Shown: positions 1 to 64,000 of the stretch, piece after piece | Layout: each line of letters opens with the position of its first letter | Numbering within the stretch: the first letter of the stretch is position 1 | NCBI GenBank assembly: GCA_934183325.1 | Contig: CAKPSH010000006.1 | Span: forward strand, 1,914 to 65,913 | Length of the DNA: 64,000 nucleotides | From: an uncultured Clostridia bacterium | GTDB taxonomy: Bacteria; Bacillota; Clostridia; TANB77; CAG-508 | Reading direction: 5' to 3' | Program-made: the position numbers and the translations under genes | The notes under the pieces: generated by a model | What the model saw: the letters and a program-made list of their open reading frames with translations, nothing else | What the model was told of the DNA's origin: nothing | Database searches by the model: none

Positions 1-506
1 ATGCTTCACAAATCATACATGTTGCTGATGTTTATGATGCTTTAGTTACTAAAAGACATTATACTACTCACGTAAATATCTCTGATACTCTAAATGTATT
101 GGTTAAAGATTCCGAACCTTCTAAAAATATGGTAGCATTTGACGAGCTATCTAGAAATTATCAAGTTGGTAAAATAAATAAAACTGCTCTTAATGCTTTA
201 TTTAAAGTTGTTATTGATGATACCAATTTTGAAATTGCTTCTACTAAAAAATATATAAAAGCATTAAAAAATGATGTTAGTAGACTAGAACAAGTTGAAG
301 ATTTTGATAAACAAAGAAAAAAAGCTAGAACTGAAAAGAAAAAACAATACTTTGAAAATGGTATGAATATATTATTTGCCGATAAAGAAAATAAGGACAA
401 TTATCTTGATGTCCTAAATGATTATAGAAATGCTGTTACTAAAAAGTATGATTTAATTGATAACCTAAATGAAGAAATTAAAGTTTTGAAGAAGTTGAAG
501 GTATAA
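1..506 (+). CDS. HD-GYP/HD-domain protein, C-terminal part. The ORF is open to the window start, so it is 5'-truncated by the window.
   Basis: The frame that continues upstream of the listed ORF (99..506) has no stop back to base 1. It translates to ...IHVADVYDALVTKRHY, which matches the DVYDAL..R.Y signature of HD-GYP phosphodiesterase domains. The tail is coiled-coil-like. Confidence 0.45.
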   Translation, partial: ASQIIHVADVYDALVTKRHYTTHVNISDTLNVLVKDSEPSKNMVAFDELSRNYQVGKINKTALNALFKVVIDDTNFEIASTKKYIKALKNDVSRLEQVEDFDKQRKKARTEKKKQYFENGMNILFADKENKDNYLDVLNDYRNAVTKKYDLIDNLNEEIKVLKKLKV

Positions 507-584
507 TTTGACATAAAGTTAATTTTATATTATAATGGATATATGGGATAAGCTTTATGCTTATATGTATGTCCTCTACCCAAG

Positions 585-897
585 AGGTAACTGGATTTTT
601 AAATCTGGTGATTGTTTTCTTTATAGTCCGGCGTAGCCGGAGAAAAGAGGAAAAGATGAAAAAAAGCGTGAGAGTTGAGATGTGCCCGTATTCTGGTACT
701 ATGTGCCAGTTTAACGTTCCGGGTTGTCCGGGACCTAGGGAGCATGAAAGCTCGGCCCGTGAGGTAATTGTTGGAGTCTCCAACAACCCTGACGGTAAGT
801 GGGATCCTTCCCACTTCGAAAAGCGGATTTGCTGCCATTAATTTGGTAGCATAATCCGGAGAGCCAGGCGACTTTTTAAGCCGCCTGGCTTTTTTTA
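585..897 (+). ncRNA. Candidate structured small RNA, class unassigned. It is ~300 nt and about 50% GC in a ~27% GC background, and it ends in an intrinsic terminator.
   Basis: The local GC spike has several perfect short GC hairpins: UCCGGC-GUA-GCCGGA, GAGC-AUGAAA-GCUC, GUGGGA-UCCU-UCCCAC and UUGGAG-UC-UCCAA. It is followed by the terminator gccaggcg..cgcctggc plus a T7 run at 862-897. The overlapping 60-100 aa ORFs on both strands have no convincing protein signal. Confidence 0.35.
862..897 (+). terminator. Rho-independent terminator at the end of the GC-rich RNA
   Basis: The sequence gccaggcgactttttaagccgcctggc is followed by ttttttt. Confidence 0.6.
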
Positions 898-908
898 TGT
901 TATTTATT

Positions 909-1265
909 TTACTCTAATCCAAAACTTACACCTAATGCATTATTAATCTTATTAATTACTCCTGTATCATTTATATGTCCTATTTTTTCTTTTAATCTGC
1001 TTTTATCTATTGTTCTAATTTGTTCTGTTAATATTACTGAATCTGACTTTAATCCACTATTTTCAGAGCTTATTTTTATGTGTGTTGGTAAATTGTTTTT
1101 TCCAATTTGTGATGTAATTGCAGCAGCAATTACTGTTGGACTATATTTATTTCCAGTATCATTCTGAATTATTAGCACTGGTCTTATTCCGCCTTGTTCA
1201 GAACCTATTACTGGACTTAAATCTGCATAAAACATATCTCCTCTTTTAACTATCATTTTTATCAC
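909..1265 (-). CDS. mazF: MazF/PemK-family endoribonuclease toxin
   Basis: The 118-aa product reads [36 protein letters not shown]...[11 protein letters not shown], a typical PemK/MazF fold signature. An AGGAGTG RBS precedes the start. Confidence 0.85.
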
Positions 1266-1453
1266 TCCTGATATTACATTAATTGATATTTTAATATTAG
1301 TTTGTATCCTGATTTTTTTATTTGATAGCTTTTACTATATTTAATTAAATAATAAATATTTTTATTTAATTATTTTATTCTATTATTTCTTCTTTGGCAG
1401 TTTTATTAATTGTTATCTCCTTATATAATATGTAAACCAAAGTTTTTTTGTTC

Positions 1454-1993
1454 TCATCCATTATTTCCATTTTTATTGGCAATCCGATTAGTTTTATCTA
1501 ATATCAGTCTTTTGTATTTTGAATATTTATTAGAAGATGTTAAACTTAATATAACTTCGTTATCTTTAATATTTTCATCTATTTTTTCATTTTTACTTTC
1601 TTCTATAAAATTACTTAGACATAAGGAATTATCTATCAAACAATTATAGCCTTCATGCAGTTTAGATAAAGCTAATTTTGAATTTTTTATTTCTAATTCA
1701 TTTCCATCATATATTGTTACAAGACCTTGTATATTTTCTGGTACATTAATTTCTTGTTTGAATAAATTTGGAGCTACATACCATTGATTTATAATATATT
1801 TATTAGTATTCTTATTACTTATTATCTCTACTTCTATTTTTGCCTTATATGAACTAATATTTAAAATATATTGTTTAAAATCTGTAATTGATTTATTTAT
1901 ATTGTTTCCTGTTTTTATTTTTTTATAATAAAAACATAAAATTAATAAGAAAAAAATTAATAAAATTATAACTATATATTTTTTGTTTTTCAT
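1454..1993 (-). CDS. Hypothetical membrane-anchored protein with an N-terminal signal anchor
   Basis: 179 aa. The N-terminal KKYIVIILLIFFLLILCF is hydrophobic. No catalytic motif was recognised. Confidence 0.45.
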   Translation of the reverse strand: MKNKKYIVIILLIFFLLILCFYYKKIKTGNNINKSITDFKQYILNISSYKAKIEVEIISNKNTNKYIINQWYVAPNLFKQEINVPENIQGLVTIYDGNELEIKNSKLALSKLHEGYNCLIDNSLCLSNFIEESKNEKIDENIKDNEVILSLTSSNKYSKYKRLILDKTNRIANKNGNNG

Positions 1994-2032
1994 ACTTTTT
2001 ATCCTTTATACTTAAAATTGGGTTGCTATTAC

Positions 2033-3028
2033 TTAGCAACCCAACTTATTTATATTAACTATATTTTCAAAATATTCTTTTAAATAATTTTCTAATTCAT
2101 TTTTATCAGTAATTTTATTTATTTTTTCTCTTGCTTCTGCACTTCTAGGCATTCCTTTTAAATATGAAGATATATGTTTTCTCATCTCTTTTATTCCTAT
2201 TTTTTCTCCTTTGGTCTTTATTTCTAATTCAATATGTCTTATTATTATATTTAAAATTTCTTCATATTTTGGTTCTTGATATTGTTCATTTTTCAAATAT
2301 TGTTGTACTTCTTTAAAGATAAAAGGTTTTCCTATACTTGCTCTTCCTATCATTATTCCATCTACTCCTGTATATTCAAACATCCTTTTAGCACTTTCGC
2401 CATCAATAATATCTCCATTTCCAATTACAGGAATCTTTACAGCATCTTTTACTTGTTTTATTATATCTAAATCGCTTTTTCCAGAATAATATTCTGTTCT
2501 CGTCCTTCCATGTATTGTAATTGCACTTGCTCCTGCCTGTTCAAATACTTTGGCCGCTTCAATTGCAACAATATTATCTGCATCCCATCCTTTTCTAAAT
2601 TTAACGGTTACTGGATGTTCTGCTACTCTTACAACTTCTTTTACTATTTTTCCTGCTAATTCTAAATCTAAAAGTAATCTACTTCCATCTCCATTTTTTA
2701 CAACTTTTGGTGCTGGGCATCCCATATTTATATCAATTATATCTGCTATTCCATTCAAGAAATTTGTGGCATATACCATTGATTCTATGTCACTGCCAAA
2801 GATTTGCATAGATATAGGTCTTTTTTCTCCTTCTGTATTTAGCAAAAGTTTTGTTTTTTCATCTCCATAAAATAAAGCTTTTGCACTTACCATTTCTGTA
2901 CACACCAATCCAGGATTATATTGTTTGCAAATAATTCTAAATGGTAAATCGGTAATCCCTGCCATTGGTGCTAATATTATATTATTTTCTAGTTCTATAT
3001 TTCCTATTTTTAGTTTGTGTATATACAT
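2033..3028 (-). CDS. dusB: tRNA-dihydrouridine synthase (DusB family)
   Basis: 331 aa with LAPMAGITDLPFR, an NMGCPAPKV active-site Cys region, and a TIM-barrel Dus signature. Confidence 0.85.
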   Translation of the reverse strand: MYIHKLKIGNIELENNIILAPMAGITDLPFRIICKQYNPGLVCTEMVSAKALFYGDEKTKLLLNTEGEKRPISMQIFGSDIESMVYATNFLNGIADIIDINMGCPAPKVVKNGDGSRLLLDLELAGKIVKEVVRVAEHPVTVKFRKGWDADNIVAIEAAKVFEQAGASAITIHGRTRTEYYSGKSDLDIIKQVKDAVKIPVIGNGDIIDGESAKRMFEYTGVDGIMIGRASIGKPFIFKEVQQYLKNEQYQEPKYEEILNIIIRHIELEIKTKGEKIGIKEMRKHISSYLKGMPRSAEAREKINKITDKNELENYLKEYFENIVNINKLGC

Positions 3029-3089
3029 TTAATCCTCCAAATAAAATGGAGCATGTTTTTTATTTTTTCCATGCTCCCTTTTGTTTAAT

Positions 3090-4214
3090 TTATTCAACAA
3101 ATAATGTTTTCTTTCGTCTTCCACTAATATTTAGCAATAATCCTATACAAATAAAGTTAGTTATAAGTGAACTTCCTCCATAACTTACAAATGGAAGAGG
3201 TACACCTGTTATTGGTAAAAGTCCCATTGTCATTCCTATATTTTCAAGCATATGAAATGTAAATACTCCACAAATCCCAACGGCTATATAAGTACCAACC
3301 TCATCTTTTGCTGTTTTTGCTACATATATTGCTTTAGTTATTAACCATACATATAAAATTATAACTGCTGCTGCTATAACAAATCCTAGTTCTTCTCCTA
3401 TTACTGAGAATATGAAATCTGTCGTTTTAGGATATAGGTATCCTAATTGTGTTTGATTTCCTTTTAATAATCCCATACCTAATAGTTTTCCAGAGCCAAT
3501 TGCAAGTTTTGATTGAATTACATTATATCCTGCTCCTCTTGGATCTAGCTCTGGATTTAAAAATACATCAATTCTTGTCTTAGCGTGATTTGGTAATACA
3601 TATGTATATGCTAAGGGTACTGCAACAATAATTGCTACTAATGCTAAAATAATTATTTTTTTATCTATTCCTGCAATAAACATCATAAAAATATAAGCAA
3701 ATATGAATGCCATTAAAGTTCCATAATCAGGTTGTAGTACAATTAATCCTGCAGGAATTGCAAGTATTATTCCTGTAATTAATAATTTCCAAAATTTATT
3801 TATCTCTCGTTTATCACCATTTTGAAGTTTCTGAATAATAAAAGCTAGAAACACTATAAATATAACTTTTGCAAACTCACTTGGTTGAAATGTCATCCAG
3901 TCATTAATTTTAAACCAACTGGTTGCTCCGTTTACTGGTTCTGTAAACAGAACTGCTATCAGTCCAATTATAAATATACCATAAAATACTGGAGATATTT
4001 TTGCAATTGTATTATAGTCCACTAACATTACTATTATCATTATAGGTATACTAACAGCTGTCCAAACAATTTGCTTTTTCAACTCCACATTTCCGGTCTC
4101 TTTTGTAGCAGAATATAGAGCTACCATACCTATTAGTAATAATATTAAACAGCTTATTAATATACTCCATTCAATATTTTTTAAATATTTATTCTTCATT
4201 CTTTTTACTCTCAC
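3090..4214 (-). CDS. rodA: SEDS-family peptidoglycan glycosyltransferase RodA/FtsW
   Basis: 374 aa, polytopic, with GEELGF and PFVSYGGSS SEDS motifs. Confidence 0.85.
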   Translation of the reverse strand: MRVKRMKNKYLKNIEWSILISCLILLLIGMVALYSATKETGNVELKKQIVWTAVSIPIMIIVMLVDYNTIAKISPVFYGIFIIGLIAVLFTEPVNGATSWFKINDWMTFQPSEFAKVIFIVFLAFIIQKLQNGDKREINKFWKLLITGIILAIPAGLIVLQPDYGTLMAFIFAYIFMMFIAGIDKKIIILALVAIIVAVPLAYTYVLPNHAKTRIDVFLNPELDPRGAGYNVIQSKLAIGSGKLLGMGLLKGNQTQLGYLYPKTTDFIFSVIGEELGFVIAAAVIILYVWLITKAIYVAKTAKDEVGTYIAVGICGVFTFHMLENIGMTMGLLPITGVPLPFVSYGGSSLITNFICIGLLLNISGRRKKTLFVE

Positions 4215-4623
4215 TCTTTATTTCTTCTTTAGTTTTTTCAACTTGAGTTTCTGCAATTATTTGTTTAGCCTCTTCTATTATTTCTTTTTCTTCTTCAACT
4301 TTTTTATTTTCTTTTACTCTTGCTTCTTGTTTTATATTAACAATTGGAATATTTGCATATAATGCCGGTGCTCCTGTTGTTCCATCTGTGTTCTGTTTAT
4401 TCGTTAATCTAACATCTATTGCACTTTCATCTACTTCAATATATTTTTTAATAACATCTATTATCTCTTGTTTCATCAAGTCTAAAAAGTCAGCTGAAAC
4501 ATTTGCTCTATCTTGCATTAATACTAAATGTAATCTTTCCTTTGCTGCTTCTTTTGAATTGTTTGTATTATTTTTTTCTGACTTTTTCATGTTTTTAAAA
4601 AAACTTATAATGTTTTCAAACAT
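4189..4623 (-). CDS. minE: Cell division topological specificity factor MinE, with a C-terminal charged extension
   Basis: It has the N-terminal membrane-targeting region and the AKERLHLVLMQDR MinE core. It lies directly downstream of minD. Confidence 0.7.
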   Translation of the reverse strand: MFENIISFFKNMKKSEKNNTNNSKEAAKERLHLVLMQDRANVSADFLDLMKQEIIDVIKKYIEVDESAIDVRLTNKQNTDGTTGAPALYANIPIVNIKQEARVKENKKVEEEKEIIEEAKQIIAETQVEKTKEEIKSESKKNEE

Positions 4624-4649
4624 GTTTCATTCCACCTTTTCTGTTTACT

Positions 4650-5444
4650 CTATTTTATTCCAAACATTCTTTTTAGTTTGGCTAAGAAACCTTTTTCTCT
4701 TCCTGGAATACTTACCTCTATATTTTCTCCTAAAATTCTTTTTGCAATTTCTCTATATGCTTTTCCTGATGGAGCTTTTTTATTTGAAACTACAGGTTCT
4801 CCTTTGTTTGTTTGTGTAATAATGTATTCATCGTCTGGTACCACACCAGTAAGATCTATTGATAATAAATCAACTATATCTTCAACATCCATCATTTCAC
4901 CTTTTTTTACCATATTTGGTCTTAGTCTGTTTATTACTAACTCAGGATTTTTTATTTCAGATGCTTCAAGAAGTCCTATAATTCTATCTGCATCCCTTAT
5001 TGATGATATCTCTGCTGTTGTTACAACTATTGCTCTATCTGCTCCTGCAATTGCATTTTTAAATCCTTGTTCAATTCCTGCAGGACAATCTATTATTATG
5101 TAATCAAATTCTTCTTTTAATTTATTGGTAAGTTCTCTCATTTGCTCTTCATTTACTGCACTTTTATCTCTTGTTTGAGCAGCTGGAAGCAAAAATAATT
5201 CATCAAAACGTTTATCTTTTATAAGTGCTTGTCTTATTTTACATCTTTCTTCTACAACATCAACAATATCATAAACAATTCTATTTTCAAGTCCCATTAC
5301 AACATCTAGATTTCTTAAACCAATGTCTGTATCAATCAAAGCAACTTTTTTTCCTTCTAGTGCTAATGATGCACCTAAATTTGCTGTTGTTGTTGTCTTT
5401 CCTACTCCACCTTTTCCTGATGTTATTACTATAACTTCTCCCAT
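4650..5444 (-). CDS. minD: Septum site-determining ATPase MinD
   Basis: 264 aa with a GKGGVGKTTTTANLG deviant Walker A. Confidence 0.9.
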   Translation of the reverse strand: MGEVIVITSGKGGVGKTTTTANLGASLALEGKKVALIDTDIGLRNLDVVMGLENRIVYDIVDVVEERCKIRQALIKDKRFDELFLLPAAQTRDKSAVNEEQMRELTNKLKEEFDYIIIDCPAGIEQGFKNAIAGADRAIVVTTAEISSIRDADRIIGLLEASEIKNPELVINRLRPNMVKKGEMMDVEDIVDLLSIDLTGVVPDDEYIITQTNKGEPVVSNKKAPSGKAYREIAKRILGENIEVSIPGREKGFLAKLKRMFGIK

Positions 5445-5809
5445 GTTTTATATCATTCCTTCCTTTAAAGTTATAAATCTTGTAAATTATTTTCGCTTTT
5501 ATATCTATTTTTAACTTTATCTTAAGAATATTTTCTATTTGCTTTTGTAGTAATTTTTATTTTTATATCATATATTAAATTTCGTTAAAAGTCAATGACT
5601 TTTGACATATAACTTAATCTATTTTTGGCATATAGCTTAATTTATTTTGAGTTTTTATTATAGTTTAATTTTTACAATTTTTGTTATATGAATTTATATT
5701 TTTTTCTATATAAACGCTCGGTCATTTTCCTTGACATTCAACTGTTTTCATACTATACTGTACTTGTTGAAAAAACAGAATTTATAAAAAAGGAGGTCTT
5801 CTTTTTAAA

Positions 5810-6388
5810 ATGAAAGATTTAATCGAAATTAGATGGCATGGTCGTGGTGGTCAAGGTGCAAAAACAGCATCTCTTTTACTTGCAGATGCTGCATTTAATA
5901 CAGGTAAATATATTCAAGGTTTCCCTGAATATGGTCCAGAAAGAATGGGTGCTCCTATAACAGCTTATAATCGTATTAGTACTAAACCTATTACAATTCA
6001 TAGCAATATTTATGAACCTGATTATGTTGTCGTTGTAGATGATACACTTCTTGAAACTGTTGATGTTACTTCAGGCCTAAAAGAAGATGGTGCTATTGTT
6101 ATTAATACATCTAAGGATGCTGATTATATAAAACAATCTTTAAAAGGTTATAAAGGTGATATTTATACAATTGATGCAAGAAAAATTTCACTTGAAGCTC
6201 TTGGTAGATATTTTCCTAATACTCCAATGCTAGCTGCTATAGTTCATGTTACAGGTATTATGAAGGACGATGAATTTTTAAATGATATGCAAGGTTCTTT
6301 TAAACATAAATTTGCTAAAAAACCTGAAGTTATTGATGGTAATATGAAAGCTTTGGAAATAGCTTTAAAGGAAGTTAATAAAATTTAA
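5810..6388 (+). CDS. porC: 2-oxoacid:ferredoxin oxidoreductase gamma subunit
   Basis: 192 aa with GRGGQGAKTAS, a POR_C family signature. Confidence 0.8.
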   Translation: MKDLIEIRWHGRGGQGAKTASLLLADAAFNTGKYIQGFPEYGPERMGAPITAYNRISTKPITIHSNIYEPDYVVVVDDTLLETVDVTSGLKEDGAIVINTSKDADYIKQSLKGYKGDIYTIDARKISLEALGRYFPNTPMLAAIVHVTGIMKDDEFLNDMQGSFKHKFAKKPEVIDGNMKALEIALKEVNKI

Positions 6389-6416
6389 TTTTATTTTATA
6401 GAAAGGACGTGAAATT

Positions 6417-6695
6417 ATGATAGATAAAAATACTCCTGCTAAAGATTTAACACCTGGCGGTGATATTTACGAGGCTGGAAATTCTATAGAATTTAAAACT
6501 GGTGATTGGCGTTCAACAACACCAAAGTTCATACCAGAAAATTGTAAACAATGTGGACTATGTTTTCCTGTATGTCCAGATGATGCTATTCCTGTTGGAA
6601 AAGATCAAAAAAGAGGAAATTTTAATTATGATTATTGCAAAGGTTGCGGAATTTGTGCAAAAGTTTGCCCTTTTAAAGCAATTATTATGGAATAA
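6417..6695 (+). CDS. porD: 2-oxoacid:ferredoxin oxidoreductase delta subunit (2x[4Fe-4S] ferredoxin)
   Basis: It carries two CxxCxxCxxxCP clusters: CKQCGLCFPVCP and CKGCGICAKVCP. Confidence 0.8.
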   Translation: MIDKNTPAKDLTPGGDIYEAGNSIEFKTGDWRSTTPKFIPENCKQCGLCFPVCPDDAIPVGKDQKRGNFNYDYCKGCGICAKVCPFKAIIME

Positions 6696-6713
6696 TTAAT
6701 TTATAGAAAGGAT

Positions 6714-7904
6714 TTGATAAATATGTCAATAAGAGAAAGACTAAGTGGTAATGAAGCTGCTGCAATAGCTATGAAACAAATTAATCCAGATGTTGTTGCT
6801 GCTTTCCCTATAACACCATCTACAGAAATTCCTCAATATTTTTCTACATTTGTTAGTAATGGTCAAGTAGATACAGAATTTGTAGCTGTCGAGAGTGAAC
6901 ATAGTGCTATGAGTGCTTGTATAGGTGCAGAAGCAGCTGGTTCTAGAGCTATGACTGCTACATCTGCAAATGGTTTATCTTTAATGTGGGAAATGGTATA
7001 TATTGCTTCTAGTTTGAGACTACCAATTGTAATGAGTCTTGTTAATAGAGCTGTCTCAGGACCATTAAATATACATAATGATCATTCTGATGCTATGGGG
7101 GTTAGAGATGCTGGATGGATTATGCTATTTTCTGAAAATAACCAAGAAGCTTATGATAATTTACTTATGGCTCATAGAATTGCAGAACATAAAGATGTTT
7201 TATTGCCTTTAATGGTATGTCAAGATGGTTTTATTACCTCACACTCTATTGAAAATATAGAATTATTAGAAGATGATAAGGTTAAAGATTTTGTTGGTAA
7301 ATATAATCCTGCTCATTATCTTTTAAATAAAAAAGAACCGATTGCCATTGGTCCTTTAGATTTACAAGCTTATTTATTTGAGCATAAATACCAACAAGCA
7401 GAAGCAATGAGAAATGCAAAAAATGTTATTTTAGAGGTTTCTAAAGACTTTGAAAAATTAACAGGAAGAAAATATTCTTTATTTGAAGAATACAAATTAG
7501 ATGATGCAGAATATGTAGTTATTTGTATGAACTCCACAGCTGGTACTACAAAAGCTGTTGTTGATGATTTAAGAAGTAAGGGTATTAAAGCTGGACTATT
7601 AAAAGTTCGTGTATTTAGACCTTTCCCTGCAGAAGAAATTGCAAAAGCTCTTTCAAATGCTAAAGCAATAGCAGTTCTTGATAAAGCAGATTCTTTAAAT
7701 GGAGCTGGTGGTGCTTTATTTGAAGATGTAGTATCTGGAATGTATTTAAATAAAAATACTACGCCTGTTGTTAATTATGTATATGGTATTGGTGGTAGAG
7801 ATACAACTACAAAACAAATTGCTGAGGTATATTCTGATTTACAAAAAATTGCCAGTGATGGTATTGTAAAAGATCCATATAGATATTTAGGACTAAGAAA
7901 ATAA
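6714..7904 (+). CDS. porA: 2-oxoacid:ferredoxin oxidoreductase alpha subunit
   Basis: 396 aa. It sits in the operon between the delta and beta subunits and has transketolase-like Pyr and C-terminal domains. Confidence 0.85.
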   Translation: MINMSIRERLSGNEAAAIAMKQINPDVVAAFPITPSTEIPQYFSTFVSNGQVDTEFVAVESEHSAMSACIGAEAAGSRAMTATSANGLSLMWEMVYIASSLRLPIVMSLVNRAVSGPLNIHNDHSDAMGVRDAGWIMLFSENNQEAYDNLLMAHRIAEHKDVLLPLMVCQDGFITSHSIENIELLEDDKVKDFVGKYNPAHYLLNKKEPIAIGPLDLQAYLFEHKYQQAEAMRNAKNVILEVSKDFEKLTGRKYSLFEEYKLDDAEYVVICMNSTAGTTKAVVDDLRSKGIKAGLLKVRVFRPFPAEEIAKALSNAKAIAVLDKADSLNGAGGALFEDVVSGMYLNKNTTPVVNYVYGIGGRDTTTKQIAEVYSDLQKIASDGIVKDPYRYLGLRK

Positions 7905-7922
7905 TGAAGGGAGATATGAAAA

Positions 7923-8873
7923 ATGGCATATAATTTAAAAGAAATAATAGCAGATAAACCTTCTCGTTTTAAAGCTGGTCATAGAATGTGTGCTGGTTGT
8001 GGTGCACCTTCTGTTGCAAGAATGGTTTTAAGAGCTTTAAAAAATGAAGATCATGCTGTAATTGCTAACGCAACAGGTTGTATGGAAGTTTCTACATTTA
8101 TATATCCATATACAGCTTGGGCTGATTCTTATATACACACTGCATTTGAATGTGCTGCTGCAACTCTAAGTGGTTGTGAAGCTGCTTATCGTTCAATGAA
8201 AAAGCAAGGAAAACTTCCACAAGATGGCGATACTAAATTCATCGCTTTTGGTGGTGATGGTGGTACTTATGATATAGGGCTTCAAAGTTTATCTGGTGCA
8301 ATGGAAAGAGGACACGATATGGTTTATGTATGCTATGATAATGGTGCATATATGAATACTGGTATTCAACGTTCCTCTGCTACACCTCAGTTTGCAGATA
8401 CTACAACAACTCCTGCTGGAAAAGTTATTCCTGGCAAAATGCAAAAAAGAAAAGATCTAACTGAAATAATGGTTGGACATCATATTCCTTATGTTGCTCA
8501 ATCAATTGGTATAAATAATTTTAAGGATTTATATGAAAAATCTGAAAAGGCAATATATACTGAAGGTCCAGCATTTTTAAATGTTCTTGCACCTTGTCCA
8601 AGAGGTTGGGGTTATCCAACAGAAGATTTAATGTCTATAAATAAACTTGCTGTTGATACTTGTTATTGGCCTTTATATGAAGTAATTGATGGTGTATATA
8701 AGATTAATTATAAACCGGCTAAAAAATTGCCTATAGAGGATTTTTTAAAGCCTCAAAGGAGATTTAAACATTTATTTAAACCTGGTAATGAATGGATGAT
8801 TGAAGCCTTCCAAAAAGAAGTAGATGAAAGATGGGAAAGTCTTTTAAAACTTGAAGAAATTACAAATAGATAA
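7923..8873 (+). CDS. porB: 2-oxoacid:ferredoxin oxidoreductase beta subunit (TPP-binding)
   Basis: 316 aa with a GGDGG..YD TPP-binding motif and a CAGCG region. Confidence 0.85.
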   Translation: MAYNLKEIIADKPSRFKAGHRMCAGCGAPSVARMVLRALKNEDHAVIANATGCMEVSTFIYPYTAWADSYIHTAFECAAATLSGCEAAYRSMKKQGKLPQDGDTKFIAFGGDGGTYDIGLQSLSGAMERGHDMVYVCYDNGAYMNTGIQRSSATPQFADTTTTPAGKVIPGKMQKRKDLTEIMVGHHIPYVAQSIGINNFKDLYEKSEKAIYTEGPAFLNVLAPCPRGWGYPTEDLMSINKLAVDTCYWPLYEVIDGVYKINYKPAKKLPIEDFLKPQRRFKHLFKPGNEWMIEAFQKEVDERWESLLKLEEITNR

Positions 8874-8884
8874 ATATTAAAACA

Positions 8885-8925
8885 AATGCGGAGCTCACTT
8901 ACGTGAGCCCCGCATTATTGCATTT
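8885..8925. terminator. Bidirectional intrinsic terminator between the por operon and the GC-rich gene
   Basis: The hairpin aatgcggagctcac-ttac-gtgagccccgcatt is flanked by T/A runs on both sides. Confidence 0.5.
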
Positions 8926-8945
8926 TAGGAGCTTTACAGATCAGA

Positions 8946-9371
8946 TTACTTCAGCTTACTTGCCCGCTTTGCGAGCTCGTTTGCACGCCGGCTTTTCTGG
9001 ACCTGCTTATCGCTGCTTGTTGCCACCTTCTTGGTGCCATGCTTCTTGTCGTCCGCTTTACGCTTCTGAACATTTTTCTGAGCGATGGCAGCTTTTTCTT
9101 TGAGCTGGCGCTTTTTACGTGCGTTTGCCTTGCGACGCTTAGCACGCATCTTGCCGTTCTTCTCACGGGTGACAACAATCTTCTCATCACCCAGCTGAAT
9201 GACAACTTCAGGTTTTTCTTCGCTGTCTTCACGGTCCTCACAGGACTCGGCAAAGAAGTTATAGATGGCACAAGAGACGCTTCTGATCATCTCGTCTGTA
9301 TTCATCTCTCCTTCCATGGGCATTGCTTTCTCGTGCATTTCCTCGTTCTGATTCATGATTTTTCCTTTCAT
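8946..9371 (-). CDS. Hypothetical K/R-rich protein (141 aa) encoded in a 0.5 kb GC-rich insert
   Basis: This is the longest ORF in a segment (8926-9420) whose GC content is roughly double that of its surroundings. It has an acidic N-terminal half and a lysine/arginine-rich C-terminus (KRRKANARKKRQLKEK...). Terminators flank it on both sides. Confidence 0.4.
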   Translation of the reverse strand: MKGKIMNQNEEMHEKAMPMEGEMNTDEMIRSVSCAIYNFFAESCEDREDSEEKPEVVIQLGDEKIVVTREKNGKMRAKRRKANARKKRQLKEKAAIAQKNVQKRKADDKKHGTKKVATSSDKQVQKSRRANELAKRASKLK

Positions 9372-9540
9372 GCTTGCGAAACACTACATACAATGTTTGT
9401 GCTTCTGGTGTGATTATTCGAACGCATCTATTATATTGTATTTTACATAACTTGTCAACATTTTAATTTAAATACAATAAATTAATTAATACTTTTTTAT
9501 AAAACTCATAGTTTTTATTAATATGCATGCTTATTAAATA

Positions 9541-9572
9541 TAAAAAAAGTGGCTTTAAAACCACTTTTTTTA
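9541..9572. terminator. Bidirectional terminator downstream of acpP
   Basis: The sequence is aaaaaaagtggctttaaaaccactttttttat. Confidence 0.5.
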
Positions 9573-9809
9573 TTGTTTATCTTTAATATATTCAACAACA
9601 TCATTTACTGTTGCAATTTTTTCAGCATCAGCATCTGGAATTTCCATATCGAATTCTTCTTCTAATGCCATTATTAATTCAACAACATCTAATGAATCTG
9701 CTCCTAAATCATCTATAAAAGATGCTTCTTTTGTAACAGAATCTTCAGAAACATTTAATTGTTCAATAATAATTTTTTTTACTTTTTCAAATATTTCGTT
9801 GCCTTCCAT
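9570..9809 (-). CDS. acpP: Acyl carrier protein
   Basis: 79 aa with the [21 protein letters not shown] phosphopantetheine-attachment motif. Confidence 0.9.
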
Positions 9810-9978
9810 CTATATTTCCTCCTTTAAATTAGCTAGTTAAAATTAATATGTATTAAGGATTATCTTATGTAACATTTTTATTTCTTATGTTTCTATCCTT
9901 TCTTCTATTTTTCTTAATTAGCTTTTAAATATTTATATTTTCAACTTAATAACAAGATAATATATATATGAATTTTTG

Positions 9979-11016
9979 TCAAGCATTTTTAGGTATTTTT
10001 TCAAATTCTTCTATCATTTTATCTACTGCTTTATTTTGTACAAATTTCTCAGCTTGTTTGATTGTAAAGTAGAATAAATATTCATCACTACTTCCATGAG
10101 CTTTAACAACTGGTTTTTTTACACCTAAAAACAATGCTCCACCATATTCTTTATAATCCACTGTTTTCTTGAATCTTTTAATTGCTGGCATACAAGGTAT
10201 CGCTGCTAATACTGATAAAAAATTATGTGTTAAACTTTCTGTTAGTGTTTTCTTTACATATTTCCCTAATCCCTCAACAGCCTTTAAAAATATATTTCCT
10301 GTAAATCCATCTGTTACAATTGCATCAACTTTTCCTGAGAAAGCGTCTCTTCCTTCTATATTTCCAATAAAATTAATTCCTAATTCTTCTGATTTTTCTT
10401 TTAATAAGTTATATGATTCTTTTGTTAACTCATTTCCTTTTGTCTCTTCAGTACCTATATTTAAAAGACCTATTGCTGGTTTTTCGACTCCAAAAGTGTT
10501 TTTTAAATAAATTGTTGCCATCTGTGCAAATTGTAATAAGTTTATTGGTTTACAGTTTGTATTTGCTCCTGAATCAATAAGTAATAGTCTGCTTTTGTAT
10601 GCTGGTAATATTCCTGCCATTGCTGGTCTATCGATTCCTTTAATTCTTCCCACTAAAAGAGTAGCTCCAGTTAATAAAGCTCCTGAATTACCAGCTGAGA
10701 TGAATACATCTCCAGCTCCTTCTTTTAATAGTTTAAATCCTACAACCATTGATGAATCTTTTTTATGCTTAATTGCTTCTGTTGGTTTATCTTCCATTTC
10801 TATTGTTTCTGTTGTATTATGAATTTTTATTTTATTTGACATTTCACTGATTTTTTCTTTACCAAATAGTTCTTTTACTCTTGAATTTATAATCTCTTCA
10901 TTTCCTGTTAGAAGTATTTCTGTATCATCTGCTATTTCATTTGCAGCTTTTACTGCTCCTTTTATTACCGCATCTGGTGCATTATCTCCTCCCATTGCGT
11001 CTAGTATTATAACCAC
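9979..11016 (-). CDS. plsX: Phosphate acyltransferase PlsX
   Basis: 345 aa. The N-terminal MVIILDAMGGDNAP is characteristic of PlsX. Confidence 0.9.
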   Translation of the reverse strand: MVIILDAMGGDNAPDAVIKGAVKAANEIADDTEILLTGNEEIINSRVKELFGKEKISEMSNKIKIHNTTETIEMEDKPTEAIKHKKDSSMVVGFKLLKEGAGDVFISAGNSGALLTGATLLVGRIKGIDRPAMAGILPAYKSRLLLIDSGANTNCKPINLLQFAQMATIYLKNTFGVEKPAIGLLNIGTEETKGNELTKESYNLLKEKSEELGINFIGNIEGRDAFSGKVDAIVTDGFTGNIFLKAVEGLGKYVKKTLTESLTHNFLSVLAAIPCMPAIKRFKKTVDYKEYGGALFLGVKKPVVKAHGSSDEYLFYFTIKQAEKFVQNKAVDKMIEEFEKIPKNA

Positions 11017-11275
11017 TATTTATCCCTCTTCTTTCTTCCACAGTTTATGCACTTTATTAGTATATTATTAATATTTTAAAAAATCAATACTTTTTGACCA
11101 CAAATTCAGTTTAATTTTATTTCTTTTTATAGTAATAAAATATCTTTGTATTAGAAGTTTTTGTAAAAAACAAGAATAACATTTTCTAAGGAAACTCACT
11201 ATTTCATAGATGACTTTCCTAAGATAAAAAAAGAAAGCACTTTTAAAGTACTTTCTTTTCTATATTAGGCTTAAA

Positions 11276-12478
11276 TTAAGCTATTATTTCTGTAACGATA
11301 CCAGAACCAACTGTTCTACCACCTTCACGGATAGCGAATCTTAATCCAACTTCCATAGCGATTGGTGTGATTAATTCAATTGTCATTCTTGTATTATCTC
11401 CAGGCATAACCATTTCTGTTCCAGCTTCTAGTTCGATTAATCCTGTAACGTCTGTTGTTCTGAAATAGAATTGTGGTCTGTATCCGTTGAAGAATGGTGT
11501 ATGTCTTCCACCTTCTTCTTTAGTTAATACATAAACTTCTGATTTGAATTTTGTATGTGGATGAACTGTTCCAGGTTTTGCTAGTACTTGACCTCTTTCA
11601 ACGTCTTTTCTATCAATACCTCTTAATAATGCTCCTGCATTATCTCCAGCTTCAGCTTCATCTAGAGATTTTCTGAACATTTCTAGTCCTGTGATAACTG
11701 TCTTTTTCTTTTCTGTTGATAATCCTACGATTTCAACTTCGTCACCAACTTTAACCATACCTCTTTCAACTCTACCTGTAACAACTGTTCCTCTTCCTGT
11801 GATTGTCATTGTGTCTTCGATAGGCATTAAGAATGGTTGGTCGATTGGTCTTTCTGGTGTTGGTATATAGCTATCAACAGCAGCCATAAGTTCTCTTATG
11901 CAAGCATATTCTGGTGCATTTGGATCTGTAGATGTAGATTCAAGAACTTTTAATGAAGATCCTTTTATAACTGGGATTTCATCTCCTGGGAAATCATAGC
12001 TTGATAATAAGTCTCTAACTTCCATTTCAACTAATTCTAGTAATTCTGGATCATCAACCATATCGCATTTATTTAAGTAAACAACGATATATTTAACACC
12101 AACTTGTCTAGCTAATAGGATGTGCTCTCTTGTTTGAGGCATTGGTCCATCAGCAGCTGATACAACTAGGATTGCTCCATCCATTTGTGCAGCACCTGTG
12201 ATCATGTTTTTAACGTAGTCTGCGTGTCCTGGGCAGTCAACGTGTGCATAGTGTCTGTTTTCTGTTTCATATTCAACGTGAGCTGTATTGATTGTGATTC
12301 CTCTTGCTTGTTCTTCTGGTGCTCCGTCAATTTTTGAATATTCTGTGTATTTTGCTTTTCCTTCTAATGCTAATACTTTAGTAATAGCAGCTGTTGTTGT
12401 TGTTTTACCATGATCAACGTGTCCGATTGTACCAATGTTGATATGTGGTTTTGTTCTTTCAAATTTAGCTTTTGCCAT
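11276..12478 (-). CDS. tuf: Elongation factor Tu
   Basis: 400 aa with [17 protein letters not shown] and NKCD GTPase motifs. Confidence 0.95.
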
Positions 12479-12599
12479 TTGAAATTCCTCCTTTAATTTT
12501 TTATTTTTTTGAATTTAATATCAATTATTTGCCAATATTTTATAATATTTTTCTTATTTTTGCAATAGTTTTTACAAATTATTTAGAAAGGCTGGCTTT

Positions 12600-12940
12600 C
12601 TAACCTTAAATAGAAAGACTCTATCTTAATTACAAAATATTTTCTTGTAAGAAACTGTGTTTCTTACAAGTTTATATTTTGTGGTAAATTCTATATAAGA
12701 ATATTTTATACAAGAAAGAAGTTCGCGAGCAAAATTACTTCGTAATTTTTCATCTTATATCTTTCTAAAAGTACATCCTTCTTATTTTTAATATACTTTG
12801 TATAAATTTATTACGAAAGAAGTTCGCGAGTAAAATTACTTCGTAATTTTTCACGCTTGTGCTTTCAAAGAAAGCACTTCTATCTTAATTCAAAAACATT
12901 CTCATGTAAGAAACTGTGTTTCTTACATGATTGTGTTTTT
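12600..12940. repeat. fusA-tuf intergenic repeat cluster. It has two copies of a ~50-bp unit that ends in the hairpin gtaagaaactgtgtttcttac, and two copies of a ~40-bp unit gaaagaagttcgcgag(c/t)aaaattacttcgtaatttttca.
   Basis: Hairpin units are at ~12622-12672 and ~12881-12931. The 40-bp units are at ~12713-12752 and ~12816-12855. Confidence 0.7.
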
Positions 12941-12948
12941 GAATTAAT

Positions 12949-15033
12949 CTAGTCTTCTTTCTTTGTTCTTGTTGCCACTATTGTTTCTAGGATTGCTTTT
13001 GGAACTTCTTCATAGTGACTTGGTTCCATTGCATATGTTCCTCTTCCTTGTGTTTTTGAACGTAAGTCTGTTGCATATCCAAACATCTCAGATAATGGAA
13101 TAAATCCTCTTATTATTTGAGATCCTCCTCTTGCTTCCATTCCTTCCATTCTTCCACGTCTTGAGTTGATGTCTCCTATAACATCTCCCATGTATTCTTC
13201 TGGAACTGTTATTTCAACTTTCATTATTGGTTCTAGGATAACTGATTTTCCTTTTTTACATCCATCTTTGAATGCCATTGATCCAGCAATTTTGAATGCC
13301 ATTTCTGAAGAGTCAACTTCATGGTAAGATCCATCTACTAATGTAGCTTTGAAATCTATAACTGGATATCCAGCTAGGATACCGCTATTAGCAGCTTCAC
13401 GTATACCTTCTTCGATTGGTTTGATATATTCTTTTGGAACAGATCCACCAACGATTTTGCTTTCAAATATTACTCCTGATCCTGGCTCTAATGGTTCCAT
13501 TTCAAGTATAGCATGTCCATATTGTCCACGTCCACCTGATTGACGTATGAATTTACCTTCAGCTCTTACTGCGTTTCTGATTGTTTCTTTGTAAGCAACT
13601 TGAGGTTTACCAACATTACATTCTACTTTGAATTCTCTCTTTAATCTATCTACGATGATATCTAGGTGTAATTCACCCATACCAGCGATAATAGTTTGTC
13701 CTGTTTCTTGGTCTGTATATGTCTTGAATGTTGGATCTTCTTCAGCTAATTTTGATAATGCTATTGCCATTTTTTCTTGGGCAACTTTGTCCTTTGGTTC
13801 AATAGCTATATCAATAACTGGCTCTGGGAATTCCATTGATTCAAGTATTATAGGATGACTTTCATCACATAAAGTATCTCCTGTTGTTACATCTTTAAGA
13901 CCAACAGCAGCAGCGATATCACCTGTAAATACTTTTGTGATATCTTCTCTATGGTTTGCATGCATTAATAAAACTCTTCCTATTCTTTCTTTCTTATCTT
14001 TATTAGCATTTAATACGCTTGTTCCAGCATCTAATGTTCCAGAGTAAACTCTGAAGAAGCATAATTTTCCAACAAATGGATCTGTTGCAATTTTGAATGC
14101 TAATGCAGCGAATGGTTCTTTATCATCTGGTTTTCTTTCTTCTTTTTCACCGTCTAAGTTTACACCTTCAACTGGTGGAATATCAACTGGAGATGGTAAA
14201 TAGTCTATTATTGCATCAAGTAATTCTTGAACACCTTTATTTTTGTATGAAGAACCACAACATACAGGTACTATATTTCCTGCTATTGTTCCTTTACGAA
14301 GTCCCATTTTGATTTCGTCAATAGTTAATTCTTCTCCATCTAAATATTTCATCATTAATTCATCGTCTTGTTCAGCAGCTGTGTCTACCATTTCTTGACG
14401 AGCAGCTTCTGCTTGTGCTTTCATATCTTCAGGGATATCTGTTATTTCGATATCTTTTCCTAAATCATCTTTATGAATTAATGCTTTCATATTCATTAAA
14501 TCTATTATACCTTTGAAAGTATCTTCTGCACCAATTGGTAATTGAATTGGAACTGGGTGTGCATTTAATCTTGTTTTTAATTGTTCAACACAATTTGCAA
14601 AATTTGCACCTGTGATATCCATTTTATTTACATATACCATTCTTGGTACTTTGTATTTATCAGCTTGACGCCAAACTGTTTCAGATTGTGGTTGAACTCC
14701 ACCTTTAGCACATAGTACAGTAACTGCACCATCTAGTACTTTTAGTGATCTTTCAACTTCAACTGTAAAGTCTACGTGTCCTGGGGTATCAATGATGTTT
14801 ATTCTATTTCCTTTCCAGAAACAAGTTGTTGCAGCAGAAGTAATTGTAATACCTCTTTCTTGCTCTTGTACCATCCAGTCCATAGTTGCTCCACCATCGT
14901 GTGTTTCACCAATTTTGTGTGTCTTACCTGTGTAGAAAAGAATTCTCTCTGTTGTAGTAGTTTTTCCGGCATCAATGTGAGCCATTATTCCTATATTTCT
15001 TGTTTTTTGTAGTGTTACTTGTCTACCTTCCAC
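12949..15033 (-). CDS. fusA: Elongation factor G
   Basis: 694 aa with an [13 protein letters not shown]-domain and EF-G domains IV/V. Confidence 0.95.
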
Positions 15034-15097
15034 GGATTTTAACCTCCTTTTTATTTTTTTACAGCTGTGTGAAACAGCTGTAGTATCTTCTTGTTTT

Positions 15098-15198
<101 letters not shown>

Positions 15199-15231
15199 TC
15201 ATTCGCATTTAAGAAAAAAGTATTATTTTTT

Positions 15232-15702
15232 CTACCATTTATAATGTGCAAATGCTTTGTTTGCTTCTGCCATTTTATGCATATCTTCTTTTTTCTTAAA
15301 TGCTCCACCATTACCAGCGATGGCATCTAGTATTTCTCCTGCTAATTTTTCTGCCATTGTTTTTTCATGTCTTTTTCTAGCATAAGTTACTAAATATCTT
15401 AAACCTAATGTTTGTCTTCTTTCAGGTCTAATTTCTAGTGGAACTTGGTATGTTGCACCACCAACTCTTCTTGCTTTTACTTCAAGAACAGGCATTATAT
15501 TATCTAATGCTGCTTCGAATACTTCTAGTGGATTTTTTTGTTCTTTTTCTTTTATGATGTCAAATGCATCATATACGATTTCTTGTGCTACTGCTTTTTT
15601 TCCGTCTAACATAACATTGTTGATTAATTTTGTAACAACTTTGCTATTGTAGATTGGGTCTGGTAACACATCTCTTTTTGCTACATAACCTTTTCTTGGC
15701 AC
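15232..15702 (-). CDS. rpsG: 30S ribosomal protein S7
   Basis: 156 aa, the canonical S7. Confidence 0.95.
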
Positions 15703-15871
15703 TATTCTTCACTCCTTTTCATAAATTTTATGTGATATTTTATATTAAAATATCAAAGTTACTCTGATAGGATTTTTTTCCTATCCGTCAAGTGCAATAA
15801 TCTATTATAAATTTAAGTACCTTAAATTATTAATCTATTATTTGCACTAATTACTATTGTTCAGTAATCGA

Positions 15872-16285
15872 CTATTTTTTAGGACGTTTTGCTCCGTATT
15901 TAGAACGAGCTTGCATTCTGTCTTTTACTCCTGCTGTGTCAAGTGTTCCTCTTATTATATGATATCTAACACCTGGTAAATCCTTAACTCTTCCTCCTCT
16001 TATTAGAACAACACTGTGCTCTTGTAAGTTGTGTCCAATACCTGGAATATATGAAGTAACTTCATATCCGTTAGATAATCTAACTCTGGCAACTTTTCTT
16101 AAAGCTGAGTTTGGTTTCTTTGGAGTAACAGTTTTTACTACTGTACAAACACCTCTTTTTTGTGGTGCACGGTTGTTTGTTAATGTTTTATTTCTTGAGT
16201 TATATCCGTGTTGTAAAGCTGGTGCTGTAGATTTAGTTTGACTTGTTTTTCTTCCTTTTCTTACTAATTGATTAATTGTTGGCAC
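15872..16285 (-). CDS. rpsL: 30S ribosomal protein S12
   Basis: 137 aa, [11 protein letters not shown]... Confidence 0.95.
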
Positions 16286-16381
16286 TTAAATTTCACCTCC
16301 TACTATATTTTTTGCTATAAATAAGCTTTATTATTATACTATCTTTGTTTTGTAAAGTCAACAGTTTTACTATATTTTGCT

Positions 16382-17524
16382 CTATGTTTTTTTTATTAAT
16401 TTAATATATATATCATTTTCTTTTTTATTTCTTAATATTGTTAATTTTACCTCTTCTCCTATGTTTTTACTATAAATGTATTTTCTTAGTTCGTTTATTT
16501 TATTTATTGGAATTTCATCAATTTTTTCTATAATATCTCCCTTCTTTATTTCTGAATTTTTTTCATCATTTATAATTTCGGTAACATATATTCCATTTTT
16601 AATTTCTATTGAATTATCTAGATATTGTATTGCTTCTTTATCTATAGCTTTTATCCCTAAAGAAGCTTCTTCAAATTTTCCTTCATTTTCTAATTTTTCA
16701 ATAATTGGTTTAATAATATTAATTGGAATAGCAAAGCCTATTCCTTCTGCTTCCTTTATTTTTATTGATGTTACTCCTATTACATTTCCTTTTTCATCTA
16801 TTAACGGTCCTCCACTATTTCCTGAATTTATAGAAGCATCTGTTTGTATTAAATCTTCCATATATGATTTTCCATTATCTTCTTCTATTTTTATTGTTCT
16901 ATTTAATGCACTTATTATTCCTTTTGTAACGGTTCTTTGAAATTCTAATCCTAATGGATTTCCTATTGCATATACATCTTGTCCAATTTTTATTTTATCA
17001 GAGTCTCCTATTGTTGCTGAAATTATTTCTCTTGTTGTTGCTATTTTTAATATACTTAAATCCAAATTTTCATTGCTCCATACAACGCTTGCATTATATT
17101 CTTCTCCATCTTCTGTTGTTATATAACATTTTGATAATATTCCACCCGTTATATGATTGTTGGTTAAAACATAGCCTTTTTTTGATATTATAACTCCTGT
17201 TCCTAAATTATATGTTTTTGCAGCTTCTAATGAAAAAAATGATGTATCCACACTTTGTAATTTTGATATTCCTACTACTGTTTCTGATGTTTTCTCTAGT
17301 ACTAAAGAAATATCTTTGCTTTCTTCATTTGCTTGTACAGTATTTATTTTATTTTCTTGTTTTGGCTCAACTTCTTCTACATTAATATTACTGTACATGT
17401 CATACAGCACTATTGTTATTGTTATTACAATAAATGTCCACAATATTTTTCCTAAAACTCTTAAAATCGTATTATTTTTATGTATATCTTTATATCTATT
17501 ATTCAAATTTAATTCTCCTTTCAT
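16382..17524 (-). CDS. htrA: HtrA/DegP-family trypsin-like serine protease with an N-terminal TM anchor and a C-terminal PDZ domain
   Basis: 380 aa with a GNSGGPL catalytic serine motif. A TM helix is near the N-terminus and a PDZ-like domain at the C-terminus. Confidence 0.8.
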   Translation of the reverse strand: MKGELNLNNRYKDIHKNNTILRVLGKILWTFIVITITIVLYDMYSNINVEEVEPKQENKINTVQANEESKDISLVLEKTSETVVGISKLQSVDTSFFSLEAAKTYNLGTGVIISKKGYVLTNNHITGGILSKCYITTEDGEEYNASVVWSNENLDLSILKIATTREIISATIGDSDKIKIGQDVYAIGNPLGLEFQRTVTKGIISALNRTIKIEEDNGKSYMEDLIQTDASINSGNSGGPLIDEKGNVIGVTSIKIKEAEGIGFAIPINIIKPIIEKLENEGKFEEASLGIKAIDKEAIQYLDNSIEIKNGIYVTEIINDEKNSEIKKGDIIEKIDEIPINKINELRKYIYSKNIGEEVKLTILRNKKENDIYIKLIKKT

Positions 17525-17693
17525 TATTTTATCCTTGTAAATTATTTACTTTTTTTATGATTTTATACTTCTATATTCTTAACTTTTCTTATATTATTTT
17601 TTTACATTTTTTTGACTTTTTTTTACTTTTATGGTAAGATTGTATATATTTTGTGACTTTTAACTACTTATTGGAAAGGCTTATTAGAAAGGA

Positions 17694-20600
17694 TTGTATA
17701 AAATGGAACACGAATTTTTCGATTTAACCAATCCTCAGAAGGCCATTTGGTTAACTGAGCAGTTTTACAAAGGAAAAAATATCAACAATGTTTGTGGCAC
17801 TTTATATATAAAAAAAGCAATAGATTTTAATCTTTTTGAACAATCAATCAATTTGTTCATTAAGAATAATGATTCTGTTCGAATCAAATTAAGATTACAG
17901 GAAAATGGTGAAATTAAACAGTATTTTGATGAATATCAATATATACATATTGATACTGTTAATGTTTACTCTGAAAAAGATTTAAAACAGCTTCAGAATT
18001 CAGTTGTTTCTGAGGTTTTCAATTTATTAGATTCAAATTTATTTCATTTCGTAATTTTTAAATTTCCAAATAACAATGGTGGTGTTATAGCTAATTTCCA
18101 TCATTTAATTAGTGATTCCTGGTCTCACGGAATTCTTTCTAATCAACTCCTAAGTAATTATTGCAAATTATTAAATAATGAAGAAATTATTGATAATTCT
18201 TCATATTCATATAAAGAATATATTTCTACTGAAAATGATTATATAAATAGTGCAAAATTTTTGAAAGATAAAGCGTATTGGGATAATATTTACTCAACAA
18301 TTCCAGAGAATGCAACAATACCAGCTTCTTTGAATTCAAATATTAATTCGTTAGAGGCTAAAAGACTTCAATTAAATATTAATGGCTCTACATTATCTGA
18401 GATTACTGAATATTGTACTAGTCATAAAATAACACCATTTAATTTTTATATGTCAATTTTTGGATTATATATTTCAAGAGTTTCTAATTTAGATGATTTT
18501 GTAATAGGAACACCTATTTTAAATAGAACCAACTATGCTGAGAAGCATACTACTGGTATGTTTATAAAAACTATACCTTTTAGAATTTCTCTAGATTATA
18601 ATTTACGCTTTACAGATTTTGTATCTCAAATTGCTGTAAGTTCAATTGGTATGTTAAAGCATCAACGATATTCATATCAATATATCATTGAGGATTTAAG
18701 AAAGCAGGATTCCTCACTTCCTACTTTATATAATATTATGTTTTCATATCAAATTACTAAAATGACCGATAATAATGATATTTTTCCTCATACTAATACT
18801 TGGTCTTTTACAGGTAATACAAGTGATGATATTGATGTTCATATGTTGGAATATGATGATTCAACAAATTCTAATTTGAATGTAATGTATGACTATAGAA
18901 CATCTAAATATACTGAGTCTGATATTCGTGAAATTCATTCTCGTATATTGTATATAATTAAACAGGTAATTGAAAATGATCAAATTCTTTTAAAAGATAT
19001 TGATGTAATTACTGAAGAAGAAAAAAATAAAATTTTATATCAATTTAATTCTAATAAAATTAATATTCCAAGCAATTTAACTCTTGATAAAATGTTTAAG
19101 GATATTGTTCTAAAAAATAGAAATAATATAGCTATTATCTCTAGTACAAATAGTATTACATATCAAGAATTAGATGAGCTTTCTAATAAACTTGCAAATA
19201 TTTTATTAGATAATGGAGTTCAACCCCAAGACATTATTGGTGTTTGCATGAATCGTTCTATTGAACTTCTTATTAGTATTTGGGCTATTTTAAAAATTGG
19301 AGCTATTTATATGCCAATGCATACAAAATATCCTACAGATAGACTAAGATATATGATTGAAAATAGTAATTGTCATTTAATAATTACAAATTCTATTATG
19401 AGTACTTCTTTTGATGACTGTGTTAAAGAAATTATTTTTAATAATATAAATGAAATATCTTCAAATAAAAGCAATATTATTACTGCTTCAATAAATGAAA
19501 ATGATATTGCTTATGTTATATATACTTCTGGTTCTACTGGAAAACCTAAAGGAGTCCAAATAACACATAAGAATTTAATAAATTTCTTATACTCTTTTAA
19601 TAATTCTTATGGTAAAATTGATACTAATGATTCATTATTAGCATCTACAAATATTTCTTTTGATGTTAGTATTTTTGAGTTATTTATTTCAATTTTAAAT
19701 GGTGCAAAACTTATCTTGTATAATGAAGAATATATTACAGATATAATTAATTATACAAATTGGATTATAAATAATGAAATAACAATGTTATATATTCCAC
19801 CAAATATTTTAAATGAGGTTTATACTATTCTTAAGAATTCTTCAGCTGATATTAAGATTAATAAATTATTAGTTGGAGTTGAAGGAATTAAGAAAAGTAC
19901 TCTTAATAAATACTTTATTTTAAATAAGAACATGACCATTGTAAATGGATATGGTCCAACAGAAACAACTATTTGTGCTACTTCTTTAGTTTATAAAAAG
20001 GACACAACTGATGATTCTTATGTTTCAATTGGTAAACCATTATCTAACAATAATATATATATTTTAAATAAAAATAATTTGTCACAGCCAGTTAATGTTT
20101 TAGGTGAAGTTTATATTTCTGGCTATGGAGTTGGAAAGGGTTATATAAATAACACTGCTGAAAATAATAAAAGATTTATTCCAAATACTTTTGATAATGC
20201 TTCTCCATTCATGTATAGAACTGGTGATTTAGCAAAATGGAATAAAGATGGTACTATTTCTTTTTCTGGTAGAGCAGATACTCAAATTAAGCTTCATGGA
20301 TACAGAATAGAACTATCTGAAATAAATAATGCTGTTAGTCAATATCCATATATTACTAACTCTTTAACTACAGTACGTGAAATAAACTCTCAAAAATATA
20401 TTGTTACATATTTTACATCTTATAGAAAAATTGAAATTAACAATTTAGAATTGTTTTTGAAGGAATTATTACCTTTTTATATGATTCCAAATTACTATAT
20501 CCAATTAGATGATTTTCCTTTAACTGCAAATGGCAAAATTAATGCTAAGATATTGCCTTTACCTAAAATTGTATCTACTGTTAAATATGTAGCCCCTTCA

Positions 20601-22046
20601 ACAAAGTTAGAAAAGATTTTGTGTTCTATATGGGAAAGTTTATTTAATAAAGAAAAAATAAGTATATTAGATAACTTTTTCAATTTAGGTGGAGATTCTT
20701 TAACTGCCATAAAGTTCCAAATCGAAGCTTTAAAATATGATATTAGTATTAGTTATGGTGATATTTTCCATTACCCAACTATACAACGATTAGCTGAAAA
20801 GAATCAGAAATCACAACCACAATTTGTTGATACACCTGAATATGACTACTCAAGGATTAATAGTTTACTTGGCTATAATTCTGTTTCAAATATTCCTAAA
20901 CAACATGTACCCAAAACTTTTACTGGTAACATTTTATTATTAGGTACAACAGGTTTTCTAGGTTCTCATATTCTAGATGCATTCTTTAATAATTGTTCTG
21001 GAATAGTTTATTGTCTAGTTAGAAGTAAAGGTACTTTGGATGAAGAAGAACGTTTAAAGAAGACTCTTAATTTTTATTTTGGCAACAAATATGCTTCATA
21101 TTTTTGTAAAAAAATTAAAATTATTACAGGAGATATATCTTTAGAGCATTTTGGATTATCTGATGAATTATACAATAAGTTAGGAAATTCTGTTGATGTA
21201 GTTATCAATAGTGCCGCACTTGTTAAGCATTATGGTGATTTTAAATTATTTGATAGTATTAATGTTGTTGGTACTCAACATTCTATAGATTTTTGCAAAG
21301 ATTTTCATAAGAAGTTGTACCATATATCAACTATAAGTGTTTCTGGTGCAAGTACTCCAGAAGATGATTCTTCAACTGAGAGATTTATTTTTGATGAAAC
21401 TAAATTTTATATTGGTCAGAATTTAAATAATGCCTATATTTATACAAAATTTGAAGCTGAAAAAATCGTTCTAGAAAATATTAATTCAGGACTTGATGCT
21501 TGTATTTTAAGGATTGGAAACATTTCTAATCGTTTTTCAGATTCGAGATTTCAAATTAATACAACAGATAATGCCTATATAAATAGATTAAAAGCATTCT
21601 TTAAACTTGGCGTTCTTCCTAAGCAATTAGCTGACCACTCAATAGAGTTTACACCAGTTGATGCTTGTGCTGAAGCTATTATAAAGATTGTTATGAATAA
21701 TCCTAAATTTACAGTATTTCATTTATTTGATACAAATTTAATTTCAATTCCTAATCTTGTTGAAATTTTTAATTCATTAGGTTATAATTTAGATTTTGTA
21801 TCAAAGAAAGAATTTTCAGATGTTTTAAATAAATTTCTTTTAGATGATACTTTAAAAGATTCTATTTCTGGAATAGTTCCAGATTTAGATGAAAAGAAAC
21901 ATTTGAATTTAGTTTCAAATGTTTTGCCTAATGCAGATTTTACAACAAGGTATTTGAATTCTTTAGGATTTTATTGGCCTATAATTGATGCCAATTATAT
22001 AACTAATTATATTTTATATTTTAAAAACATAGGATATTTAGAATAG
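17694..22046 (+). CDS. Single-module nonribosomal peptide synthetase, C-A-T-R architecture (condensation, adenylation, PCP, terminal thioester reductase)
   Basis: The C-domain motif is HHLISDSWS. A-domain cores are YTSGSTGKPKG, YRTGDL, GRADTQIKLHGYRIEL and LTANGKI. The PCP motif is FFNLGGDSL. The C-terminal SDR-type reductase has a GTTGFLGS NAD-binding motif and a YxxxK pair. Confidence 0.85.
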   Translation: MYKMEHEFFDLTNPQKAIWLTEQFYKGKNINNVCGTLYIKKAIDFNLFEQSINLFIKNNDSVRIKLRLQENGEIKQYFDEYQYIHIDTVNVYSEKDLKQLQNSVVSEVFNLLDSNLFHFVIFKFPNNNGGVIANFHHLISDSWSHGILSNQLLSNYCKLLNNEEIIDNSSYSYKEYISTENDYINSAKFLKDKAYWDNIYSTIPENATIPASLNSNINSLEAKRLQLNINGSTLSEITEYCTSHKITPFNFYMSIFGLYISRVSNLDDFVIGTPILNRTNYAEKHTTGMFIKTIPFRISLDYNLRFTDFVSQIAVSSIGMLKHQRYSYQYIIEDLRKQDSSLPTLYNIMFSYQITKMTDNNDIFPHTNTWSFTGNTSDDIDVHMLEYDDSTNSNLNVMYDYRTSKYTESDIREIHSRILYIIKQVIENDQILLKDIDVITEEEKNKILYQFNSNKINIPSNLTLDKMFKDIVLKNRNNIAIISSTNSITYQELDELSNKLANILLDNGVQPQDIIGVCMNRSIELLISIWAILKIGAIYMPMHTKYPTDRLRYMIENSNCHLIITNSIMSTSFDDCVKEIIFNNINEISSNKSNIITASINENDIAYVIYTSGSTGKPKGVQITHKNLINFLYSFNNSYGKIDTNDSLLASTNISFDVSIFELFISILNGAKLILYNEEYITDIINYTNWIINNEITMLYIPPNILNEVYTILKNSSADIKINKLLVGVEGIKKSTLNKYFILNKNMTIVNGYGPTETTICATSLVYKKDTTDDSYVSIGKPLSNNNIYILNKNNLSQPVNVLGEVYISGYGVGKGYINNTAENNKRFIPNTFDNASPFMYRTGDLAKWNKDGTISFSGRADTQIKLHGYRIELSEINNAVSQYPYITNSLTTVREINSQKYIVTYFTSYRKIEINNLELFLKELLPFYMIPNYYIQLDDFPLTANGKINAKILPLPKIVSTVKYVAPSTKLEKILCSIWESLFNKEKISILDNFFNLGGDSLTAIKFQIEALKYDISISYGDIFHYPTIQRLAEKNQKSQPQFVDTPEYDYSRINSLLGYNSVSNIPKQHVPKTFTGNILLLGTTGFLGSHILDAFFNNCSGIVYCLVRSKGTLDEEERLKKTLNFYFGNKYASYFCKKIKIITGDISLEHFGLSDELYNKLGNSVDVVINSAALVKHYGDFKLFDSINVVGTQHSIDFCKDFHKKLYHISTISVSGASTPEDDSSTERFIFDETKFYIGQNLNNAYIYTKFEAEKIVLENINSGLDACILRIGNISNRFSDSRFQINTTDNAYINRLKAFFKLGVLPKQLADHSIEFTPVDACAEAIIKIVMNNPKFTVFHLFDTNLISIPNLVEIFNSLGYNLDFVSKKEFSDVLNKFLLDDTLKDSISGIVPDLDEKKHLNLVSNVLPNADFTTRYLNSLGFYWPIIDANYITNYILYFKNIGYLE

Positions 22047-22058
22047 GAGTGATTTTAT

Positions 22059-23867
22059 ATGTTATTGTCAGATATGACTACATTTATAGCTTTATTAATT
22101 TCAGATTTATTTTGTATTTCTTCTGGAATTATAATATATAAGAAAATCAGCAAAAGCCAGATTAGACTGGCTTTTCTGTCTTTAAGTATTGCAATGATAA
22201 TTTGCTGTACTGGATTACTTTTACAAGATTTATTATCAATACCTTTAGGTATTCCTCCAATATATTTTGATTATTTCGTATATATTGGAAATTGCTTATT
22301 ACCTCTTTCTTTCTTTTTTACAGCACTAATTTTTACTAAAACTAAAATTTCTTTTAGTAAGGGGTATTTATTCTTTTTAATTGTTCCAATTATTTCTTTA
22401 GTTTCATTATGGACCAATGACTTACACCATTTATTTTATGTGGATTATTCCATTAATTTAACAGCAAATGTATATGGTCCAATGTTTTATTTATTTGATG
22501 CATTTACTTTGATTTTATTTGCTTTAGGAATAATATTATTTTTGAAACAGACAATTTCCAGTTCTGGTGTTTTCTCTGTTCAAAGTTTATTAATGATATT
22601 GGGGTGTTCCATCCCATTAATACAAAACATTTTGTCAACCACTAAAATCATAAATACAACTATTTACATTACACCAATCTGCTTTACTTTTACACTTTTA
22701 TTTACCGCAATTGCTGTGTTTAAATTTAAGTTTTTAAAGTCTACACCAGTTTCACTAAGAACAATTGTTGACAGAATTTCAGATAGTTATATCGTTTTAA
22801 ATGATAATTATATAATTTCTGATGTAAATGATACTTTTTTACATACTTTTAAAACTGACATTAATGAGATTATTAATACAAATATATTAGATTTTCCAAA
22901 ATTTGCAAATTATAAAGTTGATATTCAAAAGGCTTTATATAACCTAAAAAAAGTTAATAAAATTTCTGCTGATATTTCTAGTACAAATTTGAAAAAAACT
23001 TTTACTGTTGAATTTACAAATATATATTCAAAAGATGCTTTAATTGGTATTCTTGTTTTACTAAGAGATACTACTCAACATACTAATGATATGAATACTA
23101 TAAAAAATAATCAAGATATGCTTATAGAAAGAGAAAGATTGGCTTCACTTGGACAAATGATTGGAGGTATCGCTCACAATTTAAAAACTCCAATTATGTC
23201 TGTGGCTGGAGCTGTTGAAGGTTTAAATGATTTGGTTATAGAATATGAAAAGTCTGTTGGTGATCCTGAGGTTACTGTTGAAGATCACCATGCAATTGCA
23301 AGTGATATGAAAGAATGGTTAGAAAAGATTAAAACACATGTTGCTTATATGTCTGATGTTATTACTGCGGTTAAAGGACAAGCTGTTACATTTTCAGAAG
23401 ACCAATTATCTGATTTTAGTATTGATGAGTTATTAAAAATGGTTAATATATTAATGAAACACGAACTTAGCAGTGCTTGTATTAAATTAGAAGTTCAAAA
23501 TAATGTTGCTCCTTCTTCTCTACTTCATGGAAATATCAATAGCTTGGTACAAGTTGTTAATAATATAATTTCTAATTCTATACAAGCTAGTGCAAATGCT
23601 ACTAATAAGGTTATTGATTTAGTAGTTAATCAAGTTAATAGTAGTATTATTATTTCTATTAAAGATTATGGATGTGGTATGCCTAAATCAGTTCAAGAAA
23701 CTCTATTTAAAAAAATGATTACTACCAAAGGTAAAAATGGTACAGGTCTTGGAATGTTTATGTCATATTCTAACATTAAAGCTCATTTTAATGGTGATAT
23801 TACTTTTCAATCTGAAGAAGGTGTGGGTACTCAATTTGATATAATCTTACCTATCAAAAATAAATAA
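22059..23867 (+). CDS. Membrane sensor histidine kinase with a polytopic N-terminal sensor domain
   Basis: It has six or more predicted TM helices, the H-box ERERLASLGQMIGGIAHNLKTP, and HATPase_c motifs (N box, GTGLGM). Confidence 0.75.
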   Translation: MLLSDMTTFIALLISDLFCISSGIIIYKKISKSQIRLAFLSLSIAMIICCTGLLLQDLLSIPLGIPPIYFDYFVYIGNCLLPLSFFFTALIFTKTKISFSKGYLFFLIVPIISLVSLWTNDLHHLFYVDYSINLTANVYGPMFYLFDAFTLILFALGIILFLKQTISSSGVFSVQSLLMILGCSIPLIQNILSTTKIINTTIYITPICFTFTLLFTAIAVFKFKFLKSTPVSLRTIVDRISDSYIVLNDNYIISDVNDTFLHTFKTDINEIINTNILDFPKFANYKVDIQKALYNLKKVNKISADISSTNLKKTFTVEFTNIYSKDALIGILVLLRDTTQHTNDMNTIKNNQDMLIERERLASLGQMIGGIAHNLKTPIMSVAGAVEGLNDLVIEYEKSVGDPEVTVEDHHAIASDMKEWLEKIKTHVAYMSDVITAVKGQAVTFSEDQLSDFSIDELLKMVNILMKHELSSACIKLEVQNNVAPSSLLHGNINSLVQVVNNIISNSIQASANATNKVIDLVVNQVNSSIIISIKDYGCGMPKSVQETLFKKMITTKGKNGTGLGMFMSYSNIKAHFNGDITFQSEEGVGTQFDIILPIKNK

Positions 23868-23906
23868 CTATAAATAAAGAAAGAGAAAATTTTCTCTTTC
23901 TTTATT

Positions 23907-24992
23907 TTAACCAAATAATTCTCCCATATTGCTTCTGGCTATTTTTAATAATTCTCTTATAGTTTTCATTATCATCTCTTTTGTTTCACTATCTAAACTA
24001 TTATATGTAGTTAGTATTGTTTTTGCATTTTCAATTTTATTTGTTTTTAATCCTTTAAATGTTTCTACTTCTGTTGCATATATTATTTTGAAAATTGCAT
24101 CTATTACTATTTCTCTTTTAGCTGGTTCTACTTCTTCTAGCCAACCAGTTATTGTTTTGTCTATAAATTCACTTCCATTTGTCAGTTCTTCAACTCTAAT
24201 TATATTGTTTCTCATTACTTGCCAACTATATAAATCATGTTGCATAATTCCATTTGCAGTACTTTGTATTATCGTTATCCTTTCTTTATGATTCATTAGT
24301 CTTCCTATAATTGATTCTTGTGGAATATAACTTATTATTTTATCTACAATTTCCTTATATTCATTACTTTCTACTATTCTTTTTTCAAATCCTGGTCCAT
24401 CTATATTATATACATTTATAATTCTATCTTTTACTTCTTTATTTGCATATATAGCAGCATATACTGCTACATTGCCACCTTTTGAATGTCCACCCACTAT
24501 TATTTGAGCTGTTGAATATTTTTCACCAATTTCATTTAAATATTTTTTTGCAGATATTTGAGAGCCTATATCACTTTTAAATGATAAATTGAAGTCCTCT
24601 TTCCAGCCCACTATACTGCAATCAGTTCCTCTATATGATACATATATAATATTATCTGGCAAAAAGGCTGTTATTGCTGCAAACTGTTCTTCTGCTCCTT
24701 TATCAAATATATGTACGAATTTTGTGATTTTTATTTTTCCAAATCGCTCTGACTCTCCCATTAATACTATCAAATCTTTATCGTCTGGCCATAATATTTT
24801 CATTTCATTTATATTCTTTTTTTTGAATCTTTCAGCTAATTCTTTTATTGATATTTCCTCTTCTTCTTTCATTAAACTTTCTAATGGGAAATATGACAAT
24901 CTTGTTAATGCTAAATTATCAACTTCATTGAATTTAAATTCTTCTAAACTTAAATCCCCTCTCCATTTAATATAATCAATTAAATTAGACAT
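23907..24992 (-). CDS. DUF2974 (Mbeg1-like) alpha/beta-hydrolase family protein
   Basis: 361 aa with a GGHSKGG nucleophile elbow (GxSxG). Confidence 0.6.
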   Translation of the reverse strand: MSNLIDYIKWRGDLSLEEFKFNEVDNLALTRLSYFPLESLMKEEEEISIKELAERFKKKNINEMKILWPDDKDLIVLMGESERFGKIKITKFVHIFDKGAEEQFAAITAFLPDNIIYVSYRGTDCSIVGWKEDFNLSFKSDIGSQISAKKYLNEIGEKYSTAQIIVGGHSKGGNVAVYAAIYANKEVKDRIINVYNIDGPGFEKRIVESNEYKEIVDKIISYIPQESIIGRLMNHKERITIIQSTANGIMQHDLYSWQVMRNNIIRVEELTNGSEFIDKTITGWLEEVEPAKREIVIDAIFKIIYATEVETFKGLKTNKIENAKTILTTYNSLDSETKEMIMKTIRELLKIARSNMGELFG

Positions 24993-25094
24993 TTTTCCCT
25001 CCTATTTTTTTATATATTATATCACATTTATTGTAATTTTCACTATTATCACAAAATTAGATTATTAAAATATACTATTTATGGAGGTTTTATT

Positions 25095-25715
25095 ATGTTT
25101 AAAATAAATACAAATTTAATAGAAAGAGAGATGAAGTATGATAATACTGTTGTTTTGAAATATCATATTGAATATCCTTCTATTGTAATTCCTAATAATC
25201 GAAATGGTGAGCGTAAGTTTAATACATACAATGAGAAACTCGCTCTTGCTCTGCAAAAGAAAAGTGAAAATGAACTTTATAAGGAAAGTGTAGAATTATA
25301 CAAATATAATAAGTCTAATAATTATCCTATAATGGTTTATGACATTTATCGTAATTATAATGTTACTTTCAATTCTAAAGCCCTTGTTAGTTTATATTTT
25401 GATGAGTATATTTTTTCTGGTGGTGCCAATGGAAATACTACTAGAACATCTCAGACATGGGATTTTAATTATAATTATATGCTTCAACTTTATGAATTTT
25501 TTTATAAAAATCCTTACTTTTTAATTGATATTTTAAAGAAAATAAATAGTCAAATTTCTATTAATTCTAATAATTATTTTCCTGATAGCTGTAATTTAGT
25601 ATTAGAAACTTTTAATCCTTTAAATTATTATCTTACCCCTCAAGGTATCGCTATCTACTTTCAGCAATATGACATTGCTCCACACTCTTCAGGTATACCT
25701 ACTTTTATTGTATAA
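25095..25715 (+). CDS. Hypothetical protein
   Basis: 206 aa with no recognisable catalytic motif. Confidence 0.35.
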   Translation: MFKINTNLIEREMKYDNTVVLKYHIEYPSIVIPNNRNGERKFNTYNEKLALALQKKSENELYKESVELYKYNKSNNYPIMVYDIYRNYNVTFNSKALVSLYFDEYIFSGGANGNTTRTSQTWDFNYNYMLQLYEFFYKNPYFLIDILKKINSQISINSNNYFPDSCNLVLETFNPLNYYLTPQGIAIYFQQYDIAPHSSGIPTFIV

Positions 25716-25873
25716 AACAATATAATTTTTATTATTCTATGAATTTATACTAAAATAAGAGAAGTTCAAAATTATTCAACTAAATAATTTTCTTCTCTTA
25801 TTTAATATAAATATATTCTAATATATTTATATTAATACATATAGGTTATAACAACATTGTTTACTTATATTTT

Positions 25874-28108
25874 ATTTACATTCTATTATATTTATATTAT
25901 TACATATATTATTGAGCCTTCTCTCTTATCTATTGTATCATTTACATTCTAGTATATTTGTATTATTTCTCTTTAAGAGTAATACCATCATATCCAACTT
26001 TTACATTCTAATATATTTGTATTAATACTCGGAACTATTGAAGTTGAAACTTCTTTGATTGGAAAATTTACATTCTAATATATTTATATATTAATAGTCA
26101 TTCAAGACTTAAAAAAGTATTTATATTCTAGTATATTTATATTAATACCTTGAACCTTATGCAAACAGAAATGATAGAAGACCACTTTACATTCTAATAT
26201 ATTTATATTAATACTTGCTGTGCTTCAGTTCCAAACCGAGGCATACATTAATTTACATTCTAGTATATTTATATTAATACTGTTTTTCCTAAATCATCTT
26301 CTGCAGTATAAAACTCATTTACATTCTATTATATTTATATTAATACTAATAAGAGCAATTGGAATGATTATATTATTTACATTCTAATGTATTTATATTA
26401 GAATTGTTTATATTGTTTTACGCCAATAGCATCATTTATATTCTAATATACTTATATTAATACTTTACAAATTTTGAATATGCACCATATGTTGAGTTAC
26501 TTACATTCTATTATACCTAAATTAATATTGTATTTGATTAAATGCTTGTCTTAAACATATGCTCCTTACATTCCAATATGTTTGTATTAATACTTCTTAT
26601 TTACTTTTTGTAAGAGTGTACGAAAGTAATTTATATTCTAATATATTTATATTAATACCAGTATGTAATATACCTATAAATGAAATTACATTAAAATTTA
26701 CATTCTAATATATTTATATTAATACTACTAAGACAATATGGTAAAGTAGAAATACAAGCAATATTTACATTCTAATATATTTATATTAATACAAGTATAA
26801 CTCTAATTTCATAAAAATCACCATCCTGTATTTACATTCTAATATATTTATATTAATACCTAATAATTTTTTCCAACCTGCAAGGTCAGGTGTATTTACA
26901 TTCTAATATATTTATATTAATACTTACAGCTAGAATTATAGGAATTTTTAGATAGAAATTTACATTCTAATATATTTATATTAATACCTTTTTGAAATCT
27001 CCAATAATACCAGCTCTTGTAGTATTTACATTCTAATATATTTATATTAATGCTTTTACAAAACCACAAAATTTTTATTCAATTTCAGCATTTACATTCT
27101 AATATATTTATATTAATACAGAGCGTCTAATTTCTGATGAAGTTAACAGGTCGCAATTTACATTCTAATATATTTATATTAATACAACGTGCAAACACAA
27201 CAGACAATGAATGTTGGTATTTATTTACATTCTAATATATTTATATTAATACGCAGTCAAATATCCATAAAGGTAATTTGATGTATTTATTTACATTCTA
27301 ATATATTTATATTAATACTTGAAGCTGATAAATTGAATTGCAGCGAAGACGATATTTACATTCTAATATATTTATATTAATACAGTAAATTTTTCCATTT
27401 TTCAAGATGAGATTTTAAATATTTACATTCTAATATATTTATATTAATACTGTGGACCAAAATGTAGTAGATGTCATAAATTTATTATTTACATTCTAAT
27501 ATATTTATATTAATACATAAGACAAAGTACCTCTGTTGGTAAAGCTTTCCCAATTTACATTCTAATATATTTATATTAATACTTAATCGTTTTTTATATT
27601 ATAATTGAATCTCAAAATTTACATTCTAATATATTTATATTAATACAAACTACTATCATAAATAATCTTACAAGTGTATTCCATTTACATTCTAATATAT
27701 TTATATTAATACATAATTGATTATTTTATGGGAATGTGTACAATGTTATTTACATTCTAATATATTTATATTAATACCAGGTGTTAGCTCTTGCAACATC
27801 ATTAGCAAGTGTATTTACATTCTAATATATTTATATTAATACCAGGTGTATTCCTGGACGTGGTATGCCAGCCCGCAATTTACATTCTAATATATTTATA
27901 TTAATACACTTTGTGTAAATTCGTAAAAACTATAATTATAAGTACATTTACATTCTAATATATTTATATTAATACGGAAATCACGACGAAGCAAGATTAC
28001 AAGAATTACTATTTACATTCTAATATATTTATATTAATACTTCTGTCGTTCTTGACTGTAATTCAATTATAGTACTTTATTTACATTCTAATATATTTAT
28101 ATTAATAC
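25874..28108 (-). CRISPR. CRISPR array of 35 repeats of 30 bp. The repeat on the transcribed (minus) strand is GTATTAATATAAATATATTAGAATGTAAAT. There are 34 spacers of about 34-38 bp.
   Basis: The repeat period is about 64-68 bp. The seven or so repeats at the leader-proximal end (~27683-28108) are identical, while the far end (25874-26700) carries point variants and shorter spacers. The repeat ends in ...GTAAAT, as clostridial I-B repeats do. The leader side abuts cas2. Confidence 0.95.
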
Positions 28109-28293
28109 AGCTTCTAATTAGCACTACTATTTGTAATGCTTTCGCATATCATATCTGTCGTACTTCCTTTATCGTATCATAAATTTTATTTTAAATCTAT
28201 ATTTTTTATAATAAAAACTAATATATGTTATATTCTATCTCATCTGTCTTTCTACTGTATTTTCTACACAATTACACATCGACAGAAAATCTC
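28109..28293 (-). promoter_or_regulatory. CRISPR leader: an AT-rich region between cas2 and the first repeat
   Basis: This is a 185-bp AT-rich non-coding segment, and the repeats next to it are the perfect copies. Confidence 0.5.
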
Positions 28294-28620
28294 TTATAGA
28301 AAATTATCAGTTTTATCATCTTCAATCATTCCTAAAAATTCTTTTTCCATCCATTTTTGATTTCTACTTTTAAATAAAATTACACTATCTTTATCTTCTC
28401 TTATATATTTATCAAGTTCACTTTTTAATTTCATAGCTTGCGATTCTAAAAGCTCTCCTTCAAATACAGAGTTCTGAATATGCACCAAATATTTCTTGCA
28501 TATTTTAAAAACATTTCTCAATATTTTATGTCCTTCTTTATGCTCAAGGTTTATATCATATACTAAAATAACATACATTTTACCACCACATTTTAAATCC
28601 TTCATATTCTTCATCTTCAA
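28294..28620 (-). CDS. cas2: CRISPR-associated endoribonuclease Cas2
   Basis: 108 aa, MYVILVYDI... with a Cas2 fold signature. It overlaps the cas1 3' end. Confidence 0.85.
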   Translation of the reverse strand: MKMKNMKDLKCGGKMYVILVYDINLEHKEGHKILRNVFKICKKYLVHIQNSVFEGELLESQAMKLKSELDKYIREDKDSVILFKSRNQKWMEKEFLGMIEDDKTDNFL

Positions 28621-29572
28621 GTAAATGCTTAATTAATTTATATACTTCTAGTCTTATTAAATATTCATAACTAACTTCTCTCTCTAATTTTTTATGCTTA
28701 ATTTTGGTTTGTAATCTCAAATCAATTTCTCTTGTTATCTCTTTTCTTGCACTCTCTTTGATATATGTAAAATTAAGACCTTCTTCAAAATCTTTCTCAG
28801 TTATTTGTCTCTTGTTAAGCATTGAAAAGATTAATCTATCTGCTATAATTGGTTTAAAAATCTCTGAAATATCTAAGCACAATGAAAATCTTCTTTCAGA
28901 TGGCTCATGTAAATAACTTATTGTTGGATTTAATTGAGTTTTATAAATTTCGCTTAAAACTCTTGTATATATGATTGTATTAACATACGAAATTAATGAA
29001 TTTATTGCATTATCTGGTGGATTTTTTACTCTTTTTTCAAAGGCAATATCCTGATTTATTATAACATTCCAAGAATCATAATAAACCTTTCGGATATTTC
29101 CTTCTATTCCCATTAGCTCCGGAACATCATTACATAGTTTTATTTGAGTTCTTAAAAACTCTATTTCCTTCATATATTCTTTAAGATTTTTTCCTCTATT
29201 ATTATAATAAGTTAAATTTCGATAAATATTATATGAACCAGCATCTATAAATGCTTTTGCAATATTAATTCTTTTCTCTTTATCATTATAATGCTCAACT
29301 TGTTTGATTAATAATTTTCCAGAAACAAGAGACTCTTTTGGATAATATGTTCCTGTGTAAAATCCATAATAGTTAAAGAAATGTATATTTATTCCAAATT
29401 GAGATAAAAAATTTAATAAATTTGTATTAAAATCTAGTTCTGTCATCACATAAATGTCATCTACTCTTTCAACAGGAATACTCTTTTTTGTATTATCTTT
29501 ATATACTATTTCTAATGTATTATCTTTTCTTTGTAGTCTACCATTTTTGTATAAATAATATGATTGTTTCAT
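28580..29572 (-). CDS. cas1: CRISPR-associated integrase Cas1
   Basis: 330 aa, Cas1 I-B type. Confidence 0.9.
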   Translation of the reverse strand: MKQSYYLYKNGRLQRKDNTLEIVYKDNTKKSIPVERVDDIYVMTELDFNTNLLNFLSQFGINIHFFNYYGFYTGTYYPKESLVSGKLLIKQVEHYNDKEKRINIAKAFIDAGSYNIYRNLTYYNNRGKNLKEYMKEIEFLRTQIKLCNDVPELMGIEGNIRKVYYDSWNVIINQDIAFEKRVKNPPDNAINSLISYVNTIIYTRVLSEIYKTQLNPTISYLHEPSERRFSLCLDISEIFKPIIADRLIFSMLNKRQITEKDFEEGLNFTYIKESARKEITREIDLRLQTKIKHKKLEREVSYEYLIRLEVYKLIKHLLEDEEYEGFKMWW

Positions 29573-29599
29573 TATTTAACAATTCCTTTCTATATATTT

Positions 29600-30088
29600 T
29601 TATACATAACACAAATCAAAGTAAGAACATTTTTTACATATTTTTGAGTTAATTATTTTAGGTGGCTTATCTTGTCTTACTATACTTTCAATATTTTCTA
29701 CAACATTTTTTAGTATTTCTCTATCATTATCTTCTAATATAATTTTCCTGTTTTCTCGTATTAATGGAAAATCAATTTCTGCCTTAATGTTTTTTATTCC
29801 TTTTTGTTCCAAATAATATATATAATATTTTAACTGCCATATACCAGCATCTTCAATTGATTTTGTCTTCTTTACTTCATGTAATACTGCTCCATCATTT
29901 ATAAAATCTATATTTATAGTATTATCTATTAAAATTCCTTTCTTTTCTCTTTTATATGTTGTTTCATCTATTAATTTTCCAATTTGTACTAATTCACTAT
30001 TTTGCTCCATATTAATTTGATTTGTAAAATACCATAGTTTTCTTTCACATATAAAGTAATAATAAACCATTATTCCTGTTATATTCAT
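29600..30088 (-). CDS. cas4: Cas4 RecB-like nuclease
   Basis: 162 aa with the C-terminal CKKCSYFDLC cysteine cluster. Confidence 0.8.
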   Translation of the reverse strand: MNITGIMVYYYFICERKLWYFTNQINMEQNSELVQIGKLIDETTYKREKKGILIDNTINIDFINDGAVLHEVKKTKSIEDAGIWQLKYYIYYLEQKGIKNIKAEIDFPLIRENRKIILEDNDREILKNVVENIESIVRQDKPPKIINSKICKKCSYFDLCYV

Positions 30089-30100
30089 TAATTTCTCCTA

Positions 30101-32353
30101 TTATAATTCTCTAGAATTTATTGAATAATCTTCATCTTCCTCTAAAACTAGTCCTTTTTCATTATCATATTTTGTGTCTATAATATACTTTCCTTTTACA
30201 TAAGGACACTCTGTTATAAAACTATGTAGTTTATATTTGTTTTTACTATTAATTGATATAAATAGTTTATCAATTTTCCTTTTTAATTCGTATTTTTTCT
30301 TTGTTTCTCTTTCATTTTCATATTCATCAAATAATTTAAGATTTTCATCATATATAGTCTTTGGAATTACATCAATGTTATCAATATTTCTTAAAATATG
30401 TTGTGCATCCTTTTTGCTTGTATCATAATCTACTATATTATTAAGTACCCTGAATGCATTTTTGAATTTTTTATAAAACTCCGTCTCTTGTAACATTTCT
30501 TTTGAATATAATTTATCAACTAACTCAATTTTTACTTTTTCCTTTAAGATTTCATTATCATATTGCATTAATAGCTCTATACTTTTATCATAAATCTCTT
30601 TATCATATATATATCCAACTCCACTATTATCCTTTATATATATTTTAATATTTGGTACTTTTTCTTTATATTCTCTGCTTCTATAACATCTTCCTAATCT
30701 TTGAAATAAACTATCTAAAGTTGACATTTCTGTATATAAAATATCAAAATCTATATCTAGCGATGCTTCAACAATTTGTGTTGTTATCCATATTCCAACT
30801 TCATTTCTATTCTTAGAAAAGTCTTTTATATTTTTTTCTTTCTCTCCTCTATCTTCTTGTATAAATCTTGAATGTAATAAATTTATATTTGAGACTTCCT
30901 GCTCCTTTAACTTATCATATATTTCAATAGCCTTATTTATTGTATTAACAATTATTAGAACTTTTTTATTTTTTGATTTTTCTTTTATTTCATCTATATC
31001 CTGCTCTATCCCTGAATTTATTAATTGGATTTTATGCCTTACAGTTTCTTTTGTAAATTCACTATATTTAAATTTTATTCCCATCTCTTCTAGTTTTTCT
31101 TTATATATTCTTGGCAGTGTAGCTGTCATAATCATGAATTTTCCATTCAAATTATTTATCATTTGTAAACCTTTTAGAATAATAGCTACTATTTCTGGTG
31201 AATATGCTTGTATTTCATCAATTATAATTTTAGAATAACCTAGTGTTGCATAAATTTTTTCATACCCTCTATATTTAAATACAAAAGGAAAAATCTGATC
31301 TATTGTACATGTAGTTATTTTTTCATATAAATTTCTAGATTGTTCTATTTTTATTAATTCATTTTCTTCATTTTTTTCATCCAAATAATCTACCGCTGTG
31401 GAATGTATTAATCCAACATGTTCATATTCAATTACATCTTTTATTCTATCATAAATTGCATTTATACTTATTCTTAACGGCAATGTAAAAAATGTTTTAT
31501 CATTATTACTCCATAATAATGCTCCTTCTGTTTTTCCAATTCCTGTAGATCCAATTACTATTACATTTTCATTTTGATTTTCTTTTGCAAATTGTTGCAA
31601 ATCATTCGGTTCAAATTTCTGCTTCTTCATAAATTTTTCTACGAATTCTGAAATTTCATCATTTGTTTCATCTTCAACTGATATCCAGGCTGAACTACAA
31701 TGGTCTAATCTATGGAGTAATCCTTTCATTATACAAAAGTCTTTATATTCTTCATCAAATTCAGTTATTCTGGCCTGTCCTTCTACCATTCCTAAATAAG
31801 TAGTTTTTAATTCTGGTACTTGTATTTGTAAATCTTTTTCTATTTTTTCAATGTTTGGCTCTATGTCTTTTTTTATTATTTTTTCTAATAAATCTCTATC
31901 AACATGAATTGTGTTATTCCTCTCATGATGATAATAAATAGCTTGATATACTAATTTCCTTTCTGTTTTTGTCATCTCATAATTTTTATATGGAACAAAC
32001 ATTGGAGATATTTGTTCATGTTTTATTTCTTCATTATTAAATTCAGTAATAATAAGTTGTTCTCCTATTGCTTTTCTTATCACATTTTGAAATCCAGAAT
32101 ACGCTTTTCCTACATCATGATATTTACATATTATTTCCATTAATGTCCAGAATCTTTCTTCAGGAATATCTACTATCTGTATGATTTTCTTACCATATTT
32201 TTTCTTTAAAATTTCTAAATTTTCTAATAATTTATCTGTATGCTCTTTTATTGTTTCTATCGGATTTGATTTTGCATAATATTTATAATCCATTCTGAAT
32301 CCTTTCACTATAAAAGTAAATATTGTCGCCATCTTCATCTTGCAGCACTTCAT
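30101..32353 (-). CDS. cas3: Cas3 HD nuclease / SF2 helicase
   Basis: It has an N-terminal HD motif (YHDVGK), a helicase motif I (GSTGIGKTE) and a DEIQ box. The true start may be an internal Met, because the listed N-terminus overlaps cas5. Confidence 0.9.
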   Translation of the reverse strand: MKCCKMKMATIFTFIVKGFRMDYKYYAKSNPIETIKEHTDKLLENLEILKKKYGKKIIQIVDIPEERFWTLMEIICKYHDVGKAYSGFQNVIRKAIGEQLIITEFNNEEIKHEQISPMFVPYKNYEMTKTERKLVYQAIYYHHERNNTIHVDRDLLEKIIKKDIEPNIEKIEKDLQIQVPELKTTYLGMVEGQARITEFDEEYKDFCIMKGLLHRLDHCSSAWISVEDETNDEISEFVEKFMKKQKFEPNDLQQFAKENQNENVIVIGSTGIGKTEGALLWSNNDKTFFTLPLRISINAIYDRIKDVIEYEHVGLIHSTAVDYLDEKNEENELIKIEQSRNLYEKITTCTIDQIFPFVFKYRGYEKIYATLGYSKIIIDEIQAYSPEIVAIILKGLQMINNLNGKFMIMTATLPRIYKEKLEEMGIKFKYSEFTKETVRHKIQLINSGIEQDIDEIKEKSKNKKVLIIVNTINKAIEIYDKLKEQEVSNINLLHSRFIQEDRGEKEKNIKDFSKNRNEVGIWITTQIVEASLDIDFDILYTEMSTLDSLFQRLGRCYRSREYKEKVPNIKIYIKDNSGVGYIYDKEIYDKSIELLMQYDNEILKEKVKIELVDKLYSKEMLQETEFYKKFKNAFRVLNNIVDYDTSKKDAQHILRNIDNIDVIPKTIYDENLKLFDEYENERETKKKYELKRKIDKLFISINSKNKYKLHSFITECPYVKGKYIIDTKYDNEKGLVLEEDEDYSINSREL

Positions 32354-32948
32354 CTAAATTTTTATTTGTATGCTGCTCCACAAATTTTACATTTACCTTA
32401 TTCCATTTTCTGATATCATTTTGTATTGTATATGTTGTATTCAATCTATAATTTATTCCATCAATTTTTTCATCTATCCATTCTGGAATATATGCATTGT
32501 TTTTTATTTCGGCATCTTCAACTTCTTCTACATTGTCCAAAATTTTTATTTCATCTACTCTTACAAGATCCTCATTTCTTCCTAGAGTAAATGTTTCTAT
32601 TCCATTTATTATATTTTGATATATTTTATTTATTGTTTCATCTTTTGCTTCTATATGTATAATTAAATGTACATCTAATAACTGATGAACATTTCTTGGC
32701 ATTGATGTTACTTTGTCTTTTCCTTTATACATTCTTAAATTCTGATAATTACTAAAAATTCCTTCATAACTTCCTTGTACAGATACATTCATTGGGAAAT
32801 ATTCACCAGGTTTTGCTTGAAGTATTTTATGAAACATTCCTATTATCGTTGAATATGGAGGTAATGGATATGTTTCTGCCACTTTTGTTGCAAATGGCTT
32901 TTTATAACAAGCTGTTTCTTGATATAGTCTTAGTTTTAAAATTTTCAT
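32283..32948 (-). CDS. cas5: Cas5 (subtype I-B)
   Basis: 221 aa, sitting in the cas7-cas3 position of the I-B operon. Confidence 0.75.
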   Translation of the reverse strand: MKILKLRLYQETACYKKPFATKVAETYPLPPYSTIIGMFHKILQAKPGEYFPMNVSVQGSYEGIFSNYQNLRMYKGKDKVTSMPRNVHQLLDVHLIIHIEAKDETINKIYQNIINGIETFTLGRNEDLVRVDEIKILDNVEEVEDAEIKNNAYIPEWIDEKIDGINYRLNTTYTIQNDIRKWNKVNVKFVEQHTNKNLDEVLQDEDGDNIYFYSERIQNGL

Positions 32949-32965
32949 TTATACTAATCCTTTCT

Positions 32966-33874
32966 TTAGGCTTTATAATACTCATTTACTTTTGCTTTTA
33001 ATTCTTTGAAAAATTCTTCTATATTTGTTGTTTTTCCTTTAAAAATTTCTTCTATTTCTGTTTCATTTTTAAATGTATTTTTTAGCATACCTACTTTTGT
33101 ATCATCATAAATTGATTTATCTCCAATTGTTAATGTTGTTGTATCTTTTAGCATTTCTGTATCAATACTGAATTCACCATTTTTTCCATTTAATTTTATC
33201 CTTCCTAAAAAGAAAGGTGAATTTATATCATATATTCCGCCTATTACAAATACAGGACTTAAATTTTCTTCTCTTCCCCTTATTTCTCTATTTAATACTT
33301 TTATAATATCTAATAATTGAGTTACTCTTTCTGTTTTCTCTTCATTTGAAATCTCTATGTTTTCATCTTTTCCAATCTTTTCCAAGTCAATTGTTATTGT
33401 ATATGTATAATAGCTTAAATGTTGTTCTACATTGGCAAGATTTGGAAACTCGTTAATTCTATCTGCTAATCCTTTATTGTTTAAAAAATCCATATCACTT
33501 TTATATTCTTCCAACGAAATTGCATTACTTAATCTAACAGCTGCACTTCTTATATTTGAGCCATCGTTCTTAGCTGTTTTCATATATCCAAATAAATCCA
33601 TTTCTTGTGAATCTTTAATTGTTAATTCATCATCAAACTGTATTGTACCTTTTTCTTTATTTACTACCTCTAAATTCCAATTAAATAATTTATTTCCAAT
33701 TCTTACTATGTCATATCTTAATGCTTGTCTAGAAGCATATGTATAAACACTTCCATCACCTCTTGTTAGTTTTTTTAATTCAGATATATTTCCTATTCCT
33801 TCTCCATAATTTAAACTTTGACCTTTAAATACTAGAGTAATTGATAATCCTTTTTTATTTTTTATATTATCCAT
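32966..33874 (-). CDS. cas7: Cas7 (Csh2, subtype I-B)
   Basis: 302 aa. Its position and size fit the I-B backbone subunit. Confidence 0.75.
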   Translation of the reverse strand: MDNIKNKKGLSITLVFKGQSLNYGEGIGNISELKKLTRGDGSVYTYASRQALRYDIVRIGNKLFNWNLEVVNKEKGTIQFDDELTIKDSQEMDLFGYMKTAKNDGSNIRSAAVRLSNAISLEEYKSDMDFLNNKGLADRINEFPNLANVEQHLSYYTYTITIDLEKIGKDENIEISNEEKTERVTQLLDIIKVLNREIRGREENLSPVFVIGGIYDINSPFFLGRIKLNGKNGEFSIDTEMLKDTTTLTIGDKSIYDDTKVGMLKNTFKNETEIEEIFKGKTTNIEEFFKELKAKVNEYYKA

Positions 33875-35692
33875 TTATTTTTCCTCCTCTTTTTTCTCAT
33901 ATTTGTTAGATATTAATCCTGATAAGAAACTATGGCCTATTGATTCAAAATCTAATCCTGTCGTTTGCATAGTTTCTATAAAAATTGGTGATACATCTTT
34001 TCCCATTGCAATATGTAATCTTATTACAATATCCATAAATTCTTTTTTATTTCCTGCTTTGATACTATTTAGCATTTTATATGTATACCCATCTAATTTA
34101 TTATCTTCATTTTTTCTTTTAAGCTCCTCATGAATCTCTACTCCCAAATTATATATTGCATATAATTTATTATCATTTTTCTTTATATCTTCCACTTGCC
34201 TTCCCTCCTTTTTTAATACATTTAATATCATTCGTATTTGTGTTGCCAAAAATGAATTATATCCATTTTTCTTTTCGACTTTTTTTATTTCATCTCTTAA
34301 TCTATCATTAATTATGTATTTAATATCTTTGTTTTTCATAATATAATCAACTATTTGTAGCCTGTATCTATAATCCCATATTTTTACTAACGTTTTTTGT
34401 GCATATTCTGTAAAGAAAATTGAAATATATCTTTTTATATTAAAATATTCAATTCTACTATATGCTCCATATTCTGCTTCAATTTCAACAACAAAAATGT
34501 TCTCTAACTGCCACATACTAACTTGTTTGTCTTGCTCTACTATATCTAATATTAGTTCTGAATATGGATTTTCACTATTGTTTTCATATCGTGATTTATT
34601 ACTAAAGTTAAGGTTGGTTCTATATAGTTTCTCTACACTAGTATCATAATTTACAAAACTTAATAGTTGTTTTTCTTTATACTCACCATTTTCTTTGATT
34701 GTTTTTGTTATATTGGTCATTCCCGCTGGTATACAAAATAAAATTAATTTACATATATCGCATATTGGCATTTTTACATTTTGATTCCAAAAGAAATTCT
34801 TTGCATTATCACTACTTATTGCAAGTGGCACAAAATTTCCTTCTGAATAGTTAGTTGTTAATCCTATTTCATTTTCACATAAACAACAATTTTGTATAAC
34901 TTTTTCTTTTAAATATTTTTGTATATCCTCTAAAGTTTTTGACTTATCTATATATTCTTTTTCAATCTTCGCATAAATTTTCTCCATATCCTGTGTTATA
35001 TTTTTATTTTCCTTTGCATTTTGAATATATTCTTTTATTTGTTCTATGTCATATTTATTTTGTATAATTTCATTAATAAATCCAGCTTCTACAATGTTGC
35101 TAATATAGTCTTTGTACATTAGTTCTTGTTGTTCATTATATGATAATGCTGTTTTTACTACATTTAAAAAACTTGGTTGTCCATAGTATTTGCTACTTAA
35201 TATGCTTTTAAATAGATTTAGTGTTAATCTTTTATTTATATTCTCCTTTTTCAAGTTATAAATAATTTTTTCACTTATTTCTATTATTTCTTGCTTTGTA
35301 GATAATTTATCTAATAAATCATAATTTTCTTTTATTTCATTATAAGTCTCTTCATCAAACTTTTTTATCTTATCCATTTGTTTTTTTACTATTTCTTTTA
35401 TATATTTAATATTTGTTTTTATTCTTTCTTTCCTTTGTTTTTCTTCATCTTTATTTTCAAGATTTTTTTCTATATTATTTTCTAAATAATCAAATGAATT
35501 TTTAGTTCGATTTTCTACACTTTCTGCCACATTATATTTTTTATAAAAATAATTAAAATAATATTTATGAAAATTCCTTAGGTCTTCTGTATCAAATTCA
35601 ATATAATTATTTCTTTTTAATGCAAATTCATCTTCATTTTCTTCAAGTATTCTTAAGAATCCAACAATTCCGTGCATTATAAAACCAATCAT
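33875..35692 (-). CDS. cas8b: Cas8b (Csh1) large subunit
   Basis: 605 aa, sitting between cas6 and cas7. Confidence 0.65.
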   Translation of the reverse strand: MIGFIMHGIVGFLRILEENEDEFALKRNNYIEFDTEDLRNFHKYYFNYFYKKYNVAESVENRTKNSFDYLENNIEKNLENKDEEKQRKERIKTNIKYIKEIVKKQMDKIKKFDEETYNEIKENYDLLDKLSTKQEIIEISEKIIYNLKKENINKRLTLNLFKSILSSKYYGQPSFLNVVKTALSYNEQQELMYKDYISNIVEAGFINEIIQNKYDIEQIKEYIQNAKENKNITQDMEKIYAKIEKEYIDKSKTLEDIQKYLKEKVIQNCCLCENEIGLTTNYSEGNFVPLAISSDNAKNFFWNQNVKMPICDICKLILFCIPAGMTNITKTIKENGEYKEKQLLSFVNYDTSVEKLYRTNLNFSNKSRYENNSENPYSELILDIVEQDKQVSMWQLENIFVVEIEAEYGAYSRIEYFNIKRYISIFFTEYAQKTLVKIWDYRYRLQIVDYIMKNKDIKYIINDRLRDEIKKVEKKNGYNSFLATQIRMILNVLKKEGRQVEDIKKNDNKLYAIYNLGVEIHEELKRKNEDNKLDGYTYKMLNSIKAGNKKEFMDIVIRLHIAMGKDVSPIFIETMQTTGLDFESIGHSFLSGLISNKYEKKEEEK

Positions 35693-35728
35693 TCAAATAT
35701 ACTTTTATTTTCAACTTAACACCTCCCT

Positions 35729-36451
35729 CTATACAACTTGAAACATCCCGAAACCGGCACTATGTTTACTACCTATTCCAGCTCTGTACAGATAATTTAA
35801 TAGTTCTATATCTCCTTCTAATTCAAATATTCCAGTCGAACATTCTATCTTCTTTTCATAGAATTTTATAATTACTTTTTTTGCTTTTATTGGTACTAGT
35901 TTTAATCCATCTACTATTTCTGGTTTAATCTCTGTTATTTTTAATTGTTCTTTAATATTTATTCTTAATATTTCTTCAAATTTTTCATTTCCAAATGAAT
36001 AATAGTAATCTTTATTTTCCTTTCTTTCTCGCACACATAAAGGACTTTGAAATTTTATTAAGATCTTATTTTCTTTTATTTCTTTTTCTGGTATAAGTCC
36101 GATATCTCTTAAAGTCCAAGAATTTTGATTGATTGAAAATTTTTTATATTTTTGATGATTAAATGAATTGTACAAAATAATTGCTGTTTCATAATTTTCT
36201 ATTGTCATATTCATTTCAAAGTTTTTATCATCTAATATTATTTCTTGACTATTAATTTTAGGTTGCCTAAAAAAGACAGAAAAAGCATAAGGTTTTATAA
36301 TATTATCTTTCTGGTTATAGTATTTTTGAAATACTTTTTCACTATATTCAGATAATGATAATTTTATAAAACTAATTATGCTTCTTCTATAATCTATTGG
36401 TATTTTTTTATTTTCTAATGTAAAATATAATTTTATTCTCATATTTTTCAC
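35729..36451 (-). CDS. cas6: Cas6 crRNA endoribonuclease
   Basis: 240 aa with a C-terminal glycine-rich loop, GIGSKHSAGFGMF. Confidence 0.75.
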   Translation of the reverse strand: MKNMRIKLYFTLENKKIPIDYRRSIISFIKLSLSEYSEKVFQKYYNQKDNIIKPYAFSVFFRQPKINSQEIILDDKNFEMNMTIENYETAIILYNSFNHQKYKKFSINQNSWTLRDIGLIPEKEIKENKILIKFQSPLCVRERKENKDYYYSFGNEKFEEILRINIKEQLKITEIKPEIVDGLKLVPIKAKKVIIKFYEKKIECSTGIFELEGDIELLNYLYRAGIGSKHSAGFGMFQVV

Positions 36452-36589
36452 CTCCTACACTTGATAATTTATTTTAGTTACTATCAATATATCGGCTGTG
36501 AATAATTTATACCATATTTTACATTTTTTTACAATATTTTCCTTTTATTTTATATAGTTATTCATAAATATTACTTGTAGAGTAAATTT

Positions 36590-37564
36590 TTAATTTTGTA
36601 TGTTTATTTGTTCTTCGCTTATTAATTGATACTTTACAAGTTCGTGTCCATCTAGATTTTCTTTATGCATATCTATTGCGTTTATTTGATGATTATCATA
36701 TGTTGTATAATAATAAATTCCTTTTGTTGCATTACAACAAGATGTATATATTGTTATTTCATATTTTCCATTTTCTAACTCACAACATCCTCTTTGTTGA
36801 TCTACTGAATTTAATATATGAAAGAATTGACTTACACTTGACTTTTCATCGTCTTTTGATATTGAATTCATTTTTACAAAAGACACTCTTACAAATCTTG
36901 ATTGTGAAGATAAATCTCCTGGCAACCCTATTGCTCCCATTCCTCTACTATAAGTTTGTAAATTCAAGTTTTCTGAGAATTTATTTGTTGGTGTTTTAGT
37001 AGATAAATTTATATAATTATTTAGATTAAATAATTGTTTATCAAATGGCGGGTTATTTGTTAATACTCCAACTGGATTTTCATATATCTTTATCCCTTCT
37101 TTTACTGATTCTACTGTTATTGCTTCATTTTCATCTGCAATTAACCAGTGTAATTGTGCTAGTGATAGTTTTTCATTAAATGATATATTGGTTAGATTAA
37201 TCTTTTCTATAAGTACTTTTGCTTCTTTTACTGTTGCACATTGACTTAATATCCAAGGAATAAATTCAAATTGTGCAATATTATCTTTTCCTTCTTTTAT
37301 TTCATTATAATATGCATTTCCTACAAAATTCAATCCTGCAATGCCTAATCCCTTTTCATTTATTGCATCATAATATAATGGATAATTTTCTATAATATAT
37401 GCCATTCCAATTATTGCATAATGTGTATGTATTGCTTCTTTGTTTCTAAAATTAAATACATAGTTTCTTGGAGTTATTGTAATTTCATCTCCATAAGAAA
37501 ATTCATAATCAAGTGTCCTTCCAAAATAAAAATCTTTTGTTTTATATGTTACTGCTGTGCACAT
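36590..37564 (-). CDS. Choloylglycine hydrolase family Ntn-hydrolase (bile-salt hydrolase / penicillin V acylase-like)
   Basis: 324 aa. The N-terminal MCTAV has a nucleophile Cys2, and the protein has CBAH-family features. Confidence 0.8.
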   Translation of the reverse strand: MCTAVTYKTKDFYFGRTLDYEFSYGDEITITPRNYVFNFRNKEAIHTHYAIIGMAYIIENYPLYYDAINEKGLGIAGLNFVGNAYYNEIKEGKDNIAQFEFIPWILSQCATVKEAKVLIEKINLTNISFNEKLSLAQLHWLIADENEAITVESVKEGIKIYENPVGVLTNNPPFDKQLFNLNNYINLSTKTPTNKFSENLNLQTYSRGMGAIGLPGDLSSQSRFVRVSFVKMNSISKDDEKSSVSQFFHILNSVDQQRGCCELENGKYEITIYTSCCNATKGIYYYTTYDNHQINAIDMHKENLDGHELVKYQLISEEQINIQN

Positions 37565-37970
37565 AATATTTCCTCCCTATTTTTTCTTTTGTTTATTATA
37601 TCATTATTTTGTATGATTTTATTTTTACTTTGAAAATTTATATAAAGAAGAAATTTCACTACGAAATTATACATCTTCTGGTAATATTTGATCTGTAATT
37701 TTCAATATAGCCTTCTTAAAATTCTATTGTGTTTTCTTTCATCATTTCTAATACTTTTAATAATACTCTTTTCTTTTTTCAGTTGTTGCTTATTTTATAT
37801 TTATTGATTCATGTACATACGAAAAAATTAATTTGTGCCTTCGGGTTATGAGGGTTACATAACATATTTAATGATGTATATTGAATTGTATTGTATGCTA
37901 GTGATATTAAGCGTTTGCGCATTTTTTATTTAATGAACAATTGTGCTAAAATTGGGGTAATTTTGAAAAA

Positions 37971-37990
37971 TTGATCCCCAATTTCTCCCC
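37971..37990. repeat. Left att core (direct repeat copy 1)
   Basis: This is ttgatccccaatttctcccc, with the inverted motif attgggg 14 bp upstream. Confidence 0.6.
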
Positions 37991-38081
37991 CATTGTTACT
38001 AAACATATTTTTGTATTTTTATGGTTTTAATTGCAAAATTTTTATTGCAATTGAATTGATATTTTTAAGGAGGAAATTTTT

Positions 38082-38390
38082 ATGGAATTTAATAAAGATA
38101 AAATTCAAGATTTAATGAATGAGTGGATAATTTTTAGAGATGAGGAACTTTGTAAATTAACTAGGGAAGATATGAAACATTCTCTAGATTTTGATACTTT
38201 TTATAATTTAGTTTTAAAAAATGTTTCTAAAAATAGTGAGAAATTTATGATTAAAAATTTGGACAAGTTTTATGAGCAAATTATGGATTTTACTGGTTAT
38301 TATAATGATAAATATTATAAGGCTGGTTTTGGTGATTGCTTGAATTTAGTTATTATGAGTCTTGGAGGTAATGGTATTGAAACTAAATAG
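38082..38390 (+). CDS. Hypothetical protein. It may be one gene disrupted by a frameshift, together with 38362..38652.
   Basis: It is 102 aa with a good RBS (AAGGAGGA). The next ORF overlaps it by 29 nt in another frame. Confidence 0.3.
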   Translation: MEFNKDKIQDLMNEWIIFRDEELCKLTREDMKHSLDFDTFYNLVLKNVSKNSEKFMIKNLDKFYEQIMDFTGYYNDKYYKAGFGDCLNLVIMSLGGNGIETK

Positions 38391-38652
38391 ATATGGTAAA
38401 TTAGCTAAAAGGTATTTGGAAGAATATAAGCCTTTTAAATTTCAACAACTTACTATGGATGGAAGTATTATGGATTATTTATTAGAATTTGAACAACATT
38501 TAAATGGTTATGCTAATTTGATTGAAATTGAACTTAAGCAAAAGTATCCTATGACAGATGATAAAAATAGTTTTATGGAGCAAGTTAAGTATTTGAATAT
38601 GATTCAGGAGATGGTGGATGCGTTTGTGAAAGAGGAGGTTAAATTGGTATAG
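38362..38652 (+). CDS. Hypothetical protein
   Basis: It is 96 aa and is followed by the strong terminator gccgaga-ttaa-ttctcggc at 38655-38685. Confidence 0.3.
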   Translation: MEVMVLKLNRYGKLAKRYLEEYKPFKFQQLTMDGSIMDYLLEFEQHLNGYANLIEIELKQKYPMTDDKNSFMEQVKYLNMIQEMVDAFVKEEVKLV

Positions 38653-38683
38653 AAAAAGCCGAGATTAATTCTCGGCTTTTTCA

Positions 38684-40156
38684 TTATTCATTTTCAATTT
38701 TTACTATATTTTCAAATTCTTCAATGGCTTTTTCTGCAACATATTGCAAATCTTTAGAAATTATCTGTCCATGTACTATTTCATTTCTTTGATCTTTTAT
38801 TTTGCTCAACTTTTTGTTTAATTGATTTTTAGTAATTGGCAATTGTTCATATTTATAAATCTCTGCATATATTTTATATATTGTTGGTGGATTATCCTTT
38901 ATAACATCATCTTTCTTAGCTTGTTCAAAATTTTTCTTACTTATATACTCTTTTAGAAAGTAGTCTTCATATTCTACAATCCCTCTAAAAAATTTTTCTA
39001 TTTGGCTATCTTCTAAATATTTTTTTAGTATCTTTTTTGAAAAATAATAAGTAAAATTTTCTAATGCTATATTTATCATAATAATTGCATTTTTATAATC
39101 CTTAATTAAATAATAATCTTTTGCATAATTAACTGCCAATTCCCATATATTATTTTCACTACTATTTAGTTCTTTATTTATACCTTTAAGTTCATCCTCT
39201 TTTAATCTTAATCTATTATTTCCGCTTGATGACAAACTCATTGAAATACTTAATGGAATATTTTTTATTTCAACATTTCCAGCTAACACTTTGGTTTTAA
39301 ATCTAAATATCATATTTTCATTTATCTCTGGTAACCAATATTTACCTGTTGAAATAATGTATTTCTTTAAAAAATAGTTATATACATTAATAGCTTCATT
39401 TAATGGTCTATAAACTTCATTAATTGTTTTGTTAACTTTAATTAATTCATTTCCATTTATATATTTTTCAATTGTCAATGTTACTATAGAACGATTCACT
39501 ATTCCATACTTATCTTTTTCTGTGTATATATTATCTCCTATAATAAAATTGGATTCTTGAGCTCTTATTGTTTCTGCTTTTATATAACACTTTGTCCCTT
39601 TATAATTAAATCCTATTTCATTTTCTTCATCTAGTATTAAATGATATGGTATTTCTAGTGTAACAATTGTTTTTAAATCTCCTCTTATTGCACTATTATA
39701 TATATTTTTTGTTTCATCTATTTTTTCTTTCAAATTGTTATTCCAACTTATATCATAATTAGAATCAATAAAATTTAATAATGTTTTAGCTTCTTCTAGC
39801 TTTCTAGAATTATTCGAATTTAGATATATCATTATCTTTTCTCTAGCCAACATTTGTTTTGTAGTACATTCGTTTATCATGCTATCTACATTATTGTATT
39901 TAGTCTTTATTTCTAATGACTTTTCAAAAAACTTTTCTGAACTACTATATTCATTAGCTTCAAAATATAAAGCTCCCATTTGTCTATAAATAATATAAAT
40001 ATTACTCATTATGAGTGTTCTACACTCTATTTTTAATTTCTCATATACTTCACATGCTTCTATACCTATTTTAACTCTTTCATCATGTTCTATCCCTTTA
40101 TTTCCGATAATGCTTGATATATATATTATTCTATTTATTATTTCCTGATTATTCAT
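38684..40156 (-). CDS. Large helical-repeat protein with a C-terminal HEPN-like Rx4H motif. It is a putative abortive-infection or RNase effector.
   Basis: 490 aa. The N-terminus has TPR-like repeats. The C-terminal ...KIKDQRNEIVHGQ matches the HEPN R[N]xxxH signature. Confidence 0.4.
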   Translation of the reverse strand: MNNQEIINRIIYISSIIGNKGIEHDERVKIGIEACEVYEKLKIECRTLIMSNIYIIYRQMGALYFEANEYSSSEKFFEKSLEIKTKYNNVDSMINECTTKQMLAREKIMIYLNSNNSRKLEEAKTLLNFIDSNYDISWNNNLKEKIDETKNIYNSAIRGDLKTIVTLEIPYHLILDEENEIGFNYKGTKCYIKAETIRAQESNFIIGDNIYTEKDKYGIVNRSIVTLTIEKYINGNELIKVNKTINEVYRPLNEAINVYNYFLKKYIISTGKYWLPEINENMIFRFKTKVLAGNVEIKNIPLSISMSLSSSGNNRLRLKEDELKGINKELNSSENNIWELAVNYAKDYYLIKDYKNAIIMINIALENFTYYFSKKILKKYLEDSQIEKFFRGIVEYEDYFLKEYISKKNFEQAKKDDVIKDNPPTIYKIYAEIYKYEQLPITKNQLNKKLSKIKDQRNEIVHGQIISKDLQYVAEKAIEEFENIVKIENE

Positions 40157-40301
40157 TTTTCACTTTCTCTCTATATAATTAGTTTAACATATTATATTAC
40201 TTTTTCCTTACAATACAAACACACTAAAGATTTTAGATGTTTTTCTCTGTATTCTTAAAAAACAAATTTTAATAAATAAGTAAATTACATAAAAAGTCCT
40301 G

Positions 40302-40919
40302 TTAAGTTTTTTCTATTAAATAATCATTTAATATTTCTCTCAAAATTGTTTGAACTTTTCTTCTTAATCCATCTACTTCTTCTATGATCTTTTCATTAAA
40401 AATCCCTTGAGAAATTTGTATATCGACACCTACTTCGTGTTCATATTGTCCCTTTTTATTTTTGGAAACAAGTACATTCATATTTTTTTGTTTTAAATCT
40501 TCTTGGATATCTTTGTATTCTTCAAAATCTTTAGATTCAATGCAATAATGAAACACTTCATTTCTAAAATTTAAATATTTTGCATTTATAGTATTGGGCT
40601 TATTCCTCGGATTTTCCAATTCATCTGCTATTTCTAATAATATTCTTTTTACCAATACATTATTTTCCCATTTTGCCATTATTCCTGTAAATCTATCAGA
40701 TCTCTTTATTGTTCCTAAAATTTTAAGAGTTTCTTTCAAGTGTGCTGTTAATAATTTAAAGAAATAAATCTGAGCTTCATAACTTGCATCACCTTTCACT
40801 TTATTAAATAAAGTGGTATTTATTTGTAAATCATTGTATGCTCTTGTTATTAAAAAAATAGCAAAACCTTCATAATCATCTTTATAATATTTTTCTCTAT
40901 CAATCATTATTTCATTCAT
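40302..40919 (-). CDS. HEPN-motif protein, translationally coupled to the QueC-like gene
   Basis: 205 aa with an NFRNEVFHY Rx4H motif. Its start overlaps the stop of the upstream QueC-like gene by 8 nt. Confidence 0.45.
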   Translation of the reverse strand: MNEIMIDREKYYKDDYEGFAIFLITRAYNDLQINTTLFNKVKGDASYEAQIYFFKLLTAHLKETLKILGTIKRSDRFTGIMAKWENNVLVKRILLEIADELENPRNKPNTINAKYLNFRNEVFHYCIESKDFEEYKDIQEDLKQKNMNVLVSKNKKGQYEHEVGVDIQISQGIFNEKIIEEVDGLRRKVQTILREILNDYLIEKT

Positions 40920-42213
40920 CTTTATTCCATCCTTTAATTTGTTTAAAATATTCTTCTAATTCGCAATTGAATTTTTGCAACATTTCATCTATTTTTTCCT
41001 GCCAATCCGCATCTTCATAATATTCTTTTTTTAAATCTAAATAATTATAAATAGTTCCTTCTTTGATATGTTTGTAATATAATTTATAATATTCTAATAG
41101 TGACCTTTTTTCGTTAAATTTATATATAGAAGCTTTTTCATCTTTTTCAATATTTTTTTGCTTAGATATACTTTTTTCATATTTTCTAATGTTTTGAAAA
41201 TCACCTAAGTTTTCTGGCAATAAATACTCACAATCTTCTCTATTATTATATATCATGCCAATTTGCCTTAAAATACAAGCAATGCAAACTCCACAATGAA
41301 AATTTCCTTTTTTCTTATTTCTAAAATGTCTGATTCCTGGATTCTTTGAACATGTCCTTGTAAACTTTTTTATATATTGGTCATATTCTTTTGGAATTAT
41401 TTTAATTATATCTGCTTTAGTCTTATATTTAAATGGATTAATTATTTTTATATTAATTTCTAATTTTTCTAAAATTTTATTTATTAAAAATAAAGTTTTT
41501 TGATTTGTTGTTTTGGTAACTCTTCTACTAAAATTAAATTTAGGATTTAAGGACATTATTCCATTTTCATATATTTTCACTTCATTTATTCTATAATAAT
41601 CTGCATAAATTAAGCTACTTGCAATAAATATTAATGATCTAGTTCTTTCTGTATAGTGTTCTTTCTCTTCCAAACCTATTTTTTTAATCACTACATGTTT
41701 GTTATTGTCATTTTTTATTAAATTCTCATAAATATCATTTGAATTATTTACTTCTATAGGATTAGTTTCAAATGTTACAAATATGGTTTTGTTATTTTTT
41801 TCTACTACACTTCCCGACATAGAATCTAATCCACCTGATAGAACACAAATAGAGTTGTATTCTATCCCATCACAAATACTTTTTTGCTCTCTACCTATTT
41901 CCTTTATCTCTTTTTGGTATTCAAAATTAACATTCCATTTTTCGCCATTTGTCATATAATTTAATAGAATTTCTATATCCTGTTTTACTTCATTAAATTT
42001 TTCTATATTATTTACCGGAATAGTTATATTTAATTTTTGCTTGTTATTTACATCTTCATCTCTAGGAGTGAAAAAATCCGTATAACAAATGTATGATATC
42101 ATATCAAAAAAATCCAATACAATTGTATTAGTATACTCATTAATATCTAATAAATTTTTATCATCATAATGTAATAAATACGGATTTTTATCTTTAAATT
42201 TACTTTTATTCAT
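40912..42213 (-). CDS. QueC-like PP-loop ATP pyrophosphatase (7-cyano-7-deazaguanine synthase-like) with a ~115-aa N-terminal extension
   Basis: 433 aa. It has the SGGLDS PP-loop (CVLSGGLDSMSGS) and a C-terminal CGVCIACILRQ zinc-binding Cys cluster, as in QueC. It overlaps both neighbouring genes. Confidence 0.7.
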   Translation of the reverse strand: MNKSKFKDKNPYLLHYDDKNLLDINEYTNTIVLDFFDMISYICYTDFFTPRDEDVNNKQKLNITIPVNNIEKFNEVKQDIEILLNYMTNGEKWNVNFEYQKEIKEIGREQKSICDGIEYNSICVLSGGLDSMSGSVVEKNNKTIFVTFETNPIEVNNSNDIYENLIKNDNNKHVVIKKIGLEEKEHYTERTRSLIFIASSLIYADYYRINEVKIYENGIMSLNPKFNFSRRVTKTTNQKTLFLINKILEKLEINIKIINPFKYKTKADIIKIIPKEYDQYIKKFTRTCSKNPGIRHFRNKKKGNFHCGVCIACILRQIGMIYNNREDCEYLLPENLGDFQNIRKYEKSISKQKNIEKDEKASIYKFNEKRSLLEYYKLYYKHIKEGTIYNYLDLKKEYYEDADWQEKIDEMLQKFNCELEEYFKQIKGWNKDE

Positions 42214-42889
42214 ATTCTACATCTCCACGCAATTTCTTAATAATATTCGAGAAAGCATTATTTACTTTACTTGCAAAAGTATCTTCTTGTTCAAGTATTT
42301 CATCTGTAAATTCTATTTCTTCAAATTCGACTTGAATTATTGGAACAACTTTTTCTTCCATATAATAATTAATACTATTGGAATACTCTTCACTATCGAA
42401 TTTTTCTAATGAATTAAGTGCATCTTCGTATGTAAATTGCTTATAAATATTAGAAATTATATTTTTTACATATTGTGTGATAAATCTTATAATATTTAGA
42501 GATTTATCAAATATATTATTTTTTTCTAATGTTTCTTTTAAAGATGTTTTTAGCAATTCATTGTTAGATATTCCTAAATAATCACATACTTTCTCTTTGA
42601 GCTCTATATTTGAATATCTAGATAATCCTCCAAGTCCTATTGAAGAAAGTGTGCCTGAATTTACAGCCTTGGAAATTTTAATTATATTTTTTATACTATT
42701 TGTACATTCTTTAGAATATAAATTTTCATTTAATGTTGCTTTTATTTTTGATTGTCCTTTTTTTGGGAAAAGTAATTTTGCTAGCAATTCTCCTATTCCT
42801 GCCCCCTGTTCATTTACTTTTCCATCTTCTATTCCCTCTTTTATGATCTTATCAGATCTTTTATAACTATTTCTTGTTGAAGATCCCAT
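42206..42889 (-). CDS. Hypothetical soluble protein, the partner of the QueC-like enzyme
   Basis: 227 aa with no known motif. It is translationally coupled to the QueC-like gene through an ATGA-type overlap. Confidence 0.4.
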   Translation of the reverse strand: MGSSTRNSYKRSDKIIKEGIEDGKVNEQGAGIGELLAKLLFPKKGQSKIKATLNENLYSKECTNSIKNIIKISKAVNSGTLSSIGLGGLSRYSNIELKEKVCDYLGISNNELLKTSLKETLEKNNIFDKSLNIIRFITQYVKNIISNIYKQFTYEDALNSLEKFDSEEYSNSINYYMEEKVVPIIQVEFEEIEFTDEILEQEDTFASKVNNAFSNIIKKLRGDVEYE

Positions 42890-42907
42890 TTTATCACCTT
42901 TTTCATC

Positions 42908-43726
42908 TTATATATTATTTTTTATTTTTCCTACCTCTATTTTTTCATCTTCTTTTACTTTAAATTCTACTGTTCCTATGTACCCTCCTGGTTCAAAAAT
43001 GTTTGTTGCGGTATATTGTACTTGTACTTCTTGCTTGTACCAATTTGATAGCACATCTTGATAATAAATAATAATACTCATTTCATATGGTATGTTTGAA
43101 CTCTTCAATGAAAAAATTTTTCTTATTACTTTTTCTTCTCCTTTTTCCATTACTTCTATAGAATTTTTTCCTAATAATCTCTCTGTAGTATTATTTATTA
43201 TATCTGATTTAAAATCCACTTTTAAATTTTTAATATTATTCAAGCCAATATTTTTCAAATATATATTTAATTTATATGGTATTCCCTTTTCAATATCAGT
43301 AATTATTAGTTCATCTAATTCCCCTGTTCCACTTTCTACTGTATCAAAAGAATATTTTAAAGTAGGCATATTCTGTAATCTCATATTTTCTTTATCTCTT
43401 TTTATACTATCTTCATTATTCTTTTTTATTTGTACAATAGTCACAATTACTAATACTACAGCTCCAATAATTGCAGAAATAACTCCTGACGAATAACTAG
43501 CTAAAAAGGATAACCAATTTTGAGAATTTACATTAACACTCCACCCTAATAATGTTGGTATATTATATCTATCTAGATAATATAGCGATATAGGAATAAT
43601 ACTAACAAAAAAAAGTAATATATATAAGCTTTTTTCTAAATCGTCCTTACATCTCTTATAATTAATATAACAAAAAACTCCCATTCCTAATAGTATTAAA
43701 ACTACTATTATTACATTTAATATCAT
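42908..43726 (-). CDS. Membrane protein with 3 N-terminal TM helices and a ~170-aa C-terminal soluble domain. It is a candidate effector or sensor.
   Basis: 272 aa. Its hydrophobic segments include VIIVVLILLGMGVFCYI, LYILLFFVSIIPISLYYL and GVISAIIGAVVLVIVTIVQI. Confidence 0.5.
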   Translation of the reverse strand: MILNVIIVVLILLGMGVFCYINYKRCKDDLEKSLYILLFFVSIIPISLYYLDRYNIPTLLGWSVNVNSQNWLSFLASYSSGVISAIIGAVVLVIVTIVQIKKNNEDSIKRDKENMRLQNMPTLKYSFDTVESGTGELDELIITDIEKGIPYKLNIYLKNIGLNNIKNLKVDFKSDIINNTTERLLGKNSIEVMEKGEEKVIRKIFSLKSSNIPYEMSIIIYYQDVLSNWYKQEVQVQYTATNIFEPGGYIGTVEFKVKEDEKIEVGKIKNNI

Positions 43727-43924
43727 AATTATCGCCTCTTTTTATATTATATTATATTTTTTTGCAAACTTTGTCGTACTCTGTCGTTTATTATCAAAAA
43801 AGCAAAATAATTCTGTAATTACTATTTAATCACATCCTATTTTGCTTTTCTTTTGTAATTTTATATTTCTCTCTATACTAAAAATATTTAATATATAATA
43901 TTTATTGATATTTTTTTCTTTATT

Positions 43925-45040
43925 CTATTTGTTATCTATATATTTTTTCTTTAATATACTAGTAATAACATCTCTAGTTATTCTATTTATTTCTCTAGCA
44001 TTTGTAAATTTATCTGCATTGCTTAATAGTAATTCATTTGTTTTTTCTTCTTTTAAAATAGCTATTTGTTCAGCATCTAAATATTTTAAATACTCCTCAT
44101 AATTTTTTTCTATAATTATCTTACAAGCATTAATATCCAATGCATTAAATTTCACAAAGCCATCAAATCTATTATAAATAGGTAAACCTAGATTATTTTT
44201 TATATCTTCTATATTTTCATAGTTTGAAGTACAAATTATGATTGAATTTTTTAATTCTACTGAATAATTTTTATCAACAAATATGCCTTCATCAAAAAGT
44301 TGATAAAATGCACTAAAAAACACTTTGTTCGCTTTATCAAATTCATCTAATAAAATAACATTTGTTTCTCTATCTAATAAATCTTTTGAAAAGCTACTTT
44401 CGGAATGTTTTGTTCCAAATACATAATTTGCAAAGTCTTCATTTTGAAACATTGAAAATTGTTTTCTAAATAATTCTCCTCCCATTTTTTGAGAAATAAA
44501 CTTAGCTGTTTCAGTTTTTCCTACACCACTTGGTCCATAAAACATTAAAATTAATGGTTTATTATTAAAGAAATCAAATGTTGCAGAATATAGTAAATTT
44601 ATAAGTTCCTCTTTTGCACATTCTTGACCAATTATATTTTTTGAAAATTTCTCATTAATTTCTTTAACACATTTCTCATCAATCTTTTTATATTCATATA
44701 TTTTTTCTAAGCAATTTTCTGTTTTTATCAATCTATTATATACTTGTATTGGTGGATTTTGTAAGTAAACATTTTCAATATCAAATCTATTTAAAAAAGC
44801 TTCAATATTATATAATACCCATTCATTTACCATTGAATATTCATCAGATAAAATTACTAAATTCTCTATTTTTCCTATATCATTAGATGTTTTAGGACTT
44901 ACGCCATCTATCTCTATTGTTTTTTCTTCTTTTTGCACTTTTCTTACTAATTCAGAAAAGCTAAACTGTCCACTTAATTTATATTCTTCTTCAAATCCAT
45001 TTAAAGGTCCCCAAAATATATATTTATTCATCTGTAACAC
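43925..45040 (-). CDS. AAA+ ATPase (ClpA/B-D2-like AAA_2 type)
   Basis: 371 aa with Walker A (FYGPSGVGKTETAKFIS), Walker B (VILLDEFDKA) and sensor-1 (IIICTSNY) motifs. Confidence 0.75.
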   Translation of the reverse strand: MLQMNKYIFWGPLNGFEEEYKLSGQFSFSELVRKVQKEEKTIEIDGVSPKTSNDIGKIENLVILSDEYSMVNEWVLYNIEAFLNRFDIENVYLQNPPIQVYNRLIKTENCLEKIYEYKKIDEKCVKEINEKFSKNIIGQECAKEELINLLYSATFDFFNNKPLILMFYGPSGVGKTETAKFISQKMGGELFRKQFSMFQNEDFANYVFGTKHSESSFSKDLLDRETNVILLDEFDKANKVFFSAFYQLFDEGIFVDKNYSVELKNSIIICTSNYENIEDIKNNLGLPIYNRFDGFVKFNALDINACKIIIEKNYEEYLKYLDAEQIAILKEEKTNELLLSNADKFTNAREINRITRDVITSILKKKYIDNK

Positions 45041-45776
45041 CTGCCAATATTACATCATAAACATCTAATGCACCTTCATCACTCTGTGCTTTATTACCTA
45101 GAATTTCACTTGCAGTTATAGCATTCTCTACCATTTTTATTTCATTTTCTAACTCCATTTTATTCTTTTGTATTTTTCCGACTTTAACAGCATATACATC
45201 TAAACTCATTTTTAAAATATCCGATAATTTATAATTATTTCTAAACGTATTAGTATTAAATCTCAATACATCCATTTGATTTCCATTTTTTGAAATTACT
45301 TCTGTATATCCTTTTACACTATTTAAAACATTATCTAGGTTAGTTAGATTCATCCCCTGATAGTTATTAGCTCCATTAATTAAATCCATATATGGTGTGT
45401 ATAGTCTGTAATATGCCATTGAATTAGGATAAACTTCTATTTTTATATTTTTAAATACTTTTACCTTTCTATCTCTATTTGCTTTTTTAATATAATCAGT
45501 AAGTACCGTATTACTTAAAGTAGTAGTATTGGCTTTACTTAAATCTCCATCCACTTTACCTCCTGCTCCAAAATTCGAATTAAATACTAACTTTTTTATA
45601 ATCGAAGCAACTTTATTTTGAGAATTTTCATCTAGAATATCTCCTAGCTCAGCTGATATTTTTCCTTCAATTGTTCCATTAAATTTTGTTATATTTTCAG
45701 TTACTTTTTTCCCTCCATCTTTTAGAATTATATAATCCAGTGCTGATTCTTCATCAAAATATACTATCTTCTGCAT
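45024..45776 (-). CDS. Hypothetical protein, coupled to the AAA ATPase
   Basis: 250 aa. It overlaps the ATPase start by 17 nt. No motif was recognised. Confidence 0.4.
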   Translation of the reverse strand: MQKIVYFDEESALDYIILKDGGKKVTENITKFNGTIEGKISAELGDILDENSQNKVASIIKKLVFNSNFGAGGKVDGDLSKANTTTLSNTVLTDYIKKANRDRKVKVFKNIKIEVYPNSMAYYRLYTPYMDLINGANNYQGMNLTNLDNVLNSVKGYTEVISKNGNQMDVLRFNTNTFRNNYKLSDILKMSLDVYAVKVGKIQKNKMELENEIKMVENAITASEILGNKAQSDEGALDVYDVILAGVTDE

Positions 45777-45807
45777 CTTTTCACCTCTTCTTTAATATTT
45801 TTATTTT

Positions 45808-47781
45808 TTATTCATATCTATATTCTTCTCCTTCTTCTGCAACTTTTAATTCATAAGTTTCTTCTTCATCTATTGAATAAGTAATTTCATCCTTCTGATT
45901 TAATCTGCTTTTTAAATATTTTGCTAAATTCTTATCTGTACAATAAATATAACATCCTTTTTGTCCTCTTGTCATTAATGTCCTATAAGTATTTTTTATA
46001 ATTTCATCAGCAACTTTCATAGCATTATTAAAGTCTTGTTGCGCCATTTTATATATTCCTTTTATTGATTGATCGGTCTTGGCTCTTTCTGTAACATCTG
46101 TAACTATTTTGCCATTTTCATATCTTAAATCATTTCCAATAATTACTCCAACATAATCAAATTCTAATCCTTGAGCAGTATGTATACATCCAATTTCATT
46201 AACAGATTCAGCATCAATTGCCCATGTCTGACTATTTCCTAAATTCCAACTCATTGCAAAATCATATTCTGGAATTGTTATATCAAATACATCTGATTTA
46301 TTTTTTCCATCTTTTATCCAATCCCAACAATATCCAGCAAGCAGCCTTGCTTTATTGTTTATTTTATTTTTTTCGAAAATTATATTTCTTACTTCGTTAG
46401 GTGTATCACAAATTTTAATATCGTAATCCAAATCAAATCCATCACTATTAGCAGTCTTTCTTATTTCTAATACATCATCAAGCCAAGCAATATATCCATC
46501 AGACCCATTGCATCTAAATTGCGATTCTAATTCCATTATTTCTGATTCTGCATTTGCTTGTCTAATATATTTTTGTATTTCTTCAACACTTCCTATATCT
46601 TTTAAAGTTACTCTTTGTGACTCATCTATAAAGAATATTGAAAATTTGGATGCTTTAATAATTTCCTTTATTTGATTCTCACCTAAGTTCTGGAACATTC
46701 CAGACTTTGCATTTAACCTATGAGCTTCATCAACAATTAATACATCAAACTCATTCTCAACAGATTCAACAAATGAACCTGAGCCTTTAAATAAATTATT
46801 TATTCTTGTTCTTCTAAAATCACCACTTAATTTCGTTGCATATACATTTCTTGGTGCTGCATTCTTTGTTACATATGAACAAACCATATTTTCATTTGTT
46901 AGTTTTACTAAAAGATTAATAGCTAATACTGATTTTCCAGTGCCTGGTCCACCTTTTACAATTAAAGCTCTTTTATTTCCGTCTCTATATGATTTTCTAG
47001 CCATATCTAAAGCTGTTTCATATACAAGTTTTTGGTCATCTATCATTACAAATTCGTCATTACCTTTTAACATGCTAGATAACGCATCTTGTAGTGACTT
47101 AGAAGGTCTTATTTTTCCATTTTCAATCATATATAGTGTTTCTTTATCATCACCATATTTAATATACTTATTTATAAAATCTCTTAATTTTTCTACATCA
47201 CCTTTAATAAATGCAGGCGCTTTTTCTAAATAATATTTATAATTATCTGATAGTAATGTTGGTGGTGTTACAGTTAAATAATTATGAAGATATGCACATG
47301 GATGTAAATCTATTTTTCTATCTTGTACAGTCTCATTATAATCTTCTATTGTTGTTGCATATGACCATGCTTGATATGATGGATGTGCAACTTCTCTTAA
47401 AGCATGCCCTGTGTATGTTTGTACTATTCCATCTTTTCCATTAACTATATTAGCTTCCGTCCATTGTTTTAATTCAACAATAATAGCTGTATTTTTAAAT
47501 TTTCCGTCCTTACCTGTAATTATAAAGTCTACTCTTTTAGATGTATTTGGAATTTTAAATTCAATAGCTATTCCTACATTTCCAGGTATATTATTATCTA
47601 TTAAAACTTTCATCATATATTGCATAGAATTATTCCATGCTTTTCTTTCACTCTGCGATGTGTGATATCCCATTTTCTCATAAAATTTTTTATCTATATT
47701 CTCTTCAATTCTATCTTGCACAACATCTTCTACAAATAATTGCTTTGTTGCTTCATACACTATCATAATAATTGCCCCCAC
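45808..47781 (-). CDS. DUF2075/Schlafen-like protein: an N-terminal PD-(D/E)xK nuclease-like domain plus a P-loop helicase-like ATPase
   Basis: 657 aa with a KRVDFIITGKDGK...IIVELKQW (D..ELK) nuclease motif, Walker A (VKGGPGTGKS) and Walker B (VLIVDEAHRL) motifs. Confidence 0.65.
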   Translation of the reverse strand: MGAIIMIVYEATKQLFVEDVVQDRIEENIDKKFYEKMGYHTSQSERKAWNNSMQYMMKVLIDNNIPGNVGIAIEFKIPNTSKRVDFIITGKDGKFKNTAIIVELKQWTEANIVNGKDGIVQTYTGHALREVAHPSYQAWSYATTIEDYNETVQDRKIDLHPCAYLHNYLTVTPPTLLSDNYKYYLEKAPAFIKGDVEKLRDFINKYIKYGDDKETLYMIENGKIRPSKSLQDALSSMLKGNDEFVMIDDQKLVYETALDMARKSYRDGNKRALIVKGGPGTGKSVLAINLLVKLTNENMVCSYVTKNAAPRNVYATKLSGDFRRTRINNLFKGSGSFVESVENEFDVLIVDEAHRLNAKSGMFQNLGENQIKEIIKASKFSIFFIDESQRVTLKDIGSVEEIQKYIRQANAESEIMELESQFRCNGSDGYIAWLDDVLEIRKTANSDGFDLDYDIKICDTPNEVRNIIFEKNKINNKARLLAGYCWDWIKDGKNKSDVFDITIPEYDFAMSWNLGNSQTWAIDAESVNEIGCIHTAQGLEFDYVGVIIGNDLRYENGKIVTDVTERAKTDQSIKGIYKMAQQDFNNAMKVADEIIKNTYRTLMTRGQKGCYIYCTDKNLAKYLKSRLNQKDEITYSIDEEETYELKVAEEGEEYRYE

Positions 47782-47791
47782 TATTATTACT

Positions 47792-48106
47792 TTATAATTT
47801 ATTGTATTTTGTACTAACTCCCTTAGCTTTTTCTACTGGATATTTTTTCTTTGTCTTTTCTAGCTTTTTTAATATAATTTCTTCAGGATCCACATTTAAT
47901 TTCATGGCCATTTGAATACAGTATGTAAAAACATCTGCTAATTCTTCACATACTTCTTCCTTATTATAATTATTATTCCATTGAAAGCACTCCAATAGTT
48001 CTCCTGCTTCTATAGAAATTGATTTAGCTAGATTCTCTGGTGAATGAAATTGATCCCAATCTCTTTCTTCATTAAATTGCTTTATTTCTTTCATTAACTT
48101 ATCCAT
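47792..48106 (-). CDS. MazG-like nucleotide pyrophosphohydrolase (YpjD-like)
   Basis: 104 aa with RDWDQFHSPENLAKSISIEAGELLE and EELADVFTY, which are MazG all-alpha NTP-PPase motifs. Confidence 0.75.
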   Translation of the reverse strand: MDKLMKEIKQFNEERDWDQFHSPENLAKSISIEAGELLECFQWNNNYNKEEVCEELADVFTYCIQMAMKLNVDPEEIILKKLEKTKKKYPVEKAKGVSTKYNKL

Positions 48107-48414
48107 TACTCTGCCTCCTCTAAATAAATCTTTTTCACAAAAGCCCCTCTTTTTTCTTGTTTACCCATTCTTATTTTTTCAAATTCTTCAATTGAAACGT
48201 CCATAGAATTTAATATTCCATAAACAACCTCAACTATATCCGCTAATTCTTCAATATTGTTATCTTCTATATATTCTCTTACTTCTTCTTGTAGTTTTTT
48301 ATTTAATTCTTGTCTGTATTCATTATCATCTAATATTCTATATTTCGCTATTCTTCCATCTGCTTCAATAATATCTGTTATTTTATCTCTAACAAGTTTA
48401 TTATATATTTTCAT
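48106..48414 (-). CDS. Second MazG/HisE-like NTP pyrophosphohydrolase
   Basis: 102 aa with KLVRDKITDII and EELADIVEV motifs. It overlaps its neighbours by 1 nt on each side. Confidence 0.6.
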   Translation of the reverse strand: MKIYNKLVRDKITDIIEADGRIAKYRILDDNEYRQELNKKLQEEVREYIEDNNIEELADIVEVVYGILNSMDVSIEEFEKIRMGKQEKRGAFVKKIYLEEAE

Positions 48415-49427
48415 TATTTTCCTCCGATCCTACAAGTATAATTTGTTGCTTGCAATTTATCTCTATTTATTGCTCCTTTTATAATCTTTAAATCTGCAGA
48501 CATTGATTTTATGTTAAAGTTATAAACTCTATATAAATAATACTTATCTTGATATTGTTCAGAAAATTCAACTTCATTTTCTGATATATGAAACATATTA
48601 TTTAGCCCTCCTTTAGTTGTTTTAACTTCTATATATTTTTCATTTCCTTCTTTGTCATATGAAAGTACATCAAATCTTTCAGCATTTCCTGCAATATCTC
48701 TTGTTGCAAAAACTTTATCTGCTAGATCTTCTCTACCTTCTATTATAAGTCTAGTTTTTTCATATTCTACTACAATGTCTTCACCTTTTTTACCAAATTC
48801 TGTATTCTTTTTTATTTCTCCTTCGAAATTAATATTCTTATTACTATAAAAATCTTTTGTATTTTTTCCTTTTCTAACTTCAGATTCGTATGTATATTCT
48901 ATTTCATCTTCCTTTAATTCTAATGCAAACTTTTTAATATCTAATTTTTCAATATCATGTGTATCTATTTTTTTATCATTTATTATTCTGTTTGAATTAT
49001 CATCATTCCAGTCTAAAATCTGCCATTTAAAATAAACTGGTTTTTCTCTTTGATTGTCATGATCTACATATGCTAACAAACCCATATATGTATAATTTTC
49101 TTTATCAGATGTTCTTAGGAATAAATATATATTATTTTTTAAATAATCATGATTTATAAAATCGATTATTCTTGACTCCCTCAATGTTTGAGAAGGTTGT
49201 GATTGCCATGTTAAAATTCCATTTTCATCTATATTTTCATCAAACTCATGCCCAGACTGTTTTTTTCCGTACGTTACTAGAAATATATAATCATGCTGCG
49301 TTCCTGGAACTCTTATTATTCCTTGTAATCCCCAAGAGCCTGCTTGTGGTGTAAACTTTGTATCTGGTGAAAAGATATCATGTATATCTTCTCTCGAATA
49401 TTTTTCATATCTAATTAATTCTTGCAT
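48414..49427 (-). CDS. DUF3883-domain protein with an N-terminal uncharacterised domain
   Basis: 337 aa. The C-terminal GEDIVVEYE...FDVLSYDKEGNEKYIEVKTTKGG...FHISENEVEFS...YYLYRVYNF matches the DUF3883 pattern. Confidence 0.5.
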   Translation of the reverse strand: MQELIRYEKYSREDIHDIFSPDTKFTPQAGSWGLQGIIRVPGTQHDYIFLVTYGKKQSGHEFDENIDENGILTWQSQPSQTLRESRIIDFINHDYLKNNIYLFLRTSDKENYTYMGLLAYVDHDNQREKPVYFKWQILDWNDDNSNRIINDKKIDTHDIEKLDIKKFALELKEDEIEYTYESEVRKGKNTKDFYSNKNINFEGEIKKNTEFGKKGEDIVVEYEKTRLIIEGREDLADKVFATRDIAGNAERFDVLSYDKEGNEKYIEVKTTKGGLNNMFHISENEVEFSEQYQDKYYLYRVYNFNIKSMSADLKIIKGAINRDKLQATNYTCRIGGK

Positions 49428-49435
49428 TTTTCCTC

Positions 49436-49810
49436 CTATAATAAATCAAATACTATTTTATCTGCTCCTGCAAATTCAAAATCATCTTTTTGATTTTTTG
49501 TTATCCATTTACAACTTTCATGTTCCAACAATTCTACTTCTTCACTAAGTAATTTTGCTTTATAAAAAATTAATTTTATATCTTTCTCAGGATAATGGTG
49601 AATATTCTCTCCTATGTATTCCATTACTTCTATATCAGCATTAAATTCTTCTTTTATTTCTCTTTTTAATGCTTCTTGGTAAGATTCTTCTTTTTCAACC
49701 TTACCTCCTGGAAATTCCCATAATCCACCTTGATCCTTTTTTAAATTTCTCTGAGCCACTAAAAATTTATTTTCATTATTATATATAATCCCTGCTACTA
49801 CTTCTATCAT
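49436..49810 (-). CDS. NUDIX hydrolase (MutT-like)
   Basis: 124 aa with the NUDIX box GGKVEKEESYQEALKREIKEEFN. Confidence 0.85.
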   Translation of the reverse strand: MIEVVAGIIYNNENKFLVAQRNLKKDQGGLWEFPGGKVEKEESYQEALKREIKEEFNADIEVMEYIGENIHHYPEKDIKLIFYKAKLLSEEVELLEHESCKWITKNQKDDFEFAGADKIVFDLL

Positions 49811-49924
49811 ATATTTGCTCCATTTATTTTTTTATTAATATATCATAATTTCCAAATTTTCTCAATAAAACACACAATATTTTAGCCTATTTTGTCGAAA
49901 TATTTTTTCATTTTTTGAATATCT

Positions 49925-50233
49925 TTACAAACTATTTCCACCTAACTTATTTAGTTTATTCCATATCATATTTAACTCATGTTTAGTATTACTTAAATCA
50001 ACTGTATAAATTGCTCCACTATTAGCCAGATGTGTTAACTGATTTATATTATTTCCAATCTTCCTAAGCTCTGTTATTAAATCCTTAATCCCATCAATTA
50101 CTATTATATCTTTATCCAATCCTTGTTCTATCAAATATTCAGATAAACTTAACTCTGCTTTTTCACTATTTCTAACTAATCGTTCTTTCTCTTTTTTCGT
50201 AACTCTAATTGTTATCCTTTCATCTTTTCTCAT
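49925..50233 (-). CDS. MobC-like ribbon-helix-helix mobilization accessory protein
   Basis: 102 aa with ITIRVTKKEKERL...LSEYL (RHH) and KIGNNINQLTH, which resembles the MobC IGNNLNQIAR motif. Confidence 0.55.
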   Translation of the reverse strand: MRKDERITIRVTKKEKERLVRNSEKAELSLSEYLIEQGLDKDIIVIDGIKDLITELRKIGNNINQLTHLANSGAIYTVDLSNTKHELNMIWNKLNKLGGNSL

Positions 50234-50445
50234 CTCATCATCTCCATTTCATAAAAGGGTTTGGGACATCCCCAACTATCAAGACCCCTTTGTATACACA
50301 AAGGGGAATCTTGCTAAAAACATTTCTCTTATTTTAGTTCTTTTTTACTCTAAAACAACATAAAAAAAAAAGTGACATTTTTATCTGCCACTAATCATTT
50401 CACATCTAAAGTAATTTAGCTTATACTCCAGTTATCTTAACTATT

Positions 50446-51312
50446 TCAGAGTGATTCCCTAATTAGGGAATCGCTCATTCTATGGTCATCATCTTTAATT
50501 TCAATACCACCACACATTTCATATAATCTTGAAATTATTGAATCAACAATACTATAATTTTTATTTATACATAATCTTTCTCTTAATTGATTTCTGTTAT
50601 AATTTGTGGTTATAACAATTGGCAAATAATTATTATATCTATTATTCACTATCAAAAATAATTTTTCTAATACCCATTCTGTTGGCTTTTCTTTTCCTAA
50701 ATCATCAATTATCAAAAGATCCACACTAGAATATAAATTCAAATAATCTTTATCAGAAACTTCTGAATCGCTATATGAATCTCTAATAAAATCTAACAAT
50801 TGTATTAAAGTTCCAAATATTACTGATTTTTCGTTCTTAATAATTTCATTTGCAATGCATGATGCTAAATAAGTTTTACCTACACCATAAGCTCCTGTTA
50901 TAAAAAGTCCTTTATTAGTTGTTCCTTTTATCAATTTATCTACATATTTTTTAACATTTTCATAAGCATTTTTATTCTTATTTGTTATTTTATAATTTTC
51001 AAATGTGCTATTTAATTGACGTTTTCCTAAATTATTATTTTTAAATAATTTGTTTATTTTACTTAAATTGATTTTTCTTATTTTGTCTTTTTCAATGTAT
51101 TCATCATATTGTTGCCAAATCTTACTAGCCTCATTACAGGTACATCTTTCATATGCAGTTGCTATATCTTTATAAACAATATTAACATATAGTGCAGTAT
51201 AATCATTTATATGTAATAACTTTCCACAGAATTTGCACTGCTTGTGCATTTTATTATCAGTATCTAAAACTATGTCAGAAATCAATTGTTTTGAATCCAC
51301 TACCATTTTCAC
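50446..51312 (-). CDS. DnaC/IstB-like replicative helicase loader ATPase (phage type)
   Basis: 288 aa with Walker A (GAYGVGKTYLAS) and Walker B (LLIIDDLG) motifs and N-terminal Cys pairs. Confidence 0.8.
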   Translation of the reverse strand: MKMVVDSKQLISDIVLDTDNKMHKQCKFCGKLLHINDYTALYVNIVYKDIATAYERCTCNEASKIWQQYDEYIEKDKIRKINLSKINKLFKNNNLGKRQLNSTFENYKITNKNKNAYENVKKYVDKLIKGTTNKGLFITGAYGVGKTYLASCIANEIIKNEKSVIFGTLIQLLDFIRDSYSDSEVSDKDYLNLYSSVDLLIIDDLGKEKPTEWVLEKLFLIVNNRYNNYLPIVITTNYNRNQLRERLCINKNYSIVDSIISRLYEMCGGIEIKDDDHRMSDSLIRESL

Positions 51313-51790
51313 CTGCCTTTATATCATCTTCTAATCTATTATTTTCTATTTTATTCTTTTCTACTATATTCTCTTCTGCTACGTTACTTGACGTTTGTGT
51401 AACGTTACTTTCTTCTTTTTTCTTATCTCTAAATCTTTTTTGTCTTGCTCTATTTTGCTCTAAAATTTTCTCATATTTATCAATACTTTGATACTTATAC
51501 CAGTTTTTAATTATATATGTATTTTCCTGATATATTAGCATCTCTAAATGGATTAATTTGTTCAATATATTTTCCATTTTTGCATCCGTTTTGTGAATGA
51601 TTGTTGCAAGTTCATGCACTGTCATCGGATTATTTTCTGAAATCATTAACTTTCCTTCTTGCATACATTGTCCTGCTATTGTTAATAATTGAATCCATAC
51701 TCTAAAAAATGTGTCCCCATCACGTTCTTTGAGTAATATTTTGATTTTTGGATTTGCAAATATATCTGTAAACACTTTAATCCATTGCAT
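51275..51790 (-). CDS. Phage replisome organizer (N-terminal domain family)
   Basis: 171 aa. The N-terminal MQWIKVFTDIFANPKIKILL... is typical of phage_rep_org_N. It overlaps the dnaC-like gene. Confidence 0.6.
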   Translation of the reverse strand: MQWIKVFTDIFANPKIKILLKERDGDTFFRVWIQLLTIAGQCMQEGKLMISENNPMTVHELATIIHKTDAKMENILNKLIHLEMLIYQENTYIIKNWYKYQSIDKYEKILEQNRARQKRFRDKKKEESNVTQTSSNVAEENIVEKNKIENNRLEDDIKAGENGSGFKTIDF

Positions 51791-51802
51791 GTTTTCCCTC
51801 CT

Positions 51803-52030
51803 TTACTTTTTTAATGATTCTTGTTCTTTATTATTTAAGTATTCATCTAGTGCTTGTACTCTAAATAATACTCTTCCACCAACTCTTGCACATGGTATTT
51901 GTTTTCTTCTTACTAATTGATTTACTAACCAATATGATATTCCTAAATACTCTGCTGTTTCTTTCATTGTTAATGTTGTACGTTCTACTTTTGGTAAATT
52001 TTCCATATTATCACCTCCAATTTTTAACAC
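51803..52030 (-). CDS. xis: Excisionase/AlpA-type helix-turn-helix DNA-binding protein
   Basis: 75 aa. LTMKETAEYLGISYWLVNQLVRRKQIPCARVGGRVLF is the HTH_17/excisionase signature. Confidence 0.65.
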   Translation of the reverse strand: MLKIGGDNMENLPKVERTTLTMKETAEYLGISYWLVNQLVRRKQIPCARVGGRVLFRVQALDEYLNNKEQESLKK

Positions 52031-52197
52031 TTTTTAGCAACTTTTAGCAATTATTAGCACTTTTCTTGATTTTTAGTGCTTTGCCTTGTAAAATGTAACT
52101 AGCTAATTACTAATTGTTATTTTAATTGTTTAATTTTGAATTAAAAACCTGACAGGTAATAATTAGAAAAATTTTTTTAATTGTAGGGGGGATTATT

Positions 52198-53244
52198 ATG
52201 ATGGGTGATTTAAAAATTGCTTTTGATTTTATAAACTCTAAAGAATATGTGTCAAAATTTACAGCAGATGAATTTACTGATATAGATAAACTACCTGAAA
52301 ATTTAAAAGATAAAAAATTTTATATATTTAAAAATTGCGAACCACACTGTCAAGCAATAGGAACATTTTTACTTGATTTTATGAATACAGATTTTGATGA
52401 TTTTGAAGATTTTAGTTTATTACTAGATAAATATCTTTTTATTCCTTTATTGTTTTTCTATAATCCGAATATATTAAATGATTGTTTATATGGTAAAAAT
52501 GTAATATCTAAAAAAGAATATCTGAAAGAAAATATCTTGATATTATCTGAAGAAGAATTTATGTATTATTGGAAATTATTTTATGAAGAATACAACTGGG
52601 ATTTATCAACTACACAACTCAAATTTGAAAATATATTTGAAAATCAATATTATAAAAAATTCTTAGAGGTAACTAATGTCATGGATGATAATTATGACTT
52701 ATTTGAAGAATTTTCTAGGAAAGAAGATCATTTTTCCGCAATAAAAGATATTGCTCCAGAATTTACAACAATTGAAATGAGCTATGATGTAAAAGACTTT
52801 TGTGATAACACAAATATATATAATTACTTCTCTGCAAAAAATCCAATTGATATTGCTTATGTTTCTGCTAGAGAACTTTTGAACAACAAAAAAAGTTTTA
52901 GATTAGTACGTTGCGGTATTTGCAACTATTACTTTATACCTAAAACTTCTCATACAACTTTATATTGTGATGAAATCTATCAAGATGGGAAAACTTGTAA
53001 AGAATATGCTAAATTAATATCTACCACAAAAACTTATGAATCTGATCCTCTTTGTAAAAAATATAGGAATAGATACAAAAATTTGCATAAGCAAGCCTCT
53101 TTAAGCAATAATCCTAAGGTAAGTCTTTTATGTGAGGAGTATAAATTAAAAGGTCCTAAAATGCTTGAAAAATACCAACTTGGTAAAATCACTCCAGAAG
53201 AATTCGAAAATTGGATTGATGGGATGAAAATAAGGAAAAGCTGA
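52198..53244 (+). CDS. Hypothetical protein with a C-terminal Cys-rich (zinc-ribbon-like) region
   Basis: 348 aa with RCGICNYYF...YCDEIYQDGKTCKEY. The terminator agctgatattt-aacc-aaatatcagct lies at 53246-53275. Confidence 0.4.
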   Translation: MMGDLKIAFDFINSKEYVSKFTADEFTDIDKLPENLKDKKFYIFKNCEPHCQAIGTFLLDFMNTDFDDFEDFSLLLDKYLFIPLLFFYNPNILNDCLYGKNVISKKEYLKENILILSEEEFMYYWKLFYEEYNWDLSTTQLKFENIFENQYYKKFLEVTNVMDDNYDLFEEFSRKEDHFSAIKDIAPEFTTIEMSYDVKDFCDNTNIYNYFSAKNPIDIAYVSARELLNNKKSFRLVRCGICNYYFIPKTSHTTLYCDEIYQDGKTCKEYAKLISTTKTYESDPLCKKYRNRYKNLHKQASLSNNPKVSLLCEEYKLKGPKMLEKYQLGKITPEEFENWIDGMKIRKS

Positions 53245-53320
53245 TATTTAACCAAATATCAGCTTTTAAAATTATACTTCATATATAGATAAAAAATCTA
53301 ATTAAATAATTATTTTTATA

Positions 53321-54604
53321 TTACTTCGATGGAAATCCAATATTAGGTCTCATTCCACTTTGTATAAAATTGATTTTTCTAAAATTATAAAGTAGTTCAT
53401 TTAAATATACCAAGATAGTAATGTTATCATAACATAATAAAGCTAAGTCGCAAAGATACAATTCCACAACGTTTTCTTGACCTCTAAATTTATCGTAAAA
53501 AGTAATTTTTTGTGAACTAACATCAAAATCGTATGTATAATGTGCAATTGCATTGCGTATATTTCTATCTATTTTAACACATTTACTAAAAGGTTCTTCA
53601 AAAATCAAAGATTCTAATCTCTTCGATTTTACTAATTTATTATATTCCTCAAAGTTTGAAACATTAGCTCCATCAGAAAAACTATCATATGTTCCTCTTA
53701 AATAAATATTATTTAATCCTATTGCAATAGTTATCATATCTAATATTAATTCATAACTATCTTTATAAAAATTAATCATATCATCAAAACTTATCGTAGC
53801 AATTCCATAAATTTCTTTATCGAATTTTTCACGTAAATCTCCCAAGGAAATCATAACCATCGGAATATATTTTTCAAAGTTTTCTATCCATCTTGAATAA
53901 ATTTTTACAATTCTTTTTAAATTAAAATCAATTTCTTGATTTGTTTTTAAAAAATCTATAAATTTATATACTTCTAAAATAATTTCTTTATTCATCACTT
54001 TTTTTGATATTTCAATAAATTCATTAAGGGTATTAGGATCAAGTATTTTACTAAAGCCTATTACATTTGATTGGTGTAATGCCATTGCAACATCTAATTT
54101 ATTTTTTACAGTAAAATTAGGCGAAAGTTTAAGTATAGGCTCACGTATTAATTCAATTTTATCATTAAAATATAAATCATAAAGTGGTCTTAGTACATTC
54201 CAATTGTTTATTTTAAAAAATATAAATTCTTCTATATGTTTAACTAAATTCATATAATCTTGTCCTGATTCGAACAAATTTACAGTATCCATAAATGGCC
54301 CTGCCCCTTTAGAATACATTTGTTCAAAAGAAATATACTTGCTAATTTTTTTATGTGGTAATTCTACCGAAAAATCCGCATAATAATCTATATTATCTAG
54401 ACATTCTTCTATTTCTGTTGCATTATTAATTTCAAAAGAATTTTCAGTGGCAATTTTTCTAATTCCATTAATATTAACTTTACAATTGGGGCAGAAAAAA
54501 CTAAATGGGATATCAAATTCACCCATTTGAAATCGAAGAAGTATATTAGTTTTACAAAAATTACATTTTATATATATTCTATTTATCATAATTTCCCCCA
54601 TCAC
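53321..54604 (-). CDS. N-terminal zinc-ribbon plus C-terminal HEPN-motif protein (Abi-like)
   Basis: 427 aa with CNFC...CPNC at the N-terminus and a DRNIRNAIAHYTYD Rx4H motif near the C-terminus. Confidence 0.4.
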   Translation of the reverse strand: MMGEIMINRIYIKCNFCKTNILLRFQMGEFDIPFSFFCPNCKVNINGIRKIATENSFEINNATEIEECLDNIDYYADFSVELPHKKISKYISFEQMYSKGAGPFMDTVNLFESGQDYMNLVKHIEEFIFFKINNWNVLRPLYDLYFNDKIELIREPILKLSPNFTVKNKLDVAMALHQSNVIGFSKILDPNTLNEFIEISKKVMNKEIILEVYKFIDFLKTNQEIDFNLKRIVKIYSRWIENFEKYIPMVMISLGDLREKFDKEIYGIATISFDDMINFYKDSYELILDMITIAIGLNNIYLRGTYDSFSDGANVSNFEEYNKLVKSKRLESLIFEEPFSKCVKIDRNIRNAIAHYTYDFDVSSQKITFYDKFRGQENVVELYLCDLALLCYDNITILVYLNELLYNFRKINFIQSGMRPNIGFPSK

Positions 54605-54873
54605 ATAAATTAATTTTTATTTTATATTCATTCTCTGATAATAACTATATTCCATATACAAACAGTTTGCGTTCTTGTCAAAGAATTTAAAATTTAAAAA
54701 TTAGTATCTAATAATTTTTCATAAATTTCTATTATTACAATACTTCTATTTAATATACTATTTATTAATATTAGCTTATTATTTAATTTATCAACACCTC
54801 TATATTAGTTTAATATAGAAATTTTATACTTTTCCGATATTTCATCAAGTTTTTAAATAAGTTCCATTTTATT

Positions 54874-55545
54874 TTAATCATCACTTTTTCCAAATTCTTT
54901 TCGTTCATTATTATTAATTGCATCATTCAAATCTTTATATAAAGAACTTTTAGGCATAACATTTAGTTCGTCAAATTTAAAAAGAGTTCTTCCCTCTATA
55001 TAATTTGCTAATCTATTATTAGAATATGCGATGGATCTTATTTCTTCAATCACTCCATCTATACCATCTTTTATTTCAATTTCTTTTTTGTACGCGATAC
55101 TTCTTTTATATGAAATTAGCTTATTATCATTTTCTTGTACATATTTAACATTGATTTCTATATTTGGAGACATTTCACTTTTTAAATACATAACTACTCC
55201 TTGTGTTTCTTCTGATGGATATAACATAAATTCATTCTTGAAAATATCATCTAATTCAAAATTTGTTTGTTCATTATTATTCATACTTAAAAAATCTATT
55301 TTTATATTAGTTGCTCCGCTTTGACCATTATTTTTTATGTATAATACTAAAAATCCATTTTTTTCATATAACTTAAATGTTAATATTGGCTTTAAACTAT
55401 TTATATATCTTCGATTAGCCTTTACGTTAGAAACGATAGTTATTATTACCGCAATAATTGCTACAACTAATGATAAAATTGAAATTATATTTGATGTTGT
55501 GTTATCCTTTAGAAGACATATTATTTCTTGTAATTCATTTTCCAT
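54874..55545 (-). CDS. Hypothetical single-pass membrane protein
   Basis: 223 aa with an N-terminal TM segment, IISILSLVVAIIAVIITIV. Confidence 0.4.
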   Translation of the reverse strand: MENELQEIICLLKDNTTSNIISILSLVVAIIAVIITIVSNVKANRRYINSLKPILTFKLYEKNGFLVLYIKNNGQSGATNIKIDFLSMNNNEQTNFELDDIFKNEFMLYPSEETQGVVMYLKSEMSPNIEINVKYVQENDNKLISYKRSIAYKKEIEIKDGIDGVIEEIRSIAYSNNRLANYIEGRTLFKFDELNVMPKSSLYKDLNDAINNNERKEFGKSDD

Positions 55546-55679
55546 TCAAAGTCCTCCCTATTTTTGTCATATCTTATCATTTTTTCTGCAATTTTTCCAG
55601 TAATATTTTTAATTTTGTTATATATGCATATAATATTGTTATATAATTATAATAAAATTTCATTCAAGTGTTGACATAC

Positions 55680-55708
55680 GTGTTTATACGTAGTATAATG
55701 TATTACAG
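55680..55708 (+). promoter_or_regulatory. Sigma-A-type promoter with a palindromic operator in the spacer, upstream of hicA
   Basis: TTGACA, a 17-bp spacer, then TATAAT. The spacer contains the inverted repeat TACGTgtttatACGTA. Confidence 0.5.
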
Positions 55709-55732
55709 AAAGGAGGATATTAAATGCATTGT

Positions 55733-55901
55733 AAAAAGCTAATCAAGTTGCTTCAGCAAAATGGTTGGCGAAAGATTTCACAAAACGGTTCTCATTTAAA
55801 AATGAGAAAACGGAAATCAAACTGAAATTATTCCCGTACATAGCGGAGATATTCCAATAGGGACAGCTGAAGCAATTCTAAAAAGAACAGGGCTAAAATA
55901 A
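55733..55901 (+). pseudogene. hicA: hicA-family toxin gene interrupted by a +1 frameshift in an A4 run
   Basis: Frame 0 gives MHCKKLIKLLQQNGWRKISQNGSHLKMRKRKSN*. The +1 frame continues ENGNQTEIIPVHSGDIPIGTAEAILKRTGLK*. Removing one A from agaaaacgg restores a 55-aa HicA-like ORF (KLIKLLQQNGW...GSH...IPVH...). Confidence 0.6.
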
Positions 55902-56031
55902 TTAGCCCTCCCTATTCAACTATATAATATTTCAGTTAAATGAGGGTAAAACTTTAATTTTATATTTTTTACTAGGGTTTGTTTGCTGTGCATTTATCTT
56001 CCTTTCTATCATATAAATTGGAGGTATAAAA

Positions 56032-56424
56032 ATGAAAAATCAATTAACTGTCTTTCCTGCCATATTTACTTTTGATGGTAAATATTATAATGTTGATTTT
56101 ATCGATTTAAAAGGATGTTCAACTTTTGGAAGCAGTATACAAGTTGCATATTCTATGGCTCAGGATGCTATGGGCTTATATTTGGATAATATGACTAATT
56201 TTCCAAATCCCTCTTTAGATTTTTCTAATATCCCTTTAAAGGAAAATCAATTTGTTTCATTTATAAGTATTGACATGGATGACTACAGAAAAAAATTCAA
56301 TAAAAAATCGATAAAAAAGACTTTGACCATCCCTGAATGGTTAAATTATCTTGCCGAAAAAAACGATATTAATTTTTCTCAAGTTTTGCAGGAAGCTTTA
56401 AAAGAAAAATTAAATATTGACTAA
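56032..56424 (+). CDS. hicB: HicB-family antitoxin (RNase H-like N-domain plus C-terminal RHH)
   Basis: 130 aa with the C-terminal TLTIPEWLNYLAEKNDINFSQVLQEALKEKL CopG/RHH motif. It lies directly downstream of hicA. Confidence 0.75.
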   Translation: MKNQLTVFPAIFTFDGKYYNVDFIDLKGCSTFGSSIQVAYSMAQDAMGLYLDNMTNFPNPSLDFSNIPLKENQFVSFISIDMDDYRKKFNKKSIKKTLTIPEWLNYLAEKNDINFSQVLQEALKEKLNID

Positions 56425-56742
56425 ATTTTTTAAAAATAATATAATATAAAAAATGCATTTAATATCCAAAAAAAGAGATTAAAAAGTAGATAGTTTTATA
56501 ACTATCTATTTTTTATTTCTTATTTTTCATAAAAAGATTTCTTCATTTATTCTTTTAATTTTATATTTTATAACGTATACTGTACAAAAATCACACTATA
56601 TTAACATTTTTTCTTTCCCCCTACACCCCAAAACTTTTCCTCCATAACCCCCTGTCGGGTTTTGTTTTCTTCCACAAAAATGTTACAATAAAAACATAGT
56701 AATACAAACAATTACTAAAAACAACAGAAAGGAGGCAAAAAA

Positions 56743-57942
56743 GTGACAGGTAGTATTGAAAAGCGAGGAAAAAACAGTTACAGGCTAGTAGTATTCAAAG
56801 GATATGATCTAGACGGCAAACCAATAAGGCATCAAAAAACAATACACTGCAAGAAAAAATCAGAAGCACAGATAGAACTTGCAAAATTTCTAACAGAAGT
56901 AGAAAGTGGACTAATAGTAGATGGAAACATCCCAACATTTGCACAATATGTGGAAATATGGACAAAGGATTATGCATTAAAAGAACTAGCACCGTCAACT
57001 TACTACAGATACAAACGCATGCTAGAAACAAGGATAACTCCATATTTTGGACATTATAAAATAAATAAAATCAAACCAACAGACATAATGAGATTTTATG
57101 ATTTGCTTGAAGAAGATACTCAAATTGTTAGAAGAAAAAATAATAATGGAAAGAAAACAAGAAAGCCATTATCTCAAAAGACAATATTAGAGCACCATCG
57201 TTTGCTATCAGCAATGCTTCATAAAGCAGTATATTGGCAACTTATTGTAAGCAATCCTGCTGAACGTGTTCAACCACCGAAAACATCTAAGCCGTTAAGA
57301 CGTCATTATGATGAAGAACAAACTAAAATTCTTGTTGATAATTTGCAAAAGTTAAAAGGCAATCAAATTAAATATCGTACTGCAATTTTACTTGATATTT
57401 TTACTGGAGCAAGGCTTGGAGAACTTGTTGGACTTGAATGGAACGATATTGATTTAAAAAATGGTATTATCAATATTAATAAGTCTAGTCAATATCTTTC
57501 TGAAAAAGGAGTTTTTACAAAATCTCCTAAAACAGAAAGTTCAATAAGAGATGTTGCAATACCTGATTTTATCGTTTCTTTACTTGAGGAATATAAGTTA
57601 TGGTATGATGAACAAAAATCAACTGTAGGCGATTTCTGGCACGAATCTAATAGGCTATTTGTTCAAGATGATGGTAAACCTATTCATCCATCTACAATTA
57701 GCAAATGGTTTGAACAGTTTGTTAAAAAGATTGGATTGCCTGTAATTAATTTTCATGGTTTAAGACATACAAATGCAACTCTTCTTATTTCTCAGCAAGT
57801 TGATGTTGCAACAGTATCTGCTAGACTTGGTCATGCACAAATTACTACTACATACAATTTCTATGTTCACCCACTAAAATCTCATGATAGGACTGCTGGA
57901 AATGTATTAGAGAATTTGTTAATTTCAAGCAAGGCAAATTAG
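56743..57942 (+). CDS. int: Tyrosine recombinase / phage-type integrase
   Basis: 399 aa with a GTG start behind an AAAGGAGG RBS. It has R (TGARLGEL), HGLRHTNATLL and the C-terminal catalytic Y (TTTYNFYVH). It sits next to the right att repeat. Confidence 0.9.
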   Translation: MTGSIEKRGKNSYRLVVFKGYDLDGKPIRHQKTIHCKKKSEAQIELAKFLTEVESGLIVDGNIPTFAQYVEIWTKDYALKELAPSTYYRYKRMLETRITPYFGHYKINKIKPTDIMRFYDLLEEDTQIVRRKNNNGKKTRKPLSQKTILEHHRLLSAMLHKAVYWQLIVSNPAERVQPPKTSKPLRRHYDEEQTKILVDNLQKLKGNQIKYRTAILLDIFTGARLGELVGLEWNDIDLKNGIININKSSQYLSEKGVFTKSPKTESSIRDVAIPDFIVSLLEEYKLWYDEQKSTVGDFWHESNRLFVQDDGKPIHPSTISKWFEQFVKKIGLPVINFHGLRHTNATLLISQQVDVATVSARLGHAQITTTYNFYVHPLKSHDRTAGNVLENLLISSKAN

Positions 57943-58075
57943 AAATTCAATATTATCTAAAAATCTTTTTTGTGACTCTCATATTTATATTTTTTTGATT
58001 TACTTTGTTGCAAAAATGACTTTAAGAATTTTTATGAAATGAGATTTTCTTAGAGGTTCTATGTCAATTGGGAAG

Positions 58076-58095
58076 TTGATCCCCAATTTCTCCCC
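58076..58095. repeat. Right att core (direct repeat copy 2)
   Basis: This is ttgatccccaatttctcccc, embedded in the near-palindrome tatgtcaattggg...ccccaatttgacata. Confidence 0.6.
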
Positions 58096-58212
58096 AATTT
58101 GACATAATAGTGTTATTTTTAAGCATTATAGCAACCAATTTGAAGGTAGTAAAAAATCGCTACATCCATTCAAGCTGTAACGATTAAATCAAAATTGTAA
58201 AGTAAAATCATT

Positions 58213-58644
58213 TCAAACTCGCCTTAGGGTTATGAGATTCAATTTCAAATCTCCAACTTCTATATAATCTTTTATAACTTCATTATTTGTATTTCTTAGT
58301 TGAACATTTACTCTGGCAACTAGTTCTTCTATGTGAAATGGTTTTGTTACATAATCATTAGCTCCATTATCAAATCCATTTAATTTATCTTCCAACATAT
58401 TTTTTGCTGTTAACATTATTACTTTTGATTTTATTCCTTCTTTTCTAAGCTCTGCAAGCACATCAAATCCATTCATTTTAGGTAACATTACATCCAAAAT
58501 AATTAAATCATATATATTTGTACTTGCATTATCAAGTCCATCTTCTCCATCAGTAGAAATATCAACTGCATATTTTTCTTTTCTAAGTCTGCTTGCAATG
58601 ACATCAGCTAAATTAAATTCATCTTCTATAATTAATATTCTCAT
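58213..58644 (-). CDS. OmpR-family response regulator, truncated. The receiver domain is complete, and the winged-helix DNA-binding domain stops after its first beta-strand.
   Basis: 143 aa. The receiver is MRILIIEDE...D...LTAK. The tail ...YIEVGDLKLNLITLRRV* matches the start of OmpR C-terminal domains, but the stop codon comes right after it. No continuation appears in any frame on either side of the island. Confidence 0.7.
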   Translation of the reverse strand: MRILIIEDEFNLADVIASRLRKEKYAVDISTDGEDGLDNASTNIYDLIILDVMLPKMNGFDVLAELRKEGIKSKVIMLTAKNMLEDKLNGFDNGANDYVTKPFHIEELVARVNVQLRNTNNEVIKDYIEVGDLKLNLITLRRV

Positions 58645-58776
58645 ACTTACTCACCTTATTTATATATACATTGTATAGATTAAACAGAGATTAAATTATT
58701 TATATTTTATCATATTTTCTTTAATTAACAACTAAAATATACCGAATTTAACTATCTTAAATTCGGTATTAATAAT

Positions 58777-59886
58777 TTATTCTTTTTCTTCAACTTCATT
58801 AACTTTTTCTGTGGTTAGTTCTTTTTTCTGTTCATGTACTACAACTGGTTCATCATTTTCTCCCCTTGCATCTATTGCTTCCATAAACTTTTTACTTCTT
58901 CTTTCTTCTTCAACTTCCTTTTCTACTCTTTTAGCTAATGATGTTGTTGCATCATACACTAACTCCTGTTCACCTAATTCATTTGTTCTTATATCTATAT
59001 TCTGGTCTTTTAGGTCTTCTAACATTTTTGCTATTAAATTTGAGTTTCTATGTGTATTTTTTACTTTTGTATCATTATTTTCTAGATATTCTTTATACAT
59101 TTTTTCCAGATTTAATTCTTTGTCTGTTAGTCTTACCTCTAAATGATAAACTTGTCGTGCTCCTTCATTCTTTCCTTTTATCTTAGAGATTAACGCCTCT
59201 CTTGCTGCTTGGTGTTCTCCAAATCCTAATCTTTCTAAGAATAATATGCTCTTTCCTTTCTTTTCTTTCTGTAATATTTCAATATAGCCCATTTTTTCCA
59301 ATGTCTCAATCATCCTTACATTAACACCATGTGTATCTGTTTCAAATATTTGAGGATATACCATTTGTTTTCCATCTTTTGAAGGTATCATTTTTCCTAT
59401 ATCTCTATACTCTTGTTGAAACCCTTGCATCATTGTTATTATATCTATTCCCATCAAACTTGCTTTTTCAGATTTACTATTTAGTTTTTTCATTTCTTGA
59501 ATTCCTTTAATTGATGGATATTGTCCTATTTTTAGCTTTTTTGTTTTCACTACACCAAACATTGAATTTTTGCTTTTTTTCTCTGCTGCTATATCTACAA
59601 ATCCTTTAAAAAAATTTGCACCTGCAATCCCAACTGCAACTGGTGTTATAGCTGGGACAATAAATTGAGCCACACTACTTCCAATTATAGCACCTTGACT
59701 TGCTCCACTTTCAAGTATAATAGATAGAATCTCCGGATTTATAAGTATCGTACCTCCAATTACGACTTTCAATAGTGCTATACTCTTTTTCTTTATATTA
59801 GCAACTAACCTTTTATTATTTTTTTCACTATTAATTAATTTATTCTCTTTTACAACCATTGGTAATTTGTCATTCATTTGTATCAT
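58777..59886 (-). CDS. Hypothetical protein with an N-terminal hydrophobic region
   Basis: 369 aa with no recognised motif. One or two N-terminal TM or amphipathic segments. Confidence 0.35.
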   Translation of the reverse strand: MIQMNDKLPMVVKENKLINSEKNNKRLVANIKKKSIALLKVVIGGTILINPEILSIILESGASQGAIIGSSVAQFIVPAITPVAVGIAGANFFKGFVDIAAEKKSKNSMFGVVKTKKLKIGQYPSIKGIQEMKKLNSKSEKASLMGIDIITMMQGFQQEYRDIGKMIPSKDGKQMVYPQIFETDTHGVNVRMIETLEKMGYIEILQKEKKGKSILFLERLGFGEHQAAREALISKIKGKNEGARQVYHLEVRLTDKELNLEKMYKEYLENNDTKVKNTHRNSNLIAKMLEDLKDQNIDIRTNELGEQELVYDATTSLAKRVEKEVEEERRSKKFMEAIDARGENDEPVVVHEQKKELTTEKVNEVEEKE

Positions 59887-59915
59887 CTCTCTTATATATG
59901 ATTATAACATAAACT

Positions 59916-60494
59916 TTATTCTTCTGCATACCCTTTTGATTTAAAAGCATTTTCCATATCATCAACTCTTTTAAAAATTGAAACTATCAATGGTACCAAA
60001 ATTAGATTTATGTTTTTTACCATATTAATTCCTTCTGTATTAAATCCTTTTGATTTTAATGAATTTTTCATTTTTTCTGTTTCATCTTTTAATATTGGAA
60101 TAAACGCAACTGCAATGCTTACCATTATCCCTATATCTTTTGTATTTACCTTAAATATTTTTAATGGCAATAACACATTTTCTATTGAAGTTGCTAATTT
60201 ATTAGCTGTAAAGTTCTTCGTAAAAGTATATGTAATATTACATACAAGTACTAATCTTATAGCTATTAATATAGCATTATATCCAGATACTAAAATAGCA
60301 TTAATTACAAAAATTATACATATAAAAGGTAATAATCTAATAATACTTTTTATTGATTCCAATATGTTAATTTTTTCAATAATCATCAGGATTATGTTTA
60401 TAATTGTTACTACAATTAACAATTTATAACTTTGTATACAAAATATCAAAGCAGTATATATAATAAATAGTATAAATTTTATTGTGTCTTTCAT
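59916..60494 (-). CDS. Putative ECF-transporter transmembrane (T-like, CbiQ-family) component. It is short.
   Basis: 192 aa, polytopic, immediately downstream of an ECF-type ATPase. Confidence 0.45.
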   Translation of the reverse strand: MKDTIKFILFIIYTALIFCIQSYKLLIVVTIINIILMIIEKINILESIKSIIRLLPFICIIFVINAILVSGYNAILIAIRLVLVCNITYTFTKNFTANKLATSIENVLLPLKIFKVNTKDIGIMVSIAVAFIPILKDETEKMKNSLKSKGFNTEGINMVKNINLILVPLIVSIFKRVDDMENAFKSKGYAEE

Positions 60495-60509
60495 TTTTCT
60501 TCTCCAATA

Positions 60510-61283
60510 TTAAATAATTTCTGATAATTCAATATTAATCCCCTTATTTCTAAGTTTTAATAATAGTTGAACTTTAGGAGGAATTTGTATATTTTTGCTT
60601 TTTAAGAAATCTATATTTTCCAATATTTCACTTGACTTAAACTCTTTCACAATTTGCCCTTGTTCCATTACAAGAACTCTATCTGAATATAAAATTTCAT
60701 CCATAACATTTGTTGCATATATTATTGTATATCCATCTTCTTTTAATTTCTTTACAATTTCATATACTGTTTCTTTTCCTTCTGAATCAAGCATTGCTGT
60801 TGGCTCGTCCATTACTAGATACTTTGGTCCCATACTTAAAACACTTGCAATTGTAACCCTCTGTTTCTGCCCCATTGATAAATCATATGCTTCTTTATCT
60901 TTGTACTCATACATATTTACACTTTCTAAAGTTTTTTTTATTCTTTCTTCAGCATTATCTAAGCCTAAATTTTTAATTCCAAATAACATATCATCATAAA
61001 CATTATTAAATATTATTTGATTTTCTGGATTTTGAAATACAATTCCTACCTTTTTTCTAATATCTATAAATTTCTTTTTATCGCCTAAATTGATGTTATC
61101 AACTAAAATATCTCCTTTAGTTGTTTTTGTAATTCCGCCAATTAATTTTAATAATGTAGACTTACCTGAACCATTTTTCCCTATTATTGTTACAAATTCT
61201 TTTTCTTCTACCTTTAAATTTATGTCTTTCAAAATCATATTACCCGTCTTGTATTTAAAACTTACATCTTTTACTTCTATCAT
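60510..61283 (-). CDS. ecfA: ECF transporter ATP-binding protein (EcfA/CbiO family)
   Basis: 257 aa with Walker A (GKNGSGKSTLLKL), an ABC signature (LSMGQKQRV) and Walker B (LVMDEPT). Confidence 0.8.
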   Translation of the reverse strand: MIEVKDVSFKYKTGNMILKDINLKVEEKEFVTIIGKNGSGKSTLLKLIGGITKTTKGDILVDNINLGDKKKFIDIRKKVGIVFQNPENQIIFNNVYDDMLFGIKNLGLDNAEERIKKTLESVNMYEYKDKEAYDLSMGQKQRVTIASVLSMGPKYLVMDEPTAMLDSEGKETVYEIVKKLKEDGYTIIYATNVMDEILYSDRVLVMEQGQIVKEFKSSEILENIDFLKSKNIQIPPKVQLLLKLRNKGINIELSEII

Positions 61284-61287
61284 TCTA

Positions 61288-61815
61288 TTATTCCTCTATG
61301 TATTTCTTTGTTATTGGCTCTAATATTTTTGTTATAGCCAATATAGTAATAATCTTTACTGGGTATCTAACAGCTTCAAGTGGTAATTTTCCTGCTAACG
61401 CTACTAAATATGCTTTACCATAAGCTATATAAGACCATAAAGAAGATAAAAATAAATTACAAAATACAGATACTATTAATGTACTTAAAATTAATCTTAT
61501 TACAAATTGTTTTGTACTTCTTTTTTCTCCTGGTTTTTTATATAGAAAAATTCCATAAATAAATCCATCAATTAATGAACTTATTGTATACCCCACAAAA
61601 TATTGACCTACAGGAAATAACAAAGCACCTATTAAATCTGCTAATCCTCCAATTAAAGTTGAATATTTTGGTCCTAACCATATTGCTGATAAAATTAGTG
61701 GAACAAATCCAAAACTAAAAGCAATATTTACAACTCTCACACTAAAAAATCTTGCTAATACAATATCTAAAGCTAAAAGTAGTGCTGATAAAATCATTTT
61801 TTTTGTTTTTGACAT
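61288..61815 (-). CDS. folT: ECF transporter substrate-specific (S) component, probably folate family (FolT)
   Basis: The likely true start is MSKTKKMILSALLLAL behind the RBS AAAGGAGA. The listed ORF's extra N-terminus lies in the riboswitch expression platform. The protein is a polytopic membrane protein, and a THF riboswitch precedes it. Confidence 0.6.
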   Translation of the reverse strand: MSKTKKMILSALLLALDIVLARFFSVRVVNIAFSFGFVPLILSAIWLGPKYSTLIGGLADLIGALLFPVGQYFVGYTISSLIDGFIYGIFLYKKPGEKRSTKQFVIRLILSTLIVSVFCNLFLSSLWSYIAYGKAYLVALAGKLPLEAVRYPVKIITILAITKILEPITKKYIEE

Positions 61816-61888
61816 AATAAAAAATCTCCTTTCTTGTAAAATTAGAGTTTCCAAAAAGGAGATTTTTTCCATTGTATTTTTCTCTTTT

Positions 61889-61994
61889 TATAGCGGAATG
61901 CAAAAATAGATAAGCGAATTTCTCCTTGCCCTACTAACAACTTCCCGTTTAATAGGTCTTAACTATCTATTTTTTACTCTATATTACCGCTATA
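61889..61994 (-). promoter_or_regulatory. THF (tetrahydrofolate) riboswitch aptamer in the folT leader
   Basis: The minus-strand RNA is UAUAGCGG-UAAUAUAGAGUAAAAAAUAGAUAGUUAAGACC...ACGGGAAG...GGAG...UUAUCUAUUUUUGCAUUCCGCUAUA. P1 (AUAGCGG/CCGCUAU) closes it. AGAGUA, GUUAAG, GGGA and UUGCAUyCGCU are in the order of the THF-I consensus. Downstream, AAAAAUCUCCUUU can pair with the SD region AAAGGAGAUUUUU, forming a translational OFF switch. Confidence 0.6.
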
Positions 61995-62029
61995 TTCTAC
62001 AACTTTATATATAATTCGTCAATATGTTC

Positions 62030-62584
62030 TTAAATATCAAAGAAATATGTTGCTTCTAGATCTGCTTCAAATAATAATAATGCTAAAGGATATTTTTTAT
62101 ATGCAGCACCAATTGTATTGTAAACTTCTTTTGGCTCTGTAAATCCCATATGCCAACGAATTGCATATTTCTCTTCTGGTGTTAATTTTATGAACTCAGA
62201 AATCATCATCACTGATTTTTCTCCATGTCCATAAGGTATTTGATCATCAATTGTATAATATGGTACTTTTTCCCATACTCCCAACTCATTTTTTGCATTT
62301 CTATAATCTACTTTATAAAAATTGGCTTTACAAACATCATGTAGTAATGCAGATATTATAATTGTATCATCTGAAACATTCATTTCTATACTTGCATTTT
62401 TTACTTTTTCTTTAAATATTTCATATACTTTCATACTATGTTCTAATAATCCACCTTCATAATCACCATGAAATCTTGTGCTTGCAGGTGCTTTAAAAAA
62501 ATCTGTTTTTTCTAAAAAATTAATTAAATTTTCTATACCTTCTCTATTTGTACTTCTTAATAATTCGATAAATTGTTCTTTCAT
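62030..62584 (-). CDS. HD-domain phosphohydrolase
   Basis: 184 aa with H...HD (ALLHDVCK) metal-binding motifs. Confidence 0.7.
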   Translation of the reverse strand: MKEQFIELLRSTNREGIENLINFLEKTDFFKAPASTRFHGDYEGGLLEHSMKVYEIFKEKVKNASIEMNVSDDTIIISALLHDVCKANFYKVDYRNAKNELGVWEKVPYYTIDDQIPYGHGEKSVMMISEFIKLTPEEKYAIRWHMGFTEPKEVYNTIGAAYKKYPLALLLFEADLEATYFFDI

Positions 62585-62597
62585 TTTTTATTTCTCC

Positions 62598-63440
62598 TTA
62601 TTCTTCTATTTCTCCTCTAAATACTGTTCTGGCTGGTCCAGTCATATATACATAATCATCCCATCTAATTTTTAATGTTCCACCTAATAATTCTATATTT
62701 ATTTCTTCATTTTTTTCTACTAAATCATTTAATATAGCTGATACACACACTGCACACGCCCCTGTTCCACAAGCCAATGTTTCTCCAGCTCCTCTTTCCC
62801 ATACTCTCATCTTTATATGTGTTTTATCAATAATTTGAATAAATTCTATATTTGCTTTCTTAGGAAATTTTTCGTTTACCTCTAAAATAGGTCCATATTT
62901 TTCAATTTCAAAACTATCAACATCATCTATTACTGTTACTGCATGTGGATTTCCCATTGAAACACATGTAAATGTAAATTCTCTATCTTTTGCTTTTAAT
63001 TTTAAATTTTTTACAGGTTTTTCATCTGATATTACAGGTATTTTTTCTGCCTCTAAAATTGGTCTTCCCATATTAACAGTTGCAAGCACTACTTTTCCGT
63101 TTTCAACTGTTAAATCTATTTTTTTAATTCCTGCTAATGTTTCAATATTTACTTGTTCTTTGTTAGTTAATCCATTATCATAAACAAATTTTGCTACACA
63201 TCTAATTCCATTTCCACACATTTCTGCTTCTGAACCATCTGAATTAAACATTCTCATTCTAAAATCTGCAATATCACTTTTACATATTAATATAAGTCCA
63301 TCTGAACCTATTCCAAAATGTCTATCACTAATTTTTTTAGCCATTTTTGATATTTCTTCAACTTTTTTATCATCATACTTTGTGCAATCGATATATACAT
63401 AATCATTGCCCAATCCTTCCATTTTCACAAAATTAATCAT
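62598..63440 (-). CDS. dapF: Diaminopimelate epimerase
   Basis: 280 aa with [17 protein letters not shown] and a second active-site Cys (ACGTGACAV). Confidence 0.9.
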
Positions 63441-63608
63441 ATATAATTTTTTCCTTTCTTTATCACTTTTATTTTTTTATTCTATCATATTATATTTTAA
63501 AAATAAATATGCATTTTAAATTTTCATCCAAGTACTTGATTCTTAAGCTTTCGCGTGTTAAAATCATTATGTCTACCCGAACTTGTAACACAAAAGGAGT
63601 GTGATTCT

Positions 63609-64000
63609 ATGAGACTTTCTCGGGGAAACTTTGCAACATTTAGGGAACGAGTAAACAATGAACCGCTATCACAGCAACTCTTACTCCAGTCCAATCAGTT
63701 AAAAAAATACGGCACTGGAATCTATGGAAAAAACCACCTGTTGGTGAAAGCCCAAGAAAACATCGAAGCAGTCATCAGAAAAACTTTAGATTTTTATGAC
63801 TGTATAGAGATTTCCTTGCCTCTTCTCCAACCCAAGTCAATTTTTGAAAAATCTAAGAATTTTAAAAATTACTATTTCCACAGGCAAATGTTCTATTGCA
63901 ACACACCTAATAGTACTCTACGCCTAGTTCCCTCTGCAGAAGAAGCAGTTCTCGAATTCGTTAAATCCAACGTTAGATCTTACAAGCAGTTACCTATTAA
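63609..64000 (+). CDS. Class II aminoacyl-tRNA synthetase, ProRS-like, N-terminal part. It continues past the window end.
   Basis: ATG at 63609 behind AAAGGAG. The translation ...SQQLLLQSNQLKKYGTGIYG...AVIRKTLDFYDCIEISLPLLQP...LRLVPSAEEAVLEFVKSNVRSYKQLPI parallels the bacterial ProRS N-terminus (SHQLLLRAG...SSYKQLPL). The GC content is clearly higher than in neighbouring genes. Confidence 0.55.
   Translation, partial: MRLSRGNFATFRERVNNEPLSQQLLLQSNQLKKYGTGIYGKNHLLVKAQENIEAVIRKTLDFYDCIEISLPLLQPKSIFEKSKNFKNYYFHRQMFYCNTPNSTLRLVPSAEEAVLEFVKSNVRSYKQLPI

Follow-up and report, generated by a model that had tools for sequence, protein, structure and literature searches.

Gut Clostridia reportedly carry a class of NRPSs that make dipeptide aldehydes and pyrazinones, said to have been described by Guo et al. 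in Cell in 2017, and the rup (ruminopeptin) pathway is likewise attributed to Schneider and Balskus in 2018. The locus described here, which lies in a 64-kb window (the whole stretch of DNA that was analyzed), resembles these systems in habitat, bacterial class, full-length homology, predicted release by a terminal reductase, and a Met-type code of the kind commonest in their second adenylation domain (A2). It differs in having one module rather than two; the published clusters are compared as reviews present them, whereas the kinase-linked relatives used here are MAGs. The closest solved T-R structure is that of Mru_0351 from Methanobrevibacter ruminantium (6VTJ), which matches residues 961 to 1447 with 238 bits and has the same motifs, although this protein is archaeal and multimodular, and only its terminal PCP-R didomain has been solved (PMC8024701). 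AusA/PznA of Staphylococcus aureus (A-T-C-A-T-R) provides the best NCBIfam model, matched over its C2-A2-T2-R half, and shares the predicted reductive aldehyde release; unlike the window NRPS, it has no N-terminal C domain and two modules. With 709.4 bits over model positions 991 to 2370 only, the match to this equivalog (NF047350) stayed far below the cutoff of 2500, so the window NRPS is not a member. No kinase is known to be linked to AusA. MxcG (myxochelin) and NpsB (tilivalline/tilimycin) have the same C-A-T-R order, and their C domain condenses an acyl group supplied in trans before reductive release; however, dedicated aryl-activating and carrier proteins are encoded next door to them, and the neighborhood of the window NRPS contains no free-standing A or T gene. 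The MxcG equivalog (NF038078), whose cutoff is 2300, aligned over residues 9 to 1380 with 497 bits, which again leaves the window NRPS outside the family.

Synthase-sensor pairs are known elsewhere. The Rpf/DSF system of Xanthomonas (RpfF-RpfC-RpfG) combines a signal synthase, a membrane kinase, and an HD-GYP regulator, and CqsA/CqsS and LqsA/LqsS are further pairs. By analogy with Rpf/DSF, the family studied here encodes together a putative synthase of lipophilic small molecules, a polytopic kinase, and a receiver-HD-GYP protein; as in the Rpf, Cqs, and Lqs systems, its predicted products would be highly diverse between species, and its sensor domain covaries modestly with the A2 code. The likeness to Rpf and Cqs is one of gene content: RpfF, RpfC, and CqsS are unrelated to these proteins in sequence, an NRPS acts as the putative synthase, and the window is without the HD-GYP regulator.

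The NRPS gene and its elements are as follows.

17612..17640, plus strand: promoter-like site, TTGACT, 17 nt, TAAGAT, with upstream TG (consensus scan; alone not significant in AT-rich DNA)
17703..22046, plus strand: single-module NRPS gene, C-A-T-R, 1447 aa (Pfam/NCBIfam domains, RBS-backed start, metagenome copies)
17715..19037, plus strand: condensation domain, starter position, motif HHLISDSW (Pfam, 266 bits; its 14 best matches are C1)
19098..20555, plus strand: adenylation domain, code DVFYLGGICK, predicted L-Met (alignment to GrsA-PheA, 1AMU; motifs intact)
20619..20798, plus strand: thiolation (carrier) domain, LGGDSL (Pfam PP-binding; best matches are T2)
20928..22040, plus strand: thioester reductase domain, GTTGFLG, ISTIS, YIYTK (NAD_binding_4; alignment to 6VTJ and 4F6L)

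The open reading frame spans 17694 to 22046 on the plus strand (1450 aa; residue numbers below count from its start) and contains no frameshifts or stops; 1450 codons in DNA of 25% GC is impossible by chance. The true start is likely the ATG at 17703, which has GAAAGGA 5' of it and yields 1447 aa. An identical 1447-aa product was called on 7 metagenome contigs, and among the 40 members of the cluster at ≥90% identity, all 15 of the 15 variants checked were 1447 aa long with every motif intact. A TTGAC..TATG.TA box occupies the same aligned positions in relatives L008 and L097, and no Rfam element was found in the NRPS leader.

Pfam domains and motifs bore out the single-module C-A-T-R architecture proposed in the earlier note. 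The condensation domain (PF00668, residues 8 to 448, 266 bits against a cutoff of 30.6) has its HHxxxD active site as HHLISDSW at residue 133; its PDB matches, to both LCL-type and starter-type domains, were all weak. The adenylation domain was matched by AMP-binding (residues 473 to 817, 249 bits) and TIGR01733 (386.8 bits against 317.4), with motifs A3, A5, A7, and A8 intact (TSGSTGKPKG, NGYGPTE, YRTGD, and GRADTQIKLHGYRIE) and a lysine at the A10 position that corresponds to Lys517 in the GrsA-PheA alignment. The carrier domain (PF00550, residues 976 to 1035, 31.5 bits against 20.8) has the GGxS phosphopantetheine serine motif as LGGDSL. The reductase was matched by NAD_binding_4 (PF07993, residues 1084 to 1329, 163.8 bits against 20.1) and, below the 213.35-bit cutoff, by the thioester reductase model TIGR01746 (residues 1079 to 1449, 191.6 bits). 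It carries the GxxGxxG nucleotide motif (GTTGFLG) and the Thr/Tyr/Lys triad (ISTIS, YIYTK), and it aligned over its full length to 6VTJ and to the AusA R domain (4F6L), with Tyr and Lys aligned. Neither a catalytically deficient R domain nor a degenerate A domain, the two weaknesses that the earlier note had named, was found.

The comparison with dimodular relatives bears on how this enzyme arose. At E≤1e-50, 1085 proteins matched the NRPS, and most of the top 120 were C-A-T-C-A-T-R proteins of about 2475 aa; hundreds of proteins with this architecture are homologous to it over the full length of the window protein at 35 to 48% identity overall. By domain, identities were 42 to 62%, with C1 reaching 53%, A2 62%, and R 59%. 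In 14 of 14 cases, the best dimodular match of the C domain was the N-terminal C1 (49 to 53%, versus 23 to 27% for C2), while the A core matched module 2 in 13 of 14, the C-terminal subdomain of A in 14 of 14, T matched T2 in 13 of 14, and the T-R linker and R matched module 2 in every case. The window NRPS thus equals C1 joined to A2-T2-R, which indicates a natural in-frame loss of A1-T1-C2: an ancestral C1-A1-T1-C2-A2-T2-R enzyme would have become C1-A2-T2-R by deletion or recombination near the C-A linker. Single-module homologues at 60 to 70% identity keep the motifs, and all 7 single-module relatives share the specificity code of the window NRPS unchanged; judged from these sequences, the form is retained in a small clade. 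The earlier note had pointed to clostridial C-A-T-R clusters making peptide aldehydes or pyrazinones, but the known ones are dimodular C-A-T-C-A-T-R enzymes (dipeptide aldehydes and pyrazinones), and the window NRPS is a rare module-deleted derivative of that type. With one A domain, one T domain, and A1-T1-C2 absent, it has one module and not two, so a dipeptide aldehyde followed by intramolecular pyrazinone cyclization is impossible. A far simpler molecule is expected of the one-module variant, either a symmetric pyrazine or an amino aldehyde with an N-acyl group. Removal of an A-T-C unit exactly at the C-A linker also provides a natural precedent for exchange-unit engineering.

Stachelhaus-code extraction from the alignment to GrsA-PheA (1AMU) residues 234 to 526 gave DVFYLGGICK. 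This is one residue away from each of two listed Met codes, DVFYLGGVCK and DVWYLGGICK (9/10 match; PMC12283262). Together with DVWYLGGICK, it is the commonest A2 code in the NRPS family, and we predict L-Met as the substrate and (N-acyl-)methioninal as the product. In the proposed pathway, the A domain would activate L-methionine and load it onto the carrier domain, the starter C domain would N-acylate it with an acyl-CoA or acyl-ACP of primary metabolism, and the R domain would use NAD(P)H to release the thioester reductively as N-acyl-methioninal, with further reduction to the alcohol possible. The suggestion that a lone C domain implies N-acylation or a donor in trans fits its orthology to C1 of the dimodular relatives rather than to the internal C2, and a role as an N-acylating starter fits the same alignments. 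Conservation of the C1 active-site motif and the stand-alone AMP-ligase gene divergent from the NRPS in some relatives also count for N-acylation, and N-acyl tails are reported for some products of the dipeptide-aldehyde class, as PMC8210680 cites Guo 2017. The window ORFs examined, a set that stops short of the ORFs at about 32 to 35 kb and most of a 38- to 58-kb element, yielded no phosphopantetheinyl transferase, acyl ligase, or exporter, and a tblastn ligase query of the window matched solely the NRPS A domain. Aldehyde release, as the earlier note had foreseen, is plausible, the R domain being closest to those of Mru_0351 and the aldehyde-forming AusA.

Other outcomes were weighed against this pathway. 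It is rather unlikely that the N-terminal C domain idles and that free methioninal self-condenses to a dihydropyrazine, oxidized to 2,5-bis(2-methylthioethyl)pyrazine. Self-condensation of α-amino aldehydes is established chemistry, and no acyl-activating enzyme was found among the window ORFs examined; in addition, reviews describe dipeptide aldehydes of the gut class as isolated in the form of cyclized pyrazinone by-products, and C1 may thus frequently stand idle. In Klebsiella oxytoca, pyrazines and pyrazinones formed from amino aldehydes serve as autoinducers, as outlined in PMC11480411. Against an idle domain, the HHxxxD motif and the entire C1 domain are conserved in every single-module relative at 45 to 69% identity, whereas decay, or loss together with A1-T1-C2, would be the expected fate of a useless 450-aa domain. 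Still less probable is a four-electron reduction that makes N-acyl-methioninol, and not the aldehyde, the stable product. MxcG-type C-A-T-R enzymes follow both alcohol and amine routes, and the MxcG model aligns over most of the window NRPS. The extent of reduction is not readable from an R-domain sequence, and NRPS R domains can yield alcohols (PMC8024701). However, the window R domain scored 170 bits with that of AusA, far more than with the alcohol-forming R domain of MxaA (104 bits) or the Mtb R domain (51 bits), and the published gut class that it resembles gives dipeptide aldehydes in the accounts available through reviews. Strongly disfavored, and very improbable in our estimate, is the reading of the single-module NRPS as a nonfunctional remnant of a dimodular enzyme en route to loss. 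Its origin cost about 1030 codons, the form is rare (2 of the 80 species loci in the genome scan), and the usual HD-GYP regulator is missing from the window; yet the frame is uninterrupted, every catalytic motif is intact, each of the 15 near-identical variants examined from the population is full length, and architecture and specificity code persist down to 60% identity across differing genomic contexts. Taken as a whole, our best explanation, an intact one-module NRPS with its kinase forming a working two-gene operon in an uncultured gut Clostridium, most likely as a synthase-sensor module, is on balance probable.

The genes and elements flanking the NRPS are as follows.

16382..17524, minus strand: htrA, divergent from the NRPS; serine protease anchored in the membrane, single PDZ domain (Pfam Trypsin_2, 115 bits; PDZ_2, 49 bits)
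22059..23867, plus strand: sensor histidine kinase, 602 aa, 7TM-PAS (Pfam domains, hydropathy, neighborhood)
22092..22748, plus strand: 7TM domain of the kinase
22782..23078, plus strand: PAS domain of the kinase
about 23148..23315, plus strand: DHp domain of the kinase
23532..23858, plus strand: ATPase domain of the kinase
23872..23907, no strand assigned: 16-bp AT-rich hairpin, terminator-like, between the convergent kinase and Mbeg1-like genes

The kinase was matched by HisKA_7TM (PF16927, residues 12 to 230, 104.6 bits against a cutoff of 28.6), in agreement with seven hydrophobic helices in its hydropathy profile, and by PAS_9 and HATPase_c (68.1 bits against 26.4); HisKA fell below its cutoff (21.8 against 26.9 bits), and the H-box, GGIAHNLKTP, does not vary among 5 orthologues. 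Its ATG follows the NRPS stop codon by 12 nt, and its own RBS (AGGAG) overlaps that stop codon, an arrangement consistent with close translational coupling between the NRPS and this 7TM-PAS histidine kinase, which is specific to the family. The same order recurred in 76 of 76 species genomes, where an R-terminated NRPS lies directly 5' of a related kinase on the same strand (median gap, 9 nt; overlaps in 11 loci). In L008 and L097, where the other neighbors differ, only the pair remains, and L099 keeps the same gene set in rearranged form. Synthase and membrane kinase are thus inherited as one unit and, as read from gene order, are co-transcribed, obligate partners across the family. We found no account of this linkage in the literature searched.

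In most loci of the family, a receiver/HD-GYP regulator of the c-di-GMP phosphodiesterase type completes the unit, and HtrA and a DUF975 membrane protein are often present as well. All relatives found are uncultured MAGs, and the counts have different bases: 76 species genomes for linkage, 78 loci for the regulator, 61 loci for htrA, and 80 species loci for the single-module form. A response regulator with an HD-GYP domain was present in 64 of the 78 loci; tblastn with the family regulator found no orthologue in the 64-kb window, and the two nearest relatives also lack an adjacent one. In these three loci, the output partner must therefore be encoded elsewhere or replaced. The sole receiver domain in the window belongs to a 143-aa ORF (58213 to 58644) that ends soon after it, is 26% identical to the usual regulator, and was read as a truncated OmpR-type regulator. 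The statement in the earlier note that the kinase has no response regulator nearby thus holds for the window; across the family, however, the kinase is an obligate NRPS partner whose usual HD-GYP regulator is missing here. The window HtrA scored 326 bits, below the NCBIfam cutoff of 470, and has the GNSGG serine motif. In 41 of the 61 loci, the gene sits next to the NRPS in divergent orientation; it lies 3' of the kinase in L099 and L049 and is absent from L097.

The likeliest logic behind these associations is a synthase-sensor module, in which the membrane kinase would detect the lipophilic NRPS product, or its direct consequence in the envelope, and signal to c-di-GMP turnover. Identity of the 7TM domain tracked the A2 code (β=0.12, p≈0.002) when kinase core, C1, T2, and both R subdomains were controlled, while the kinase core showed no positive association (β=-0.09). 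The effect is small, phylogeny and physical linkage of A2-T2-R to the 5' end of the kinase gene are only partly controlled, and the raw TM-R correlation is 0.56. The output of the usual regulator is enzymatic (HD-GYP) and not DNA binding, a point against its being an ordinary transcription regulator situated in the cluster. The self-sensing role that the earlier note had raised gains from the strict linkage and the modest 7TM-A2 covariation but is not demonstrated, and what the kinase senses is inferred. In an alternative that we regard as a real but minority possibility, the kinase is blind to the NRPS product, and kinase, HtrA, and HD-GYP protein form an envelope-stress or host-cue system that controls, or is co-inherited with, a secreted inhibitor of host or competitor proteases. 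HtrA is a classic extracytoplasmic stress protease, under control of the CssRS two-component system in Bacillus, and it is linked in about two thirds of the loci; related dipeptide aldehydes also inhibit host proteases in the account that reviews give of Guo 2017. However, HtrA is missing from a third of the loci, and likewise from L097, while the NRPS-kinase pair is never separated; moreover, the usual regulator lacks a DNA-binding domain, and it is the sensor domain, not the kinase core, that covaries with the A2 code.

The R-terminated NRPS clusters of gut Clostridia rank with the most widespread biosynthetic genes in the gut microbiome, and the current explanation is that they supply inhibitors of host proteases. 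An NRPS fixed to a membrane kinase in every genome examined, in most cases together with HtrA and a regulator of the c-di-GMP phosphodiesterase type, points to an endogenous signaling role and suggests that these "protease-inhibitor" molecules may double as bacterial signals. It is possible, if doubtful, that the R-terminated NRPSs of gut Clostridia are primarily autoinducer synthases and not only makers of host-protease inhibitors, each producing a species-specific (acyl-)peptide aldehyde, pyrazine, or pyrazinone that would be read by the 7TM kinase and lead to c-di-GMP hydrolysis by HD-GYP, with HtrA as extracytoplasmic partner or target. If so, the single-module Met variant of the window would be a minimal synthase-receptor pair.

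The open reading frame at 17694-22046 (+) was found to be real: GAAAGGA lies 9 nt ahead of an ATG at 17703, and the 1447-aa product from this start is also the gene call on 7 independent metagenome contigs. Pfam matches placed the four domains in the order that the earlier note had described, and its observation of a C-A-T-R NRPS beside a kinase was confirmed, with its interpretation as a whole supported in part.

Domains of the NRPS, in order (Pfam)
First domain, Condensation, 266 bits
Second domain, AMP-binding, 249 bits
Third domain, PP-binding, 31.5 bits
Fourth domain, NAD_binding_4, 164 bits

Among NCBIfam models, that of AusA aligned through its C2-A2-T2-R half only (709 bits) and that of MxcG at 497 bits, both below the equivalog cutoff; the thioester-reductase domain model scored 191.6 bits, below its domain cutoff. 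A pattern search recovered the core motifs HHLISDSW, TSGSTGKPKG, NGYGPTE, YRTGD, GRADTQIKLHGYRIE, LGGDSL, and GTTGFLG, and NGKINAK and ISTIS were seen in the translation. Alignment of the R domain to two of known structure, 6VTJ (238 bits) and AusA 4F6L (170 bits), superimposes the Tyr and Lys of its YIYTK motif on their counterparts. With these motifs and residues in place, neither of the defects against which the note had cautioned, a reductase without catalytic residues or a degenerate A domain, was found. Upstream, TTGACT-17-TAAGAT resembles a promoter, and similar boxes align in 2 relatives. Rfam searches, run at gathering thresholds over the whole window and at E≤1 on the NRPS leader, detected neither a riboswitch nor a leader element ahead of the NRPS. 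A short hairpin-like element (AGGAnTTTTGnnTCCTTTA) just 5' of the ribosome-binding site is common to the NRPS leaders of two related loci, L005 (~9960-9985) and L010 (~1440-1460), and is absent from the leader in the window.

A search at the protein level gave 1085 relatives with E≤1e-50. The top 120 comprise 7 clusters of ~1447-aa single-module enzymes (60-99% identity), and nearly all the remainder are ~2475-aa C1-A1-T1-C2-A2-T2-R proteins from gut metagenomes and MAGs. Compared with these dimodular relatives, the C domain of the window matches the N-terminal C1 at 42-53% and the internal C2 at only 23-27%. The other segments were scored by whether each of their 14 best matches fell in module 2.

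Matches to module 2, by NRPS segment
C-A linker, 9/14 (mixed)
A core, 13/14
A C-terminal subdomain (not specificity-determining), 14/14
T domain, 13/14
T-R linker, 14/14
R domain, 14/14

Since the C domain matches C1 while the A, T, and R segments match module 2, the NRPS is C1 joined to A2-T2-R: an in-frame loss removed A1-T1-C2, about 1030 residues, and the C-A linker marks the junction. Some relatives match A1 better, which would derive the A domain from module 1; this origin was rejected in the piecewise analysis, as the A C-terminal subdomain, the T domain, and the T-R linker all fit module 2. Kinases at least 63% identical to that of the window are paired with single-module NRPSs wherever context was examined, and the remaining kinase family is at most 57% identical, consistent with a single deletion event in the common ancestor of the single-module clade. 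Architecture, motifs, and specificity code are unchanged throughout this clade, and all three were likewise unchanged in 15 population variants checked out of the 40 members of the cluster to which the window's own species belongs, which argues for selection rather than decay of the single-module form. Four retrieved contigs are nucleotide identical to the window across NRPS and kinase, and dN/dS is thus uninformative. Within the kinase-linked NRPS family (loci L017, L030, L075, L087; L099, L023, L046, L053, L059, L060, L078), trimodular members were also seen, as were variants that have a stand-alone AMP-dependent ligase in place of htrA divergent from the NRPS.

Alignment of the A domain to GrsA-PheA (reference fragment verified as 1AMU residues 234-526) gave the ten specificity residues DVFYLGGICK, one residue away from 2 of the 3 methionine-incorporating codes DVFYLGGVCK, DVFYLGGVFK, and DVWYLGGICK (PMC12283262), the source clusters of which were not found in the supplement of that paper. 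The commonest A2 codes among dimodular relatives are DVWYLGGICK and DVFYLGGICK. From its code, the predicted substrate is methionine. With neither a carrier domain ahead of it nor a partner NRPS in the window, the C domain could receive a donor only in trans; a stand-alone AMP-ligase is divergent from the NRPS in some relatives, and N-acyl tails are reported on part of the published gut class of dipeptide aldehydes (PMC8210680). Together these points lead us to predict an N-acyl-methioninal product. No stand-alone acyl-AMP ligase was found in the window, and comparison of the C domain with solved structures gave uniformly weak matches (45-98 bits), LCL-type and starter-type mixed, which support no subtype assignment. 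Were C1 idle, free methioninal would be released and would dimerize to a pyrazine. For the predicted N-acyl-methioninal, aldehyde over alcohol release is favored because the R domain is nearer to the AusA R domain than to those of MxaA or Mtb, the extent of reduction (aldehyde versus alcohol) being reported as not decidable from R-domain sequence (PMC8024701).

The kinase is encoded by a 602-aa open reading frame at 22059-23867 (+) that starts 12 nt past the NRPS stop, with an AGGAG overlapping that stop. Its product carries HisKA_7TM-PAS-HisKA-HATPase_c domains (Pfam) and 7 hydrophobic helices, and a 16-bp hairpin lies downstream of the gene. Within the first 120 nt of the coding region, a perfect 9-bp GC-containing hairpin at 22152-22175 (AAAAGCCAG...CTGGCTTTT) was flagged as terminator-like on both strands by the scan. 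The kinase always follows the NRPS, both in single-module loci (L005, L008, L010, L011, L097) and in dimodular ones (L012-14, L099). When the kinase alignment was scanned against 185,579 species genomes, relatives were detected in 213. The 80 loci listed are all from uncultured gut bacteria, 79 labeled Clostridia or Clostridium and 1 Bacteroidaceae, with hosts that include human, mouse, rabbit, ruminants, and chicken.

Context of the kinase gene among the 80 loci listed
R-terminated NRPS directly upstream, same strand: 76/76 loci with at least 1.5 kb upstream
Spacing between NRPS stop and kinase start: median 9 nt, with the two genes overlapping in 11 loci
Receiver plus HD-GYP regulator downstream: 64/78
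HtrA adjoining and divergent from the NRPS: 41/61
DUF975 present: 21/80

At L099, the HD-GYP regulator, DUF975, and HtrA genes are all retained but reordered around the NRPS-kinase pair, a signature of functional linkage rather than frozen synteny.

The cassette regulator has HD and GYP motifs and no DNA-binding domain, so that the output is probably c-di-GMP turnover rather than transcription of the cluster. It is absent from the window, in agreement with the earlier note's report of no response regulator near the kinase, and also from L008 and L097. The sole receiver domain in the window belongs to the following gene.

58213-58644 (-), 143-aa receiver domain, Response_reg 101 bits

Its sequence ends soon past the receiver domain with no effector-domain match, and it is read as a truncated OmpR-type regulator. 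As it also shares only 26% identity with the cassette HD-GYP regulator, it was rejected as the kinase partner. A 369-aa open reading frame upstream of it (58777-59886) had no Pfam match. At L008 and L097, an ECF transporter operon (CbiQ, ABC, ECF-S, HD, and DapF genes) comes straight after the kinase; its counterpart in the window lies at 59916-63440, and the intervening ~36 kb (23907-59900) therefore looks like a lineage-specific insertion. This region also holds an Mbeg1-like lipase and a PdaC/DUF3298 protein, alongside CRISPR-Cas, bile-salt hydrolase, and mobile-element sequences.

Features downstream of the kinase
25811-28110, CRISPR array, a 29-30 nt repeat (ATTTACATTCTAATATATTTATATTAATAC) present in ~36 copies spaced ~66 nt apart
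28294-36451 (-), cas2, cas1, cas4, cas3, and cas6, adjoining the array
36590-37564 (-), member of the choloylglycine/bile-salt hydrolase family (364 bits to Pfam CBAH), flanked by the cas genes and the mobile element
37963-58099, putative integrative element, ~20.1 kb, with 32-nt direct repeats at its two ends (37963-37994 and 58068-58099, 88% identical)
56743-57942, tyrosine integrase of this element
61889-61983 (-), THF riboswitch (60 bits to Rfam RF01831), preceding the gene for the ECF transporter S component (61288-61872)

The presence of cas3 suggests a type I system. In the metagenome index, two genes of the integrative element were found in other genomic contexts, in 221 and 146 blocks respectively, and their copies on other contigs lie amid MobC/NikA-like, TnpV, HicB-like, replication, and defense-like genes.

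Specificity codes vary widely among species, and pairwise identity of the kinase 7TM domain was regressed on code similarity across 56-62 dimodular loci. With the kinase core as sole control, the 7TM domain covaried with the code (partial Mantel r 0.39, p≤0.0005); the kinase core itself showed no such relation (r=0.03). A recombination block could by itself produce this covariation, but the A2-code effect persisted (β=0.12, p≈0.002) when C1, T2, and both R subdomains were added as covariates. T2, the segment physically separating A2 from the kinase, made no contribution (β=-0.07), and the kinase core was slightly negative (β=-0.09). A simple recombination block thereby becomes a less probable source. 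That the kinase reads the NRPS product is suggested by these correlations, in which relatedness and recombination are controlled only approximately.

Published gut clusters were compared by way of reviews and general knowledge. In its mode of working, the NRPS may be likened to the gut dipeptide-aldehyde NRPSs and to the C-A-T-R enzymes MxcG and NpsB; it lacks the two modules that define the former and falls outside the MxcG equivalog, as it does that of AusA. The logic of synthase, membrane kinase, and HD-GYP regulator is akin to Rpf/DSF, although the cassette has no homology to that system. In the searchable literature, where the gut family was covered by reviews, nothing was found on linkage of an NRPS to a kinase, HD-GYP, or HtrA in Clostridia. 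Overall, the NRPS on its own is a modest variant. That it is invariably coupled to a sensor kinase dedicated to it offers an alternative, open to testing, to the view that this gene family, very widespread in the microbiome, makes host-protease inhibitors.

Follow-up and report, generated by a model that had tools for sequence, protein, structure and literature searches.

A tRNA-fMet-derived core bounds a defence-carrying integrative element of uncultured gut Clostridia

Within a 64,000-nucleotide stretch of DNA from an uncultured Clostridia bacterium (the window), an integrase gene and two perfect copies of a 20-mer flank a block of putative defence genes, raising the question of where the inserted DNA begins and ends and what kind of element it is. 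The original prediction described an integrative island, not a prophage, bounded by the 20-mers as att cores. The class assignment stands, since the int/xis/replication/MobC backbone and the defence cargo are present; the boundaries do not. Our best explanation, to which we give in full a probability of roughly three in four, is that positions 37838–58236 (20,399 bp) make up one member of an integrative-element family that is widespread among uncultured, low-GC Clostridia of the gut (Table 1).

When over 170 related loci were compared, homology between elements proved to span 37838 to 58236. Blastn alignments to the window start at 37837/37838 and stop at ~58236 for loci from metagenomes (at least 119) and from genomes (58). 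Specifically, homology begins at the attL core in more than 60 copies, with differing sequences further left, and stops at the attR core in more than 50; across junctions the core is constant and the flanks vary. The true ends form a 15-bp imperfect direct repeat, CCTTCGGGTTATGAG on the left and CCTTAGGGTTATGAG on the right, with one mismatch and an identical 7-bp overlap, and no other site in the window matches at two or fewer mismatches (0 expected by chance). Shared sequence runs past the left 20-mer by ~133 bp and past the right 20-mer by ~141 bp, and these stretches (37838–37970 and 58096–58236) belong to the element because they are conserved in more than 100 copies in different chromosomal contexts. 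In every relative examined the 20-mers fall within the element, one in each arm; in the window they lie 118 and 126 bp inward of the respective cores. Where elements are stacked in tandem (loci L062, L038, L141, and L065), the arms meet through a single core with one 20-mer on each side.

Table 1 Features of the element and its right flank (window coordinates)
Feature	Position	Strand	Details
attL core CCTTCGGGTTATGAG	37838–37852	+	True left end; unique in window apart from attR
P' arm of attP	37853–37990	+	Left 20-mer; conserved in all L-type family loci
102-aa left-end protein	38082–38390	+	Backbone; conserved in relatives
TnpV-family protein	38362–38652	+	Backbone; PF14198, E = 5.6e-11
490-aa cargo protein	38684–40156	-	Weak TPR match
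Four-gene cargo cluster	40302–43726	-	272-aa membrane, 227-aa, 433-aa QueC-like, 205-aa proteins
Complete Dodola defence system	43925–45776	-	DolB 43925–45040, DolA 45024–45776
Cargo, five ORFs	45808–49810	-	SLFN-group-3/DUF2075 helicase, MazG-like, 102-aa ORF, DUF3427/NOV_C (PD-T4-1-like), NUDIX hydrolase
NikA-like/MobC relaxosome accessory protein	49925–50233	-	Ribbon-helix-helix type; PF21983 4.7e-21; PF05713 2.6e-12
Conserved cis element, candidate oriT	50255–50315	-	AGCAAGATT, two hairpins, then ACCCTT
DnaC/DnaI-like helicase loader	50446–51312	-	DnaC/IstB-like ATPase; PF01695 4e-16; phrog_50 2.3e-63
Phage-type replisome organiser (Phage_rep_org_N)	51275–51790	-	PF09681 6.2e-24; TIGR01714
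Excisionase-type HTH_17 protein	51803–52030	-	PF12728 8.8e-12; TIGR01764 6.5e-12
Divergent control region, xis/DUF6076 gene	52018–52197		Two 17-bp direct repeats, palindromes
DUF6076 protein	52198–53244	+	Backbone; four invariant cysteines; present in minimal 8.1-kb relative
Variable slot adjoining int	53321–55545	-	427-aa protein, 223-aa membrane protein
Frameshifted hicA and hicB	55724–56424	+	hicA 55724–55901, hicB 56032–56424; HicB PF15919, 4.8e-06
Tyrosine integrase	56743–57942	+	399 aa, intact ORF; PF00589 8.7e-29; PF14659 2.6e-18; phrog_1 9e-78
P arm of attP	57943–58221	+	Right 20-mer; decayed tRNA-fMet 3' half adjoining core
attR core CCTTAGGGTTATGAG	58222–58236	+	True right end
OmpR-family response regulator, flanking	58213–58644	-	Truncated after codon 135; cut at true right end

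The 15-bp core corresponds to the anticodon stem-loop of an initiator tRNA-Met gene. Read as its reverse complement, the attL core gives the tRNA-fMet anticodon loop and the 3' strand of the stem, and it matches the tRNA-Met(CAT) of one related locus (L139) without a mismatch. Strand exchange by the tyrosine integrase would take place within the 7-bp anticodon-loop sequence TTATGAG, and the circular form would join the ends as ...CCTTAGGGTTATGAG-GGTTACATAAC...; neither a circle nor an empty attB or a restored site was seen for the window copy. In relatives with 70–89% identical integrases, a full tRNA 3' half sits at the int-proximal end and, where it abuts a tRNA 5' half, rebuilds an intact tRNA-Met(CAT) at the right end. 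ARAGORN places this tRNA ~220–290 bp after int in 11 loci, and 12–13 junctions ordered tRNA 3' half, core, tRNA 5' half are exact tRNA-fMet reconstitutions. Within the window's subfamily this copy of the tRNA is decayed, with no tRNA present, and therefore the element would no longer repair a tRNA; the window's right end retains ~23 of 27 bases of the 3' half, and its left flank holds no recognisable tRNA remnant. The element may sit on a leftover core beside a CBAH (choloylglycine hydrolase family) gene. Counting against our explanation, every attL seen carries CCTTCGGG, even beside apparently ordinary chromosome. Decay of displaced tRNA halves may explain this.

The truncated response regulator had been read as a mark of integration. 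It does matter here, being cut precisely at 58236, with its last 8 codons and stop deriving from the element. A simple insertion does not account for it. An uninterrupted allele, P0001, from a conspecific strain shares 99% identity with it across the 136 residues used as query, and in four conspecific loci (L185, L186, L187, and L190) the match to the window ends at 58229. Beyond that point they continue with the response-regulator C-terminus, three or four more genes (L185 is without a 238-aa gene), and then a family core, so that ~3.4 kb kept in conspecific strains is missing from the window; the rest of the gene is absent from the island's other side as well. CTAAAAA, the natural site in the response-regulator gene, agrees with the overlap CTCATAA at 5/7 positions. 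The right junction may have arisen by later recombination between the element core and this look-alike site, with loss of the ~3.4 kb.

As for the 20-mers, an exact search agrees that TTGATCCCCAATTTCTCCCC occurs precisely twice in the window, at 37971–37990 and 58076–58095, in the same orientation and far above chance (0.01 matches expected; no third site at up to three mismatches). The right copy starts 134 bp past the int stop, as predicted, and the ATTGGGG/CCCCAAT inverted arms described around each copy are partly borne out, the upstream arm of the right copy reading ATTGGGA. The left 20-mer consists of two tandem TCCCCAATTT-type motifs, with an inverted copy at 37949–37958; the right one overlaps a further TCCCCAATTT copy at 58091–58100, and exact 10-mers are confined to the two arms within the window. 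Among nearly all related loci having both, TCCCCAAnTTnTCCCC starts 144–150 bp before the core, a position held across integrase identities of 70–98% while the surrounding sequence diverges; it lies 110 bp before the core in three loci, and some related loci have no match to the motif search pattern. That the motif stays at nearly the same distance from the core in most relatives agrees with a role of the 20-mers as arm-type integrase binding sites, their probable identity. The attP sites of lambda Int and Tn916 Int have a core flanked by repeated short motifs in the arms, recognised by integrases with an extra N-terminal segment. Similarly, the doubled TCCCCAATTT motifs are candidate arm-type sites, ~120 bp from the core to its left and right once the element is circular, which the integrase N-terminal domain would bind to build the recombination complex. 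The window integrase likewise has an extra N-terminal segment. This segment matches the Pfam arm-binding model (Arm-DNA-bind_4) only weakly (E = 0.013, below the cut-off), which counts against our explanation. The 20-mer recurs in at least 119 metagenome DNA stretches, a breadth that had been named as grounds for doubt and proves harmless: each locus read, apart from three, turned out to be an arm of this element family.

The backbone comprises int, the DUF6076 protein (a probable zinc-finger regulator), xis, the replisome organiser, the DnaC-like loader, a conserved hairpin, the MobC/NikA-like protein, and TnpV. Profile matches recovered all the int, hicB, excisionase-like, replisome-organiser, DnaC-like, and MobC-like genes proposed earlier; int, xis, rep, dnaC, and mobC all have intact ORFs. 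Among solved structures, the integrase comes nearest to 3nkh and to the Int of 6emy/6emz. The HTH_17 protein, possibly together with TnpV, would steer excision; such a role was postulated for TnpV of Tn4451 (PMC3158075). Iterons inside the replisome-organiser gene (15 bp × 3.5 at 51329–51381 and a 22-bp repeat at 51411–51452) are the probable origin, from which the excised circle would replicate. The control region between xis and the DUF6076 gene bears its 17-bp direct repeats at 52018–52034 and 52048–52064. Homologues of the 102-aa left-end protein, which has no family match, occupy the left end of relatives, including an 8.1-kb element (L065) and its tandem neighbour.

Cargo occupies two slots that vary among relatives and hold mostly anti-phage genes. 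Much of it agrees with the predicted defence function (Dodola, QatC-like, SLFN/DUF2075 helicase, and PD-T4-1-like NOV_C). The Dodola pair matches DolB (4.2e-126) and DolA (1.6e-58), with DUF6414 and AAA_2 domains. The QueC-like protein scores as QatC in PADLOC (E = 4.5e-38), with no QatA, QatB, or QatD found, and the 227-aa protein has a weak SPFH match. The slot next to int has no Pfam match. Its 427-aa protein, formerly labelled HEPN Abi-like, has no family match: it shows an N-terminal CxxC pair, an R-x4-H motif, and similarity to phrog_13366 (2.3e-18), a PHROG of unknown function. The frameshift in hicA is confirmed, both frames stitched together giving a full-length HicA_toxin match (PF07927, 2.6e-17).

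The element and its relatives carry no relaxase gene. In the closest plasmid homologue of mobC a relaxase gene follows directly; in the relatives cargo follows instead. The adjoining cis element folds into a first hairpin, CCCCTTTGT-GTAT-ACAAAGGGG (50285–50306), and a second, TTGGGG..TCCCAA. It is conserved across 18 distinct family sequences, and elements without mobC retain it; 93.7% of cells are paired, three pairs show changes in both partners, and none of the shuffles came up to the real value. Beside a MobC/NikA-like gene, this hairpin looks like an origin of transfer, though it could be a terminator, replication site, or packaging site; PLSDB plasmids contain no match. Transfer between cells would most likely proceed via a helper: with no relaxase encoded, a conjugative element would have to supply relaxase and channel. 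No helper element was identified.

Alternatively, the element could be a phage-inducible chromosomal island (PICI), excised and replicated upon induction by a helper phage and packaged in its capsids. It resembles PICIs in its int, excisionase-type regulator, phage-type replication initiator with a probable internal origin, absence of virion genes, and defence cargo, the last described as common on satellites (PMC10085698). However, neither Pfam nor PHROGs shows terS, a capsid or capsid-remodelling gene, or any other gene for packaging in this 20.4-kb element, in line with the original prediction, and it has no cI-like or otherwise recognisable master repressor. Searches with the 20-mer and with the integrase found the family in none of 2.9 million IMG/VR contigs, it is also missing from 50,697 phage records, and the MobC/NikA-type protein and oriT-like hairpin point to conjugation. 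We consider a PICI unlikely.

Slightly less probable is an immobile remnant, once mobile, fixed here after the flanking deletion and persisting only as a defence island. The hicA pseudogene indicates that some decay has taken place, the tRNA copy has decayed with no intact target flanking the element, and the right junction is probably a secondary event. Against this stand the intact backbone ORFs, the identical 7-bp overlap, and two perfect arm sites; moreover, copies with 97–98% identical integrases occur in MAGs of many species, implying recent movement.

A Tn916-like transposon of low specificity, with the 15-bp sequences as fixed termini between random targets, would suit the 76 distinct right flanks, coding DNA included, and the place of the 6emy/6emz Int among the closest solved integrases. 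We regard it as improbable: tandem junctions hold one core, not two, tRNA-fMet is exactly reconstituted at 12–13 junctions, a decayed tRNA 3' half can still be recognised in several left flanks, and attL always reads CGGG and attR mostly AGAG, as expected if the target's arm stays in attL. An island ending at the 20-mers, for all their exactness and nearby inverted motifs, is refuted by the comparative boundaries and has very little probability left, since conserved sequence continues outside both copies, flanks diverge only past the 15-bp core, tandem arms join through that core, and relatives rebuild their tRNA there.

Returning to an integrative element with a tRNA-derived core, we compared it with known systems. 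The anticodon loop is a known sublocation class for the crossover of tRNA-targeting islands. Islander-type tyrosine-integrase islands (PMC4383910) likewise carry the integrase at one end and split a tRNA while supplying a replacement piece, so that a rebuilt gene and a displaced fragment mark the ends, as in the 70–89% relatives; in the window's subfamily, by contrast, the replacement half has decayed, the repeat has shortened to 15 bp, and a tRNA gene stands at neither end. Tycheposons of Prochlorococcus, going by their description (bioRxiv 10.1101/2020.12.28.424599), are similar cargo-carrying tyrosine-recombinase elements at tRNA genes of a small-genome host, whose excision and integration remodel larger genomic islands and some of which resemble phage parasites; the window element belongs to another phylum and integrase lineage, carries mostly defence rather than nutrient-acquisition cargo, and has a MobC/oriT-like module. 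Relaxase-less iOriT elements, as described (bioRxiv 10.64898/2026.01.13.699239), share the integration/excision genes, lack of relaxase and mating channel, and a candidate oriT close to defence genes, whereas here the oriT is putative and a phage-type replication module and relaxosome accessory protein are added. Tn4451 and Tn6104–6106 (PMC3158075), small cargo-carrying Clostridia elements, share a TnpV homologue and a mobilisation-related gene but use large serine recombinases, 2-bp targets, and a Mob relaxase, in contrast to the tyrosine integrase, tRNA-derived core, and missing relaxase here.

The island is a real mobile element carrying anti-phage genes. Conspecific strains with 99.2% identical flanks hold different family members at one chromosomal junction, and element ends are 95–97% identical where the neighbouring CBAH gene is only 75–81% identical. 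These sequence comparisons support movement of the family between species.

In a scan of metagenome contigs, the 20-mer TTGATCCCCAATTTCTCCCC was found in at least 119 stretches, the majority of them from the human gut, which upon orientation fall into two classes matching the left and right copies in the window. In blastn alignments, homology to the window starts at 37837/37838 in the left-type loci and stops at ~58236 in the right-type loci, so the element extends ~133 bp beyond the left 20-mer and 141 bp beyond the right one. At these limits, every locus carries the same short sequence followed by unrelated flank, with the layout variable flank / CCTTCGGGTTATGAG / GGTTACATAAC... at the left junction and ...ATTTCAAACTC(G/A) / CCTTAG(A/G)GTTATGAG / variable flank at the right. 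The corresponding cores of the window differ by one base, have no other match in the 64 kb at up to two mismatches, and give an element length of 20,399 bp. The original prediction had taken the 20-bp repeat as the island boundary; both copies are internal, 118 bp and 126 bp from the 15-bp cores, and the ends are set by these cores instead, from comparative homology. This corrects the island map: excision PCR or empty-site searches via the 20-mer would target the wrong place. Upon excision, the predicted circle junction would read ...TTTCAAACTCGCCTTAGGGTTATGAG + GGTTACATAACATATTTAATG... and the predicted scar ...AATTAATTTGTGCCTTCGGGTTATGAG + ATTCAATTTCAAATCTCC..., each joined at the 15-bp core. 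Look-ups of the exact proteins of both flanking genes retrieved no empty left-hand site, all contigs being island-bearing or broken at an arm. Base composition does not distinguish the island within the window (~25% G+C).

Coordinates of the element, its parts, and neighboring features in the window
Feature	Position	Strand	Content
Type I-B CRISPR-Cas locus	25808-36451	minus (cas genes)	cas6-cas8b-cas7-cas5-cas3-cas4-cas1-cas2; array of 35 repeats of ATTTACATTCTAATATATTTATATTAATAC
Element	37838-58236
attL core	37838-37852
Shared backbone segment	37838-38660		arm, 102-aa protein, TnpV
Left 20-mer	37971-37990
QueC-like cargo cluster	40302-43726	minus	four genes
SLFN-group-3/DUF2075 helicase	45808-48106	minus
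Shared backbone segment	49831-52188		mobC, hairpin, dnaC, replisome organizer, xis
Conserved block	50255-50315		AGCAAGATT; hairpin CCCCTTTGT-GTAT-ACAAAGGGG; hairpin TTGGGG..TCCCAA; ACCCTT
xis/DUF6076 divergent region	52018-52064 and 52103-52182		two 17-bp direct repeats and AT-rich palindromes; candidate operator sites
Shared backbone segment			DUF6076 gene, part
Shared backbone segment	56649-58236		int, arm
int	56743-57942		tyrosine integrase, 399 aa
Right 20-mer	58076-58095
Response regulator ORF	58213-58644
attR core	58222-58236
First ORF of ECF-transporter run	61288-61872	minus	194 aa
THF riboswitch	61889-61983	minus

By its sequence, the element is a tRNA-seeded integrase island of a known type, with putative arm-type sites. 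The reverse complement of the core, CTCATAACCCGAAGG, corresponds in tRNA-Met to the anticodon loop (CAT) and the 3′ strand of its stem, and in the related locus L139 the 15-bp core occupies positions 32-46 of a tRNA-fMet. ARAGORN found no tRNA gene anywhere in the window. A scan with the integrase, one genome per species, yielded 58 loci, all but a few from MAGs of uncultured gut Clostridia; the hosts comprise 'Clostridium sp.' CAG:245, CAG:465, CAG:389, UMGS, Hadza and other cohort bins, and include one circular 1.57-Mb MAG (OZ007016.1). In loci with 70-89% integrase identity, the right end is formed by an entire tRNA 3′ half, TGGTTGCGGGGGTAAGACTCGAACTTACGA-CCTTCGGGTTATGAG, and in 12-13 such cases the flank goes on as CCCGACGAGCTGCCAACTGCTCCACCCCGCG, the tRNA 5′ half; an intact tRNA-Met(CAT) lies ~220-290 bp past int in 11 loci (ARAGORN). 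This tRNA shows a C1-A72 mismatch, and its anticodon stem is closed by three G-C pairs; both are features of a bacterial initiator tRNA. As in tRNA-targeting islands generally, the direct repeat at the ends is part of the target tRNA gene, and the integrase gene adjoins one end, here 279 bp from the attR core; unlike in such islands, the int-proximal junction of the window has no regenerated tRNA, which is present in the 11 related loci. The arrangement in these relatives is the classic one of tRNA-targeting islands, whose target gene is split on integration and restored by the island, the displaced fragment marking the far end (PMC4383910).

In the subfamily of the window (integrase 97-98% identical), the tRNA copy has decayed to ...AGTTTGAAAT, which retains ~23 of the first 27 bases, and the tRNA 5′ half is found in none of the right flanks. 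Family-wide, 76 distinct right flanks, some of them coding, were searched for a target consensus, and none emerged. The left junctions always retain CCTTCGGG; several left flanks are recognizable as decayed tRNA halves, and others, including that of the window, are not.

The count and positions of the 20-mer are as first described: it has two exact copies in the window against a chance expectation of 0.01, with no third site even when three mismatches are allowed, and the right copy starts 134 bp past the stop of the integrase gene. Both have the same orientation within the element and consist of a TCCCCAATTT-type motif repeated twice in tandem; exact 10-mers of this type are confined to the two arms window-wide, and an inverted copy with one mismatch also lies in the left arm. 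Among the loci in which both motif and core were found, which span 70-98% integrase identity, nearly all have the start of the doubled motif 144-150 bp ahead of the core. Its variants include TTCATCCCCAATTTCTCCCC, TTCTTCCCCAACTTTTCCCC, and ACTCCCCAAAATCTCCCC, and the sequence around it is unconserved among relatives. The motif lies at 110 bp in three loci, and some related loci have no match to the search pattern. In the circular form, the core would sit between two doubled motifs, ~120 bp on each side. The attP sites of phage lambda and Tn916 have arm-type integrase binding sites arranged likewise on either side of the core, and here too, each arm contains repeated motifs whose distance from the core is conserved. 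The extra N-terminal segment of the integrase matches the Pfam arm-binding domain PF14657 weakly (E = 0.013; 15.6 bits, cut-off 22.3). We infer that the 20-mers are putative arm-type integrase binding sites. The strain of the window is present in samples ERZ27287334, ERZ27287460, ERR7738234/5, and ERZ28615212. The assembly of ERZ27287334 is interrupted after the first seven bases of the left 20-mer (positions 1-7 of locus L006, window 37971-37977) and again inside int (end of locus L001, window 57102), which suggests that element variants co-exist in that community.

The right junction truncates a chromosomal gene. The ORF found there encodes an OmpR-type regulator reduced to its receiver domain and the start of its DNA-binding domain, with the last eight codons and the stop supplied by the element. 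A truncated response regulator had been proposed to mark integration into or next to that gene; the gene does meet the element at the junction, and its remainder does not lie beyond the other side of the island. The left flank was tested as the source of the missing C-terminus and does not encode it. A protein with 99% identity across the queried 136 residues, P0001, runs on through the breakpoint. Its contig and three other conspecific contigs are 98.9-99.3% identical to the right flank of the window, match it up to 58229 only, and continue with the regulator C-terminus, an HlyD fragment, and genes of 238 (absent in L185), 155, and 348 aa before a family core with an integrase element. The undisturbed regulator site reads TTGAAT-CTAAAAA-CTACAAAT, with a 5/7 match to the 7-bp overlap CTCATAA. 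L186 and L187 contain distinct family members (integrase DNA ~74% identical to that of the window) whose ends fall on one and the same base of the chromosome. The right junction of the window is most simply explained by an integrase that recombined an element core with this look-alike site, at the loss of ~3.4 kb. The event could have been a deletion from attR, or an insertion at a secondary site that was then resolved against a resident element. Such recombination may also explain why right flanks are very diverse whereas left junctions are constant.

These family members of L186 (1-1600) and L187 (1-360), in conspecific strains with 99.2% identical flanks, have the arm motif TTCTTCCCCAACTTTTCCCC; one of the two has an intact tRNA 3′ half and the other a decayed copy. 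The response-regulator locus was already decaying, as the conspecific allele encodes 213 aa with an altered C-terminus (L185 2389-3383; L186 4042-5036), and the next gene is not a histidine kinase gene but a 110-aa HlyD fragment. Related species have regulator alleles of 137 and 148 aa (P0077, P0081, P0088, P0102, P0103, P0110), which were considered as independent insertions and rejected because their C-terminal residues resemble a frameshifted reading. Rfam has nothing inside the island, and its sole match is a THF riboswitch outside it (60.2 bits, gathering score 36), just upstream of a run of ECF-transporter genes that includes an ECF substrate-binding component, an ABC ATPase, and CbiQ. 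The spacers of the CRISPR array match neither the island nor any fetched relative.

The general nature of the island, an integrative, non-prophage carrier of defense genes, had been read correctly, and the genes listed for it are present: Int, HicB, an xis-type HTH_17 protein, a replisome organizer, a DnaC-like loader, and a NikA-like/MobC protein. The frameshift in hicA is confirmed by a stitched product that gives a full-length HicA_toxin match (E = 2.6e-17). The 427-aa protein labeled HEPN Abi-like has the R-x4-H motif only, family support being absent. Further island proteins are TnpV, DUF6076, SLFN/DUF2075 helicase, MazG-like, NOV_C/DUF3427, and NUDIX proteins. A Dodola system is complete, with DolA (DUF6414) adjoining DolB (ClpB-like ATPase). 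QatABCD is incomplete, consisting of a QatC-like protein whose neighbors have no Qat matches. This QueC-like protein (PADLOC QatC, 4.5e-38) belongs to a cargo cluster without QatA, QatB, and QatD, in which it is accompanied by a membrane protein of 272 aa, a protein of 227 aa that weakly matches SPFH/Band-7, and another of 205 aa; the cluster may be an undescribed QatC-containing defense variant. The SLFN-group-3/DUF2075 helicase recurs in L141 (3958-6261), L088, and L113, beside a MazG-like gene in the window, L141, and apparently L088, which suggests a portable cargo module.

DUF6076, the signature protein of the family, is retained even in an 8.1-kb minimal element, has four invariant cysteines, and yields a confident predicted model (pLDDT 87.6); a literature search for it returned nothing. 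Its gene faces the xis-rep operon across a repeat-bearing region, so a role as a regulator is a reasonable guess. DUF1470 belongs to the group of CGNR zinc-finger regulators.

The element has its own integration and excision module, formed by Int and the excisionase-type HTH protein. The replisome-organizer gene contains internal 15-bp iterons and is followed by the DnaC-like loader (phrog_50, 2.3e-63), an arrangement that makes replication after excision plausible. No relaxase family was detected among the 25 island ORFs scanned, nor a relaxase downstream of mobC in L007, L014, L083, L138, and L139, and mating-channel, terminase, capsid, and other packaging genes were likewise not found in the island and the relatives inspected. 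The nearest plasmid homologue of the MobC/NikA-like protein (44% identity) is found on Clostridium estertheticum pCF007-E, where a relaxase gene directly follows; in the element family, mobC is followed by cargo. The block immediately upstream of mobC is conserved in 18 distinct sequences of the family, among them elements that have lost mobC. Its first hairpin has 93.7% of cells paired and three pairs with changes on both sides; no shuffle equaled its pairing or covariation score, and pairing in slid controls is 13-60%. The hairpin region includes a conserved AATCTTGCT, and on the opposite strand the first hairpin is followed by AATCTTGC, which resembles ATCCTG/C, the nick motif at transfer origins of the IncP type, and may serve as a lead. 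Nothing similar to this oriT-like region was found in PLSDB plasmids, and no helper conjugative element was identified for the element. The lack of relaxase and packaging genes, a MobC/NikA-like protein without a relaxase, and the conserved hairpin favor mobilization by a helper conjugative element, a route that we put forward tentatively and that a recent preprint proposes for relaxase-less oriT islands (bioRxiv 10.64898/2026.01.13.699239).

The element was also compared with other classes of mobile element. A classical integrative mobilizable element likewise has no conjugative channel genes but encodes its own relaxase, which was not found here. A PICI-type satellite would account for the replication initiator and the predicted own origin, but it carries genes for packaging or capsid redirection (terS, ppi, cpm, capsid), none of which is detected here in Pfam or PHROGs; as to induction and packaging by a helper phage, the absence of the element from IMG/VR and phage records is indirect evidence against it. 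With Tn4451, the element shares a TnpV homologue only, having neither the large serine recombinase TnpX nor the Mob relaxase. A prophage would carry virion, lysis, and terminase genes, and none was found in the element. Within its known type, the island is of interest for its decayed tRNA copy, its stacking in tandem, and a MobC-plus-hairpin module without a relaxase.

Relatives share the backbone segments listed in the table and differ in cargo. In the slot downstream of mobC, L007 and L139 have type I restriction-modification genes, L014 a type II/III-like methyltransferase, L083 methyltransferases, and L141 the SLFN helicase with MazG; in L065, without mobC, the cargo includes PDC-M36A-like and HNH proteins. 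Between the DUF6076 gene and int, there is a further small slot of variable content. Tandem arrays are common in the family: L065 contains a whole element of 8.1 kb that has the same ends and directly abuts the left end of the next element, and in L062, L038, and L141 a right end is fused to a left end via a single core. The element ends are 95-97% identical where the adjacent choloylglycine hydrolase family (CBAH) gene is 75-81% identical to that of the window, and the family moves between species. In several related species, the left end of a family element adjoins a CBAH homologue or lies 1-5 kb away (L040, L072, L084, L091, L123; L017, L048, L068, L117, L125), separated from it by ordinary chromosomal genes (peptide deformylase, CYTH, Sir2, ASCH, NUDIX), which suggests that the CBAH vicinity is an old, conserved landing region. 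Backbone megablast found no family copies in PLSDB plasmids and INPHARED phages, IMG/VR had no match to the 20-mer or the integrase, and the exact integrase protein of the window is not on record. The family is large, and the literature search for DUF6076 gave no prior description of it.

The family resides in common, uncultured human-gut Clostridia and shuttles restriction-modification, Dodola, and other anti-phage systems across species, while the decayed tRNA copy, tandem stacking, and junction-precise deletion provide a concrete example of integrase elements reshaping small genomes. A broader reading, which we consider rather unlikely, is that these elements are a relaxase-less, self-replicating, tRNA-fMet-seeded, tandem-stacking Clostridial counterpart of the tycheposons of Prochlorococcus (bioRxiv 10.1101/2020.12.28.424599) and a main vehicle of defense-gene turnover in reduced-genome, uncultured gut Clostridia, with a subfamily on leftover cores and an integrase that carves neighboring deletions. 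If this were true, the subfamily would have given up tRNA repair and would now land on leftover cores, and integrase deletions at look-alike sites would contribute to host gene loss.

Follow-up and report, generated by a model that had tools for sequence, protein, structure and literature searches.

The QatABCD anti-phage system was reportedly described by Gao et al. 2020, and the Cap9/CD-NTase deazaguanylation of type IV CBASS is said to have been described by Wassarman et al. 2025. How Qat acts is only partly understood: it is not known which first substrate QatC uses, what adduct QatB carries or how the killing step further downstream works. Against some phages, QatA and QatD can be dispensed with. 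The core of Qat has been defined as QatBC (PMC13279940, PMC13376578, PMC13639016). QatBC alone can defend and is sufficient against some phages, with QatA and QatD as accessory components (PMC13279940, PMC13434339); a qatBCD sub-module is a rare form (PMC13434339). Roughly two-thirds of the members of the QatC cluster lack QatA or QatD (PMC13329287). In canonical Qat, the MGTS start of QatB and its Gly2 are essential, and the N-terminal tail of QatB inserts into QatC (PMC13279940, PMC13376578). QatC-type enzymes have Thr/Thr instead of the CDG-binding Tyr/Asp, and CDG was not used by QatC in vitro (PMC13279940, PMC13376578).

We analysed a stretch of 64,000 nucleotides from an uncultured Clostridia bacterium (the window), which carries a cluster of four genes, here called TM, B, C and X (Table 1). 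The cluster is a previously undescribed Qat variant: QatBC is kept, the usual DNase and ATPase partners are replaced by a small HEPN-like putative RNase (X), and a membrane protein (TM) is present in the window lineage alone. In our judgement it is a new variant of Qat rather than a categorically new system. A first-pass annotation had rightly read the cluster as a defence-type operon around a QueC-family PP-loop enzyme. It had also called the architecture undescribed, while allowing that the operon might turn out to be an already named variant. Both statements hold in part: the core is the named QatBC, whereas the partners differ and their combination has no description in the literature searched.

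The ORFs of all four genes were confirmed on the minus strand in the tight packing first reported, with 8-nt overlaps between B and C and between C and X; the TM gene and B are separated by 18 nt, against 19 bp in the earlier account. Independent contigs from metagenomes and genomes contain TM, B, C and X again, with their order conserved, so these are not chance ORFs.

Table 1. Genes of the cassette and the region upstream of it, with positions in the window
Feature	Length	Position	Strand	Description
TM gene	272 aa	42908-43726	minus	Three N-terminal hydrophobic segments, then a C-terminal soluble domain of ~165 aa
B gene	227 aa	42206-42889	minus	QatB-position protein, N-terminus MGSSTRN
C gene	433 aa	40912-42213	minus	Divergent PP-loop ATP pyrophosphatase of the QatC family; signature enzyme of the cassette
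X gene	205 aa	40302-40919	minus	HEPN-like, R119-x4-H124-Y125
Intergenic region, DolB to TM gene		43727-43924	minus	Likely origin of the transcription unit

C matched the PADLOC QatC model (E=4.5e-38) and, in a PDB search, the crystallised QatC chains 9vlk_A (E=3e-15) and 9zee_B (E=9e-14). Against the NCBIfam QatC model NF041925 it scored 153 bits, under the 280-bit equivalog cut-off. The QatC motifs examined were SGGxDS, RxRxxxF, ExG, TxT-HP, Px4TK and C...CGxCxxC, as defined in PMC13329287 and PMC13279940. The PP-loop SGGLDS of C is located at residues 126-131 and its zinc site is formed by C288 and C307-G-V-C310-I-A-C313. Across the C clade, SGGLDS, RTRSLIF, ENG, T-K-T-T, P-x4-TK and C...CGxCxxC were all kept; the HP of the QatC motif was replaced by NQ in the window subclade. 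As in QatC, there are N- and C-terminal extensions, and the Thr-x-Thr of QatC is found where QueC and Cap9 have the CDG-binding Tyr/Asp. Judged by its sequence, C is a divergent QatC in which every QatC-specific motif examined is retained. The earlier description of a QueC-like PP-loop enzyme with SGGLDS and CxxCxxC is right as to the family, but PADLOC, the PDB matches and the motifs make it more specifically QatC. The 7-deazaguanine-type moiety proposed with it is doubtful, since C carries the Thr-type motif of QatC, an enzyme that failed to use CDG in vitro (PMC13279940, PMC13376578).

The protein encoded directly upstream of C, and translationally coupled to it, resembles QatB in being a helical protein of ~220 aa with an M-G-[ST]-S start. 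B was found in this position in all 22 loci. The 22 B-slot proteins come from three architectures, and every one begins with M-G-[ST]-S-[TV]-R at the start codon. The start MGSSTRN was invariant in 20 homologues; once Met is removed, Gly2 is exposed at the N-terminus. The AlphaFold model of B is all-helical (11 helices, pLDDT 90.6). No match of B to QatB was obtained in PADLOC, NCBIfam (NF041924) or phmmer and profile searches of the PDB (QatB chains 9vll_A and 9zee_A), and hhalign of B with canonical QatB was not significant. With the B of the B-C-TatD loci described below, hhalign gave E=4.6e-5 (69% probability), and one TatD-type B matched NCBIfam QatB at E=0.021. The search of nine B variants for QatB (PADLOC, NCBIfam and a Pfam set that lacks QatB PF28083), together with the hhalign chain, thus yielded weak links. 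Fold searches returned no QatB chain among their matches, the libraries probably being without QatB structures. B also differs from canonical QatB in being ~45-60 residues shorter and in lacking the long disordered tail and Pro16/Trp18. By analogy with Qat we take B to be a QatB-position protein and the presumed protein substrate of C. Because C is QatC and B occupies the QatB slot with a QatB-like MG[ST]S start, the core of the cassette is the already named QatBC module, consisting of QatC and a QatB-like protein. The 227-aa partner is thus not the unknown protein it had been taken for; it holds the QatB position and has the diagnostic N-terminal Gly motif.

In a neighbour-joining tree of C, the clade of the B-C-TatD loci (L008/L028 of Enterocloster bolteae, L026 and L027) was the sister of the window's clade. 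The third gene of these loci is QatD according to PADLOC (E=2.3e-52), which places X in the QatD slot; TatD/QatD was found solely in this sister clade. Like the window, these qatBCD loci have the B-C order and no QatA, and their B proteins start with MG[ST]SVRK, but their third gene is a genuine QatD/TatD in place of X. B-C-X was conserved across 36-100% C identity and in different genomic flanks, and a nested subclade contains B-C without X. This gut-Bacillota lineage has retained nothing but the B-C pair and has exchanged its third gene two or more times, from TatD to HEPN-like X and to DUF4238, which provides independent evolutionary support for a QatBC core with a modular nuclease slot.

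With QatABCD the cassette shares the gene order B, C, third gene and the location in a defence island. However, it lacks QatA (KAP NTPase) and QatD (TatD) and has an unrelated HEPN-like protein as its third gene; no KAP_NTPase turned up in the cassette or in the regions flanking it, whereas the canonical loci L030 and L031 have one. The hosts differ as well, being low-GC gut Bacillota against mainly Pseudomonadota for canonical Qat. B is missed by QatB models and C falls under the QatC equivalog threshold. This clade is missed both by current QatB/QatC models and by TatD-seeded surveys, and Qat-type systems are therefore probably under-counted in Bacillota.

The motif NFRNEVFHY, noted earlier as an Rx4H motif, was confirmed in X (R119...H124), and R119, H124 and Y125 did not vary among 27 sequences with identities as low as ~17%. 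The predicted structure of X was confident and its best structural match was a HEPN toxin; the structural matches also include many non-enzymatic helical bundles. Pfam searches with X, four orthologues and 27 superfamily members assigned no curated HEPN family; HEPN_Cthe2314 matched one X orthologue at a sub-threshold E-value of 0.03. Searches of X against PHROGs and, with a profile, against the PDB gave no significant match, and Pfam and PADLOC gave no TatD match. X resembles HEPN RNase toxins (MNT-HEPN 8xdj, 7ae2 and SO_3166; Abi-type HEPNs) in being small and helical with an invariant R-x4-H, and its distant relatives are likewise stand-alone genes on mobile elements. It differs from them in lying outside the curated HEPN families, in the extra beta-hairpin and long C-terminal helix of its model, and in being embedded in a QatBC operon without an MNT-type antitoxin. 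X is a putative RNase that may serve as effector or accessory protein.

We consider it fairly probable that this is an anti-phage cassette of the Qat family which has kept just the QatBC core and acquired different partners, with C modifying B and X as the RNase arm. By analogy with QatC and Cap9, C would activate a carboxylate, its first substrate, by ATP-dependent adenylation and would then join it to B at the free N-terminal amine of Gly2; the N-terminal tail of B (MGSSTRN...) would reach the active site of C. X would substitute for the TatD nuclease QatD in a cassette from which the KAP-NTPase QatA is missing. Most likely it would act as an RNase arm, controlled by modified B or alongside the B-C complex, and its cutting of RNA would halt phage growth. 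In the window lineage, the operon would have gained the 3-TM protein as its first gene, with an additional accessory or effector role. More tentatively, and with clearly less confidence, QatBC may be a portable N-terminal protein-modification switch with interchangeable outputs (TatD DNase, HEPN-like X, DUF4238, membrane protein), in which case the modified Gly2 of B would here directly license the HEPN RNase. If true, this would be conjugation-controlled HEPN abortive infection, a mechanism absent from described systems, and the natural effector swaps would give a direct handle on what modified QatB does. The compact three-gene and four-gene cassettes are useful for dissecting how modified B is coupled to an effector.

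A different role for X, regulating the B-C complex as a helical adaptor, sensor or inhibitor without catalytic activity, would leave modified B or TM as the effector; X might, for instance, keep B-C inactive until infection. This would be consistent with the missing HEPN profile, with the many helical bundles of non-enzymatic proteins among the structural matches and with Qat itself, whose effector step has yet to be identified and whose QatBC pair functions without a nuclease (PMC13279940). We regard such a role as unlikely.

Rather improbable, too, is the view that independent defence units (a minimal QatBC, a stand-alone HEPN-type abortive-infection protein X and an unrelated membrane gene) lie next to each other and are co-transcribed by chance. 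QatBC alone is indeed enough against some phages (PMC13279940), one subclade has B-C without X, and most loci are without TM. In addition, distant relatives of X stand alone, one of them as an opposite-strand insert in the replication module of a Cohnella prophage. However, in ~13 distinct loci, with 36-100% C identity and unrelated flanks, X and C either overlap by up to 20 nt or lie no more than 8 nt apart. Moreover, X lies exactly where the sister clade has QatD, and all close X homologues with examined context were within a B-C-X cassette.

Three hydrophobic segments were detected in TM (residues ~1-24, 30-52 and 72-103; Kyte-Doolittle), in agreement with the original reading of a 3-TM protein; no family or fold was found in Pfam, PADLOC, NCBIfam or PHROGs. 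A homologue of 75% identity occupies the same position in L032/L033, where the flanks differ. Apart from the window lineage and one 82%-identical relative, all B-C-X loci lack TM, even those in which C is 75-79% identical. The four-gene operon first proposed was therefore rejected as a conserved unit: TM is confined to a tip lineage and the conserved unit consists of B, C and X. TM is a lineage-specific accessory gene heading the transcription unit. TM could nevertheless be the killing effector, acting by membrane depolarisation triggered by B-C, and the window version would then be truly four-component. The short spacing of TM upstream of B, with no intervening terminator, and its passage with B-C-X into a second element with different flanks would fit this. 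Against it are the absence of TM from all other B-C-X loci, which also implies that TM is not required for the conserved mechanism, and its lack of a family or fold assignment; we consider this role very unlikely.

The 490-aa ORF downstream of X had been described as a second HEPN/TPR protein. Its distance of 145 nt was confirmed, but it was missing at every other locus, including L032 with its TM-B-C-X, and it was rejected as a member of the system. Its C-terminus and X were also rejected as paralogous HEPN domains (hhalign, 0.2% probability).

Type IV CBASS likewise combines a QueC-family enzyme with a protein substrate that has an N-terminal MGxS, and the presumed chemistry, ATP-dependent N-terminal conjugation, would by analogy be the same. 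However, Cap9 is a minimal enzyme of ~185 aa with the CDG-binding Tyr/Asp, whereas the window enzyme has 433 aa and Thr-x-Thr, and the window lacks a CD-NTase, Cap10/TGT and a cyclic-nucleotide effector. A Pfam and neighbourhood check found no TGT or CD-NTase domains among the neighbours, which bears out the earlier statement that TGT, TatD and CD-NTase partners are absent. A type IV CBASS remnant, Dpd and a metabolic QueC were rejected on motifs and neighbours. A metabolic role for C, as a QueC paralogue that supplies preQ0 or other 7-deazaguanines for tRNA or DNA modification beside unrelated neighbours, has a negligible probability: C does match Pfam QueC (29 bits), but it scores 17.6 bits against canonical QueC (TIGR00364, cut-off 150 (150.3) bits), it has the QatC Thr-x-Thr where the CDG-binding Tyr/Asp would be, a queC deletion is not rescued by QatC (PMC13329287), and QueD, QueE, TGT and DpdA are absent from the nearby genes. 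Canonical QueC, the preQ0 synthase, was ruled out by the same TIGR00364 score and by QatC-type motifs in place of YxQxHxxE / VPxRN / YPDC.

Direct reading of the intergenic region upstream of TM showed an AT-rich hairpin and a T-run past the DolB stop, and TATAAT-like boxes followed by an AAGAGG ribosome-binding site ahead of the TM ATG. A consensus promoter scan gave 57 promoter-like sites against 52.8 expected in such AT-rich DNA; as these sites are no commoner than expected, the promoter evidence in this region is weak. Promoter and terminator scans were uninformative, the local DNA being ~23% GC. From the sequence features, the transcription unit likely starts within this region.

Around the cassette lie TnpV (38362-38652) and a tyrosine integrase (56743-57942), which supports the integrative island proposed earlier. 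The TnpV/integrase element also carries Dodola, an SLFN-type helicase and a type I-B CRISPR-Cas system, and the cassette sits in a defence island. DolA/DolB and the upstream SLFN-type helicase were rejected as Qat partners; they are separate known systems.

The cassette consists of four minus-strand open reading frames, encoding a protein with three hydrophobic segments in a Kyte-Doolittle scan (TM), a protein in the QatB position (B), a QatC-type PP-loop enzyme (C) and a HEPN-like protein (X). B and C overlap by 8 nt, as do C and X, and a 490-aa ORF follows X after 145 nt. The first-pass annotation had reported the four genes over the same span, with these overlaps, the 145-bp distance, the three transmembrane segments and the motifs SGGLDS, CxxCxxC (a zinc site, read here as CGVCIAC, to which C288 is added) and NFRNEVFHY, all of which were found again; the spacing between TM and B, given there as 19 bp, was measured as 18 nt.

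Features of the window in and around the cassette
Feature	Position	Strand	Remarks
TM	42908-43726	-	272 aa
B	42206-42889	-	227 aa
C	40912-42213	-	433 aa
X	40302-40919	-	205 aa
490-aa protein	38684-40156	-	weak TPR matches near residue 56-86; C-terminal KDQRNEIVHG (R-x4-H)
TnpV and 102-aa partner	38082-38652 (TnpV 38362-38652)	+	PF14198, 5.6e-11; one end of island
Tyrosine integrase	56743-57942	+	Phage_integrase, 8.7e-29; other end of island
Dodola, complete	43925-45776	-	DolB PADLOC 4.2e-126, AAA_2 ATPase; DolA 1.6e-58, DUF6414
SLFN group-3 / DUF2075-type helicase	45808-47781	-	Pfam 2.7e-105; weak AbiO/Nhi matches
CRISPR array	26628-27975		repeat ATTTACATTCTAATATATTTATATTAATAC, period about 65-67; adjoins type I-B cas operon
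Type I-B cas operon	28580-36451	-	Cas6, Cas8b-like CXXC_CXXC, Cas7/DevR, Cas5, Cas3 (L001 annotation)
THF riboswitch	61889-61983	-	Rfam RF01831, 60.2 bits; upstream of ECF transporter operon
ECF transporter S component	61288-61872
ECF transporter ABC ATPase	60510-61283
ECF transporter CbiQ-type T component	59916-60494

C matched the QatC models of PADLOC (4.5e-38) and NCBIfam (1e-44; 153 bits, under the 280-bit equivalog cut-off) and the crystallised QatC chains 9vlk_A (3e-15) and 9zee_B (9e-14). The motifs by which QatC differs from QueC and from Cap9 are listed by both Libby et al. (PMC13329287) and Gao et al. (PMC13279940). Across 24 aligned C proteins, SGGLD[SA], RTRSxxF, ENG, [TS]-x-T-T-[HNS]-[PQ], P-x4-TK and C...CGxCxxC were kept throughout, and Thr-x-Thr (T233-K-T235 in the window) stood in place of the CDG-binding Tyr/Asp. 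C is therefore a divergent QatC-family member. Its relatives at ≥30% identity, roughly 430 aa long, numbered about 108 cluster representatives, and the nearest canonical QatC in the homologue list was 27% identical.

Three structural papers of 2026 (PMC13279940, PMC13376578, PMC13639016) establish for canonical Qat that QatB plus QatC are the minimal core for defence, that the QatC active site receives the N-terminal tail of QatB, and that the N-terminal MGTS of QatB, specifically Gly2, is essential. The window B begins with MGSSTRN, a heptapeptide invariant in 20 homologues, and in each of the non-canonical architectures recovered the B-slot proteins, 22 in all, without exception begin with M-G-[ST]-S-[TV]-R, the start codon being ATG, GTG or TTG; canonical QatB proteins (L030, L031, E. 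coli) start with MGTT or MGTS. The confident AlphaFold model of B (pLDDT 90.6) was all-helical with 11 helices, the published QatB fold being a ten-helix globular domain without structural homologues. Window-type B had no QatB match in PADLOC, in NCBIfam or in searches of PDB by sequence and by profile, and no QatB chain came up in fold searches, whose libraries probably lack the QatB entries. By hhalign, window-type B was linked firmly to the B of DUF4238-type loci (99.8% probability) and suggestively to that of TatD-type loci (E=4.6e-5, 69%), and canonical QatB was linked to none of the three; NCBIfam QatB weakly matched one TatD-type B (E=0.021). B is therefore a QatB-equivalent by position and by a functionally decisive N-terminal motif, homology itself being unproven by sequence or fold searches. 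The partner listed as unknown in the first-pass annotation sits in the QatB position.

Gene order was compared around 30 loci and fell into four classes; the hosts of related loci are gut MAGs assigned to uncultured Clostridia and Bacilli. B-C-X was found at about 13 distinct loci (C 36-100% identical). B-C-TatD without QatA occurred at L008/L028 (Enterocloster bolteae), L026 and L027, the third gene being QatD by PADLOC (2.3e-52). L017-L022 and L024 carried B-C with a divergently transcribed DUF4238 gene and no X, and L030 and L031 the canonical QatA(KAP)-QatB-QatC-QatD. Across the B-C-X loci C and X overlapped or lay ≤8 nt apart amid unrelated flanks, which argues against independent units that are merely adjacent; we regard this explanation as unlikely, even though two distant X relatives occur as stand-alone genes. 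In a neighbour-joining tree of C, without bootstrap support, canonical QatABCD was the outgroup, B-C-TatD was sister to all others, the B-C-X loci L007 and L005 were basal branches, the DUF4238 type was nested within B-C-X, and TM was confined to a tip (window and L032). Read on this tree, X succeeded QatD in the third slot and was later displaced by DUF4238 in one subclade.

The DUF4238 gene lies just upstream of B (Pfam 1e-17 to 1e-24; e.g. L019:480-1508, minus strand) and may be another undescribed QatBC partner. The L008 cassette is preceded by genes for a 397-aa HTH (MarR-like) protein and a 178-aa protein, and the PADLOC QatB model also misses the B proteins of L008/L028, L026 and L027. 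In two proteins of 642-644 aa (P0113, P0115) a TIR domain (PF13676) is joined to a QueC/QatC-like domain (PF06508), which would represent a fused QatC-TIR architecture. A 342-aa protein on a 2-kb contig (P0092) has matches to 77% of X and to the C-terminal 43% of C, at 69% identity each; it is a C-X fusion unless the gene is frameshifted or mis-called.

X had no match in Pfam, PADLOC, NCBIfam, PHROGs or PDB sequence searches, and when 1.84 billion representatives were searched exhaustively with a profile, only 46 relatives appeared. Among 27 of these, aligned down to ~17% identity, D30, R119, H124 and Y125 were the only invariant residues besides Met1, forming the signature R-[NDH]-x-x-F-H-Y expected for a HEPN active site. 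Structural matches of the confident AlphaFold model (pLDDT 87.8, pTM 0.82) included the MNT-HEPN toxin 7ae2, TTHA0636, LAS1, HI0074, Csm6, YutE and SO_3166, intermixed with unrelated helical bundles of similar Z. None of the 27 relatives matched a curated HEPN family; one X orthologue gave a sub-threshold match to HEPN_Cthe2314 (E=0.03). With its motif present and its fold suggestive, X is probably a HEPN-type RNase. A non-catalytic X, to which the missing curated match and the mixed structural matches would point, seems improbable. The two stand-alone relatives, one in a Cohnella prophage module, suggest that X derived from an autonomous toxin-like module. The Cohnella luojiensis relative (L036:5001-5696, 231 aa, R-N-x-x-F-H-Y) is a single gene on the strand opposite to its neighbours, flanked on one side by a VapE-like primase gene and on the other by a DNA methylase / DNA polymerase A block, a moron-like arrangement in a prophage-like replication module.

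TM has no family assignment in Pfam, PADLOC, NCBIfam or PHROGs. Its homologue in L032/L033 is 75% identical and equally placed, in loci where C is 82% identical and the flanks are unlike those of the window (an MmeI-type restriction-modification gene upstream, TnpV directly downstream). TM is therefore a real travelling companion of the cassette in the tip lineage. It is absent from L016 (C 79% identical), L009 and L034 (75%) and every deeper locus, and so cannot belong to the conserved mechanism; a conserved four-gene unit is rejected, and TM as the main effector is very unlikely.

The 490-aa protein, previously taken for a second HEPN/TPR protein, does carry an R-x4-H motif and weak TPR matches. 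It was rejected as a system member: it occurs only in the window and the near-identical copies L001-L003, beside no other B-C-X cassette, L032 included, and hhalign (0.2% probability) related it to X through nothing but the motif. Its gene may be a HEPN-type defence gene that stands on its own, separate from the cassette.

In PP-loop enzymes the first substrate is activated by adenylation and then attacked by a second nucleophile, in Cap9 and QatC the N-terminal amine of the partner protein (PMC13376578, PMC13279940). We consider it fairly probable that C would modify Gly2 of B, that modified B or the B-C complex would confer immunity, that X would supply an RNase arm standing in for the DNase arm of QatD, and that TM would be a lineage-specific add-on. 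The 7-deazaguanine-type group proposed in the first-pass annotation is unlikely, because the CDG-binding residues are replaced and QatC had no ATP pyrophosphatase activity with CDG (PMC13376578). A metabolic QueC can be practically dismissed, C reaching 17.6 bits with canonical QueC (TIGR00364) against a cut-off of 150 bits; "QueC-like" named the right family, within which the narrower identity is QatC.

The cassette was also proposed as an undescribed system; its core, QatBC, is already known and its partner set is new. A pairing of QatC with HEPN in this sense was not found in the literature searched, the Qat literature searched describes no variant, and the QueC-family survey mentions neither HEPN nor DUF4238. 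A survey seeded with QatD, which by design would miss the window clade, has nothing beyond subsets of the Qat genes (qatABCD 98.1%, qatBCD n=2, a few others). Libby et al. (PMC13329287) report qatA or qatD next to only about 34% of the genes in the QatC cluster, and uncharacterised QatC contexts are therefore to be expected.

The element that carries the cassette is about 20 kb long, with TnpV at one boundary and the tyrosine integrase at the other. In L032, too, a TnpV pair follows the cassette, so related mobile elements seem to carry it as cargo. Dodola (DolA, DolB) lies directly upstream on the same element, which also carries the SLFN helicase and, upstream of it to about 50 kb of the window, MazG-like, DUF3427/NOV_C and NUDIX genes, as annotated ahead of the helicase in the identical contig L001. 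The same pair of MazG-like and SLFN-helicase genes stands immediately ahead of B-C-X at L007, a distant locus. The type I-B CRISPR-Cas system lies just outside the element, on the TnpV side.

Follow-up and report, generated by a model that had tools for sequence, protein, structure and literature searches.

Seven closely packed genes that combine small nucleotide pyrophosphatases with nucleases and ATPases raise the question of whether they form a single machine or several neighbouring systems, and what the pyrophosphatases may do in such surroundings. The genes (g1-g7, Table 1) lie in a stretch of 64,000 nucleotides from an uncultured Clostridia bacterium (contig CAKPSH010000006.1), which is called the window in the following. 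Our main reading, to which we assign a probability of roughly 0.6, is that the block constitutes defence cargo of a mobile element, that it consists of three separable modules (g6-g7, g4-g5 and g1-g2-g3) and that its pyrophosphatases act on 5-substituted dCTPs. In this case, an element of gut Clostridia would carry three stacked phage-defence modules rather than a single machine.

Table 1. Features of the gene block and of its carrying element (positions in the window)
Feature	Position	Strand	Description
g1	49436-49810	-	124 aa; NUDIX hydrolase
g2	48414-49427	-	337 aa; DUF3427 + NOV_C (former DUF3883)
g3	48106-48414	-	102 aa; small all-alpha MazG/PRA-PH superfamily NTP pyrophosphohydrolase, COG4997 type
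g4	47792-48106	-	104 aa; MazG-like PF12643
g5	45808-47781	-	657 aa from GTG, or 652 aa from ATG at 47766 (probable start)
g6	45024-45776	-	250 aa; DolA (DUF6414), first Dodola gene
g7	43925-45040	-	371 aa from GTG, or 368 aa from ATG at 45031 (probable start); DolB
Promoter-like site	49837..49865	-	TTGAGA, 17 nt spacer, TG-extended TATATT; consensus match only
Terminator	38652..38682	.	strong bidirectional hairpin, 13 bp stem; closes 12-gene minus-strand cargo block
Island	37971..58236	.	integrative, formerly mobilizable, ~20 kb; carries g1-g7
Tyrosine integrase	56743-57942		island gene
mobC/nikA-like gene	49925-50233		island gene

Layout of the gene block and of its carrying element

The initial annotation described seven co-oriented genes at 43925-49810 with short gaps or overlaps, and this layout was confirmed. 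All seven are intact minus-strand open reading frames, and from g1 to g7 the distances between neighbouring genes are +8, -1, -1, +10 (or +25), +31 and -17 (or -8) nucleotides. The probable ATG start of g7 gives the 8-nucleotide overlap with dolA, and a gene call also returned a protein of 368 residues. Profile searches (Pfam, PADLOC, NCBIfam) recovered the domains that had been proposed for g1, g2, g4, g5 and g7, and the catalytic motifs are intact in all enzymes of the stretch. Two proteins had been listed as unknown, but only g6 (DUF6414/DolA) lacked a general label, and the items listed add up to eight, not seven.

mobC and g1 are 114 bp apart, and the promoter-like site is located between them; the promoter scan overall performed no better than shuffled sequences (103 sites found, 116 expected). 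The ATG of g1 is preceded at 8 nucleotides by a GGAG ribosome-binding site. When the minus strand was scanned for terminators from 49810 to 38684, no convincing one was detected, the sole match being a weak 6-bp hairpin inside g5. This arrangement is consistent with g1-g7 being a single transcript from one promoter downstream of mobC.

The assumption of a mobile island was also borne out: the same 19.8 kb block is present in at least eight aligned contigs, and the genes beyond its integrase end differ. These gut-metagenome copies (22 contigs read; 89 index blocks) are 99.5-99.9% identical and are therefore uninformative on selection. The shared block terminates at 58236, and a direct repeat of 20 bp is found at 37971 and 58076. 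The cargo comprises g1-g7 and five further genes; the island also carries an HTH_17 excisionase-like gene, a replisome organiser, a DnaC-like gene and, at its far end, TnpV. Between sister elements the cargo is about 90% identical whereas the element backbone is 41-50% identical, and recent shared descent may account for the order of g1-g5 in close relatives.

Dodola, the MazG-DUF2075 pair and a candidate McaZI-type nuclease

PADLOC profiles identified g6-g7 as a Dodola pair. g6 matches DolA (1.6e-58; residues 1-247, profile positions 5-257 of 258) and Pfam DUF6414 (7e-21); g7 matches DolB (4.2e-126; residues 4-370, profile positions 2-374 of 375) and Pfam AAA_2 as a ClpB-D2-like AAA+ ATPase in which Walker A and B are present. 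On the basis of these matches, we classify the pair as a complete, textbook Dodola system in which DolB is the ClpB-like ATPase. As defined in the literature, Dodola consists of two genes and is active against SPP1 (PMC11514479). We found no structural difference between g6-g7 and the described system (Millman et al., 2022), since both proteins match end to end and the genes are adjacent, co-oriented and overlapping. Here, Dodola is one cassette in a variable slot, which in other islands or loci is occupied by AriA/PARIS-like, OLD-like, type IV mREase, Ppl-like or RnlAB genes.

g4 matches the Pfam MazG-like family (1.3e-20), and all 18 members of its own family belong to PF12643. In the PDB it matched dCTP pyrophosphatase 1 (6sqw, 1e-16) and 4qgp (1e-17). 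It aligns with mammalian dCTP pyrophosphatase 1 (DCTPP1/RS21-C6) over the whole core and keeps seven of eight pocket and catalytic residues (W47, E63, E66, W73, E95, D98 and Y102 of DCTPP1 align with W17, E33, E36, W43, E55, D58 and Y62 of g4), whereas His38 is not conserved. Judged by this alignment, g4 is a DCTPP1/RS21-C6-like MazG pyrophosphatase and a conserved partner of g5.

g5 matches Pfam DUF2075 (SLFN-g3 helicase domain) at 2.7e-105 and carries an N-terminal PD-(D/E)xK motif (D80, E98-x-K100), Walker A at residues 272-279 and DEAH at 346-349. From its motifs we classify it as a PD-(D/E)xK nuclease fused to a DUF2075/Schlafen-group-3 SF1 helicase, a Nhi-like architecture, which may unwind and degrade phage DNA. 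Nhi (Bari et al., 2022) and Nhi-like proteins (Millman et al., 2022) share with g5 the N-terminal PD-(D/E)xK-type motif, the DUF2075 SF1 helicase and the occurrence in defence islands. However, the PADLOC matches of g5 (PDC-S41, AbiO, Nhi; 1e-15 to 1e-17) are only partial: the Nhi/AbiO models align with the helicase core and nothing else (positions 122-332 of 470 in the profile, 1e-15). Moreover, g5 falls into a separate, very large clade (at least 8000 clusters of relatives at 90% identity) with a dedicated MazG partner, whereas Nhi works alone.

In 48 of 77 species-level loci g4 is located no more than 4 kb from g5 (26/28, 15/15 and 7/34 in three identity tiers), and the tier of 64-67% identity keeps the pair in 15 of 15 loci. 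The pair survives inverted (L088) and divergent (L041) gene order and was confirmed by an independent gene caller and Pfam. In unbiased clustering the MazG-like g4 was the top neighbour family of g5 (49 of 80 loci), followed by NUDIX (17 loci), g3-like proteins (14) and SauUSI-like type IV enzymes of the PLD-helicase-DUF3427 type (11); C5-cytosine methylases were among the neighbours in nine loci. For the MazG-DUF2075 pair, no description was found in the literature consulted, and no paper was retrieved with both terms. The linkages of NUDIX with SauUSI and of DUF3427 with DUF2075 had already been noted in 2011, 2019 and 2020, and that of small nucleotide-cleaning enzymes with nucleases was first noted in 2011.

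g1 matches NUDIX (4e-19) and NUDIX_4 (1e-18) in Pfam, the PADLOC candidate PDC-S07 (1.4e-42) and NCBIfam NudG (9.5e-29), the latter being the second-best model and the best for a characterised enzyme. NudG is a pyrimidine dNTP diphosphatase. g1 carries an intact, canonical NUDIX box (residues 36-55) like E. coli NudG and MutT, but scores under the equivalog cut-offs of both, and we classify it from these features as a NUDIX hydrolase of the MutT/NudG type. g3 itself gave no significant match in Pfam; 9 of 12 members of its family match PRA-PH, and in the NCBI and JGI annotation g3 is called an NTP pyrophosphohydrolase from the MazG superfamily. The motif EExxE...EELAD is invariant in the family alignment, the PDB profile match was the PRA-PH domain of HisIE (0.005), and hhalign related the g3 and g4 families with an E-value of 2e-4 (probability 45%).

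g2 matches Pfam DUF3427 (2.8e-14) and NOV_C (1.4e-18) and, with its nuclease half only, PADLOC PDC-S36 (1e-33) and PD-T4-1 (6e-19); its C-terminal PD-(D/E)xK motif comprises D253 and E267-x-K269. We consider it a candidate McaZI-type modification-dependent restriction endonuclease. As in the McaZI group (Lutz et al., 2019), there is a DUF3427 reader, a PD-(D/E)xK DUF3883/NOV_C nuclease and no helicase, and the position near a DUF2075 gene is one of the three organisations described by these authors. McaZI-type enzymes restrict T4gt and some adjoin DUF2075 genes, but they show little nuclease activity in vitro (PMC6765204). An adjoining MutT/pyrophosphohydrolase gene is a feature shared with SauUSI (Xu et al., 2011), which like the McaZI group belongs to type IV modification-dependent restriction. 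SauUSI has a PLD nuclease and an SF2 helicase of its own, both of which are missing from g2. In contrast to both SauUSI and McaZI, g2 is flanked by two pyrophosphatases and a third follows.

Such linkages recur elsewhere. g1-like genes adjoin DUF3427 proteins in 13 of 14 loci, and all nine SauUSI-like genes had a g1-like NUDIX gene within two genes. In other loci, the slot between g4 and g5 is filled by SauUSI-like plus NUDIX genes or by the 5mC-dependent AspBHI-like enzyme. At least 60 SauUSI-like genes have been linked to a MutT/pyrophosphohydrolase gene (PMC3141236), and in Streptococcus MutT homologues adjoin SauUSI homologues (PMC7641849). Viral contigs often carry members of the g3 family (147 relatives in IMG/VR); of 80 relatives examined, only 6 adjoin a SauUSI-like gene. 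Relatives of g2 at 37-47% identity are mostly solitary; a g2-g3-PLD-helicase arrangement occurs in L107/L108, and in L119/L120 g2 is followed by a NUDIX gene after a 1-bp gap.

Separate modules or a single system

When gene order was compared across loci, the g4-g5 module and the association of pyrophosphatases with nucleases recurred, whereas the seven genes were not conserved as a unit. Blocks of g1-g5 exist that lack Dodola, g4-g5 are found without g1-g3 in some loci and g2 without g4-g5 in L107/L108 and L111-L120, which supports the earlier suggestion of two or three stacked systems. The other suggestion, one composite nucleotide-depletion plus nuclease system, fails for all seven genes and holds in part for g1-g5, the pyrophosphatases of which are co-conserved with nucleases. 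Modules g4-g5 and g1-g3 are probably allies, because they recur together in differing gene orders in distant Bacillota. A known phage nucleotide-metabolism module was also looked for, and the block does not map to one.

It is very improbable that all seven genes form one system, in which the pyrophosphatases of an infected cell would deplete its nucleotides and the nucleases together with the AAA+ ATPase would carry out or control the response. The operon-like spacing, the absence of an internal terminator and the intact block in at least eight aligned island copies would agree with it, but such near-identical copies are silent on selection and Dodola is self-sufficient. Moreover, Dodola is missing from every one of the 22 sister loci whose g1-g5 show 81-91% identity, and among 80 g5-anchored loci it is lacking in 79; the sole exception is a different Dodola (33-39% identity, 1.8 kb away). 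We also consider it quite unlikely that g4 and g5 are non-cooperating backbone genes of a mobile-element family which flank defence hotspots, with g5 possibly serving replication or transfer. This possibility draws on three points: in Clostridia elements g4-g5 directly follow a RepOrg-DnaC-MobC-relaxase module, varied cassettes occupy sites between the two genes and behind g5, and the pair is about 90% conserved compared with 41-50% for the backbone. The slot between the two genes also holds small proteins of unrelated kinds (S24 peptidase-like, SAP, DUF4236, unknowns), so that g4 and g5 could merely flank an insertion hotspot. Embedded defence genes of core hotspots (PADLOC 'HEC', Hma-embedded) are similar in that unrelated defence genes are co-oriented and tightly packed at these two sites, but the frame here is the MazG-DUF2075 pair. 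What speaks for cooperation of g4 and g5 is that the pair also occurs in Bacillaceae chromosomes without Rep/Mob (g5 60-63%, g4 38-50% identity) in inverted or divergent orders, its full retention in the 64-67% tier, the nuclease plus DUF2075 architecture that g5 shares with validated defence proteins and the defence genes that surround it.

Putative role of the pyrophosphatases

By analogy with the characterised McaZI group, the DUF3427 domain of g2 would read 5mC/5hmC-type bases and its PD-(D/E)xK domain would cut. Since g2 lacks the PLD nuclease and the SF2 helicase of SauUSI, any motor would come from g5, which may provide it. The substrates of g1, g3 and g4 would be 5-substituted dCTPs and related non-canonical dNTPs, which they would cleave to the monophosphate, with two conceivable effects. 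Modified bases would be kept out of the host chromosome, which would thus be safe from the modification-dependent nucleases of the cell itself; such an 'immunity' function would correspond to that of the methylase in a classical R-M system. Alternatively or in addition, the modified-dNTP pool required by hmC-type phages would be drained. Self-protection, starvation of modified-base phages, or both, are the purpose that we infer as best fitting the data. Most g4-g5 loci have no modification-dependent nuclease nearby, and the role of g4 can therefore not depend on such an enzyme. The preferred substrates of DCTPP1 are 5-methyl- and 5-halo-dCTP, and the enzyme reduces the 5-methyl-dCTP level in cells, but it hydrolyses dCTP as well (PMC4491611); sequence alone does not determine the substrate specificity of g1, g3 and g4. 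Unlike the house-cleaning enzymes DCTPP1 and NudG/MutT, g1 and g4 belong to the cargo of a mobile defence island, where they are coupled with nucleases, and are not housekeeping genes.

The dCTP hydrolysis by DCTPP1 also leaves room for the pyrophosphatases being effectors that destroy canonical dCTP or dNTPs on infection, as dCTP deaminase and dGTPase defence enzymes do, with the nucleases as independent neighbours. PDC-S07, matched by g1, is a single-gene defence candidate, and MazG domains were predicted to be defensive by DefensePredictor, but MazG defence is without a validated case (PMC13092281). We regard this alternative as unlikely, as the enzymes are constitutive-looking proteins of about 100-125 residues without a sensor or regulatory domain, show no homology to known depletion enzymes in PADLOC and show a tight, specific coupling to particular nucleases (g4 to g5, g1 to DUF3427 proteins). 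A counter-defence role, in which the NUDIX and MazG enzymes would degrade alarmones or immune signalling nucleotides of the recipient for the element, had been raised in the initial annotation but found no support and is very unlikely. It is true that phages encode MazG and NUDIX proteins, that the g3 family has its viral relatives, that g1 and g4 match phage PHROG families and that the block adjoins mobilisation genes; in IMG/VR, however, no close relative of g4 was found. The MutT/NudG-like g1 and the DCTPP1-type cytosine pocket of g4 point to dNTP substrates, the same enzymes accompany SauUSI-type (type IV) restriction genes, including chromosomal ones, and they are surrounded by nucleases and defence systems rather than by anti-restriction genes.

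Gene order and protein identities

The seven genes g1-g7 are packed and co-oriented on the minus strand, and both their reading frames and the sizes of their junctions (+8, -1, -1, +10/+25, +31 and -17/-8 nt, in order) were as the initial annotation had given them. Its domain labels were all right as well and only the count had to be corrected, since the cluster contains one unlabelled protein rather than two. When we scanned the minus strand from 49810 to 38684 for intrinsic terminators, no convincing candidate was found (the sole match was a weak 6-bp hairpin within g5), and the 12-gene minus-strand block ends at a strong hairpin. A promoter-like element (TTGAGA-17-TATATT with TG extension) and a GGAG motif are located ahead of g1. 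However, the promoter scan yielded 103 sites vs. 116 expected from shuffled sequence and is uninformative in such AT-rich DNA. Thus, the spacing and the lack of a convincing internal terminator make it plausible that g1-g7 are read as one transcript, but this transcript is unproven because the promoter scan was overall no better than shuffled sequence. The GC content of the individual genes (0.23-0.28) did not tell modules apart.

Features of the window discussed in the text
Feature	Position	Strand	Product or length	Assignment
g1-g7	43925-49810	minus	seven genes
g1	49436-49810	minus	124 aa	NUDIX
g2	48414-49427	minus	337 aa	DUF3427-NOV_C
g3	48106-48414	minus	102 aa	COG4997-type
g4	47792-48106	minus	104 aa	MazG-like
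g5	45808-47781	minus	657 aa from GTG; 652 aa from ATG 47766 (start in public gene calls)	DUF2075
g6	45024-45776	minus	250 aa	DolA homologue
g7	43925-45040	minus	371 aa from GTG; 368 aa from ATG 45031	DolB homologue
Promoter-like element	49865-49837
Strong hairpin	38652-38682			end of 12-gene block
Five-gene cargo after g7	38684-43726	minus	272, 227, 433, 205 and 490 aa
mobC region	49811-50233
Tyrosine integrase	56743-57942
Block shared with other loci	38414-58236
Direct repeat, two copies	37971-37990 and 58076-58095		20 bp	candidate att core
Type I-B CRISPR-Cas	26628-36451
CRISPR array	~26628-27975		30-bp repeat

g1 belongs to the NUDIX hydrolases (Pfam, 4e-19), and its NUDIX box (residues 36-55) is intact. 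Among the characterised NCBIfam models, NudG (pyrimidine dNTP diphosphatase, 9.5e-29) scored best, followed by MutT, and with 99.9 bits (cut-off 156) and 77.8 bits (cut-off 148), respectively, both matches stayed below the equivalog level. Judged by these scores, g1 is related to the NudG and MutT families and is an equivalog of neither. It also matches the PADLOC candidate PDC-S07 (1.4e-42). The N-terminus of g2 aligns with the core part of DUF3427 only (PF11907, 2.8e-14; residues 2-135 vs. profile positions 125-265 of 280), and phmmer tied this region to the C-terminus of SauUSI-like proteins, which are type IV modification-dependent restriction enzymes of PLD-helicase-DUF3427 architecture. 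The C-terminus carries the PD-(D/E)xK nuclease domain NOV_C, the former DUF3883 (PF13020, 1.4e-18), with the catalytic residues D253 and E267-x-K269 present, and there is no helicase domain in the protein. DUF3427-DUF3883 proteins of the McaZI group bind 5mC/5hmC DNA, restrict T4gt and have little nuclease activity in vitro (Lutz et al., 2019; PMC6765204). Binding or restriction was shown there for McaZI, BwiMMI and EfaL9I only, and by analogy to these three enzymes g2 is predicted to bind or restrict 5mC/5hmC DNA. We rejected PD-T4-1 as identity of g2, since only residues 150-333 aligned (profile positions 189-376 of 383) and the N-terminal half was unmatched; PADLOC PDC-S36 likewise covers the nuclease half only. 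No domain description of PD-T4-1 was found in the preprint of Vassallo et al., and a PDB sequence search with g2 returned nothing.

For g3 itself, there was no significant Pfam match. In its family, 9 of 12 members match PF01503 (PRA-PH) and two match PF12643, a PDB search with the family profile matched a PRA-PH domain (0.005), and the motif EExxE...EELAD (E43, E44, E47, E55, E56, D59) is invariant in the family alignment. These data, and not the hhalign comparison with the g4 family (45% probability only), place g3 by sequence in the MazG/PRA-PH all-alpha NTP-PPase superfamily. An identical protein is named NTP pyrophosphohydrolase, MazG superfamily, by NCBI and JGI. The AlphaFold2 model of g3 was unreliable (pLDDT 47.5; 19-sequence MSA, all at least 84% identical). 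In two IMG/VR contigs (L130, L131), a g3-like domain is apparently fused into an 817-aa SauUSI-like protein. None of the proteins g1-g7 gave a PADLOC match to known nucleotide-depletion enzymes (dCTP deaminase, dGTPase).

The g4-g5 pair and the Dodola genes

g4 is a MazG-like protein (PF12643, 1.3e-20), which aligns with mammalian dCTP pyrophosphatase 1 (DCTPP1) at 1e-16 and in which the metal site EExxE...ExxD (E33, E36, E55, D58) does not vary among 18 homologues with identities as low as 41%. Human DCTPP1 favours 5-methyl- and 5-halo-dCTP, controls cellular 5-methyl-dCTP and DNA methylation, and has a substrate pocket formed by H38, W47, E63, E66, W73, E95, D98 and Y102 (PMC4491611). The g4 counterparts are, in this order, I8, W17, E33, E36, W43, E55, D58 and Y62, so that g4 retains seven of the eight residues, among them the two tryptophans in contact with the 5-substituent; the H38 position is occupied by Ile in g4 and is variable among homologues. 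From DCTPP1, a preference of g4 for dCTP and 5-modified dCTP may be predicted. g5 is a DUF2075/Schlafen-group-3 helicase (PF09848, 2.7e-105) with the Walker A motif GGPGTGKS at residues 272-279 and DEAH at 346-349. Its N-terminal PD-(D/E)xK-type motif D80...E98-x-K100 is located on predicted beta-strands, and this putative nuclease domain has no profile match. The defence proteins Nhi and Nhi-like combine a nuclease with DUF2075 and share with g5 the helicase with Walker A and B, whereas the putative nuclease domain of g5 is recognised by motif only. Membership of g5 in the Nhi family was rejected on sequence grounds, the PADLOC Nhi match (1.2e-15) covering only profile positions 122-332 of 470. 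A PDB sequence search with g5 gave P-loop noise only and its AlphaFold2 model was unreliable (pLDDT 41.6; 24-sequence MSA, all at least 87% identical).

The gene neighbourhoods were compared in 80 species-level genome loci with g5 homologues of 60-94% identity and in 41 metagenome loci with g2 homologues, and in both sets the ORFs were labelled by phmmer. A g4-like gene was present within 4 kb of g5 in 26 of 28 loci at g5 identities of at least 78%, in 15 of 15 loci at 64-67% and in 7 of 34 loci at 60-63%; a g4- or g3-like gene was found within this distance in 57/77 loci. The pairing is kept under inversion (L088) and in divergent orientation (L041). An independent gene caller combined with Pfam recovered the pairing in a different island, with the genes RepA_N, two methylases, MazG-like, g5, RnlAB and Fic. 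Other genes, co-oriented and tightly packed, are inserted between g4 and g5 in 15 of 26 close loci, and these inserts comprise a SauUSI-like enzyme plus NUDIX, an AspBHI-like 5mC-dependent enzyme, a GIY-YIG-DUF2075 paralogue, an HNH protein and small proteins. Taken together, g4-g5 is a real conserved pair, which also frames a cargo slot.

This slot is filled in L009, L012, L014, L015, L017, L019, L022, L024, L032, L034, L035, L037, L057, L061 and L089-L110 and is empty in the window. Some of the SauUSI-like plus NUDIX inserts are accompanied by g3-like and HNH genes, and further contents are SAP-domain and DUF4236 proteins, a T5orf172-like protein of 479 aa, S24-peptidase-like proteins of 138-140 aa and a pair of 114 and 125 aa. 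A slot reserved for modified-DNA nucleases was rejected, since S24-peptidase-like, SAP, DUF4236 and small uncharacterised proteins are also accommodated. In the clade with 64-67% g5 identity (L042, L043, L049-L051, L064, L074), a Fic-domain protein of 278-281 aa is encoded 9-10 bp upstream of g4, which results in the order Fic-MazG-DUF2075. In Bacillaceae (L052, L058, L062, L067, L075), a divergent Xre-type HTH gene and a 67-69 aa ORF are located ahead of g5.

g6 matched DolA (PADLOC, 1.6e-58; residues 1-247 vs. profile positions 5-257 of 258) and DUF6414 (Pfam, 7e-21), and g7 matched DolB, a ClpB-like AAA+ ATPase (PADLOC, 4.2e-126; residues 4-370 vs. profile positions 2-374 of 375), and AAA_2 (Pfam, 2e-14). 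Both Dodola genes are thus present, adjacent and co-oriented, with ORFs overlapping by 8-17 nt. Dodola is a self-contained two-gene system, homologues of which act against SPP1 (PMC11514479), and by this kinship g6-g7 would be expected to confer phage resistance. Dodola was missing from 22/22 loci carrying g1-g5 at 81-91% identity (phmmer-labelled ORFs) and was found near g5 in only 1/80 g5 loci, which carried a different Dodola (33-39% identity) 1.8 kb off. The position after g5 is taken in other islands by an AriA/PARIS-like ATPase, an OLD/Gabija-like ATPase, a type IV methyl-directed enzyme, a Ppl-like protein or RnlA/RnlB. Since Dodola is self-contained, is absent from the sister loci and is replaced there by other genes, g6-g7 is an independent cassette within a variable slot. 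These findings agree with the suggestion of stacked systems, and they contradict the alternative reading, offered at the same time, that all seven genes form one composite system.

Coupling of pyrophosphatases to nucleases and its possible function

When the ORFs around g5 in the 80 loci (1213 in total) were clustered without prior labels, the families of g4 (49 loci), g1-like NUDIX (17 loci), g3-like proteins (14 loci) and SauUSI-like enzymes (11 loci, 8 of them in distant tiers) ranked above or level with the element backbone genes as g5 neighbours. A g1-like NUDIX gene was no more than two genes away from 9/9 phmmer-identified SauUSI-like genes. The set of g5, g3-like, HNH, NUDIX and SauUSI-like genes is ordered differently in a Clostridia MAG (L009) and in Bacillaceae (L062, L075), and C5-cytosine methylases recur in 9 g5 loci. 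Anchored on g2, close relatives always had the order g1-g2-g3-g4-[slot]-g5, g2 homologues of 60% identity were arranged as g2-g3-PLD-helicase (a split SauUSI), and downstream of a homologue of 40% identity there was a NUDIX gene with a 1-bp gap. At 37-47% identity, g2 was mostly alone. In IMG/VR viral contigs there are 147 relatives of the g3 (COG4997) family (36-51% identity), and a SauUSI-like gene adjoined in only 6 of the 80 g3-like viral loci examined. Because g2 is mostly alone at low identity and the g3 family is common in viral contigs, the coupling of pyrophosphatases to nucleases is strong but not obligatory. Of the composite nucleotide-depletion plus nuclease system that had been considered initially, the co-conservation inside g1-g5 is real but does not extend to all seven genes. 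A known phage module was rejected, since a blastn search of 50,697 phage records returned 5 partial matches, each covering at most 19% of the query, and g4 had no close relative in IMG/VR.

Parts of this linkage have been described before. A conserved MutT/pyrophosphohydrolase gene adjoins SauUSI in at least 60 pairs, with its 'function to be examined' (Xu et al., 2011; PMC3141236), and MutT homologues were drawn beside SauUSI homologues (Bell et al., 2020; PMC7641849). An HNH group was found beside MazG genes (Jablonska et al., 2017; PMC5714182), and one of three gene organisations of the McaZI group is 'adjacent to DUF2075', for which cooperation was proposed (Lutz et al., 2019; PMC6765204). 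MazG domains have been predicted as defensive but were not validated (PMC13092281). Our literature search yielded no paper naming both 'DUF2075' and 'MazG'. The locus thus comprises a known Dodola system, a known enzyme class with a long-noted partner gene and a widespread MazG-DUF2075 pair that we did not find described.

Type IV (modification-dependent) restriction has no methylase, and how self-attack is avoided when modified nucleotides enter the pools of type IV cells is a question hardly asked. E. coli NudG hydrolyses 5-methyl-dCTP and 5-hydroxy-dCTP. Based on this activity and on the DCTPP1-like pocket of g4, we propose that g1, g3 and g4 may hydrolyse 5-substituted dCTPs and similar non-canonical dNTPs. 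The host chromosome would then stay clear of the marks its own modification-dependent nucleases attack, a task that the methylase has in classical R-M, and phages building their DNA from modified dNTPs would be starved. g2 would read modified DNA and nick or cut it, and g5 would either act alone like Nhi or serve as the motor that g2 lacks in comparison with SauUSI, and would unwind and degrade the DNA. Dodola would work on its own. We assign a probability of about 0.8-0.95 to the modular anatomy of g1-g7. The substrates of the pyrophosphatases and their role in immunity are a tentative proposal, for which we consider the odds to be unfavourable. Somewhat more doubtful still is the wider version, according to which the NUDIX, COG4997-MazG and DCTPP1-like MazG enzymes would be the long-missing 'immunity' partners of modification-dependent nucleases, clearing 5-substituted dCTPs and denying them to hmC-type phages, and DCTPP1-like MazG plus PD-(D/E)xK-DUF2075 would be a two-gene defence system that is very widespread in Bacillota and has so far not been described, and a docking frame for other modified-DNA nucleases.

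Depletion of canonical dNTPs by the pyrophosphatases is possible, but such a function fits poorly with enzymes that have no sensor domain and are coupled gene for gene to nucleases. If g4 and g5 were backbone genes flanking a hotspot, the inserts would be accounted for, but the persistence of the pair in Bacillaceae chromosomes would be left unexplained. A counter-defence role, which the initial annotation had raised, draws on the presence of related enzymes in phages; however, neither the dNTP-type active sites nor the chromosomal restriction genes in their company fit this suggestion. From the original interpretation, the stacked systems and the co-conservation inside g1-g5 are retained, the single seven-gene machine is contradicted and the counter-defence role is considered unlikely.

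Our locus and about 120 related loci show that the pyrophosphatase linkage is general, as it involves three pyrophosphatase folds and at least three nuclease architectures and persists through rearrangement of the gene order. If nucleotide sanitising were true, it would provide a simple self/non-self principle for type IV systems and a counterpart in bacteria of the protection that mammalian DCTPP1 gives to methylation patterns. If it were wrong, the locus would be a defence island of the usual kind, on which a known Dodola system is found. With at least 8000 protein clusters, the MazG-DUF2075 pair is a candidate for a defence system and is common in the human gut.

The carrying island

The genes had been placed on a mobile island, and this was borne out by 8 loci among the 22 contigs read, which align with the shared block at 99.5-99.9% identity and have differing flanks. 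Past 58236 the neighbours vary between the copies (Big_2, ASCH, HTH_1 or NUDIX), and the exact g2 protein is present in 89 index blocks. The island is an integrative element of about 20 kb of human-gut Clostridia. Upstream of g1 and on the same strand, it encodes mobC/nikA-like, DnaC-like, replisome organiser and HTH_17 excisionase-like proteins, and it carries a tyrosine integrase. An exact direct repeat TTGATCCCCAATTTCTCCCC near both island ends is a candidate att core, and the sequence in common with other contigs extends 140 bp beyond it; no tRNA was detected in the window, including the island ends.

In sister islands (L091, L093, L094, L101), a MobA/VirD2-type relaxase (456-477 aa) is encoded by the gene immediately upstream of g1, at a distance of 107 bp. 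The window contains mobC, but tblastn revealed no relaxase homologue anywhere in it, and thus this copy has probably lost self-mobilisation. The g1-g5 cargo is 84-93% identical between islands, with only 41-50% for RepOrg and the DnaC-like protein (L017, L037 and L091-L098 vs. the window). Judged by these identities, the g1-g5 cassette seems to be passed from one element backbone to another, and its synteny in close relatives may partly reflect recent spread between elements. In two island copies that are otherwise 99.6-99.9% identical, single genes decay while the island remains: in L004, g5 is disrupted by a rearrangement of about 100 bp and gene calling recovers only 79 aa of it, and in L005, just 42 aa of g4 are left.

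The cargo after g7 encodes, in addition to a 272-aa membrane protein, a 227-aa protein, a 433-aa QueC/QatC-like PP-loop protein (PADLOC QatC, 4.5e-38), a 205-aa protein and a 490-aa TPR-like protein. QatA, QatB and QatD were not present beside the QatC-like gene and the five-gene cargo was not seen in any sister island; it may represent a non-canonical QueC-family defence system. A type I-B CRISPR-Cas locus (Cas6b, 7e-78; Cas8b, 2.5e-88), the array of which has the repeat ATTTACATTCTAATATATTTATATTAATAC, is located immediately beyond the island at its TnpV end.
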